From: Nitrospirota bacterium
GTDB lineage: Bacteria; Nitrospirota; Thermodesulfovibrionia; Thermodesulfovibrionales; JdFR-85
Assembly: GCA_015485235.1 (NCBI GenBank)
Contig: WFTX01000234.1
Coordinates: 1 to 32,431, forward strand
Direction: 5' to 3'
DNA length: 32,431 bases
The position numbers were made by a program, and so were the translations under genes. The notes beneath the pieces are model-generated. The model made no database searches, was not told where the DNA came from, and saw only the letters and a program-made list of their open reading frames with translations. The first letter of the stretch is position 1. Every line of letters begins with the position of its first letter. This document shows, piece by piece, positions 1 through 32,431 of the stretch.

Positions 1-179
1 CATATCCGCTGGGCAAAATACCAGGCATCCCTTGGATCACGTCCCTTGAGGATGATCTCAATCCCCCTGAACATGGTGCTGGATGACCAGGCATCGACAA
101 CCTTTCCACCCTCCACCTTGGCTTCAATCCTGAGGTGACCCTCGATTCTCGTGACTGGATCAACTACTATCTTTGCCAT
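1..179 (-). CDS. [NiFe]-hydrogenase large (catalytic) subunit, N-terminal fragment; the gene continues past the left edge
   Basis: Reverse complement from the ATG at 179-177 reads [59 protein letters not shown]. This is the conserved DPVTRIEGH...[15 protein letters not shown] N-terminus of NiFe large subunits. A GGAGGTG ribosome-binding site lies about 7 nt upstream, and the gene sits immediately downstream of the small subunit. Confidence 0.9.
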
Positions 180-232
180 CTGTTTTCACCTCCAGAAATT
201 TAGTTATTTTTATCTGTAACTTTCTCTCAAGA

Positions 233-1327
233 TCAGTCTTCCTGTTTCCTTCCTCCAGTTGCAAGCCTGCCGATGCCGTGAGCAACAATGGCCGCTCCGG
301 TTATTGCAGCCAGACCGGCGCCAACCTTGTCGGCAGTCTTCTCAATACCAAACCCTGGAGGCTGGGGAAGCCTTCTGTAAAAGGGAGTCATCTTGTCCCA
401 GAATGCAGGCTCGGAACAGCCTACACATCCATGACCTGCGCCGACAGGCCAGTTGACACCCTCATTCCACTTTATCCGTGGACAGTTATGGAAGGTTTCA
501 GGCCCTTTGCAACCCATCTCATAGAGACACCATCCCTGCCTGTGTCCCTCGTCTCCCCACTGGCGGACGAACTGGCCCGCGTCAAAGTGGGCGCGGCGTT
601 CGCAGTTGTCGTGAATCCTCTTGCCGTAAGCAAAGAGGGGACGGCCGAGTTTGTCGAGAAGGGGGAGGGAACCAAAAGTCAGATAATGTACGACCGTGGC
701 AGTGATGTTCTCCACATTCATGGGGCAGCCGGGGAGGTTTACTACAGTGATACCCGGGACTGCCTCGGAAACACCTACGGCACCTGTAGGATTGGGTGCA
801 GCTGCAGGAATACCACCGTAAGCTGCACAGGTTCCCACGGCGATAGTTGCCAGCGCGTTTCCACAGACTTCCTTGACAATATCGACTGCTGTTCTTCCTC
901 CGATACAGCAATATACCCCTCCGTCCTTGAAGGGGATGGAACCTTCGACTACAGCCAAGTACTTCCCCTTCTGATTCTTCACCACATCAGCAAGGGATTT
1001 CTCGGCCTGGTGCCCTGCTGCTGCCATGATAGTCTCATGATACTCGATGTTCAGGACATCAAGCACCAGTTCTTTCACTGTGGGCTTACTTGCCCTGAGA
1101 AGCGATTCGGTGTTTCCTGCGCAGTCCTGGAACTCGAGCCATACAAGGGTAGGCTTGGCCTTCTTCTCCAGGGCCTCCGCCACTTTTGAAGCAAAAGCAG
1201 GCGGGAGCGCAAGGGTGGCAGTCATTATTGAGCAGAACTTCATGAAGTCACGCCGGCTGAATCCCTTCAGCCTCATGGCCTCATAAATAGTTCCGCCCTC
1301 TCCACCATTTCCGTTACTGGAGCCCAT
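233..1327 (-). CDS. [NiFe]-hydrogenase small subunit, Tat-exported, with a C-terminal hydrophobic anchor (group 1 / uptake type)
   Basis: 364 aa. Twin-arginine signal SRRDFMKFCS, then LVWLEFQDCAGNTES, GTCAAYGGIP, NLPGCP, CERRAHFDAG and GCxGPxTxxNCP...GHGCVGCSEP Fe-S ligand motifs. The C-terminal segment is AGLAAITGAAIVAHGIG. Confidence 0.93.
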   Translation of the reverse strand: MGSSNGNGGEGGTIYEAMRLKGFSRRDFMKFCSIMTATLALPPAFASKVAEALEKKAKPTLVWLEFQDCAGNTESLLRASKPTVKELVLDVLNIEYHETIMAAAGHQAEKSLADVVKNQKGKYLAVVEGSIPFKDGGVYCCIGGRTAVDIVKEVCGNALATIAVGTCAAYGGIPAAAPNPTGAVGVSEAVPGITVVNLPGCPMNVENITATVVHYLTFGSLPLLDKLGRPLFAYGKRIHDNCERRAHFDAGQFVRQWGDEGHRQGWCLYEMGCKGPETFHNCPRIKWNEGVNWPVGAGHGCVGCSEPAFWDKMTPFYRRLPQPPGFGIEKTADKVGAGLAAITGAAIVAHGIGRLATGGRKQED

Positions 1328-1412
1328 AGACCCTCCTTTCCTTGGGATAATGTTTTATCTCTCTGCCCGGTCAAGGACCGGGGTATGGAACGCACTATTC
1401 TTTATAGTAAAT

Positions 1413-1441
1413 ATGATAGTGAAATTCATTTGAAAAGTCAA
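1413..1441 (-). promoter_or_regulatory. Candidate sigma-70 promoter for the hydrogenase genes
   Basis: The minus strand reads TTGACT (1441-1436), a 17-nt spacer, then TATCAT (1418-1413). It lies in an AT-rich 318-nt gap about 85 nt upstream of the small-subunit ATG. A 7-bp hairpin CCCGGTC-AAG-GACCGGG (1366-1382) lies in the presumed 5' UTR. Confidence 0.45.
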
Positions 1442-1645
1442 CAAAAAATCCTTTAAAAACGATATGTAAAAAATATCAAAATAAATTAATAAGCAATTTT
1501 AATGCCACTTAAGCATAGGTATGACAGCTATTAGCCCTGCAAGCTTTGAAGCATAATGTGAGATATGGATGTGTAGAATTGTAATGGGACCTGAGGAGGA
1601 ATGTTACAATTCGTTTGAACACCTCCAAGATGGATACCCCTTCTT

Positions 1646-2770
1646 TCAGACTGAAAGAAGTGCCCTCTGGAAAGATTTTTTTATCTCTTCATGAGAGATG
1701 GGGATGTTGGGGACAGGCTCATTGCCGGGAAGGGCGATGATATGAATAAACCTGGGGCCTTTCTTGCGGGAGGAGAGTGCGGCCCTGATCTCGCCCCTTG
1801 CCGAGACCTTAACCACGTTCCCTATACCGAACCCCCTGGCAACGAGGGAGAGGTCGGTGACAGAACCTGCATGGGTTGGCTGGTCTCCAGTGGAACCGTA
1901 ACTTCCATTGTCTATGGCCAGGATTGTGAGGTTGGGAGGACTGAGATGTGCTATGGTGGCAAGCGTGCCGGGATTCATCAGGAGGCTACCGTCGCCGTCA
2001 ATTACAATAACTTCCCTATCTGTTGTGAGTGAGACACCGAGTCCGATCGGTGTAGCCATCCCCATGCTTCCGAGCATGTAGAAATTGGAGTCCTGATGGC
2101 AGAGGTGATAGAGTTCCTTGGAAGGGACACCCAGGTTGGATATCACGATTTTTCCATTCAGTTGGTCTTTTATTATTTCCAGTATCCTGAACCGTCTGTA
2201 ATAGGGCCGTTTTCTCACGGGGTTTAACGGGCCGGGGTGTACAGGCCTTTTGGAGGGGAAGTGAGGGGACGGCTCTTTACAGCCCTCCCAGACCCTGGGG
2301 CTGAGCAGAAAGGCATGGGTAATCTCTTTTCTGAAAATCCTGGGGAGTCCTCTGTGGATCTTTTCGAGGTCTTCCTGTTTTCCAATGGTGGAATATCCTA
2401 TACCGGCTGCCTTCAGTATGCCCTTCAGTGCCTTTCCCATCGGGAGTTGAGCTGCTATCGCCTCCCTGTATATACCCCGGTGACTTATGAAGAGGGGAAG
2501 GGAAAGACGGTAGAATCCCGTAAGGGAGAGGAGGGCGTTAATCATGTTACCGATTCCGGAGGACTGGAGAAAGATTGCAGGACGGGCACCACCCAGGGCT
2601 ATACCTGCAGATATTCCAACACCTTCCTCTTCTCTCGTAAGGGGAATGAATCCCTTCAACCCAGCAAGAACTGAAAAGAGTCCTTTCATCCTGTCACAGG
2701 GCAGTCCCAGGATATAGTCTATCCCTTCCTGCTCAAGGATACCAATCAGTCTTTTTTCAGGTGTCTGCAT
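1646..2770 (-). CDS. comDE: Fused TPP-dependent sulfopyruvate decarboxylase (ComD-like N-half plus ComE-like C-half); the alternative is phosphonopyruvate decarboxylase
   Basis: 374 aa. The N-half (GIDYILGLPCDRMKGLF...EEEGVGISAGIALGG..PAIFLQSSGIGN) is the TPP pyrimidine-binding fold. The C-half carries the TPP diphosphate motif GSMGMATPIGLG...VIDGDGSLLMNPGTLATI...AIDNGSYGSTG. It overlaps the upstream cysteate-synthase-like gene by 25 nt. No PEP mutase is nearby. Confidence 0.7.
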   Translation of the reverse strand: MQTPEKRLIGILEQEGIDYILGLPCDRMKGLFSVLAGLKGFIPLTREEEGVGISAGIALGGARPAIFLQSSGIGNMINALLSLTGFYRLSLPLFISHRGIYREAIAAQLPMGKALKGILKAAGIGYSTIGKQEDLEKIHRGLPRIFRKEITHAFLLSPRVWEGCKEPSPHFPSKRPVHPGPLNPVRKRPYYRRFRILEIIKDQLNGKIVISNLGVPSKELYHLCHQDSNFYMLGSMGMATPIGLGVSLTTDREVIVIDGDGSLLMNPGTLATIAHLSPPNLTILAIDNGSYGSTGDQPTHAGSVTDLSLVARGFGIGNVVKVSARGEIRAALSSRKKGPRFIHIIALPGNEPVPNIPISHEEIKKSFQRALLSV

Positions 2771-4002
2771 AAAAGTTCTTCAATCTCCTCATCTCTGATG
2801 TCCTTGTTGATAAATATGGGGTCGACTATAAATATCCCCTTGTCCTCTTCAAGCCTCTTTTCCCCACCGCCGGTTATATTGAGAAGCACTGTCTCGTCAG
2901 GTTTAACCGTTCCTTCTGAAACAGCGCGCTTCAGTGCTGCCACGGCAACACCTGCCGCAGGAACGATATCAATTCCTTCTGTTTCTTCAAAGAGTTCCAT
3001 AGACTCAAAGACCTCCTCGTTGGTTATACCGTACATTCTACCAGATGTTGCCTTAAGCGCGTCATAGACTCCGCCCGTAGTGGAATAGGGGGGGTACCTG
3101 TTCGAGAGTACCCTTGTCGTTATCTGCCCGATAAGGGCAGGGTCGAGGTCCTCTTCCGCTATCGTCCTGCTTCCCTTTTCCCAGGCCCTGACCATAGGGG
3201 CAAAGGGGACATTCTGGGCGAGATGAAGAACGGGGAGTTTCTCGCCGAACCTTCCGTCTCTGATGAAACGCTCAGCCATCTCCCAGACTCCTATTGCACC
3301 AGTCCCGCTTCCGACTGCCTGGAAGTAATGATCTGGAAGCCTTTTCATCTTGCTGACCGCCTCGAGGAGGACGATCCCGAGGCCGTCCCGTTTCGCAATG
3401 TTTTTTACACCACCCTCAAAGGGCATTCCAAGCACAGTGGCTATCCTCCGGGCAACATCGATGGAATCCGAGTAGTCACCATCCCTGAGTGCAACCGTAG
3501 GTACACGAATTGACTCCACGAGATACCACATCTCAAAAAGACACATTTTTGGCACTACTATAAGAACGGGGTAGTCAGCCATTACTGAGAGATGGGCAAA
3601 GGCCCTTGCCGTGTTTCCGGCAGAGGCTACAACGAGACCGGTCACGCCGTTTTCCCTTGCATTCTGAAGCACCACCGCAGCCTCAAACTCCTTGAACGTG
3701 CATGTCATGATCCCGCCATCCATCTCTGGCCAGTATCCGTTGAAGGCTATGTAAAGGTACTCAAGCCCCAGGCGGGCCCCGAGCGTCTCGGACCTGTATA
3801 CCACAGGCCCAGGTTGCCTGAAGGAACCTTCATGGACAGGGAGCCAGTTGAAACGCCAGATACCGTCATAGTCAGTCTCCCTGAATTGACTTTCTCGATA
3901 CTCCGTCACAAGGAGCGCGTCAATACAGTGTTCACAGAACGCACAATAGGTGTTTTCCAGAACCTTGTTGCATTTTCTGCACCTGATATCAAAGTGACTC
4001 AT
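2746..4002 (-). CDS. Cysteate synthase-like PLP enzyme (threonine-synthase fold)
   Basis: 418 aa. N-terminal Cys-rich ribbon CRKCNKV..YCAFCEHC. The PLP-lysine segment is TCTFKEFEA followed by VVASAGNTARAFA, which differs from the threonine-synthase NPTGSFKDRG signature. A GSGTGAIG glycine loop is present. The gene is translationally linked to the ComDE-like gene, the same pairing described in Methanosarcinales. Confidence 0.6.
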   Translation of the reverse strand: MSHFDIRCRKCNKVLENTYCAFCEHCIDALLVTEYRESQFRETDYDGIWRFNWLPVHEGSFRQPGPVVYRSETLGARLGLEYLYIAFNGYWPEMDGGIMTCTFKEFEAAVVLQNARENGVTGLVVASAGNTARAFAHLSVMADYPVLIVVPKMCLFEMWYLVESIRVPTVALRDGDYSDSIDVARRIATVLGMPFEGGVKNIAKRDGLGIVLLEAVSKMKRLPDHYFQAVGSGTGAIGVWEMAERFIRDGRFGEKLPVLHLAQNVPFAPMVRAWEKGSRTIAEEDLDPALIGQITTRVLSNRYPPYSTTGGVYDALKATSGRMYGITNEEVFESMELFEETEGIDIVPAAGVAVAALKRAVSEGTVKPDETVLLNITGGGEKRLEEDKGIFIVDPIFINKDIRDEEIEELLCRHLKKD

Positions 4003-4021
4003 TTCCTTTGTTCCTTTCCTC

Positions 4022-5221
4022 TCATATTAGTCTGGAGAGCAGCTCCATGATATCAACAATCGGAACCTTGCCTGTATGATCCTTCATTGCCTCGTTAACC
4101 TTCTCGTAACAGGCAGGGCAGCTCAGAACGAGCTTATCAGCACCCTTTTCGCATGCCTCATCTATTGTCAGCCTTCCCATGGCTATTGCATTTTCATGAA
4201 AGATCTTTCTTGCAGCCCCGCCAGCTCCGCAACAGCGGGAGTTCCTCCCATGTCTATCAAATTCCAGTATTTTTGCTCCAGGGATTGCCCTCAGCACTTC
4301 TCTTGGCTCCTCAATCACGCCTACGCCCCTGCTAAGATAGCAGGGGTCATGATATATGATATTCTCGTCAAGTCCATCCACTATCTTTAATTTTCCCTTT
4401 CTTATCGCATCGGCAACATACTGTGTGATATGTACTATCCGGAAGGGCAGGGGGCTTCCATAGAAACGGGGCCAGTCCCTGACCATGAGATTTACACAAC
4501 AGGGACATGAACAGAGGAGTATCCCAACGCCTCTTGAACGGTATGCATCGATTAATCTTTTTACCAGGGACTCAAGCATCTGAAACTGACCCGTTATGAA
4601 GAGGGGGAAACCACAGCAGACTTCGTCCTCAGGTCCGAGCATGGTGAAGGGTTCACCGATAGCTCTGAGGACGAGAAGGTCCCCCTTCACCATCGGTTGG
4701 GCCTGGTACGCCCCTGTACATCCGGCATAGTAGGCAATCTCCGCCTTATTCTTGACGGGAATGCCTTCAGGTATCCAGGGAGAATATCTCTCCGAGGGCG
4801 GCTGGTCGTAGGGGTTACCAGTCCGTCTTATCACTTCGGGCAGGTCGCGCTGGTTCCCTATCGGACCGATTCCCCGTTTCACCATCTCCCTTCGGAGGAG
4901 TGGCCAGAGCCTCTGGGTGTCAATCCCTACAGGACAGATCTCGCCACAGGCACCGCAGGTGGTGCACTCAAAGACCGCCCTTGTGAAGTCCTCGAGGAGT
5001 TTTCTGTCAACTTCTCCGCCAGTAACAAGGGCCTTCAGGCCCTCTGTCCTGTTGATGAACTCCCTGTACATCTTCAACCGCTCCGGTGGTGATATCGCTG
5101 GGTTGTCTGTCACTTCCTGGACAGGACAGACGGAGAGACATTCGCGGCATTCAGTACAGGCCTTTATCTCAAGTATCTCCTTTCTTGAGAGATCCTTTGT
5201 GAAGGGCCTTCTTTCAGTCAT
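4022..5221 (-). CDS. HdrD/DsrK-family Fe-S oxidoreductase (two 4Fe-4S motifs plus two CCG domains)
   Basis: 399 aa. Motifs CTECRECLSVCPV and CTTCGACGEICPV, then CCG-domain motifs VCCGFPLF and RCCGAGG. Its length matches the HdrD type. It overlaps the upstream membrane-protein gene by 8 nt. Confidence 0.85.
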   Translation of the reverse strand: MTERRPFTKDLSRKEILEIKACTECRECLSVCPVQEVTDNPAISPPERLKMYREFINRTEGLKALVTGGEVDRKLLEDFTRAVFECTTCGACGEICPVGIDTQRLWPLLRREMVKRGIGPIGNQRDLPEVIRRTGNPYDQPPSERYSPWIPEGIPVKNKAEIAYYAGCTGAYQAQPMVKGDLLVLRAIGEPFTMLGPEDEVCCGFPLFITGQFQMLESLVKRLIDAYRSRGVGILLCSCPCCVNLMVRDWPRFYGSPLPFRIVHITQYVADAIRKGKLKIVDGLDENIIYHDPCYLSRGVGVIEEPREVLRAIPGAKILEFDRHGRNSRCCGAGGAARKIFHENAIAMGRLTIDEACEKGADKLVLSCPACYEKVNEAMKDHTGKVPIVDIMELLSRLI

Positions 5222-5912
5222 ATGTTGTCTCCCTCCCCGGATAATGAAGCAGTTTCGCTCTTTCTCCCCTTAGTCGTGCAGCGATTATTACGAGGGGGGC
5301 TCCGATAATATGAGAAGGAATATACAACAGAAGCCCGAGAAATAGTAGATAATGGATGATGAAGAGTGTTTCTGGAGGTGGCATAACCGGTCTTAAAGCA
5401 AGAAGGGAGATCATAAAGTGCTTGACTGAGATTATGTCAGGCCTGATCATATACCGCATCAGAACGCCGGTTAGCCCGAGGAAACATATGTGGGTGATCA
5501 GCATGATATTTCTGATAGAGATAAAGTGTTTTCTCTCCCTGTTCATTATCCTTACAAAAAGTATGTAGACAATGGTGAAGGGGAGAAGAATCCCGGCATA
5601 TTTGCCGATACAGACGGTTGTGCTCATCCATGCCGGTGGGGAGTAAAGAATGAACCGCAAGTGTCCGATGAGGGTTAATACAAAGGTGAGATGAAATAGC
5701 CACTCTCCGATCCAGAGGGCCTTGTTTACCTTGAATAGCCGTCCAAGGAAGACGACATCAAGAACTCCTGCAAGGAAAATGCTTAATCTTCCAGCTTCAG
5801 GATGCAGATGGGCCTCCGGAGAGGCCCTGCAGACCAGGATGGCGTTCTGCACCCCCTTGATATATGCTACAAGGAATATGGGGTAGCTGATGTAGGCGAT
5901 GAGAGCCTCCAT
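5214..5912 (-). CDS. Integral membrane di-haem cytochrome b-like subunit (NarI/DsrM/HdrE family)
   Basis: 232 aa with about 5-6 hydrophobic helices. His pairs lie within helices (FHLTFVLTLIGHLR; IIHYLLFLGLLLYIPSHII), as in NarI-type haem b ligation. The gene is translationally coupled to the HdrD-like gene. Confidence 0.65.
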   Translation of the reverse strand: MEALIAYISYPIFLVAYIKGVQNAILVCRASPEAHLHPEAGRLSIFLAGVLDVVFLGRLFKVNKALWIGEWLFHLTFVLTLIGHLRFILYSPPAWMSTTVCIGKYAGILLPFTIVYILFVRIMNRERKHFISIRNIMLITHICFLGLTGVLMRYMIRPDIISVKHFMISLLALRPVMPPPETLFIIHYLLFLGLLLYIPSHIIGAPLVIIAARLRGERAKLLHYPGRETTYD

Positions 5913-5920
5913 TAAAACCC

Positions 5921-6868
5921 TCAGGAGAGCTGGAAGGGACTGTTGAGTGCCTCGTTTCTCATGGCGGACATCAGGGTGTTTTCGAGTAGCATGGCGATGG
6001 TAACAGGGCCCACACCACCGGGGACAGGTGTGATGAATGATGCCTTCTCCTTTACCCCATCAAATTCCACATCACCAACGATCTTCCCGCTCTTCAGAAC
6101 GTTTATGCCAATATCAACTATAACGGCTCCCTCTTTTACCATCTCTCTCGTAATCAGGCCCCTGACACCGGTTGCCGAACATATGATGTCGGCCTGCCGT
6201 GTTATCCTGCCCAGATCGGCTGTCTCCTTGTGGCAGACCGTCACCGTTGCATCCTTGGCAAGAAGCATCATTGAGAGTGGTTTACCTACAGCAAGACTCT
6301 TTCCTATTACTACGGCATGTTTTCCCCTCAGAGGTACGTCATAGTACTCGAGGAGCCTGACAACCCCGTAGGGTGTGCATGGGAGAAAGCCTGTAATGCC
6401 GGAGAGGCGGATGCAAGGATTGCTTTCGGTTTCATTTTTGCTGTCAGACTGAAAGAGCTGGAAAGTTGATTCATCAGCAGATAGCCTCCCGATTGAGAGG
6501 GCGCCGAGGCCGTCAATATCCTTCTCCGGAGAGATCTCGTTTACAACCCGGCGGGCATTAATCCTCGGGGGGAGAGGGAAGAGAACCAGAAGCCCGTTTA
6601 TCCGCTCGTCCCTGTTGATCTGATGGATTGTATTAAGAATTTCATTGATCGAGGCATCCGCAGAAAGTCTGAACTCATGAGTCCGTATCCCCACACGTTT
6701 TGATGCCTTGAGGGTTGATAGGTAATACTGTCTCGACGAGGGGTTGTCTCCAACCAAGAGCAGGGCCAGCCCCACCTCAATCCCTGAATCGTTAAGTCTC
6801 TGTACTTCCGTCCTTACTCTATCCTTTATTTCCTTTGCAAGGGAGATCCCTTCCATCAGGATGGACAT
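5921..6868 (-). CDS. folD: Bifunctional methylene-THF dehydrogenase / methenyl-THF cyclohydrolase, carrying an unusual ~25-aa insertion
   Basis: 315 aa. Motifs LVGDNPSSRQYYLSTLKASKRVGI, EKDIDG, PCTPYGVVRLL, VVIGKSLAVGKPLSMML, VIVDIGIN and ITPVPGGVGPVTIAMLLENT. Confidence 0.9.
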   Translation of the reverse strand: MSILMEGISLAKEIKDRVRTEVQRLNDSGIEVGLALLLVGDNPSSRQYYLSTLKASKRVGIRTHEFRLSADASINEILNTIHQINRDERINGLLVLFPLPPRINARRVVNEISPEKDIDGLGALSIGRLSADESTFQLFQSDSKNETESNPCIRLSGITGFLPCTPYGVVRLLEYYDVPLRGKHAVVIGKSLAVGKPLSMMLLAKDATVTVCHKETADLGRITRQADIICSATGVRGLITREMVKEGAVIVDIGINVLKSGKIVGDVEFDGVKEKASFITPVPGGVGPVTIAMLLENTLMSAMRNEALNSPFQLS

Positions 6869-6926
6869 ACTTTATCCTCCTCCTCTTTCTTGATGTTCAA
6901 CAGGTCTCAGATGAAAAGAAGACTCT

Positions 6927-7241
6927 TTACTTTCTCTCAAAAACTATTTTCACATCTTTGGGAAGGGCAAGTCCAGCCTCAATCTCAAGGGCCTTCAGAA
7001 CAGCGGAAGGTACCGGGCATGAGACATGCCGGAGACAGGCAGAGCCTTCCCTGTAAACGGGGTTGTCCAGAATCCTCTTGAAGACATCCATCATATCCAT
7101 GGTCTGGATTTTCTCACCCAGTTTCTCCACCATTTCACACTCCGACTCAATCCTGAGACTGAACTCCTTCTTCCCTGTCTTCTCAACGGTCACCTTTGTC
7201 ATGAGACCGCAGATGCCGGGGTCTATCTCAGCGATAATCAT
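6927..7241 (-). CDS. Small conserved-looking hypothetical protein with 4 Cys
   Basis: 104 aa. It starts 3 nt after the stop of the RACo-type activase. Cysteines occur in GICGL, ESECE, SACLRHVSCP. I recognise no family. Confidence 0.5.
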   Translation of the reverse strand: MIIAEIDPGICGLMTKVTVEKTGKKEFSLRIESECEMVEKLGEKIQTMDMMDVFKRILDNPVYREGSACLRHVSCPVPSAVLKALEIEAGLALPKDVKIVFERK

Positions 7242-7244
7242 GAG

Positions 7245-15038: not shown

Positions 15039-15400
15039 GAGGTCGAGGTCAAGTTGAGGTCGAGGTTGAGGTCAAGGTTGAGGAAAGCGGGTAGCGTGAA
15101 GGGAACTGTAGAGTGGAAGTGCGGAAGACTAATGGAACACAGATGAACACAGAAAAACGGGATTCACACTGATATAGAAAAGTTTAGCGTGTAGCGTATA
15201 GGTCGATACGACCAGGCGGGTAGTGGGTAGTTTTGAGATTATTCAGGATTTTAATCTGTGTAAATCTGTTTGTTTCTGTGTCATCAGTGTTCTATTGTTT
15301 AGAGATTTGAATTTTGAATTTGTTTAGGATTTAGAGTTTAGGATTTAGGATTTGTTTTAATCAGTGTAAATCCGTCTGTTTCTTTGTTAGTCTGTTTTGG
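15039..15400. repeat. Composite intergenic repeat element made of cascades of short tandem 'words', plus an internal inverted repeat
   Basis: 15039-15083 is about 3.7 copies of a (GAGGTCRAGGTT) unit. GTAGCG-type words follow at 15088-15100 and again at 15183-15230. 15134-15173 (GGAACACAGATGAACACAGAAAAACGGGATTCACACTGAT) is the inverted counterpart of two direct copies at 15253-15293 and 15359-15398 (AATCWGTGTAAATC..TCTGTTTCT..). 15305-15355 is tandem TTTGAATT and TTTAGGAT words. Confidence 0.85.
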
Positions 15401-15547
15401 GGAATTTTTCCGCAATAGCATGGGGAATCTTTCCTCGATTTGCCTTTCCGGTTTACAGATTCTTCAGAACCAGGGTTCTTTGTGTCCTTCTTGTTCTTAG
15501 TGGTTTAATACAAGATATCTGTGAAAACAATGGTGTATAATTTCTGT

Positions 15548-16438
15548 ATGAAGAGTACGATCGTAGCCGGAATGCTTGGTGCTGGGAAGACTACCTTCAT
15601 TTCCAATTATCTCAGGGAGAGAAGGGAGAAGGTAGTCGTTCTTGTGAACGACTTCGGGAAACTTGGTATCGACGGTGAGATCATCTCATCCGACGGATAT
15701 GAGTGCATAGAACTTCCGAGCGGGTGCGTCTGCTGCACCCTTAAGTATGATTTCGTTACAACCATAGGGAAGGTGCGGGATGAACTGTCCCCCGAGCACC
15801 TGATAATAGAGCCCAGCGGTGTTGCCTCCCCGTCGGCAGTGATAGAGGCCCTTGAACTGTCAGGGATAAGGAATGTCTCTGTGGTGCTTGTCGTGGACAT
15901 AAACGACTTTCTGGAAGTTCATGAAGCTGATATGTACGGGAGATTTTTTGAGGACCAGGTACGATATGCCGACCTGGTTCTTCTCAATAAGGCCGACCTT
16001 TCTGACAGTGAGAAGATAGGAAAGTGCAGGGAGATCATTTCAGAGTGGAACCCCCTTGCCCTTATACTCGAGAGTAAGTATGGGAGGATCAGTTCGGAGA
16101 TACCTGAGGGGAGCGAAAAGCGCTTGAACGATCATTCAGGAGGGGATTCCCACATCCACTGTGAAACCATTGCTTTAGTTTTAGGATCCGAACCAATTGA
16201 TTTTAATGTTGTTTCTGCATTCTATAATGATCTGAATGCTTCCAGTTACGGTAAGATTATCAGGGCCAAGGGGCTATTTATAACAGACCGGGGCAATTAC
16301 AGGATGGATATTGCCGGGGGGAGGGTATCGGCTGAACCGTTCAAGGGAGATCTGTATGAGAGCCGCATTGTCCTGATAGGTGAGGAGATTGACGAAGAAG
16401 AGGTGAGGGCGAGGGCTCAGGGGATCAAAGATGCCTGA
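15548..16438 (+). CDS. CobW/HypB/UreG-superfamily (G3E, COG0523-type) metallochaperone GTPase
   Basis: P-loop GMLGAGKTTF, then VNDFG, the metal motif GCVCCTL, IIEPSGVA and the NKADL GTP-specificity motif, followed by a CobW C-terminal domain. The start is uncertain: GTG 15521, ATG 15530 or ATG 15548. None has a clear SD. Confidence 0.85.
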   Translation: MKSTIVAGMLGAGKTTFISNYLRERREKVVVLVNDFGKLGIDGEIISSDGYECIELPSGCVCCTLKYDFVTTIGKVRDELSPEHLIIEPSGVASPSAVIEALELSGIRNVSVVLVVDINDFLEVHEADMYGRFFEDQVRYADLVLLNKADLSDSEKIGKCREIISEWNPLALILESKYGRISSEIPEGSEKRLNDHSGGDSHIHCETIALVLGSEPIDFNVVSAFYNDLNASSYGKIIRAKGLFITDRGNYRMDIAGGRVSAEPFKGDLYESRIVLIGEEIDEEEVRARAQGIKDA

Positions 16439-16510
16439 AATCAGGGTGTAGTCCGTTGGTTCTGGTCAGGAGACCGGAATTCCCTTTGGGAACTCAATGA
16501 TTAAAAAACA

Positions 16511-16539
16511 TTGACAAACGCCCCGTAATATGATAATAT
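16511..16539 (+). promoter_or_regulatory. Candidate sigma-70 promoter
   Basis: TTGACA (16511-16516), a 17-nt spacer, then TAATAT (16534-16539). It lies about 58 nt upstream of ATG 16597, which has a strong AAGGAGGAGG ribosome-binding site. Confidence 0.55.
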
Positions 16540-16596
16540 TTCTTCATCATAGAGAAAACCGTTGGTTTCTTAACCAAAAAAGGAGGAGGTCGATTA

Positions 16597-17286
16597 ATGT
16601 CAGAAGAGAAGAAAAGGGGTTTTGAGAAGAGACTGGCTGCCTACGCAGCGGCAGCAGCAGGTGTGATGGCTGTTGCACCTGCTGCAGATGCGGCAATACA
16701 GTATAGTGGCACGCAGAACCTGACAGTAAACTCGTCAAATTCAACTGTTCTAGTTGATCTTAATAATGATGGGACAAATGATTTTTCTTTCACCTACTCT
16801 TCTGATGTGTATGGTTCTCCAGGCATGATAATTAGAACATTAAATGGGAGCTTTATAGGTAATAGCTCTGCCAATTTGGATGCCGCGAATTTATCATCAG
16901 GATATTCTATTCGCTCAAATCTCTCTTCACCTTATGGATGGTGGACTGGCTACGAGCCCCTTGCGGGATCAGGCTCTATTACAGATGGAAGTTTCAACTA
17001 TGATGGTGCCCAGGGCTATATTGGTGTGAGGTTTACGAGTGCGACCTGTAACAACGGGAGTTACCACTACGGCTGGATCCAGTGGAGGACGGATACGAGA
17101 GCAACCCAGGGAACAATCATCGACTGGGCATATGAGGATCAGTGCGATACAGCCATCCTTGCCGGTGCCGGTGCACTACAGCAGCAGGTATCGGTTCCCT
17201 CGCTGAACGAATGGGGGATGCTTGCTCTGATCAGTCTTCTTGCAGGCGGTGGGATGCTCGCCATGAGGAGAAGGCAGGAGGCCTGA
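16597..17286 (+). CDS. Secreted protein with an IPTL-CTERM / PEP-CTERM-like C-terminal sorting signal
   Basis: 229 aa. The N-terminus has an Ala-rich signal region (LAAYAAAAAGVMAVAPAADA). The C-terminus VPSLNEWGMLALISLLAGGGMLAMRRRQEA is motif + TM helix + Arg cluster and matches the IPTLSEWG-type signature. The core contains YIGVRF...HYGWIQW. Confidence 0.65.
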   Translation: MSEEKKRGFEKRLAAYAAAAAGVMAVAPAADAAIQYSGTQNLTVNSSNSTVLVDLNNDGTNDFSFTYSSDVYGSPGMIIRTLNGSFIGNSSANLDAANLSSGYSIRSNLSSPYGWWTGYEPLAGSGSITDGSFNYDGAQGYIGVRFTSATCNNGSYHYGWIQWRTDTRATQGTIIDWAYEDQCDTAILAGAGALQQQVSVPSLNEWGMLALISLLAGGGMLAMRRRQEA

Positions 17287-17321
17287 GATCGCCTGACAGG
17301 CAACAGATTCAGATAAACACG

Positions 17322-17359
17322 ACAGAAGGGGCAGTTTTTATCTGCCCCTTCTGTTTTTA
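17322..17359 (+). terminator. Rho-independent terminator
   Basis: A perfect 13-bp stem, ACAGAAGGGGCAG (17322-17334) with CTGCCCCTTCTGT (17342-17354), a 7-nt loop, then TTTTT. Confidence 0.85.
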
Positions 17360-17507
17360 ATGAGGCAAACCGCCTTATCTTCCTGATGTCGGTTAGCGGC
17401 ATTATCCCGGGAAGGATCGGTATGGTTATCCCCTTCTTTTCTGCCCTGTCCAGGAGGTCGTAGAGGTACCGGTTGTCAAAGAACATCCGGGTGATGGCAA
17501 AATCTCC
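17358..17507 (-). pseudogene. metF: Internal remnant (~50 codons) of a methylenetetrahydrofolate reductase (metF) gene
   Basis: The minus-strand frame reads GDFAITRMFFDNRYLYDLLDRAEKKGITIPILPGIMPLTDIRKIRRFASL. It matches the conserved MetF block (GAdfaITQlFFDn..y..F.dr...GI.vPIiPGImPi......krf). The frame opens with a stop 13 codons upstream and loses similarity after ...RFASL, where it runs into the antisense of the terminator. No N- or C-terminal MetF sequence is present. Confidence 0.7.
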
Positions 17508-17514
17508 CTGATCT

Positions 17515-18060
17515 TCATGAGTCTGTGTTGCCTTCCGTTCCTGTTATACTGATTTCACCATTGATATTGACAGGTCTTATAAGACTGTCAACCACAGGAC
17601 AGTGGGCTATAACCCTTTCCGCAAGGGTCCTGACCTTTTCCTCTTCCTCCGGCGATTCTATTTTTAACGAGTACCGTATTCCGCTGAACCCTGCAGGTAC
17701 GGTATCATCCACCATGAAGAGACCCCGGAGGTCGAGTTCCCCTTCTATTTCAATGGAGATGGAATCTATCCGGAGCCCTTCATGGACGGCGAATTCGTAG
17801 AGTGCTCCTTCAATGCAGGCGGCAAGGGCGGCGAGGAGGAGTTCAATCGGGTTGGGGGCCTGGTCAGTACCACCGGCCGGCTCGGGGTAGTCCGCCTTCA
17901 CTGTGTGCTTTCTTACACTGGTCTCGGTGTAGAGCCCGTAGACGTGCCTTGAAGAGACCCTTGGCTGATACCGTGCCGTCTCAGGTTTCTTCCTGAAGAG
18001 CGCTATCCTTTTTGAAACAATCCTTTTCAGTTTCTCATTGTCGTAGGCGGCTTTCTCCAT
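17515..18060 (-). CDS. OsmC/Ohr-family protein with both conserved Cys and an N-terminal extension
   Basis: 181 aa. Motifs PNPIELLLAALAACIEGAL and ERVIAHCPVVDSL (the two OsmC-family cysteines). About 60 aa of N-terminal extension. Confidence 0.8.
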   Translation of the reverse strand: MEKAAYDNEKLKRIVSKRIALFRKKPETARYQPRVSSRHVYGLYTETSVRKHTVKADYPEPAGGTDQAPNPIELLLAALAACIEGALYEFAVHEGLRIDSISIEIEGELDLRGLFMVDDTVPAGFSGIRYSLKIESPEEEEKVRTLAERVIAHCPVVDSLIRPVNINGEISITGTEGNTDS

Positions 18061-18147
18061 TCATACCTCCTAAAGATTTTTTTGTGGTTGCAGTTATATC
18101 AGTTATGATATGTTTTTTGCAGAAAACAATCAGAACGGACAATAACC

Positions 18148-18163
18148 TGCAAGAATCATGCAA
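18148..18163 (-). promoter_or_regulatory. Weak candidate sigma-54 (-24/-12) promoter facing the 17515-18060 OsmC gene
   Basis: The minus strand reads TTGCATGATTCTTGCA against the consensus TGGCAC-N5-TTGCA. Spacing is correct and the -12 TTGCA is perfect, but the -25 G is a T. It lies about 77-90 nt upstream of the ATG at 18060. Confidence 0.3.
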
Positions 18164-18173
18164 ACAGTAACAT

Positions 18174-18203
18174 TTGACAAGGTCCTACTCGGGGGAAGAT
18201 AAT
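18174..18203 (+). promoter_or_regulatory. Candidate sigma-70 promoter facing the sigma-54 activator gene
   Basis: TTGACA (18174-18179), an 18-nt spacer, then GATAAT (18198-18203). It lies about 215 nt upstream of ATG 18418. Confidence 0.35.
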
Positions 18204-18417
18204 AAACATAAACATAGCATAAACAGGCGGGGAACCATACCCTCAAGCCTTCTCCAGAACCGATGAGATATTTCAGGATAAGCAGTAGCGGAGGACTTAA
18301 CCCCGGGTGGTATCCTGATTCAGGGAATGTCACCTTACGCTAAGGTATCGCTGGAGAGGCTTTCGGGCATAACTCCCCGCCATTTTCGAGCGATTTTATG
18401 CAACTGTAAAGTAAACT

Positions 18418-19920
18418 ATGAGTGAGAAAGAATACAAAGAGGTAATAGAAAGACAGAACAGGAAGCTTTCAATCCTCTACGATATAGCCATTACGGTAAG
18501 CAAGTCCCTGAACCTCAAGGAGATCCTGAGCAGTGCCCTTGACCGAGTCATCGAGTTCATGGGTGTTGACTCCGGGGTCATATATGTCATAAACGAGGAG
18601 AACCTGGAAATGCTACCCGTGGTCTTCAGGAATCTTTCTGATGAAGTAGTAGAGGATCTGACCAGAAACAGGGTCAGGGTCGGTGAGTGCATGTGTGGAA
18701 ATATTGCACAGTTTAATCGTGAGGTGATAATCAATGAGAAGGCTTCCGAGGACAGGCGTTTTACAAGGGAGACCCTGAAACGGGAGGGCATGGAGTTCTA
18801 TGCCGGGATCCCCCTCTATATCCGTGGAAGAGTGGTTGGTGTGCTCTGTGCAATAACCCATAAGCCTTACAGGCCGAAACCTGATGATATAGAGATTCTC
18901 CGTGCCGCCTCGGTCCCGATCGCCCTTGCCATTGAGAATGCAAGAATGTACGAATCTCTGAGGGAAGAGATTGAACGGATGGGCCAGGTATCTGATTTTT
19001 CGAATATCGTCACAAACAGCCCGAAGATGCTGAGGGTCCTTGACCTTGTCCGCAAGGTCCTCAATGTTCCAACAAGTATTCTTCTCTGTGGAGAAAGCGG
19101 GACAGGTAAAGAACTGATAGCCCGGGCGATACACTACAACAGTACCAGAAAGGAGGGTCCCTTTATACCTGTAAACTGTGCCGCCATTCCCGATTCCCTC
19201 CTTGAGTCAGAACTCTTCGGATACGTGAAGGGGGCCTTTACAGGTGCCTCTGGAGAGAAGAAGGGACTTTTTGAGGCCGCTGACGGAGGAACGCTCTTTC
19301 TTGACGAGATTAACTCCATGAGTGAGAGCCTTCAGTCCAAACTCCTCCGCTTTCTGCAGGACAGGCAGTTTTACAAGGTCGGCTCTACAACTCCCATTTC
19401 AGTGGATGTCAGGGTGCTCGCAGCTACCAACCAGGACCTGGACAGGGCTGTAAAGGAGTCACGGTTCAGGAAAGATCTCTTCTACAGACTGAATACCATG
19501 AAGATCTCCCTCCCTCCCCTGAGGGAGAGAGTAGAGGATATTCCCCTGCTTGCCAGGTATTTTATTGAGCGTTTGAATGCAAGGCTTAGAAGAAATATCA
19601 AGGGCATAACGGCCGGGGCGCTCAGAACACTCTCTCTTTATGAGTGGCCCGGTAATGTGAGAGAACTGGAAAACGCTATTGAGCATGCCATGATAATGAC
19701 AGAGGGTGAGTACATAACATTTGAAGACCTCCCTGAATCGGTAAGGCCTGACAGGGAGAGCCCCGATGATATATCACTGGAGTCGATTGAGAGAAGGCAT
19801 ATATTGAACGTACTGAAAATGACAGGAGGGGAGAAGAAAAAGGCTGCTGAACTTCTTGGGATCAACCCCGTTACCCTCTGGAGAAAATTGAAGGCCTACG
19901 GATTGAATGATATTGCATAA
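18418..19920 (+). CDS. Sigma-54-dependent transcriptional activator (GAF sensor, AAA+ domain, Fis-type HTH)
   Basis: 500 aa. N-terminal GAF-like domain. AAA+ Walker A GESGTGKE, the sigma-54 contact loop GAFTGA, Walker B LFLDEI, and WPGNVRELEN. The C-terminal HTH is KKKAAELLGINPVTLWRKLK. Confidence 0.92.
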   Translation: MSEKEYKEVIERQNRKLSILYDIAITVSKSLNLKEILSSALDRVIEFMGVDSGVIYVINEENLEMLPVVFRNLSDEVVEDLTRNRVRVGECMCGNIAQFNREVIINEKASEDRRFTRETLKREGMEFYAGIPLYIRGRVVGVLCAITHKPYRPKPDDIEILRAASVPIALAIENARMYESLREEIERMGQVSDFSNIVTNSPKMLRVLDLVRKVLNVPTSILLCGESGTGKELIARAIHYNSTRKEGPFIPVNCAAIPDSLLESELFGYVKGAFTGASGEKKGLFEAADGGTLFLDEINSMSESLQSKLLRFLQDRQFYKVGSTTPISVDVRVLAATNQDLDRAVKESRFRKDLFYRLNTMKISLPPLRERVEDIPLLARYFIERLNARLRRNIKGITAGALRTLSLYEWPGNVRELENAIEHAMIMTEGEYITFEDLPESVRPDRESPDDISLESIERRHILNVLKMTGGEKKKAAELLGINPVTLWRKLKAYGLNDIA

Positions 19921-19948
19921 TGCAATGTTTAAGTCGTGCAAAATTGCA
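19911..19948. promoter_or_regulatory. Two palindromes: a possible activator-binding (UAS) site, or a weak terminator for the activator gene
   Basis: ATTGCAT-A-ATGCAAT (19911-19925, perfect 7-1-7, spanning the stop codon) and TGCAA-AA-TTGCA (19937-19948). They lie about 190-225 bp upstream of the candidate sigma-54 promoter at 20134-20150. Confidence 0.35.
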
Positions 19949-20133
19949 TTATGAAGTTTCAATGGCCTGTGCTACTACAGGATTTCTACATTCTGCATAT
20001 AAAACAAGCTCTGTCCCAATCTAAAAGAAATTCTCTCTGCTGCCTGTAACCTCTGGATTAAAAAAGATTTTTCTGAAGTTATCCCCTGCCTAACAATAAC
20101 ACGGCAAGTTGTCGGAGCTGCCATTGAGTTTGA

Positions 20134-20150
20134 CAGGTATGATTGTTGCT
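20134..20150 (+). promoter_or_regulatory. Candidate sigma-54 promoter for the OsmC-like/DsrE-like gene pair
   Basis: CAGGTATGATTGTTGCT has GG (20136-20137) and GC (20148-20149) at canonical -24/-12 spacing, and the -12 element is TTGCT. It lies about 36 nt upstream of ATG 20186 (ribosome-binding site AGAGGAGG). Confidence 0.45.
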
Positions 20151-20185
20151 TTGTTTTAAGGAAATACTTTAGAGGAGGTAAGAAA

Positions 20186-20716
20186 ATGGCAGAGATCAAC
20201 GGACTCAAGACAGAATGCCTGCTCCAGGTCATCGAGCAGGTAAAGGCGAACTGGGAGATTGGAAGGACCGTCTGGAAGGCATCTGCACAATGGGAAGGTG
20301 GCTTCAAGGTAAAGACATCATCAAGAGAATTCACAATCGGTTTTGATGAGCCTGAGATGCTTTGCGGTACAAACACAGCGGCGAATCCCGTTGAGATAGT
20401 ACTGCAGGCTTATGGAGCCTGCCTGACGATCGGGTATGTGATGAATGCCGCAGCCAGGGGAATTACGCTCCATGATGTCCAGATAGAACTGGAAGGAGAG
20501 ATAGATCTTCCTGGATTCCTGGGACTTGAACCACCGGAGTCACTCAATATGGACAAGCTTCCAGGTTACAAATCAATCACTGTGAAGACACGTCTGAAGG
20601 GTGATGCCGATGCAGATACACTCAGGCAACTGCATGAGCACGTCATCGGGACCTCGCCTGTGGGTACGACCCTTACCCGTCCTGTCTCAATCAAGACTGA
20701 AGTAGAGGTGGGGTGA
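20186..20716 (+). CDS. OsmC-family protein lacking the second conserved Cys
   Basis: 176 aa. The motif ANPVEIVLQAYGACLTIGYV retains the first Cys. The position equivalent to ...HCPV... reads HVIGTSPVGTTL. Confidence 0.85.
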   Translation: MAEINGLKTECLLQVIEQVKANWEIGRTVWKASAQWEGGFKVKTSSREFTIGFDEPEMLCGTNTAANPVEIVLQAYGACLTIGYVMNAAARGITLHDVQIELEGEIDLPGFLGLEPPESLNMDKLPGYKSITVKTRLKGDADADTLRQLHEHVIGTSPVGTTLTRPVSIKTEVEVG

Positions 20717-21121
20717 GTGGAGACCTTGATTGCAGAGAGAGAGCAGGGCATGGAAGAACGGGAGATATTTGTAGTTCTCTGTGCATCAGGGTTTAATGAT
20801 GTTGCAAGGGCCCGTTCTGCCTTGATGTTTGCCGCTCTGGCAGCAACGGCAGAATGCAGGACCATCCTCTATGCCGTGCAGGAGTTTGTGGAAGTAATGG
20901 TAAAGGGCGCCATTGAGGAAAAAGAGGCCCCATCATCGGGTCCTTCACTCTCCCAGAGACTCGAGGAGGCCCTTGATGCCGGAGTGGAGATCCTTTGCTG
21001 CACCCAGACGATGGCCAACAAGGGGATAACCGAGGATGACCTGATAGAAGGTGCCAGGCCTGCAGGTGCAATGACACTCATAGACATAGCCACAAAGGCC
21101 CGCGGTGTCCTCTCCTTCTGA
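20717..21121 (+). CDS. DsrE/DsrF-like family protein (putative sulfur-relay / redox partner)
   Basis: 134 aa. GTG start at 20717 directly after the OsmC stop, with a GAGGTG ribosome-binding site; an alternative ATG is at 20750. It has a small alpha/beta-like pattern IFVVLCASGFND...MFAALAA...ILCCTQTMANKG...GAMTLID. Confidence 0.55.
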   Translation: METLIAEREQGMEEREIFVVLCASGFNDVARARSALMFAALAATAECRTILYAVQEFVEVMVKGAIEEKEAPSSGPSLSQRLEEALDAGVEILCCTQTMANKGITEDDLIEGARPAGAMTLIDIATKARGVLSF

Positions 21122-21184
21122 GTTCGCATAAGTATGTAGGTGTTGTTTCGCTTGTTTATTTGTTAAGCAGATGCATCCCTCCCC

Positions 21185-21220
21185 GACGGGGGCAGTCAGA
21201 ACCTGCCCCCGTCTTTATTA
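21185..21220 (+). terminator. Rho-independent terminator
   Basis: GACGGGGGCAG (21185-21195) pairs with CTGCCCCCGTC (21203-21213) around a 7-nt loop, followed by TTTATTAT. Confidence 0.8.
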
Positions 21221-21330
21221 TCAGGCATTTGTTTCTCTCTCGGGGGTGTAAAGTCCTGTCTTTTGTGTTAAAATATATTAAGCTAAGGAGGGGAAATCAC
21301 TAATAACAACCTCAAGACGATTGGGAGGGC

Positions 21331-22494
21331 ATGATGGCCGGAGAGTGTGGGACCATCCTCGTTGTTGATGACGATGAGAGAAACATCCGACTTCTAAGGG
21401 CCTTTCTTGAACCGGAGGGGTACGAGATTTCAGAGGCGACTAACGGGTGGGATGCCCTCAGGATATACAGGGAATCAATGCCTGACCTGGTTCTGCTTGA
21501 TATCATGATGCACGATATGGATGGTTATGAGGTCTGCCGGAAGATAAGGATGGAAGAGACCGACATTCATGTGCCTGTAATAATGGTTACAGCTCTGGAG
21601 GAGAGAGAAGAGAGGGAAAGGGCTGCCGAGGTCGGTGCCGATGATTTCATTACAAAACCAGTGGACAAAACAGAACTTATTTCCAGGGTGAAATCGCTCC
21701 TCAGGATAGCCTCCTATCAGAGGAGGCTTCATTTCAAGAACATGGAACTTCTGCGTATTAACGAGAGGCTTGAGAAAATCCAGAAAGCAAGGGAAGAACT
21801 GATACATATGATCATTCACGACCTGAAAAATCCACTGACAGGGGTTTACGGGAATCTTGAACTTATGATGATTTCCAGAGATACCCTTTCAGAACACCAG
21901 CAATCACTGCTGAAGAAGGCATTGATAGCCTGTGACAGGATCATGAATATGATACAGAATGTGCTGGATGTCTACAAGATTTCAGAGGGAAGGCTCATAC
22001 CACGGCTGTGTGTGGTGGAACTGAAGAGGCTTCTGGATGATATCCTGGATAACTTCCAGATGAAGGCTGAGGTCAAGGGGATTGATATACACCTCGATTG
22101 TAGACATGATCTGCCCATGCTGACCACTGATCCGGAGATTTTTACAAGAATAATGGGAAATCTACTATCCAATGCAATAAGACACAGCGAAAAGGACGGT
22201 CAGATACTGGTGGAAGTGAGAAGGGTGGATGATATGATTACCGTCTCTGTCTCAGACTGCGGCCCTGGTGTGCCAGATCATCTGAAGGAAAGAATCTTTG
22301 ACCGCTTTGAACAGGCAAGGCTTGAGGGGTACCAAAAAGAGACGGGGAGTGCCGGCCTTGGCTTGACCTTTTGCAGGCTTGCCGTTGAAAGCATGAACGG
22401 GAGGATCTGGGTGGAAGACAATCCTGACGGGAAAGGGAGCTGTTTCATTTTCTCTCTTCCCGTAATGCCTCCTGAGGGGCATCCCACTTCATGA
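21331..22494 (+). CDS. Response-regulator/histidine-kinase fusion (N-terminal REC, then HisKA and HATPase_c)
   Basis: 387 aa. REC motifs ILVVDDDERN, DLVLLDIMMHDMDG, ITKP. H-box HDLKNPL. ATP-lid motifs NLLSNAIRHS, DCGPGV and GSAGLGLTF. Confidence 0.9.
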   Translation: MMAGECGTILVVDDDERNIRLLRAFLEPEGYEISEATNGWDALRIYRESMPDLVLLDIMMHDMDGYEVCRKIRMEETDIHVPVIMVTALEEREERERAAEVGADDFITKPVDKTELISRVKSLLRIASYQRRLHFKNMELLRINERLEKIQKAREELIHMIIHDLKNPLTGVYGNLELMMISRDTLSEHQQSLLKKALIACDRIMNMIQNVLDVYKISEGRLIPRLCVVELKRLLDDILDNFQMKAEVKGIDIHLDCRHDLPMLTTDPEIFTRIMGNLLSNAIRHSEKDGQILVEVRRVDDMITVSVSDCGPGVPDHLKERIFDRFEQARLEGYQKETGSAGLGLTFCRLAVESMNGRIWVEDNPDGKGSCFIFSLPVMPPEGHPTS

Positions 22495-22868
22495 CATCCG
22501 ATAGTTCAGGGAAGACGATCCTTGTGGTTGAAGACAATCCCGTAAACCTCAAGCTCGTTAAAGCACTGCTTGAGATTGGGAAATATAATGTTATTTCGGC
22601 TTATGACGGAGAAGGAGCCTTGGAGGTTCTTGTCGATCATACTCCTGACCTGATACTCATGGATATACAACTCCCGGGTATCGATGGAATTGAGACAACG
22701 AGGCGGATAAAGGCGGATCCCCGTCTCCGGAATATCCCTGTCATTGCCCTTACGGCCTTTGTGCTGGAGGATGAGAAGAGGGATATCTGTTCGATCTGTG
22801 ATGGCTATATCCCCAAACCGATTGATACAAGGCAGTTTCTGACTATAATTTCTGATATCATTGGATAG
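22491..22868 (+). CDS. Single-domain CheY-like response regulator
   Basis: 125 aa. Motifs ILVVEDNPVN, DLILMDIQLPGIDG, ALTAF and IPKP. Its ATG overlaps the upstream TGA (ATGA). Confidence 0.9.
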   Translation: MTSDSSGKTILVVEDNPVNLKLVKALLEIGKYNVISAYDGEGALEVLVDHTPDLILMDIQLPGIDGIETTRRIKADPRLRNIPVIALTAFVLEDEKRDICSICDGYIPKPIDTRQFLTIISDIIG

Positions 22869-22912
22869 AATTATCCAATGACTGTATTAACGATCATCAA
22901 GGAGGATACCCT

Positions 22913-24955
22913 ATGAGCCTCTCATTGTTTCGCAAAAAGAGATCAGAGGCTGTTTTCTTCCTTGCACTGATACTGATATCTTTCCTGAGTCCCGGGACCG
23001 CCCTCTCAGAGGGTTCCGGTGATATCAGGCAGTATATGGAGATGAGTATTGAAGAGCTGATGCAGATAGACGTAGAGAGTGTCTATACAGCATCAAGGTA
23101 TATACAGAATGTTTCAGAAGCTCCGTCTTCTGTAACAGTGGTTACTGCTGAAGAGATAAAGAGATACGGGTACAGAAACCTTGCCGAGGTTTTACAATCT
23201 GTGAAAGGGATGTATGTTTCCTATGACAGAAACTACCATTACCTCGGGATCAGGGGCTTTTCAAGGCCCGGTGACTATAATTCGAGAGTGCTCCTGATGA
23301 TCGATGGTCACAGGATAAATGACGGTGTCTTCAATACCTCCCCCATCGGTACGGAATTCCCTGTAAATATTGATTTGATAAGAAAGATAGAGATTATCAG
23401 GGGACCGTCCTCGTCACTTTACGGCACTAATGCCTTCTTCGGTGTCATTAACGTGATCACATCCGACGGGGCAGAAAAAGAAGGCCTTCAGGCATCAGGC
23501 GAGATAGGCAGCAATGGATATAATCAGGAAAGACTTTCCTATGGTGGACAATATGGTGGAAATCTTGCGCTCCTCTTTTCGGGCTCCTACTACTCAGGCG
23601 ACGGGAGAGACAAGCTCTATTTCAGTGAGTTCGACAGAGGTGTCACGAATGGCGGCCTTGCCGATGATATTGATCACGACTGGGCGAAAAGGCTCTTTTT
23701 CAAGGTCAGATACGGTGAGCTGGCCCTCCAAGCCATTTATTCATACAGAAAAAAGAACGTCCCTACTGCAACATTCGGGACTGTGTTCAATAACCCGAAT
23801 TACAACACCGTTGATGAATATTATCTCTTTGGGTTGAAATACAGGCACAGATTGTCACGCGGAACAGACCTTTCCCTCCGTATCAACTTCAATATATATA
23901 ATAACTATGCTGACTATCCTTACGACTATTCAGATAAGGGAGATCTTACCGATATAGTTATCAACCGGGATATTGCTGAATCTGAATGGATCGGTGCAGA
24001 GTTAGATCTGACGAGGGAGATAAATGAAACAAATAAACTTTCCATGGGGGGAGAGTTCAGGGATGATATACGCCAGTACCAGAAAAACTATGATTTCAAG
24101 ACTTACTTTGATGACTCAAGGAGTTCGTCATCCTGGGCATTCTACCTCCAGGATGAAATATTTCTGAGAAGAGACATCCTCATCAACGCCGGAGTTCGAT
24201 ATGATGACTACGGAAAGGGTAATGATACCATCAACCCCCGTATTGCCTTGATATGGTCTCCCACGGAAACTACAAGCCTGAAACTTGTTTACGGGACAGC
24301 CTTCAGGAAACCAAATGTATATGAGATGTACTATGCCGATGAAGAGATGACACAGAAAGGTAATCCTGATCTTCAGGCGGAAAAGATAGGCACCTATGAA
24401 ATGGTTTTTGAACAGAAACTGAATGACAATCTCAGAGGCCATGTTTCCCTCTACCACTACAGGGTTAAAAATCTCATAGTCCTTGAAACAGATCCTTCTG
24501 ATGGTCTTCTTGTATACAGAAACAGCGGTGAAGCAAAGGCGAAAGGTCTCGAACTTGAGCTGGACTACCGGAACGACCAGGGTGTTTCCGGCAGGATTTT
24601 TTACACATATCAGGATGCAACCGACGTTCAGACCGGGGAGAGACTGACAAACTCACCGCTCCATGTTGGGGGCCTGTTGCTTTCTTCTCCTCTTCTCAAA
24701 AAAAGACTGTTCCTGAGTACTGAGTTGATATATACTTCAAGAAGAAAGACCCTTTCCGGCAACTGGACCGGAGATAGTACGCTTGTTAACATGACAGTCT
24801 ACGGGAAGGGACTACTGAAGAATCTGGATATCTCATTCAGTGTGTATAACTTGCTGAACCAGAGATACTCCCATCCTGCATCGTCCGAACACCTCCAGGA
24901 CAGCATAGTACAGGACGGTAGGAGTTTCCGACTGAAGGCTACTTATACTTTCTGA
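22913..24955 (+). CDS. TonB-dependent outer-membrane receptor
   Basis: 680 aa with a signal peptide. The plug domain is APSSVTVVTAEEIKRYGYRNLAEVLQSVKGMYVS...GIRGF...IEIIRGPSSSLYGTNA. A long beta-barrel ends with the aromatic terminus RLKATYTF. Confidence 0.9.
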   Translation: MSLSLFRKKRSEAVFFLALILISFLSPGTALSEGSGDIRQYMEMSIEELMQIDVESVYTASRYIQNVSEAPSSVTVVTAEEIKRYGYRNLAEVLQSVKGMYVSYDRNYHYLGIRGFSRPGDYNSRVLLMIDGHRINDGVFNTSPIGTEFPVNIDLIRKIEIIRGPSSSLYGTNAFFGVINVITSDGAEKEGLQASGEIGSNGYNQERLSYGGQYGGNLALLFSGSYYSGDGRDKLYFSEFDRGVTNGGLADDIDHDWAKRLFFKVRYGELALQAIYSYRKKNVPTATFGTVFNNPNYNTVDEYYLFGLKYRHRLSRGTDLSLRINFNIYNNYADYPYDYSDKGDLTDIVINRDIAESEWIGAELDLTREINETNKLSMGGEFRDDIRQYQKNYDFKTYFDDSRSSSSWAFYLQDEIFLRRDILINAGVRYDDYGKGNDTINPRIALIWSPTETTSLKLVYGTAFRKPNVYEMYYADEEMTQKGNPDLQAEKIGTYEMVFEQKLNDNLRGHVSLYHYRVKNLIVLETDPSDGLLVYRNSGEAKAKGLELELDYRNDQGVSGRIFYTYQDATDVQTGERLTNSPLHVGGLLLSSPLLKKRLFLSTELIYTSRRKTLSGNWTGDSTLVNMTVYGKGLLKNLDISFSVYNLLNQRYSHPASSEHLQDSIVQDGRSFRLKATYTF

Positions 24956-24975
24956 CTGCCAGGACAAAAACGGAA

Positions 24976-25632
24976 GTGATCGAACGCATATCAGGACATG
25001 AAGAAAACACCGGACCGGGTCTTGCGAACCTGGCAAAAAGAAGTTTTTTTTCAGTCTTTCTGGCAACTCTCTTTCTCTCTATCTTTATCTCTCCTTCTGC
25101 TCACGGTCGGGACAAAGAGTATGTGCCAAAGGAGTATATCGTGAAGGCGGCCATGATATACAAGATGCTCGGGTTCATAACATGGCCTGATGCTGAAGGG
25201 ACGAGCAAGAATCCGATAAATATATGTGTATATGGTAAAAACCCCTTTGGCAGGTATATATATGCCCTTGAGGCAGAACGATTCGATTCAAGGGGGATAA
25301 ATGTTAGAACGGGTTCACGTCTTGAGGACCTTTCAGACTGTCATGTCCTTTTCATCAGTTCAAGTGAGAAGGACCGTCTCGGAAATCTGCTTCCACAGGT
25401 AGAGGGCAAGCCTGTTCTCACAATAAGTGACATAAAGGATTTTTCTCTCTCTGGAGGAATGATTGAATTCATAAAGACCGATCGCAGAATTGCCTTCATA
25501 ATCAATTACGGAAAAGTCCTTGATGCAGGCATAAGAATAAGTTCACGGTTGCTTAAAATTTCAATAAAAGTCTATGACAGGGATGGAAGGGTGATATGGT
25601 CCCAGAACGGGAAAAAGAAGAGGTCCAATTAG
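24976..25632 (+). CDS. YfiR-like periplasmic protein (DUF4154 family)
   Basis: 218 aa with a signal peptide (FFSVFLATLFLSIFISPSAHG). The core YIVKAAMIYKMLGFITWPD...CHVLFISSSE...PVLTISD...GGMIEF matches the pattern I associate with DUF4154/YfiR. The start codon is uncertain (GTG 24976). Confidence 0.65.
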   Translation: MIERISGHEENTGPGLANLAKRSFFSVFLATLFLSIFISPSAHGRDKEYVPKEYIVKAAMIYKMLGFITWPDAEGTSKNPINICVYGKNPFGRYIYALEAERFDSRGINVRTGSRLEDLSDCHVLFISSSEKDRLGNLLPQVEGKPVLTISDIKDFSLSGGMIEFIKTDRRIAFIINYGKVLDAGIRISSRLLKISIKVYDRDGRVIWSQNGKKKRSN

Positions 25633-25670
25633 ATGAATCCGGAACAGGACAAGAATTTCCAGGTTGATTC

Positions 25671-27302
25671 ATGGAGATATTAAAACAATGGCTGAATGAT
25701 CTCAGGTTCAGGACGAAGATAGTCCTGATTGTGATGGTAACAAGCATATCGGTGCTGGCTGTAACCATCCCCCTTTTCGTGGCCAATGAGATCGTCGGGG
25801 TAAGAAGTCAGGTTGTAAATGCCCTTACTTCAGTCGCCGAGATCATTTCCGAAAACTCTAAGGCTGCTCTCCTTTTTGAGGATAAAGATGAAGCGGAAGC
25901 GATTCTCCGCTCTCTGAAGGGGGAGCCCCATATTATTGCTGCTTATCTCTATGACAGAAATGGTCTCCTTTTTGCCAGTTTTCTGAAGGACCGTACCGGC
26001 AGGGGAACTCCATTCAATAAATACCGGGGCAGGAGAGAGCAGCTTCCCAGTTCATGGAAGGACAGTGTGATTTCTGAATATTCTAACATGAGAGAGGGAG
26101 TAAATATGGAGGGTGACCACATAGATGTTTTCAGGAGGATATACCTGGATGAAACACCCATTGGGGCCCTCTATATCGCCTACTCCAGGGAGGCATTCAC
26201 TGAGAAGATAAGAAGGGGGCTTATGATAGGGGGCTTGATCTTCCTTGCATCTGCCGCCATGGCCTTTCTGATCTCAAGAAGGTTGCATACAGTGATAACA
26301 AAACCAGTAGAGAAACTGACTGATACCATGAGACACATATCAGAGAAGAAGGACTTCAAGGAGAGAGTGGAGGCAGACCGGAGGGATGAACTGGGGCTTC
26401 TGATAAGCAGTTTCAATGAGATGCTTGACCAGCTGAAGGCGAGGGACGATGAGCTTACCCGTTACAAGGAACACCTTGAAGAACTTGTAGAAGAGAAGAC
26501 TGCTGAACTGAGGGAGGCCACCAGAAGGGCGGAGGCGGCAAGCAGCGCAAAAAGCGCCTTTCTGGCGAGCATGAGTCATGAACTGAGAACCCCCCTTAAT
26601 GCGATAATCGGTTTCTCAGAAGTCATTCTTGACAGGCACTTTGGTGAAATTAACAGCAGACAGGAGGAATATCTCAATGATATCCTGAACAGTGCCCGTC
26701 ATCTGCTTTCCCTCCTGAATGACATCCTCGATATCTCAAAGATAGAAGCGGGCAAGATGACCCTTAACTACACCTATGCTGATCCTCTGACATTGATTGA
26801 CCGGACCATGACAATGGTGAAGGAGAGGGCCCACAGGAAGAACATCTCTGTATCAGTACGGAAAGGTGAAGTCCCGGATTCCGTCAAGCTTGATGACAGA
26901 AAGATAATGCAGGTGCTCTTCAATCTGCTGACTAATGCTACCAAGTTTACCCCTCCAGGGGGGGAAATCGGGATTTCAATTGATACTGTAAGAATGGATG
27001 AAATTACAGAGATTATTACTGATGAATTCAGGGAGGACCTTGAGGGGCTCCAGTCAAAGGGGTGGGATCATTACCTTATGATCTCTGTGTCAGACAACGG
27101 TCCCGGAGTAAGCCGGGATGCATTCAAAAGGATATTCGAACCCTTTCAACAGGAAGATCCATCAGTGGCGAGGAGGTATGGCGGTACCGGGCTGGGACTG
27201 TCGCTGAGCAAGGAGATAGTTGAGCTTCACAACGGCCTGATATGGGTTGAAAGCCGGAAAGGGGAGGGCAGTGTGTTCAGACTAGTCATCCCTCTTGGGT
27301 GA
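25671..27302 (+). CDS. Membrane sensor histidine kinase (TM, periplasmic CHASE8-like domain, TM, HAMP, HisKA, HATPase_c)
   Basis: 543 aa. TM1 is IVLIVMVTSISVLAVTIPLFVA. The sensor segment SKAALLFEDKDEAEAILRSLKGEPHIIAAYLYDRNGLLFASF resembles the YfiN-type periplasmic domain. TM2 is followed by HAMP. H-box SHELRTPLNAI; N-box and G-box NLLTNATKF, DNGPGV, GGTGLGLS. Confidence 0.9.
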   Translation: MEILKQWLNDLRFRTKIVLIVMVTSISVLAVTIPLFVANEIVGVRSQVVNALTSVAEIISENSKAALLFEDKDEAEAILRSLKGEPHIIAAYLYDRNGLLFASFLKDRTGRGTPFNKYRGRREQLPSSWKDSVISEYSNMREGVNMEGDHIDVFRRIYLDETPIGALYIAYSREAFTEKIRRGLMIGGLIFLASAAMAFLISRRLHTVITKPVEKLTDTMRHISEKKDFKERVEADRRDELGLLISSFNEMLDQLKARDDELTRYKEHLEELVEEKTAELREATRRAEAASSAKSAFLASMSHELRTPLNAIIGFSEVILDRHFGEINSRQEEYLNDILNSARHLLSLLNDILDISKIEAGKMTLNYTYADPLTLIDRTMTMVKERAHRKNISVSVRKGEVPDSVKLDDRKIMQVLFNLLTNATKFTPPGGEIGISIDTVRMDEITEIITDEFREDLEGLQSKGWDHYLMISVSDNGPGVSRDAFKRIFEPFQQEDPSVARRYGGTGLGLSLSKEIVELHNGLIWVESRKGEGSVFRLVIPLG

Positions 27303-28418
27303 CTTCAACCTGTAAGAGGCCTTCAGGAGCCTTCCACCCAATGGTTCATGAGGATGAAGGACTCCATGGGGGCATACCTCCATGCAACAGTAGCATCGTA
27401 TACATTTATCGTAATCAAATTCAATTGCCTTCTTTCCCTTATTGATGGCTCCGGCTGGACAGTGATTCCAGCATTCACTGCAGAGATGACACTTTCCCTT
27501 CAGGACAGGTCTTTCCGTGAGGTGCCTTCTCATGAATCCGTGCATGAAGGCAGGGCCGAATACGACGGGGCCCAGGCTGGGAAGAGAAAGATTCGTTATC
27601 CTGGGGAGGCTGCCCTCAATATCAACCTCCCCGTCTTCGGCATGGTGCTTCATTGCTACCCTGTTTGTCAGGAGATCATCAGGGCTGAGGCCTGCCATCA
27701 TGCAGACCACCATATCCACTGCAATGGGCACGTTTCCACCAACCAGGACACCAAGCCTCCGGGGTTTACCGGACTTGCCGGGGCCGTCCCCTTCCATGCC
27801 TACAATCCCGTCAAGGATTGTTACGGCTGGTGAGAGCCTTTCGGCTATAAGGAATAAAAGTTCCGCAAAACGGACCCTGTCTACCCCTGTCCTCAGATGC
27901 CACTGGGGCTTTCTCATACCCACGATACAGCCGAAAAGGTTCTTCACCCCCAACGTCAGAAGCATCTGGGAATGGGTCTTGAGTTTGGGGAGATTGATCA
28001 GGTGGTCACATTCCAGCGCTTCCCTTGCCACCTCTATCTCTCCAAAGGGAGGACCGATGTCTGCCTTTACCGATTCTCTGAATGGTGTGATCTCGATGCC
28101 CGTTCCCTTAAATAGATCCGGCAAACCGAGGGAGGAGATGATCTTCTGGAAGGAACCCACTGCTGGACTGTCGGATATCCTCACCCTGGCTCCCTTGTCG
28201 TAACAGTAAAATGCAGCATGCCTGATTATTTCCGGATGGGTGCAGACTGCCTGTTCAGGTCTTGAAGGAGCCAGAAGGTTGGGCTTGATAACGACAGTGT
28301 CTCCCCTCTTTATATCCGTTCCACTAAAGCGGTCGAGCAGTTCATACACGCATTCCCTTAAAAGGGGGTTTTCATATTCATCGATCTGTTTTATGATCGC
28401 CTTTTTGTGATTGTTCAT
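27282..28418 (-). CDS. DUF362-domain protein with a C-terminal 2x[4Fe-4S] ferredoxin domain
   Basis: 378 aa. DUF362 motifs IKRGDTVVIKPNLLAPSRPEQAVCTHPEIIRH...ISDSP. The C-terminus has CHLCSECWNHCP and CIRCYCCMEVCP. Its 3' end overlaps the convergent kinase gene by 21 nt. No SD precedes the ATG. Confidence 0.75.
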   Translation of the reverse strand: MNNHKKAIIKQIDEYENPLLRECVYELLDRFSGTDIKRGDTVVIKPNLLAPSRPEQAVCTHPEIIRHAAFYCYDKGARVRISDSPAVGSFQKIISSLGLPDLFKGTGIEITPFRESVKADIGPPFGEIEVAREALECDHLINLPKLKTHSQMLLTLGVKNLFGCIVGMRKPQWHLRTGVDRVRFAELLFLIAERLSPAVTILDGIVGMEGDGPGKSGKPRRLGVLVGGNVPIAVDMVVCMMAGLSPDDLLTNRVAMKHHAEDGEVDIEGSLPRITNLSLPSLGPVVFGPAFMHGFMRRHLTERPVLKGKCHLCSECWNHCPAGAINKGKKAIEFDYDKCIRCYCCMEVCPHGVLHPHEPLGGRLLKASYRLKSPKRDD

Positions 28419-28427
28419 GAAATCGGG

Positions 28428-28636
28428 GATTGGTATATTGGTATATTAGTAATATTAGTATATTGGTGTATTGGTGTACTGGTTATTAGTCCTTCCCCTG
28501 CACGCTATGCGCTACCCGCTAAACGCTTAAAACCTCAGCCTTAGCCTGTTTTTCTCTCCCTGTTCGCTATCCGCTCCATGCTCCACGCTTTTTCTTGACT
28601 CAGCCTCGACCTGCCTCCCCCCTGCCTGACCTCATG
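28428..28636. repeat. Second copy (inverted orientation) of the 'stuttering word' intergenic element
   Basis: TATTGGT/TATTAGT-type tandem words lie at 28430-28490. They are followed by TAGTCCTTCC, then CGCTA(C/T)-type words (GCACGCTATGCGCTACCCGCTAAACGCT, TTCGCTATCCGCTCCATGCTCCACGCT), then CCTCGACCTGCCTC...CTGCCTGACCTC. The reverse complement reproduces the module order of 15039-15175: GAGGTC words, then GTAGCG words, then GGAAG(G)ACTAAT, then ACAC-type words. Confidence 0.8.
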
Positions 28637-28651
28637 TTTTTGCAAGATTTG

Positions 28652-29560
28652 TCAATAATGGGCATTCCCGGGATGTATCTCCCTTATGAGTCTCAGATCA
28701 AAGACCTCATCTTCGGTGAATTCACGGCCAATATATCCCAGTTCCAGCATCCTCCTTGAAAGAACCATGGTGCAGGAGATATACTCATCCGTGATGGAAG
28801 CACAGTAACGGGGTGATATCCCGATGCTCTTCAGTACGAAATCCCTGTCCACAAACCCCATGGTCCTGGCGATGTCTCCGGCTATCTCTTCAGGTGTGTC
28901 CCTCAGGATATTGGTTCCCTCCTCGTGGAGCCTGAGAAATTCCCTGAGGACCTCCGGTGCTTTGTCGAGAAAATCCTTCTTTACCAGGATACCGTAACTG
29001 GGGTTGTTCGGCCAGAGCCCGGAAGGTTGCCAGATGATTTTGCCCTCGCCGTATTCAATAATCGCCTGGGCAAGGGCCGGTGTCCCGATGGCTGCATCAA
29101 TACTCCCTTTGAGATAGGCCTCCAGTGCTTCATCGGCCCACCTGAAATTGATGACTTCAGTCTTCAGGTTACATCTCTGAAGCATGTCGGAAAGAATGAG
29201 ATCATGTATTGATCCCCTCCCGGGCACGCCAATGGATCTGAATCCTGAGATTACACTGCAGAGGTCGTCAGTCTCTTCAAAGGATAGGCTCTGCCTGGAC
29301 GAGGCAAGGACGGTCCCTTCAATGTGCCCGCCTCCGATACAGACAAGGGGGATCCCCCGGTCCATCCCTATTATCGCCGGAGGCAACCCGATATATGCAA
29401 GGTCTATCTCATCACGTGAAAAGGCATCAACAATCGCAGGCCCTGTACCAAAGAGTTTCCATTCTGTCTGGAATGAGAGGCCTTCAAGGAGGGAAGGTCT
29501 GCTCAGAAACACCATGGATGTATGATAGAGCGTGGAGAGATGTCCTATACGGATGAGCAT
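28652..29560 (-). CDS. SsuA/NMT1/TauA-like substrate-binding-fold protein with no signal peptide (predicted cytoplasmic)
   Basis: 302 aa. The pattern is IRIGHLSTLYHTS...FGTGPAIVDAFSRDEIDLAYIGLPPAII...GGGHIEG, typical of the NitT/TauT-type binding-protein fold. There is no N-terminal hydrophobic signal, and no permease or ATPase genes are adjacent. Confidence 0.55.
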   Translation of the reverse strand: MLIRIGHLSTLYHTSMVFLSRPSLLEGLSFQTEWKLFGTGPAIVDAFSRDEIDLAYIGLPPAIIGMDRGIPLVCIGGGHIEGTVLASSRQSLSFEETDDLCSVISGFRSIGVPGRGSIHDLILSDMLQRCNLKTEVINFRWADEALEAYLKGSIDAAIGTPALAQAIIEYGEGKIIWQPSGLWPNNPSYGILVKKDFLDKAPEVLREFLRLHEEGTNILRDTPEEIAGDIARTMGFVDRDFVLKSIGISPRYCASITDEYISCTMVLSRRMLELGYIGREFTEDEVFDLRLIREIHPGNAHY

Positions 29561-29619
29561 GGTTATATTCTAACGTAATGCGGGCCTTCTTATAAAGCCG
29601 ATGGGGGAGGTGTTTCAAT

Positions 29620-32121
29620 ATGAGCCTTCCAAGGTATGATAAAATATATAATATGAATTATCTTACTGACAGGGCAGAACACCTTTCCCTTCTCTGGCAT
29701 ACACTTGATGCGCTTCATCACCCCGCATTCAAGACTGACAGGAAAGGCCGGATCCTTGAGTACAACAACTCCGTCCCTGACAGGCTTTTCTATCATAATG
29801 AAGAGCTCTTCGATGTTTGCATAACCCGTATTCTTAAATTCCCCCCAAAGACACTCTCCTTTGATTCCCTTGATGATGTCCATGTAGTGGAGGGAAGATG
29901 TATAAGGAAGGATGGAGAAAAGTTTCATGCAAAAGTGACGGTCGTGCCTCATGATGAGTGGCTGCTGTTCATTGTTGAGGACATAAGCAATGTGCTGAAG
30001 ATCGCCGAAAGAGCCACGCTCAGAAGAAGGGAGATAAGCACCTATAACGCCCTTTCTGAGCTCCTCAGCCAGGGTGAAGACCTGAAGGACATCCTTGACG
30101 GGGTTGTAGGGCTGCTCGTCAAGATTATGGTAATAGACGGGGCATGGATTTACCTTAACGATCAGGATTCCGAGAGTCTGAGTCTATGCTGCAAAGAGGA
30201 CTCATCCGATGGATACTTAAGCAGGAGCAGGATGGAGCCGTATGAGGGATTCCTTAAGAGGGTGGTATCTTCCGGAAGGGCTCTCCTTGTCAGAAATGCC
30301 GATGAGGACCCCAGGATTGGGAAGGAGATAAACGGGGGGCTCTTCTTCAAGAGCATTGCAGGCGTGCCTCTTTCCGTAAGGCCCATTGAAGGGACCGGAC
30401 AGAGTACGATAGGTGTGCTATGTGTGGGCAGCAGCCATAAAAACCGCTTTTCTTCACTTGACGTCCAGTTCCTGAACACCATAGCCAACCACCTTGGTGT
30501 GGCAATCGAAAATATCCGCCTCATAGAAGACCTTAAAAAGAGGATGAACCAGATAAGCCTCATAAACGAGATCGCCTCTATCATAAACTCCAGTCTATCC
30601 ATAGGACATATCTTCAGAATCATAGTATCGGAGATCCGGAGGGTCATCGCGTTTGACAGGGCAAGCATAAACATACTCGATGAAGGAAACAGGAGGCTCA
30701 GGATATTTGCTGTAGATACAAGGCTTCCAACGGAGCTTGTCAAGGGAAGGTATGCTCCGGTTGAAGGGACAAGTTCCGGATGGGTGGCTCTGAACCAGAA
30801 GCCCTGGATCAACCGTGACCTCCAGAAGGAAATCCCCTTCCAGTACGACCGGGTTTTGCTCAGGGAGGGAATAAGATCCACGGTTAGTATCCCCCTTTTC
30901 AAGGACAGGCCGCTGGGGACGCTCAACTTTGACAGTCTTACCCCCAACAGGTACTCTGAGAAGGACTATGAAATCCTTCTACCCATAGGAAAACATCTCT
31001 CTGTGGCGGTTGAGAATGCACTGCTCTTTGATGAAATTTCCCGTGAGAAGAGACAGTGGGAAAAGACCTTTGATGCAGTAACTGATATGGTCTGGATTGA
31101 GGACCTTGGAGGGCGCGTCCTCCGTGTGAACAGGACCGTGATTGAGCGGGCCGGAAAGCCTGAGCTTGCGATAATCAAGAAACCTTCATCAGAGCTGATG
31201 AACATGCTTAAGATCCGGTCGCCTTCCTTCCGGTCACTGGAAATGCTCAGGGGCAAGAGCAGGCTCTACCATGAACTCCGGGGCCATGACGGCGGGGTGT
31301 ATCACTTCTGGTCATATCCTCTTGTGGATAGTGACGGCCGGACCTATGGCGTGGTGAATTACCTGAGGGATGTTACAGAGCAGAAGAGACTGGAGCAGCA
31401 ACTTTTAAGAGCTGACAGGCTTGCCTCCCTTGGTACACTTGTGGCGGGTATTGCCCACGAGATCAACAACCCACTGGGGATTATAGCCGGTTATTCAGAG
31501 GCCCTCCTTGAAAGGGCAGGAGCGCCTGAACTCTGTACAAACCCGGATTTTGAGGACTTTCCTGAATATCTCGAAACGATTAACAGGGAGATCTTCCGCT
31601 GCAAAGACATCCTGAAGAGCCTGCTCGAGTTCGCAAGGCCATCAAGTTCCACAATGAGGATTATTGACATAAATGAACTTATCAAGGAGGTTGTACTGCT
31701 TGTGAACTACAGGGCCAAGCGATCGAACCACCAGCTTATCCTTGAACTGGGTGATGACCTCCCTGATGTCTATGCAGACCCCGGTGCAATGCGGCAGGTA
31801 TTCATGAATATCATAATGAACTCCTTTTATTTTATGGACAGAAACGGCAAAATATCAATAAGAACTGAAGCGCTTGAAGGAGATGCAGACAATCCGATGA
31901 TCGAAGTAAGCATTGCTGACAATGGGAAGGGAATCTCAAAGGATGTGATAGAAAGGATATTTGATCCCTTTTTTACAACCAAACCTGTTGGAGAAGGAAC
32001 GGGCCTCGGGCTCTCGATCTGCCACAGGATAGTCACCGAACATAACGGGTTTCTTGAGGTGGAGAGTGAGATCGGCAAGGGCACGACTTTCATAATCAGA
32101 CTGCCTGCACGGAGGAATTGA
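29620..32121 (+). CDS. Cytoplasmic multi-sensor histidine kinase (PAS, GAF, GAF, PAS, HisKA, HATPase_c; NtrB/AtoS-like)
   Basis: 833 aa with no TM segments. The GAF-like regions end in NHLGVAIENIRLIEDL and KHLSVAVENALLFDEI. H-box AHEINNPL; N, G1 and G2 boxes MNIIMNSF, DNGKGI, GTGLGLSI. A GGGGGAGGTG ribosome-binding site lies upstream. Confidence 0.9.
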   Translation: MSLPRYDKIYNMNYLTDRAEHLSLLWHTLDALHHPAFKTDRKGRILEYNNSVPDRLFYHNEELFDVCITRILKFPPKTLSFDSLDDVHVVEGRCIRKDGEKFHAKVTVVPHDEWLLFIVEDISNVLKIAERATLRRREISTYNALSELLSQGEDLKDILDGVVGLLVKIMVIDGAWIYLNDQDSESLSLCCKEDSSDGYLSRSRMEPYEGFLKRVVSSGRALLVRNADEDPRIGKEINGGLFFKSIAGVPLSVRPIEGTGQSTIGVLCVGSSHKNRFSSLDVQFLNTIANHLGVAIENIRLIEDLKKRMNQISLINEIASIINSSLSIGHIFRIIVSEIRRVIAFDRASINILDEGNRRLRIFAVDTRLPTELVKGRYAPVEGTSSGWVALNQKPWINRDLQKEIPFQYDRVLLREGIRSTVSIPLFKDRPLGTLNFDSLTPNRYSEKDYEILLPIGKHLSVAVENALLFDEISREKRQWEKTFDAVTDMVWIEDLGGRVLRVNRTVIERAGKPELAIIKKPSSELMNMLKIRSPSFRSLEMLRGKSRLYHELRGHDGGVYHFWSYPLVDSDGRTYGVVNYLRDVTEQKRLEQQLLRADRLASLGTLVAGIAHEINNPLGIIAGYSEALLERAGAPELCTNPDFEDFPEYLETINREIFRCKDILKSLLEFARPSSSTMRIIDINELIKEVVLLVNYRAKRSNHQLILELGDDLPDVYADPGAMRQVFMNIIMNSFYFMDRNGKISIRTEALEGDADNPMIEVSIADNGKGISKDVIERIFDPFFTTKPVGEGTGLGLSICHRIVTEHNGFLEVESEIGKGTTFIIRLPARRN

Positions 32122-32431
32122 TGCCAGTAAGAATTCTTGTAGTTGATGACGAGGAGCCGGTCAGACGGCTTCTGAAAAAGGAACTGACCAGAAAGGGTTT
32201 TGAGACAGACGCCTCGGATTCAGGCGAGGACGCACTGAACAAGTTGAAGAAGCAGAACTACGACGTGATACTCCTTGACATAGTAATGCCAGGAATGGAT
32301 GGTCTTGATCTCATGAAGAAACTCAAGGGAGACCCTGCATCACCCAAGATAATTGTGCTTACCGGAAGGGCGACCGTTGATACAGCTGTGGAGGCGATGA
32401 AGAACGGTGCCTATGACTATCTCACCAAGCC
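32121..32431 (+). CDS. NtrC-family response regulator, receiver domain only; the gene continues past the right edge
   Basis: The ATG overlaps the kinase TGA (TGATG). It reads MPVRILVVDDEEPVRRLL...DVILLDIVMPGMDGLDL...VLTGRATVDTAVEAMKNGAYDYLTKP. The GAYDYLTKP ending is typical of sigma-54 activator receivers. Confidence 0.85.
   Translation, partial: MPVRILVVDDEEPVRRLLKKELTRKGFETDASDSGEDALNKLKKQNYDVILLDIVMPGMDGLDLMKKLKGDPASPKIIVLTGRATVDTAVEAMKNGAYDYLTK

What the first reader, a model, noticed from the sequence alone, without database searches (positions are those of the whole stretch)
1646..4002. Methanosarcinales-style cysteate synthase plus fused ComDE pair inside a clearly bacterial locus
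Seen: ORF 2746-4002 has the threonine-synthase fold with an N-terminal Cys ribbon. Its PLP-lysine segment is TCTFKEFEA rather than the threonine-synthase PTGSFKDRG type. It overlaps by 25 nt a single-chain TPP enzyme (1646-2770) with a ComD-like N-half and a ComE-like C-half. Established: adjacent cysteate synthase and comDE is the arrangement described for the O-phosphoserine + sulfite -> cysteate -> sulfopyruvate -> sulfoacetaldehyde branch of coenzyme M biosynthesis in Methanosarcinales. The known bacterial CoM route (the Xanthobacter type) uses unrelated enzymes. Inference: this bacterium may make CoM by an archaeal-type route. Alternatively it may make another C2/C3 sulfonate such as isethionate, taurine, sulfoacetate or a sulfonolipid head group. 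The aminotransferase and the sulfoacetaldehyde-to-thiol steps are not in this window.
Basis: partly seen in the sequence, partly recalled or inferred. Interest (0 to 1): 0.8.

Follow-up and report, generated by a model that had tools for sequence, protein, structure and literature searches.

The report
Archaeal-type coenzyme M genes in bacteria
An uncultured sulfate-reducer relative (Nitrospirota) carries the archaeal gene pair that makes the precursor of coenzyme M, placed at the end of a conserved operon of vitamin-B12 methyl-transfer and disulfide-reducing enzymes, which suggests that these bacteria make and use a cofactor thought to be almost confined to methane-producing archaea.

Summary
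ORF 2746-4002 (minus strand) is a cysteate synthase: TIGR03844 scores 490.7 bits against a cutoff of 324.9, the best threonine synthase model 96. ORF 1646-2770 (minus) is a fused ComD+ComE sulfopyruvate decarboxylase. Both halves pass their cutoffs and the phosphonopyruvate decarboxylase model fails its own. The two genes overlap by 25 nt.

The locus is bacterial (Nitrospirota, class Thermodesulfovibrionia, known only from metagenomes). The pair ends a roughly 13-kb operon conserved in order and strand in about 50 independent contigs. It encodes two MtaA-family zinc methyltransferases, an MtrH-like methyltransferase, a corrinoid protein with its activase, and an HdrD-like protein with a membrane cytochrome b.

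Among cysteate synthase loci, ComDE is adjacent only in archaea and in this bacterial clade. Both gene trees place the clade beside archaeal sequences. The archaeal coenzyme M synthase (MMP16) is absent from every bacterial locus. A cytoplasmic sulfonate-binding-fold protein co-localises instead.

Best reading: the pair makes sulfoacetaldehyde, which supplies coenzyme M or a close analogue to a methyl-transfer and disulfide-reductase module. The end product is unproven. I found no paper describing this.

The parts
2746..4002 (-). Cysteate synthase (PLP enzyme; O-phosphoserine + sulfite -> L-cysteate)
   Evidence: TIGR03844 scores 490.7 bits (cutoff 324.9); the best threonine synthase model scores 96 (cutoff 303). 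PDB cysteate synthase 9k3c scores 307.6 bits, the best threonine synthase 59.
3679..3705 (-). PLP-lysine segment TCTFKEFEA (Lys104)
   Evidence: F103-K104-E105 is invariant in 10 relatives.
1646..2770 (-). Fused ComD+ComE sulfopyruvate decarboxylase (TPP enzyme; sulfopyruvate -> sulfoacetaldehyde + CO2)
   Evidence: TIGR03845 scores 166.1 (cutoff 147.95) on aa 6-161. TIGR03846 scores 228.3 (cutoff 221.5) on aa 193-370. Phosphonopyruvate decarboxylase TIGR03297 scores 194.9, below its cutoff of 312.5. The GDG-X26-N motif is at aa 259. It follows cysteate synthase in 28 of 29 informative Nitrospirota loci.
4022..5221 (-). HdrD-like iron-sulfur protein (two ferredoxin-type CX2CX2CX3C motifs plus two CCG domains)
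   Evidence: Pfam CCG scores 85.6 bits over 2 stretches, and Fer4_8 also matches. The best NCBIfam hit is the thiol:fumarate reductase subunit TfrB, 195.9 bits, below cutoff. CCG motifs lie at aa 202 and 330. Present in 23 of 28 informative loci. Close relatives are followed by cysteate synthase in every contig that extends far enough.
5214..5912 (-). Membrane cytochrome b-like partner (NarI/DsrM/HdrE type)
   Evidence: DsrM model scores 51.4 bits, below cutoff. Pfam Nitrate_red_gam gives a weak hit in the L004 orthologue. The protein has 5-6 hydrophobic segments and several His residues. It overlaps the HdrD-like gene by 8 nt. Present in 23 of 28 loci.
5921..6868 (-). FolD (methylene-tetrahydrofolate dehydrogenase/cyclohydrolase). 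In the operon only in the window's own sub-lineage.
   Evidence: Present at this place in only a few relatives: genome-set loci L006, L008 and L032, and metagenome contig L090. A sulfonate-type ABC transporter occupies this place in L004 and L025.
6927..7241 (-). DUF6951 small 4-Cys protein of unknown function
   Evidence: PF22263 scores 109.7 bits. Present in 24 of 26 informative loci.
7245..9218 (-). RACo/AcsV-type reductive activase of corrinoid proteins
   Evidence: AcsV model scores 498 bits, below its cutoff of 800. Pfam Fer2, RACo_linker, Raco_middle and RACo_C_ter all match. Present in 21 of 23 loci at 75-92% identity.
9468..10148 (-). Small QueG/RdhA-like protein with two 4Fe-4S motifs
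   Evidence: RDH model scores 60.8 bits and QueG 52.8, both below cutoff. It overlaps the corrinoid protein gene by 4 nt. Present in 19 of 21 loci.
10145..10834 (-). Corrinoid (B12-binding) methyl-carrier protein
   Evidence: TIGR02370 scores 219.5 bits (cutoff 215.3). Present in 19 of 20 loci at 79-95% identity.
10838..11872 (-). MtaA-family zinc methyltransferase 1 ('MtaA1')
   Evidence: PRK06252 'methylcobalamin:coenzyme M methyltransferase' scores 288.7 (cutoff 244) and TIGR01463 scores 260.1 (cutoff 235.4). PDB MtaA 4ay7 scores 173 bits, with the H-x-C...C zinc ligands kept. Present in 18 of 19 loci. The start at 11872 follows the gene call in L001.
11901..12866 (-). MtrH-like methylcorrinoid:pterin methyltransferase
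   Evidence: NF002142 scores 358.8 bits (cutoff 287). PDB MtrH 8z9u scores 187 bits and D. hafniense methylcorrinoid:tetrahydrofolate methyltransferase 6sj8 scores 139 bits.
12965..13480 (-). CMD/AhpD-like small protein
   Evidence: PF02627 scores 31.6 bits. Present in 11 of 17 informative loci.
13589..14620 (-). MtaA-family zinc methyltransferase 2 ('MtaA2'), more divergent
   Evidence: TIGR01463 scores 197 bits, below its cutoff of 235.4. PDB MtaA 4ay7 scores 108.6 bits, with LLHICG and PGCDI kept.
15004..15019 (-). Candidate sigma-54 promoter (TGGCAT-N5-TTGCT) upstream of the operon
   Evidence: One mismatch to TGGCAC-N5-TTGCW, in an intergenic position. The total count of such matches in the window is not above chance, so this is only a lead.
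28652..29560 (-). 'NMT1-X': cytoplasmic SsuA/TauA-fold protein genetically linked to cysteate synthase-ComDE elsewhere. It lies 25 kb away in this window.
   Evidence: No signal peptide. SsuA_fam scores 80.4 bits, below its cutoff of 163.5. The AlphaFold model has pLDDT 93.8. The best folds are sulfonate/taurine-binding proteins, with TM-scores of 0.77-0.81. Homologues (42-69% identical in pairwise BLAST) lie within a few kb of ComDE in 9 Nitrospirota loci, in L037 and in 5 Methanoregula-type loci.

Best explanation
Shown: ORF 2746-4002 is a cysteate synthase and ORF 1646-2770 is a single-chain ComDE sulfopyruvate decarboxylase. The two genes overlap by 25 nt, which suggests translational coupling.

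Follows from the established functions of these families: together with a housekeeping aspartate-type aminotransferase that is not in the window, they convert O-phosphoserine + sulfite -> cysteate -> sulfopyruvate -> sulfoacetaldehyde.

Shown: in uncultured Thermodesulfovibrionia (Nitrospirota) the pair is the last two genes of a conserved operon of about 13 kb, window 14620 down to 1646 on the minus strand. The operon also encodes:
- two MtaA-family zinc methyltransferases;
- an MtrH-like methylcorrinoid:pterin methyltransferase;
- a corrinoid protein and its RACo activase;
- a small QueG-like Fe-S protein and a DUF6951 protein;
- an HdrD-like protein with two CCG domains, paired with a membrane cytochrome b.

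Inferred: sulfoacetaldehyde is thiolated to coenzyme M (2-mercaptoethanesulfonate) or a close thiol-sulfonate analogue. The enzyme for this step is encoded elsewhere, or is of a new kind. The thiol then serves the operon in two ways. It accepts or donates methyl groups at the zinc site of the MtaA-type enzymes, giving methyl exchange between tetrahydrofolate, the corrinoid protein and the thiol. It is also the substrate or product of the HdrD/cytochrome b quinol:disulfide oxidoreductase. In some relatives an SsuABC-type transporter sits in the same operon, which suggests that the sulfonate can also be imported.

The physiological direction is not known. What makes the disulfide, and what consumes a methyl-thioether in an organism with no known methyl-coenzyme M reductase, is also unknown.
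For: Enzyme identity:
- HMM scores against curated cutoffs and comparison with solved structures.
- The catalytic Lys and the TPP motif are present.
- Natural fusions of the family with PAPS reductase, a sulfite source, and with phosphoglycerate dehydrogenase, a phosphoserine source.

Link to archaea:
- Among 85 fetched loci, ComDE lies next to cysteate synthase only in archaea and in the Nitrospirota clade. It is absent next to the Spirochaetota, Bacteroidales and cyanobacterial genes.
- The cysteate synthase and ComDE trees are congruent. Nitrospirota are monophyletic (bootstrap 100% and 89%) and sister to a Hydrothermarchaeota-labelled sequence (84% and 100%).

Operon:
- Same gene order and strand in the window, L004-L033 and 21 metagenome contigs.
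- Presence among loci long enough to tell: ComDE 28/29, HdrD-like 23/28, DUF6951 24/26, RACo 21/23, corrinoid protein 19/20, MtaA1 18/19.
- Reciprocal test: every close relative (64-75% identity) of the HdrD-like gene whose contig extends downstream is followed by cysteate synthase.

Thiol chemistry:
- MtaA1 passes NCBI's cutoffs for the methylcobalamin:CoM methyltransferase subfamily.
- Both MtaA copies keep the zinc ligands of M. mazei MtaA.
- The HdrD-like protein has two complete CCG motifs, and its best family hit is TfrB, a CoM/CoB-thiol-using enzyme.

Sulfonate:
- SsuABC-type transporter genes are inserted between the HdrD-like gene and cysteate synthase in L004 and L025. L025 has the transporter but no ComDE.
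Against: - No MMP16/ComF or other COG1900 protein is present in the window, in the 10 kb beyond it, or in any related bacterial locus. MMP16 is adjacent in 15 archaeal-type loci. The thiol-forming step is therefore unaccounted for.
- No bacterium is known to have methyl-coenzyme M reductase, so the fate of a methyl-thioether is unexplained.
- The methyltransferase half has the same parts list as Mto/O-demethylase systems, which pass methyl groups to a pterin and need no coenzyme M (PMC8630106).
- MtaA1 fails the strict MtaA equivalog cutoff (254.7 against 400), and MtaA2 fails all cutoffs.
- CCG proteins also serve non-disulfide enzymes. One example is the distant L107 homologue that sits with an FAD oxidase and an aldehyde:ferredoxin oxidoreductase.
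- The linkage is not absolute. Two Nitrospirota loci (L023, L026) carry the pair without the operon, and two (L028, L029) lack the HdrD/cytochrome b genes.
- All sequences come from metagenomes. No organism, transcript or metabolite was examined.
Confidence: 0.5

Rival explanations
1. The pair makes sulfoacetaldehyde for a non-thiol sulfonate such as isethionate, taurine or sulfoacetate, used for example as an osmolyte or a head group. The neighbouring methyltransferase genes form an Mto/O-demethylase-like system that moves methyl groups from a methylated substrate to tetrahydrofolate without coenzyme M. The HdrD/cytochrome b pair is a DsrMK-like electron module. The clustering reflects co-regulation or vertical inheritance, not a shared cofactor.
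For: - The parts list matches the Mto system: two URO-D-family methyltransferases, an MtrH-like enzyme, a corrinoid protein and RACo.
- FolD lies inside the operon in the window's sub-lineage.
- No thiol-forming enzyme is in any bacterial locus.
- L023 and L026 carry the pair alone.
- DsrK and DsrM models give weak hits.
Against: - No sulfoacetaldehyde reductase, aminotransferase or dehydrogenase is in the operon.
- The order and strand of 12 genes are kept while ComDE has diverged to 52-64% identity.
- This HdrD subfamily is always followed by cysteate synthase.
- Both URO-D proteins are far closer to MtaA (173 and 108.6 bits) than to the solved O-demethylase methyltransferase CdmB (no hit, and 28.7 bits).
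- A sulfonate importer is inserted exactly between the HdrD-like gene and cysteate synthase in L004 and L025.
Confidence: 0.25
2. Coenzyme M (or an analogue) is made, but as a low-molecular-weight redox-buffer thiol. The HdrD/cytochrome b pair re-reduces its disulfide from the quinol pool, and the AhpD-like protein uses it against peroxides. The methyltransferases are functionally separate.
For: - An AhpD/CMD-like gene is in the operon, and OsmC-like peroxidase-type genes and a DsrE-like gene lie nearby.
- cbb3 oxidase genes lie on the same contig, which points to oxygen exposure.
- Raising CoM levels protects methanogens from oxidative stress (PMC12713407, title and abstract seen).
Against: - The methyltransferase genes are the most conserved and most constant part of the operon (74-95% identity).
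- L028 and L029 keep the methyltransferases plus the pair but lack HdrD/cytochrome b.
- The CMD-like gene is the least constant member (11 of 17).
Confidence: 0.12
3. The genes are catabolic. They would degrade imported cysteate or sulfolactate through sulfopyruvate and sulfoacetaldehyde to release sulfite as an electron acceptor.
For: - ComDE is used this way in some sulfonate-degrading bacteria (my own knowledge of Roseovarius; not checked here).
- The hosts are relatives of sulfate/sulfite reducers.
- Sulfonate transporters occur in some operons.
Against: - Cysteate synthase is a beta-replacement enzyme that consumes sulfite, as described in PMC9457059.
- No Xsc, IslA or CuyA desulfonating enzyme is in the window or in the annotated flanks I read. 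The CuyA model scores only 18.6 bits on the synthase itself.
Confidence: 0.04
4. Mis-assignment: ORF 2746-4002 is the organism's threonine synthase and ORF 1646-2770 is a phosphonopyruvate decarboxylase of a phosphonate pathway.
For: - Both are the nearest sister families.
- The best solved structure for the decarboxylase is a split putative phosphonopyruvate decarboxylase. No ComDE structure appears among the PDB matches.
Against: - Cysteate synthase scores 490.7 bits, threonine synthase at most 96.
- Solved cysteate synthase scores 307.6 bits, threonine synthase 59.
- The phosphonopyruvate decarboxylase model falls below its cutoff while both ComD and ComE models pass.
- No PEP mutase appears in any annotated flank.
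- The decarboxylase tree mirrors the cysteate synthase tree.
Confidence: 0.02

Closest known systems
Phosphoserine-dependent ('type 2') coenzyme M pathway of Methanosarcinales and Methanomicrobiales (M. acetivorans MA3297 cysteate synthase, MA3298 ComDE, MA3299 MMP16/ComF; PMC12068725)
   Same: The same two enzyme families, adjacent and in the same order. ComDE is fused. Identity to archaeal proteins is 41-52%. The bacterial clade branches beside archaeal sequences in both trees.
   Different: The host is a bacterium. The third gene, MMP16, is adjacent in 15 archaeal-type loci but absent from all bacterial loci. The pair is embedded in a methyltransferase/Hdr-like operon that is not seen next to it in the archaeal loci fetched.
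Methanosarcina HdrDE heterodisulfide reductase with the VhoGAC/VhtGAC H2:quinone-type hydrogenase
   Same: An HdrD-type protein (2 ferredoxin motifs + 2 CCG) with a membrane b-type cytochrome partner. In the window and in L006 a Tat-exported NiFe hydrogenase with its own cytochrome b follows directly.
   Different: No HdrD- or HdrE-specific model scored it. The best hits, TfrB and DsrK/DsrM, are below cutoff. The electron carrier would be a bacterial quinone. No coenzyme B genes and no methyl-coenzyme M reductase are known here. Two related loci lack the pair.
Corrinoid methyltransferase systems: MtaABC/MtbA/MtsAB of methanogens, and the Mto/O-demethylase systems (PMC8630106)
   Same: URO-D/MtaA-family zinc methyltransferases, a corrinoid protein, an MtrH-like pterin methyltransferase and a RACo activase.
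   Different: No substrate-specific MtaB/MttB-type enzyme is present. The system is coupled in one operon to cofactor biosynthesis and an Hdr-like reductase. Whether the acceptor is a thiol, a pterin or both is untested.
Bacteroidota cysteate synthase of sulfonolipid (capnine/sulfobacin) biosynthesis (PMC11211663)
   Same: The same enzyme family in bacteria. It makes cysteate from phosphoserine.
   Different: Those loci (Odoribacter, Bacteroidales, Prolixibacteraceae) have no adjacent ComDE and form a separate branch. Here no cysteate acyltransferase was found in the window.
Bacterial coenzyme M pathway of Xanthobacter autotrophicus Py2 (ComA + XcbB-E; PMC9457059)
   Same: The end product would be the same, if the inference holds.
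   Different: The enzymes and the starting substrate (phosphoenolpyruvate) are unrelated, and the pathway serves aerobic alkene metabolism. No family scan of the window ORFs returned a ComA or an aspartase/fumarase-type (XcbB-like) protein. The other Xcb enzymes were not looked for by name.
DsrMK module of sulfate reducers
   Same: A CCG protein plus a NarI-like cytochrome b that links the quinone pool to a cytoplasmic sulfur-sulfur bond. The hosts are relatives of sulfate reducers.
   Different: Scores lie far below the DsrK and DsrM cutoffs (91 against 400, and 51 against 300). No dsr genes are adjacent. The constant neighbour is cysteate synthase.

Membership tests
Cysteate synthase (TIGR03844, EC 2.5.1.76) | Whole-protein score above the curated equivalog cutoff, and above the sister family threonine synthase | tested here: met
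   490.7 bits against a cutoff of 324.9. The best threonine synthase model scores 96 against a cutoff of 303.
Cysteate synthase (TIGR03844, EC 2.5.1.76) | PLP-binding lysine in the (S/T)C(S/T)FKE segment, aligned with a solved cysteate synthase | tested here: met
   Lys104 in MTCTFKEFEA aligns with STCSFKETEA of 9k3c (307.6 bits) and with the lysine of threonine synthase 2zsj.
Cysteate synthase (TIGR03844, EC 2.5.1.76) | Catalysis of O-phosphoserine + sulfite -> cysteate | not testable with these tools
   Needs an enzyme assay. Indirect support comes from family members fused to PAPS reductase and to phosphoglycerate dehydrogenase.
Sulfopyruvate decarboxylase ComDE (TIGR03845 + TIGR03846, EC 4.1.1.79) | Both the alpha and the beta part above their curated cutoffs | tested here: met
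   Alpha scores 166.1 against 147.95. Beta scores 228.3 against 221.5, which is marginal.
Sulfopyruvate decarboxylase ComDE (TIGR03845 + TIGR03846, EC 4.1.1.79) | Not a phosphonopyruvate decarboxylase: below that model's cutoff and no PEP mutase nearby | tested here: met
   TIGR03297 scores 194.9 against a cutoff of 312.5. No PEP mutase family appears among the called genes of L001, L004 and L005 or among the window ORFs. The rest of the genome was not examined.
Sulfopyruvate decarboxylase ComDE (TIGR03845 + TIGR03846, EC 4.1.1.79) | Thiamine-diphosphate binding motif | tested here: met
   GDG-X26-N at aa 259-288. Pfam TPP_enzyme_C and TPP_enzyme_N both match.
Archaeal type-2 coenzyme M biosynthesis pathway | Cysteate synthase and ComDE present and adjacent | tested here: met
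Archaeal type-2 coenzyme M biosynthesis pathway | Coenzyme M synthase MMP16/ComF (TIGR03287, COG1900 + ferredoxin domain) | tested here: not met
   No hit in any window ORF, in the L001 flank or in any Nitrospirota locus by BLAST with three archaeal MMP16 proteins. It is adjacent in 15 archaeal-type loci. The test covers only about 20-40 kb per genome, so the gene could lie elsewhere.
Archaeal type-2 coenzyme M biosynthesis pathway | Coenzyme M actually produced | not testable with these tools
   Needs metabolite analysis of an organism that carries the operon. All carriers found are MAGs or metagenome contigs.
MtaA/MtbA methylcobamide:coenzyme M methyltransferases | Score above curated family cutoffs | tested here: inconclusive
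   MtaA1 passes the subfamily models (288.7 against 244, and 260.1 against 235.4) but not the MtaA equivalog (254.7 against 400). MtaA2 passes none.
MtaA/MtbA methylcobamide:coenzyme M methyltransferases | Zinc ligands His-x-Cys ... Cys of the thiol-activating site | tested here: met
   MtaA1 has vIHICG and PGCDI. MtaA2 has LLHICG and PGCDI. Both align with HICG and PGCGI of M. mazei MtaA 4ay7. That these are the zinc ligands rests on my knowledge of that structure.
HdrDE heterodisulfide reductase | HdrD architecture: two 4Fe-4S ferredoxin motifs and two CCG domains, with a membrane b-cytochrome partner | tested here: met
   CX2CX2CX3C motifs at aa 22 and 86. CCG motifs at aa 202 and 330, the second fitting C-X35-CC-X36-CXXC. 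The adjacent gene, overlapping by 8 nt, encodes a NarI/DsrM-like membrane protein.
HdrDE heterodisulfide reductase | Reduces CoM-S-S-CoB | not testable with these tools
   Substrate unknown.
Mto / O-demethylase type methyl-X:pterin methyltransferase system (rival filing) | Parts list: URO-D-family MT1, corrinoid protein, MtrH-like MT2, RACo activase | tested here: met
Mto / O-demethylase type methyl-X:pterin methyltransferase system (rival filing) | MT1 belongs to the O-demethylase clade rather than the MtaA/MtbA/MtsA clades | tested here: inconclusive
   The only solved O-demethylase methyltransferase (CdmB, 9rui) gives no hit to MtaA1 and 28.7 bits to MtaA2, against 173 and 108.6 bits to MtaA. 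No MtoB reference sequence was available for a tree.
Sulfonolipid (capnine) pathway | Cysteate synthase accompanied by a cysteate acyltransferase, with no need for ComDE | tested here: not met
   No aminotransferase-class acyltransferase is in the window, and ComDE is present. The Bacteroidales-type loci, which lack ComDE, form a separate branch.

The most novel reading that the evidence does not exclude
A whole clade of uncultured Thermodesulfovibrionia synthesises coenzyme M by the archaeal phosphoserine route. It would finish the pathway with a non-MMP16 enzyme. One candidate is the cytoplasmic SsuA-fold protein that co-localises with the pair in bacteria, in a Hydrothermarchaeota-labelled contig and in Methanoregula. 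The clade would then run a methanogen-like methyl-tetrahydrofolate:corrinoid:CoM methyl transfer, coupled to a membrane-bound quinol:disulfide (HdrDE-type) reductase, in some lineages next to an H2-uptake hydrogenase. That would be a CoM-based methyl/thiol energy or detoxification metabolism in bacteria that have no methyl-coenzyme M reductase.
Probability: 0.3. Interest if true: 0.9.

Novelty: new variant of a known kind. Interest (0 to 1): 0.72.

Why it matters
Coenzyme M is regarded as a hallmark of methane- and alkane-metabolising archaea. The only known bacterial use is in aerobic alkene oxidisers, which make it by unrelated enzymes (PMC9457059, PMC12068725).

A widespread group of anaerobic subsurface and sediment bacteria carrying the archaeal genes would change several things:
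- It would extend the known range of the cofactor. The genes sit in an operon with methanogen-type methyltransferases and a heterodisulfide-reductase-like enzyme.
- It would document transfer of a cofactor pathway between archaea and bacteria.
- It would point to an unrecognised methyl-sulfur metabolism in relatives of sulfate reducers.
- It would complicate the use of mtaA, mtrH, hdrD and com genes as methanogen markers in metagenomes.
- It offers a lead to an alternative last step of coenzyme M synthesis, in organisms that have no MMP16 next to the pair.

Tried and rejected
- Threonine synthase and phosphonopyruvate decarboxylase readings: rejected on model scores, solved-structure comparison and context.
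- RNA features: no tRNA or Rfam family is in the window, so nothing places the organism that way.
- Literature: nine full-text searches used the terms cysteate synthase, comDE, sulfopyruvate decarboxylase, coenzyme M, mtaA/mtrH and corrinoid, in various combinations and together with Nitrospirae, Nitrospirota, Thermodesulfovibrio(nia) or sulfate-reducing. None found a description of this gene pair or operon in these bacteria. Subscription journals are not covered.
- MtaA structure paper: sought in order to check the CoM-binding residues, but not held.
- MMP16 in bacterial loci: BLAST with three archaeal proteins found none.
- In-cluster candidate for the thiol-forming step: none is convincing. 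DUF6951, the QueG-like Fe-S protein and the CMD-like protein have no assignable chemistry.
- DUF362-ferredoxin gene next to NMT1-X in the window: considered as a redox partner, but it is not conserved in other loci.
- Sigma-54 promoter search: the two best matches lie upstream of the operon and of the hydrogenase genes. The overall number of matches is not above chance, so I give it as a lead only.
- L107, a 30%-identical HdrD-like gene next to an SsuABC transporter: it looked like support, but its neighbours (FAD oxidases, aldehyde:ferredoxin oxidoreductase) indicate a different, probably catabolic, system.
- L039 ('Desulfobacteria' MAG): it looked like a second bacterial lineage with MMP16. 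It groups inside ANME-1-type sequences and is probably a mis-binned archaeal contig.
- Tree method: the trees are neighbour-joining with bootstrap only. No maximum-likelihood program or threonine synthase outgroup was available, so the root and the direction of transfer are not established.

Full report

Yes. Two overlapping ORFs lie on the minus strand: 2746-4002 (418 aa) and 1646-2770 (374 aa). They share 25 nt.

The first ORF carries TCTFKEFEA at aa 100-108 (window 3679-3705). Its Lys104 aligns with the lysine in STCSFKETEA of the solved cysteate synthase 9k3c, and with the PLP-lysine in PTGSFKDRG of Aquifex threonine synthase. It has an N-terminal C8-x2-C11 ... C20-x2-C23 cysteine set that is conserved among relatives.

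The second ORF has a ComD-like N-half (aa 6-161) and a ComE-like C-half (aa 193-370), with a GDG-X26-N thiamine-diphosphate motif.

**2. What are the two proteins?**

ORF 2746-4002 scores 490.7 bits on NCBIfam TIGR03844, cysteate synthase (curated cutoff 324.9). The best of six threonine synthase models reaches 96 bits against a cutoff of 303. Against the PDB it scores 307.6 bits to a cysteate synthase (9k3c/9k3o) and 59 bits to the best threonine synthase.

ORF 1646-2770 passes both sulfopyruvate decarboxylase models. Alpha scores 166.1 against 147.95. Beta scores 228.3 against 221.5, a narrow margin. It fails the phosphonopyruvate decarboxylase model (194.9 against 312.5). No PEP mutase was found among the window ORFs or in the annotated flanks of the relatives whose gene lists I read.

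Elsewhere the cysteate synthase family occurs fused to PAPS reductase, which supplies sulfite, and to phosphoglycerate dehydrogenase, which supplies the phosphoserine precursor. Both fusions fit the assigned chemistry.

I take the identities as established at the level sequence can give. The activities themselves were not tested.

**3. Whose genes are they?**

The window is bacterial. It encodes a sigma-54 enhancer-binding protein, a TonB-dependent outer-membrane receptor, two-component regulators and a Tat-exported NiFe hydrogenase.

The identical protein is found on a 65.5-kb metagenome scaffold and in NCBI MAG GCA_027005275.1. Thousands of homologues at about 70% identity come from metagenomes. 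Those that carry a name are called cysteate synthase, nearly all from Nitrospirota/Nitrospirae MAGs.

In a scan of one genome per GTDB species, at least 554 stretches encode a relative. All the loci at 62-78% identity are Nitrospirota, labelled Thermodesulfovibrionia, Thermodesulfovibrionales or Dissulfurispiraceae, apart from one MAG labelled only 'bacterium'. All of them are MAGs. Next come two groups:
- archaea at 44-51% identity: Methanosarcinaceae, ANME-1, Methanoperedens, Methanomicrobiales;
- other bacteria at 41-50%: Spirochaetota, Bacteroidales/Odoribacter, Moorena, Calditrichales, Lentisphaeria, Ktedonobacteraceae.

**4. Which cysteate synthases travel with ComDE?**

I compared the window's proteins with all ORFs of the 85 loci fetched up to that point. 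ComDE lies beside cysteate synthase only in the archaeal loci and in the Nitrospirota clade. None of the Spirochaetota, Bacteroidales or cyanobacterial loci has it. Bacteroidota use cysteate for sulfonolipids (PMC11211663).

I built neighbour-joining trees of cysteate synthase (68 sequences) and ComDE (36 sequences). They are congruent:

| Grouping | Cysteate synthase bootstrap | ComDE bootstrap |
|---|---|---|
| Nitrospirota monophyletic | 100% | 89% |
| Nitrospirota + Hydrothermarchaeota-labelled L037 | 84% | 100% |

This group sits with the archaeal sequences rather than with the other bacteria. That last split has only 60% support, and the tree is unrooted.

The pair was therefore acquired once by this bacterial lineage and has been inherited as a unit. 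The direction of transfer cannot be read from an unrooted tree.

**5.

In the window the pair is the 3' end of a run of 13 closely spaced minus-strand genes, from 14620 down to 1646. In order they are:
- MtaA-family methyltransferase 2;
- a CMD/AhpD-like protein;
- an MtrH-like methyltransferase;
- MtaA-family methyltransferase 1;
- a corrinoid protein;
- a small QueG/RdhA-like Fe-S protein;
- a RACo-type corrinoid activase;
- DUF6951;
- FolD;
- a NarI/DsrM-like cytochrome b;
- an HdrD-like protein with two CCG domains;
- cysteate synthase;
- ComDE.

The same order and strand recur in essentially every Nitrospirota locus whose contig is long enough. Counting only loci that extend far enough to tell:

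| Gene | Present / informative loci |
|---|---|
| ComDE | 28 / 29 |
| HdrD-like | 23 / 28 |
| Cytochrome b | 23 / 28 |
| DUF6951 | 24 / 26 |
| RACo | 21 / 23 |
| Corrinoid protein | 19 / 20 |
| MtaA1 | 18 / 19 |

The methyltransferase proteins are the most conserved members, at 70-95% identity. Cysteate synthase is 62-78% identical and ComDE 52-64%.

I also ran the reciprocal test, a metagenome scan seeded with the HdrD-like protein. It found 21 close relatives at 64-75% identity. In every contig that extends downstream, cysteate synthase follows, and then ComDE where the contig reaches that far.

There are variations:
- FolD is in the operon only in the window's sub-lineage (L006, L008, L032, L090).
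- L004 and L025 carry an SsuABC/TauABC-type sulfonate transporter between the HdrD-like gene and cysteate synthase. L025 lacks ComDE.
- L028 and L029 lack the HdrD/cytochrome b genes.
- L023 and L026 have the pair alone, in L026 beside riboflavin genes.

**6. What the neighbours are**

MtaA1 passes NCBI's cutoffs for the 'methylcobalamin:coenzyme M methyltransferase' subfamily (288.7 against 244) and for the MtaA/CmuA family (260.1 against 235.4). It does not pass the strict Methanosarcina MtaA equivalog. MtaA2 is more divergent and passes none.

Both find M. mazei MtaA as their best solved structure, at 173 and 108.6 bits. Both keep its H-x-C ... C motif, which I know as the zinc site that activates the thiol of coenzyme M. 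The solved O-demethylase methyltransferase CdmB gives no hit to MtaA1 and 28.7 bits to MtaA2.

The MtrH-like protein resembles MtrH and the Desulfitobacterium methylcorrinoid:tetrahydrofolate methyltransferase.

The HdrD-like protein has two CX2CX2CX3C motifs and two CCG motifs. The second fits the C-X35-CC-X36-CXXC signature. Its best family hit is TfrB, the thiol:fumarate reductase subunit that uses CoM and CoB thiols, at 195.9 bits and below cutoff. DsrK scores 91 bits.

The partner gene encodes a membrane protein with 5-6 hydrophobic segments, several histidines and weak NarI/DsrM similarity.

**7. The missing last step**

In archaea, sulfoacetaldehyde is converted to coenzyme M by MMP16/ComF. 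The homocysteine enzyme L-ASST, also a COG1900 protein, can partly substitute when sulfide is present (PMC12068725).

MMP16 scores above 490 bits on TIGR03287 in the six representative archaeal proteins that I tested. Homologues of them lie next to cysteate synthase in 15 archaeal-type loci. No homologue occurs in the window, in the 10 kb beyond it, or in any Nitrospirota locus. It is also not adjacent in the Methanoregula, Methanoperedens or L037 loci.

The one other window gene that recurs near the pair elsewhere is 28652-29560, which I call NMT1-X. Its properties are:
- about 305 aa, with no signal peptide;
- a distant relative of SsuA/TauA sulfonate-binding proteins (80 bits, cutoff 163.5);
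- a confident model (pLDDT 93.8) whose best structural matches are sulfonate- and taurine-binding proteins, with TM-scores of 0.77-0.81.

Homologues, 42-69% identical in pairwise BLAST, lie within a few kb of ComDE in 9 Nitrospirota loci. In L037 the gene overlaps the ComDE stop. Homologues also occur in five Methanoregula-type loci, which are archaeal loci without an adjacent MMP16.

Whether NMT1-X is a sensor, a carrier or an enzyme is unknown. It is the best lead for a further pathway component.

**8. How it most likely works**

Shown: the enzyme families and the conserved genetic linkage.

Follows from family knowledge: phosphoserine + sulfite -> cysteate -> (housekeeping aminotransferase) sulfopyruvate -> sulfoacetaldehyde.

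Inferred: the aldehyde is thiolated to coenzyme M or a close analogue, which serves the operon in two ways. It is the methyl acceptor or donor of the MtaA-type enzymes, working through the corrinoid protein and, via the MtrH-like enzyme, with tetrahydrofolate. It is also the thiol/disulfide substrate of the HdrD/cytochrome b reductase, which connects to the quinone pool. In the window's lineage that pool is fed by an adjacent H2-uptake hydrogenase.

The sulfonate importer inserted in the operon in two relatives, one of which lacks ComDE, fits a cofactor that can be either made or salvaged.

I give this reading about 0.5. What consumes a methyl-thioether, and what generates a disulfide, without methyl-coenzyme M reductase is unexplained.

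**9. Rivals**

(a) The methyltransferase half has the same parts list as the Mto/O-demethylase systems, which transfer methyl groups to a pterin and do not use coenzyme M (PMC8630106). On this reading the pair makes another sulfonate and the clustering is incidental. I give it 0.25. Against it stand the reciprocal linkage with the HdrD subfamily, the MtaA-like zinc sites, the in-operon sulfonate importer, and the lack of any sulfoacetaldehyde reductase or aminotransferase.

(b) Coenzyme M serves as a redox-buffer thiol, with HdrD/cytochrome b as its disulfide reductase (0.12).

(c) A catabolic role (0.04). Cysteate synthase consumes sulfite, and no desulfonating enzyme is present.

(d) Mis-assignment as threonine synthase and phosphonopyruvate decarboxylase (0.02).

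**10. Comparison with what is known, and novelty**

The pair belongs to the archaeal type-2 coenzyme M route by every sequence criterion. The pathway as a whole fails one defining test in the DNA available: no MMP16. The end product is untested. I therefore do not file it as 'the archaeal CoM pathway' but as a bacterial variant of it.

The known bacterial pathway (Xanthobacter) is unrelated. Databases already label these proteins 'cysteate synthase' in Nitrospirota MAGs. One survey notes a cysteate synthase gene in a bacterial MAG and proposes taurine synthesis (PMC12019592).

I found no paper that describes the pair with ComDE, or the operon, in these bacteria. Within the limits of an open-access library, the operon-level finding appears new.

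**11. Limits**

- All sequences are metagenomic.
- No whole genome could be scanned, so a separate thrC, COG1900 proteins, coenzyme B genes and alkyl-CoM reductases remain unchecked.
- The trees are distance-based and unrooted.
- The L037 contig is labelled archaeal but carries bacterial-looking signalling genes, so its assignment is uncertain.

Noticed in passing
window 28652-29560 (-); also L004 12372-13331, L026 12418-13386, L037 12368-13279, L054 6327-7271: A cytoplasmic SsuA/TauA-fold protein with no signal peptide and strongly conserved motifs (RIGHLSTxYHT, AGGHxEGT, GSIHD, NPSYGI). It co-localises with cysteate synthase-ComDE in Nitrospirota, in a Hydrothermarchaeota-labelled contig and in Methanoregula-type loci, which are loci without an adjacent MMP16. 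It is a possible missing component of the pathway: a binder, sensor or enzyme.
   Followed up: partly
L001 13824-15533 (just beyond window position 1); L003 5214; L006 12701: The NiFe hydrogenase large subunit downstream of the operon has in-frame TGA codons at both cysteine positions of the N-terminal RxCGxCxxxH nickel-binding motif (RI-TGA-GV-TGA-TTVH). The same is seen in a second species (L006). This suggests two selenocysteines at a site where, to my knowledge, NiFeSe hydrogenases normally keep cysteine. Gene callers split the gene into 59 + 498 aa.
   Followed up: partly
window 15004-15019 (-) and 1492-1507 (-); regulator at 18418-19920 (+): Two one-mismatch sigma-54 promoter-like sites (TGGCAT-N5-TTGCT) lie upstream of the methyltransferase operon and of the hydrogenase genes. 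A GAF-domain sigma-54 enhancer-binding protein is encoded nearby. Short direct repeats (GACCTC units) lie just upstream of the first site, at 15030-15080. The overall match count is not above chance.
   Followed up: partly
window 233-1327 (-) and L001 12676-17083: A Tat-exported NiFe hydrogenase small subunit, the large subunit, a Ni_hydr_CYTB cytochrome b and maturation genes follow ComDE after a 318-nt gap. They are conserved at this place in only one other species (L006). Together with the HdrD/cytochrome b pair this resembles the Methanosarcina Vho-HdrDE arrangement.
   Followed up: partly
window 15521-16438 (+); L029 7868-8845; L054 8541-9368: A CobW/HypB-type metallochaperone GTPase is transcribed divergently from the operon. 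CobW-family genes also lie near cysteate synthase-ComDE in L029 and in Methanoregula loci. It may deliver zinc or cobalt to the methyltransferase system.
   Followed up: no
window 14586-15008 (-): The ORF between the candidate promoter and the first methyltransferase gene gives a weak receiver-domain match (18.8 bits, below cutoff), with Glu where the phospho-acceptor Asp is expected. It is not conserved in other loci. It may be a degenerate receiver or not a gene at all.
   Followed up: partly
window 17139-17486 (-): A short fragment matches only positions 180-222 of methylenetetrahydrofolate reductase (GDFAITRMFFDN...ILPGIMP). It looks like a remnant of a metF gene next to the operon region.
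   Followed up: partly
window 17515-18060 (-), 20186-20716 (+), 20717-21121 (+): Two OsmC-related proteins match the 'OsmC-related (seleno)protein' model below its cutoff, and a DsrE/DsrF-like sulfur-relay protein is adjacent. The three flank the sigma-54 regulator. Their relation to the operon is unknown.
   Followed up: no
window 22913-27302 (+): A TonB-dependent receptor, a YfiR-like periplasmic protein (TOL_0244/TOL_0243 families, below cutoff) and a CHASE8 histidine kinase form a separate module.
   Followed up: no
P0152, P0169, P0138 (representative proteins): Natural fusions of cysteate synthase with PAPS/APS reductase and with phosphoglycerate dehydrogenase exist. One protein carries an MMP16 C-terminal fragment in front of cysteate synthase.
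   Followed up: partly
L039 (MAG labelled Desulfobacteria): Its cysteate synthase and adjacent MMP16 group inside ANME-1/Methanophagales sequences (75% identity for MMP16). The contig is probably archaeal and mis-binned.
   Followed up: partly
L107 2833-13744: A 30%-identical HdrD-like gene sits next to an SsuABC-type transporter, two FAD-linked oxidases, a second CCG protein and an aldehyde:ferredoxin oxidoreductase. This is probably a sulfonate-catabolic cluster of a different kind.
   Followed up: partly

What the first reader, a model, noticed from the sequence alone, without database searches (positions are those of the whole stretch)
15039..28636. The two repeat elements are inverted copies with the same module order, each oriented towards its downstream gene, and they bracket a 13-kb accessory/regulatory block
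Seen: the reverse complement of 28428-28636 reproduces the module order of 15039-15175. That order is GAGGTC-type words, then (G)TAGCG-type words, then a shared GGAAG(G)ACTAAT core, then ACAC-type words. The repeated words themselves differ between the copies (AACACAGA versus ACCAATAC/TATTGGT). Each copy reads 5'->3' towards the start of the adjacent gene: CobW at 15521/15548 on the plus strand and DUF362 at 28418 on the minus strand. The second copy abuts the ATG with no SD. The bracketed block holds signalling genes, a secreted IPTL-CTERM protein and a metF fragment. The C1/corrinoid genes lie just outside it. Inference: either this is a dispersed promoter-proximal element family, or these are the inverted ends of an old insertion or inversion that split a C1-metabolism locus. 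No integrase, transposase or tRNA is present, so mobility is unsupported.
Basis: partly seen in the sequence, partly recalled or inferred. Interest (0 to 1): 0.6.

Follow-up and report, generated by a model that had tools for sequence, protein, structure and literature searches.

The report
Dispersed tandem-word intergenic repeat mosaics
The two "inverted repeat elements" are two ordinary members of a family of about 140 fast-changing spacer sequences built from short repeated words that sit between genes all over this Thermodesulfovibrio-like genome, and they are not the ends of an inserted or inverted 13-kb block.

Summary
Both sequences are made of the same word modules in the same 5'->3' order, and they resemble each other more than shuffled sequence does (0 of 500 shuffles).

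The same grammar occurs in about 140 islands across this 2.69-Mb genome. RAGGYY 6-mers come first, then TAGCG 7-mers, then A/C-rich ACCAAT-type 7/8-mers. That order is never reversed (32:0 and 7:0). In gaps between co-directional genes the islands run with transcription: 39:7, 43:11 and 8:0.

CobW and DUF362 are convergent, so two sense-oriented elements must be inverted relative to each other.

Synteny refutes the insertion or inversion reading. The gene order is conserved in the family. A same-genus relative has the same order and most of the block's genes but no repeats. The variable cassettes lie between the 3' ends of CobW and DUF362, inside the repeats.

Element 2 is an old insertion into a formerly overlapping gene pair. 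Most of element 1 is specific to this species.

The canonical sense RNA is unstructured. Copies retained in the sister species show about three-fold fewer point changes than third codon positions (4.4% against 12.9%, pooled). This hints at an RNA-level role but does not prove one.

This scan has already noted the same class in at least seven other Nitrospirota genomes.

The parts
15039..15083 (+). Element 1: RAGGYY hexamer array, about 7.7 units. It is preceded by an A-rich leader ending in CAG, as at other loci.
   Evidence: TRF and the census. The sister species G001 lacks this 46-nt stretch.
15084..15133 (+). Element 1: AGCG/TAGCG-type words, then the junction holding GGAAGACTAAT (15123-15133).
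   Evidence: The same junction is found in C214.
15134..15175 (+). Element 1: ACACAGA-word module, the 5' arm of a long imperfect hairpin.
   Evidence: It pairs with 15247-15295 in the MFE fold (z = -1.98). Copies occur in C214, C144 and C338.
15182..15231 (+). Element 1: second set of TAGCG-type and GGTAGTG words, with a small palindrome.
15247..15295 (+). Element 1: inverted ACACAGA module, the 3' arm of the hairpin.
   Evidence: It is part of a 161-nt stretch absent from G001.
15296..15354 (+). Element 1: TTTGAAT/TTTAGGA word arrays.
   Evidence: TRF. The same words form the arms around an IVP gene at C73:6309-6599.
15355..15394 (+). Element 1: second inverted ACACAGA-like module.
   Evidence: Aligns with C214, C286 and C289.
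15399..15520 (+). Not part of the repeat. This is the CobW-proximal segment of the gap, conserved in relatives, and is probably the real regulatory region.
   Evidence: Read by eye in the sequences printed: conserved in G001, and two GGGGAA...TTCC-like boxes recur in G002 and G010. The G000/G001 alignment has only short (9-10 nt) indels here.
28594..28651 (-). Element 2: unique leader directly after the NMT1-like stop codon (28654-28652), plus degenerate RAGGYY words.
   Evidence: Identical to G001 except for one 1-nt indel.
28554..28593 (-). Element 2: A-run plus the first TAGCG-type word module.
   Evidence: It has a 7-nt word indel relative to G001.
28533..28553 (-). Element 2: second leader (A-run then CAGG) plus two RAGGYY words.
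28497..28532 (-). Element 2: second TAGCG heptamer array.
28429..28496 (-). Element 2: the GGAAGGACTAAT junction, then a G-poor ACCAAT-type octamer array of about 7.4 units.
   Evidence: TRF and the census. G001 has 25 nt fewer.
28419..28428 (-). 10-nt spacer with no Shine-Dalgarno-like 4-mer before the DUF362 ATG (28418).
   Evidence: The start codon is supported by relatives' alignments, which begin at query residues 5-16.
16439..27281 (.). The variable accessory slot between the 3' ends of convergent CobW and DUF362. It holds the IPTL-CTERM protein, an MTHFR relic, OsmC / sigma-54 activator / OsmC / DsrE, and RR-HK / RR / TonB receptor / DUF4154 / HK.
   Evidence: Pfam and synteny in 11 relatives.

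Best explanation
Both sequences belong to a lineage-specific, genome-wide family of intergenic mosaics assembled from tandem 6-9-nt words.

Shown:
- The family has a polar grammar. After a stop codon comes an A-rich leader ending in CAGG, then a RAGGYY array, an A-run, and a TAGCG heptamer array. This unit can repeat. It is then followed either by an A/C-rich, G-poor ACCAAT-type array that ends 5-30 nt before the next start codon (canonical type, element 2), or by T/G-rich inverted ACACAGA modules plus TTTAGGA arrays (second type, element 1).
- Copies run with transcription of the flanking genes.
- They change between sister species mainly by gain or loss of whole words and modules.
- They can appear in, or vanish from, a gap while the genes stay put.
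- The two window copies are inverted relative to each other only because their downstream genes, CobW and DUF362, are convergent.

Inferred:
- Arrays grow and shrink by slipped-strand mispairing.
- Whole modules with their conserved junctions are copied between gaps by recombination or an unidentified copy mechanism.
- Copies persist in the sense orientation because they are co-transcribed as an unstructured spacer or leader.
- I put about 0.4 on a real RNA-level role. In that reading the SD-like purine words sit after the stop codon and a G-poor landing pad replaces a Shine-Dalgarno site before the next start, as at DUF362.

The 10.8-kb variable gene slot is a separate, ordinary feature.
For: - Census: 82 RAGGYY, 15 TAGCG and 99 ACCAAT-type arrays, against 1, 0 and 22 on the reversed sequence. 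They fall into about 141 islands.
- Order: RAGGYY before ACCAAT 32:0; TAGCG before ACCAAT 7:0; no mixed-strand neighbours within 120 nt.
- Sense against antisense in co-directional gaps: 39:7 (p = 2e-6), 43:11 (p = 1e-5) and 8:0.
- Position: RAGGYY starts a median 51 nt after the stop codon. ACCAAT ends a median 20-29 nt before the start codon.
- Conserved junction strings are visible in 29 printed loci.
- Element 1 aligns with five other composites at 66-74% identity in the same module order.
- Word-unit indels against G001: 32 nt (four octamers) at C154; 25, 7 and 2 nt in element 2; 46 and 161 nt in element 1.
- Presence or absence, and word replacement, at C315, C276, C81, C266 and C79.
- Element 2 was inserted into a former ATGA overlap. 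G002 and four genomes of two other genera have 2-20 nt there.
- No Rfam hit. No promoter or terminator consensus on the sense strand of element 2.
- Sense RNA of 29 canonical copies has mean z = +0.11; element 2 has z = +1.36.
- An SD-like 4-mer precedes 15 of 48 array-adjacent starts, against 48% genome-wide (p = 0.03, crude start calls).
- Retained copies differ at 4.4% of sites, against 12.9% at flanking third codon positions (p = 5e-10).
Against: - Gene calls are my own crude longest-ORF calls, so distances and SD counts are approximate.
- There is no expression data, so co-transcription is inferred.
- The low-substitution result rests on four loci that were alignable, which is an ascertainment risk. 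One of the four (C154) goes the other way because of an array register shift.
- Homogenisation toward a family consensus, or a younger age of the copies, could mimic constraint.
- Fast turnover at other gaps argues against any gene-specific function.
- No copy mechanism, target duplication or dedicated enzyme was identified.
- Element 1 lies in a divergent gap, 442 nt from the CobW start and upstream of the conserved promoter-proximal segment. It may not be transcribed at all.
Confidence: 0.7

Rival explanations
1. The mosaics are neutral or selfish simple-sequence DNA with no role. Slippage makes them, and selection merely removes copies in the harmful (antisense) orientation or inside genes.
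For: - The same gap holds different words, or nothing, in the sister species.
- Word families differ between genera.
- There is no structure signal.
- Arrays often sit at contig ends, as hypervariable repeats do.
Against: - Retained copies, including their unique non-repeated leaders, have fewer point changes than synonymous-like sites.
- The fixed module order and conserved junctions at dozens of loci are not expected from independent slippage.
- Arrays replace the SD region of many genes, which must still be translated.
Confidence: 0.35
2. The two elements are the inverted ends of an old insertion or inversion that split a C1-metabolism locus.
For: - They are in inverted orientation.
- The DNA between them is partly accessory, with slightly lower GC (0.45-0.47 at 22-27 kb).
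- It holds an MTHFR relic.
Against: - The same gene order occurs without the repeats in G002.
- CobW and DUF362 are adjacent and convergent in G010, G003 and G014, so the variable slot lies inside both genes' 3' ends.
- Element 1's arrays are specific to G000, whereas element 2 predates the G000/G001 split, so the two have different ages.
- There are about 140 other copies genome-wide.
- No transposase, integrase or tRNA is present.
Confidence: 0.02
3. The arrays are DNA-level regulatory sites, meaning arrays of binding sites for a transcription factor or nucleoid protein near promoters.
For: - Element 1 lies in a divergent promoter gap.
- Tandem words could bind an oligomeric protein.
Against: - Most RAGGYY arrays that could be classed lie in co-directional gaps (46 of 62) and begin a median 51 nt after a stop codon.
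- Some fill gaps that in relatives are only 2-20 nt long, as at NMT1-like/DUF362.
- A strong strand bias is not needed for duplex binding.
- The conserved CobW promoter-proximal segment is separate from the arrays, and sister genomes keep it without them.
Confidence: 0.08
4. The mosaics are solo or hybrid arms derived from hairpin cassettes that carry a 23S_rRNA_IVP four-helix-bundle gene. They act as processing (RNase III-type) sites, or are left behind by cassette turnover.
For: - All five full PF05635 genes in this genome are bracketed by inverted word arrays. These include RAGGYY, ACCAAT-type and TTTAGGA-type arms.
- In G034 a RAGGYY array pairs with its complement after rplL.
Against: - Canonical copies have no complementary partner array and no excess structure.
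- There are only 5-6 IVP genes against about 140 islands.
- The direction of descent, cassette to solo arm or the reverse, is unknown.
Confidence: 0.1

Closest known systems
Start-proximal TAACTGA heptamer direct repeats of Beggiatoaceae, cyanobacteria and Bacteroidetes (MacGregor 2015, PMC4679880)
   Same: - A/C/T-rich 7-8-nt words in tandem.
- Forward orientation, ending a few nt before start codons.
- Shine-Dalgarno sites are rare behind them.
- A post-transcriptional role was proposed but not shown (searches compared).
   Different: - The words differ: there are no tandem TAACTGA repeats here.
- Here the array is the 3' module of a longer polar mosaic with purine-rich modules upstream.
G-rich GGGNATC heptamer repeats of Xanthomonas and Nostoc (Rehm et al. 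2015, PMC4692102)
   Same: - Over-represented between aligned ORFs.
- The G-rich strand is on the coding strand, within about 50 bp of the stop codon.
- Copy number is variable.
- They are not linked to IS elements (searches compared).
   Different: - RAGGYY words have GG, not GGG, so the four-G-tract quadruplex rule is not met.
- The unit is 6 nt.
- It is coupled to other modules in a fixed order.
Cyanobacterial STRR (short tandemly repeated repetitive heptamers).
   Same: Several families of short tandem words dispersed in non-coding DNA of one lineage, with hypervariable copy number.
   Different: A fixed multi-family module order and conserved junctions have, to my knowledge, not been described for STRR.
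BIMEs (mosaics of REP and linker motifs) of enterobacteria and BOX elements of pneumococci. From my own knowledge.
   Same: - Modular mosaics with a variable number of internal units.
- Intergenic and often intra-operonic.
- Co-transcribed.
   Different: - Those are built on palindromic units that fold. The canonical copies here do not.
- The Y1 transposase genes in this genome are flanked by other hairpins.

Membership tests
Long-unit simple-sequence repeat arrays (STRR-like) | Head-to-tail copies of a 6-9-nt unit | tested here: met
   TRF finds period 6 at 15039-15083 and period 8 at 28429-28487. Genome-wide there are 110, 199, 190 and 316 TRF rows (overlapping rows can describe one array) of period 6, 7, 8 and 9.
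Long-unit simple-sequence repeat arrays (STRR-like) | The same units are dispersed genome-wide and enriched outside genes | tested here: met
   77 of 105 GAGGTY-type arrays, 56 of 63 ACCAAT arrays and 15 of 15 TAGCG arrays lie outside ORFs, although about 88% of the genome is in ORFs.
Long-unit simple-sequence repeat arrays (STRR-like) | Copy number varies between close relatives | tested here: met
   Whole-word indels between G000 and G001.
Ends of a transposon, insertion or inversion | Terminal inverted repeats with real sequence homology | tested here: not met
   The best aligned stretch is only 20 nt. Similarity comes from shared words.
Ends of a transposon, insertion or inversion | Relatives lack or invert the bracketed segment at the repeat boundaries | tested here: not met
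   Gene order is conserved without the repeats, and the variable slot lies inside CobW and DUF362.
Ends of a transposon, insertion or inversion | A mobility gene or tRNA target | tested here: not met
   Pfam scans of the 14 ORFs in and beside the block and of six upstream ORFs found none, and there is no tRNA.
REP/BIME-type elements | A palindromic unit that folds as a hairpin | tested here: not met
   Canonical copies have z = +0.11 and element 2 has z = +1.36. Only the ACACAGA modules of element 1 pair.
REP/BIME-type elements | Association with a RAYT / Y1 transposase flanked by the same repeats | tested here: not met
   Two PF01797 genes exist but are flanked by different hairpins.
TAACTGA start-proximal repeats | Tandem TAACTGA heptamers | tested here: not met
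   No tandem TAACTGA repeats in the genome.
TAACTGA start-proximal repeats | Forward orientation just upstream of start codons, with few SD sites | tested here: met
   Sense 43:11. Median 20 nt to the start codon. SD-like 4-mer at 15 of 48 against 48% genome-wide.
G-quadruplex GGGNATC repeats | Four or more runs of at least 3 G | tested here: not met
   RAGGYY words carry GG only.
Known structured RNA family (Rfam) | A match to a curated covariance model | tested here: not met
   No hits at the gathering threshold, and none at E <= 1.

The most novel reading that the evidence does not exclude
The mosaics are a functional, lineage-specific post-transcriptional device. SD-like purine word arrays placed right after stop codons are combined with G-poor, unstructured A/C word arrays that serve as Shine-Dalgarno-independent translation leaders. 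The device is built from the same word families that form the hairpin arms around 23S-IVS-type four-helix-bundle genes. It is kept under sequence constraint where retained.
Probability: 0.25. Interest if true: 0.65.

Novelty: new variant of a known kind. Interest (0 to 1): 0.38.

Why it matters
This removes a false lead: no mobile element or inversion split the C1/corrinoid locus. The real accessory hot spot is the slot between the convergent CobW and DUF362 genes.

It also documents, with numbers, a polar multi-module grammar for long-unit tandem repeats in a Thermodesulfovibrio-like lineage. Three features stand out:
- the module order is fixed;
- the arrays run with transcription;
- where a copy is retained, its sequence is conserved beyond synonymous-like sites.

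In the published cases read here (TAACTGA, GGGNATC) a role is proposed but not shown, and the same is true of STRR as far as I know. A system in which a stop-proximal and a start-proximal array type are joined in one unit is a good place to test whether such repeats act on translation or mRNA fate.

Practically, these arrays break short-read assemblies: 38 of 196 arrays lie at contig ends.

Tried and rejected
- Rfam at gathering and permissive thresholds gave nothing.
- Sigma-70 promoter and intrinsic terminator scans gave nothing on the relevant strand of either element.
- The hairpin/MITE reading of canonical copies was rejected by fold z-scores.
- A RAYT link was rejected, because the Y1 transposases carry other flanking hairpins.
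- Using contig GC skew as a proxy for replication direction is confounded by coding-strand G excess. It shows only that orientation follows the local genes: 13:5 sense even where genes lie on the C-rich strand, and 9:8 in non-co-directional gaps.
- My first ACCAAT regular expression was too loose (control 16 against 20 hits) and was replaced.
- Searches for G001/G002 orthologues of C73:12500-19000 found only repeat hits.
- The MTHFR relic is not a copy of the ORF at 5921-6868.
- Literature searches for such repeats in Thermodesulfovibrio found nothing relevant.
Sub-feature coordinates were therefore read off the rulers.
Full report
**What is in the window.**
The window is a whole 32,431-bp contig (C234) of a 2.69-Mb, 344-contig genome bin with 50.7% GC. 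Its sister species G001 is titled an uncultured Thermodesulfovibrio sp. MAG.

Element 1 (15039-15394, plus strand) contains, in order:
- a RAGGYY hexamer array
- AGCG/TAGCG words
- a junction holding GGAAGACTAAT
- an ACACAGA-word module
- more TAGCG-type words
- the inverted ACACAGA module
- TTTGAAT/TTTAGGA arrays
- a second inverted module

Element 2 (28651-28419, minus strand) starts at the base after the NMT1-like stop codon. It contains, in order:
- degenerate RAGGYY words
- TAGCG-type words
- a second short RAGGYY block
- a TAGCG heptamer array
- the GGAAGGACTAAT junction
- an ACCAAT-type octamer array, which ends 10 nt before the DUF362 ATG

**Is the resemblance more than chance?**
Yes, though it is modest. 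The local alignment score is 28, against 16.9 +/- 2.3 for 500 dinucleotide shuffles (none reach it). There are 40 shared, roughly co-linear 6-mers in the stated orientation and none in the opposite one. The best aligned stretch is only 20 nt, so the two share modules rather than full-length homology. The 11-12-nt 'core' has four genome hits, one of which is probably coding, and is weak evidence on its own.

**The family.**
The same modules are dispersed throughout the genome.
- A stricter census found 82 RAGGYY arrays, 15 TAGCG arrays and 99 ACCAAT-type arrays. On the reversed sequence the counts were 1, 0 and 22.
- These group into about 141 islands, roughly one per 19 kb. Two in a 32-kb window is what chance gives.
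- The module order is a rule. RAGGYY precedes ACCAAT 32 times and never follows it. TAGCG precedes ACCAAT 7:0. RAGGYY and TAGCG can alternate (8 and 5). Arrays of different type within 120 nt are never on opposite strands.
- Twenty-nine printed loci show conserved junction strings: an A-rich leader ending in CAGG before RAGGYY, an A-run then GCG before TAGCG, and GAGTAACC-like strings before the A/C arrays.
- Element 1 belongs to a second composite type with a T/G-rich 3' half. It aligns in the same module order with five other loci at 66-74% identity.

**Orientation and position.**
Gene calls here are my own crude ORF calls.
- In gaps between co-directional genes the arrays are on the sense strand 39:7, 43:11 and 8:0 (p = 2e-6, 1e-5 and 0.008).
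- RAGGYY arrays begin a median 51 nt after the upstream stop codon.
- ACCAAT arrays end a median 20-29 nt before the next start codon, and some run right up to it.
- Orientation follows the local genes even when those genes lie on the C-rich strand of the contig (13:5). It shows no bias in non-co-directional gaps (9:8). GC skew here mostly reflects coding strand, so this is only a weak test against a replication effect.
- CobW (+) and DUF362 (-) are convergent. Two sense-oriented elements in front of them must therefore be inverted relative to each other.
- Element 1 sits in a divergent gap, where either orientation faces a gene start.

**Synteny.**
I mapped the window's proteins onto eleven relatives. 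One order is conserved across the family: methyl-transfer operon (leftward), CobW (rightward), then DUF362 and the NMT1-like gene (leftward), then the GAF-PAS kinase (rightward).
- In one genus (G010, G003, G014) CobW and DUF362 are directly adjacent and convergent.
- Other genomes hold one or both of two cassettes in that slot. Cassette A is OsmC / sigma-54 activator / OsmC / DsrE (G006, G008). Cassette B is the RR-HK / RR / TonB receptor / DUF4154 / HK set: G002 has all but the stand-alone RR, and G004 shows its first three genes before the contig ends. This genome has both.
- The variable DNA is therefore 16439-27281, between the two genes' 3' ends. It is not bounded by the repeats.
- G002, in the same genus, has the same order and most of the block's genes but no repeats. 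Its NMT1-like and DUF362 genes are 2 nt apart in the tblastn map and read as an ATGA stop/start overlap. Its 188-nt CobW upstream gap has no arrays.
- The block's GC is slightly lower (0.45-0.47 at 22-27 kb). It holds a 43-aa MTHFR relic. There is no tRNA.

**History of the two elements.**
- Element 2 is present at the orthologous site in the sister species G001. It is absent from G002 and from four genomes of two other genera, where the gap is 2-20 nt. It is therefore an insertion of about 230 nt into a formerly overlapping or closely coupled gene pair, and it predates the G000/G001 split.
- Between the two species element 2 differs by word-sized indels of 25, 7 and 2 nt, plus a 1-nt indel, and by 7 substitutions in 199 aligned columns.
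- Element 1 is largely specific to G000. G001 lacks the 46-nt RAGGYY array and a 161-nt stretch holding the inverted module and the TTTAGGA arrays, and carries other words instead.
- The CobW-proximal 15399-15520 segment is conserved in G001, and its two GGGGAA...TTCC-like boxes recur in G002 and G010. It is probably the real regulatory region.

**Turnover and constraint.**
I compared ten array-bearing gaps between G000 and G001.
- Four keep the same mosaic, three of them with word-number changes, for example exactly four octamers at C154.
- Four hold different words or modules.
- Two are absent or replaced. C315 shows a clean presence/absence difference of about 120 nt.
- Where retained, point differences are fewer than at third codon positions of the flanking genes: 3.5% against 23.8% (element 2), 1.7% against 10.4%, and 2.7% against 10.0%. 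One locus goes the other way because of an array register shift.
- Pooled, the figures are 4.4% against 12.9% (p = 5e-10).
- This suggests constraint, homogenisation, or younger age. Only alignable loci could be counted.

**Structure and signals.**
- No Rfam family matches, even at E <= 1.
- Element 2's sense RNA folds less well than 188 of 200 shuffles (z = +1.36).
- Twenty-nine canonical copies average z = +0.11 on the sense strand and -0.52 on the antisense strand.
- Element 1 has a modest signal (z = -1.98) from the ACACAGA inverted pair.
- No promoter or terminator consensus lies on the sense strand of element 2. Co-transcription of the NMT1-like gene and DUF362 through the element is therefore likely, but it is inferred.
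- Reverse complements of strong SD sites in the genome imply a canonical anti-SD. No 16S gene is in the bin.
- RAGGYY words contain the GAGGT core of that SD.
- Only 15 of 48 starts behind ACCAAT arrays have an SD-like 4-mer, against 48% genome-wide (p = 0.03).

**Distribution.**
- ACCAATAY arrays occur in the window's genus (72, 19 and 64 matches) and in three of four genomes of a second genus. They were not found in the other 35 relatives searched.
- Runs of four RAGGYY words give 140 matches here and 26 in G001, and are sporadic elsewhere in the order.
- One canonical junction string is found, among 185,579 species representatives, only in G001 (9 loci). Four other hits are chance hits without arrays.
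- Other genera carry mosaics made of other words.

**Comparison with known repeats.**
- The start-proximal half behaves like the TAACTGA repeats of Beggiatoaceae: forward orientation, next to start codons, few SD sites (PMC4679880).
- The stop-proximal half behaves like the G-rich GGGNATC repeats of Xanthomonas and Nostoc: between aligned ORFs, on the coding strand, within about 50 bp of the stop codon (PMC4692102).
- The defining sequence features of both families are not met here.
- STRR, BIME and BOX elements are looser analogues, cited from my own knowledge.
- What is different here is that several word families are joined into one polar unit with conserved junctions.
- Earlier notes of this scan describe the same class in at least seven other Nitrospirota genomes.
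- One lead from those notes was checked here. All five full PF05635 (23S-IVS protein) genes of this genome are bracketed by inverted arrays of these word families.

**Verdict.**
The dispersed-family reading is supported, but the copies are mostly between co-directional genes rather than promoter-proximal. The insertion or inversion reading is refuted. This is a new variant of a known kind of bacterial repeat, and its function is unproven.

Noticed in passing
window 15399-15520: The CobW-proximal part of the divergent gap is conserved in G001, and its two direct GGGGAA...TTCC-like boxes recur in G002 and G010. It is probably the real operator or promoter region and is distinct from the word arrays.
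   Followed up: partly
window 17358-17486 (-): A 43-residue relic of methylenetetrahydrofolate reductase (PF02219 positions 180-222) lies between the IPTL-CTERM gene and OsmC. It is not similar to the ORF at 5921-6868.
   Followed up: partly
window 16439-27281: The slot between convergent CobW and DUF362 is a hot spot for accessory genes. It is empty in one genus, holds cassette A or cassette B in others, and holds both here.
   Followed up: yes
window 16597-17286: The IPTL-CTERM protein is only 56% identical to its G001 counterpart. Most neighbouring proteins are 86-100% identical.
   Followed up: no
G000 C3:862-1173, C73:15048-15359, C72:14998-15306, C6:7613-7927, C73:6309-6599: Every full 23S_rRNA_IVP (PF05635) gene is bracketed by inverted tandem-word arrays. 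Each uses a different word family, including the RAGGYY, ACCAAT-type and TTTAGGA-type words of the window's elements.
   Followed up: partly
G000 C154:17445-17754 and C84:1-320: A separate dispersed repeat of about 210-320 nt has about 25-30 copies in the sister genome G001. It was not characterised.
   Followed up: no
G000 C182:186-554 and C190:1484-1708: Two Y1 (IS200/RAYT-type) transposase genes are each flanked by their own hairpins, which are unrelated to the word arrays.
   Followed up: partly
L001 (G034:C81) about 3390-3470: In a genome of another family, a RAGGYY array directly faces its inverted complement between a gene ending like rplL (L7/L12; by eye, not searched) and the next gene. 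This would form a hairpin, unlike the canonical copies in this genome.
   Followed up: no
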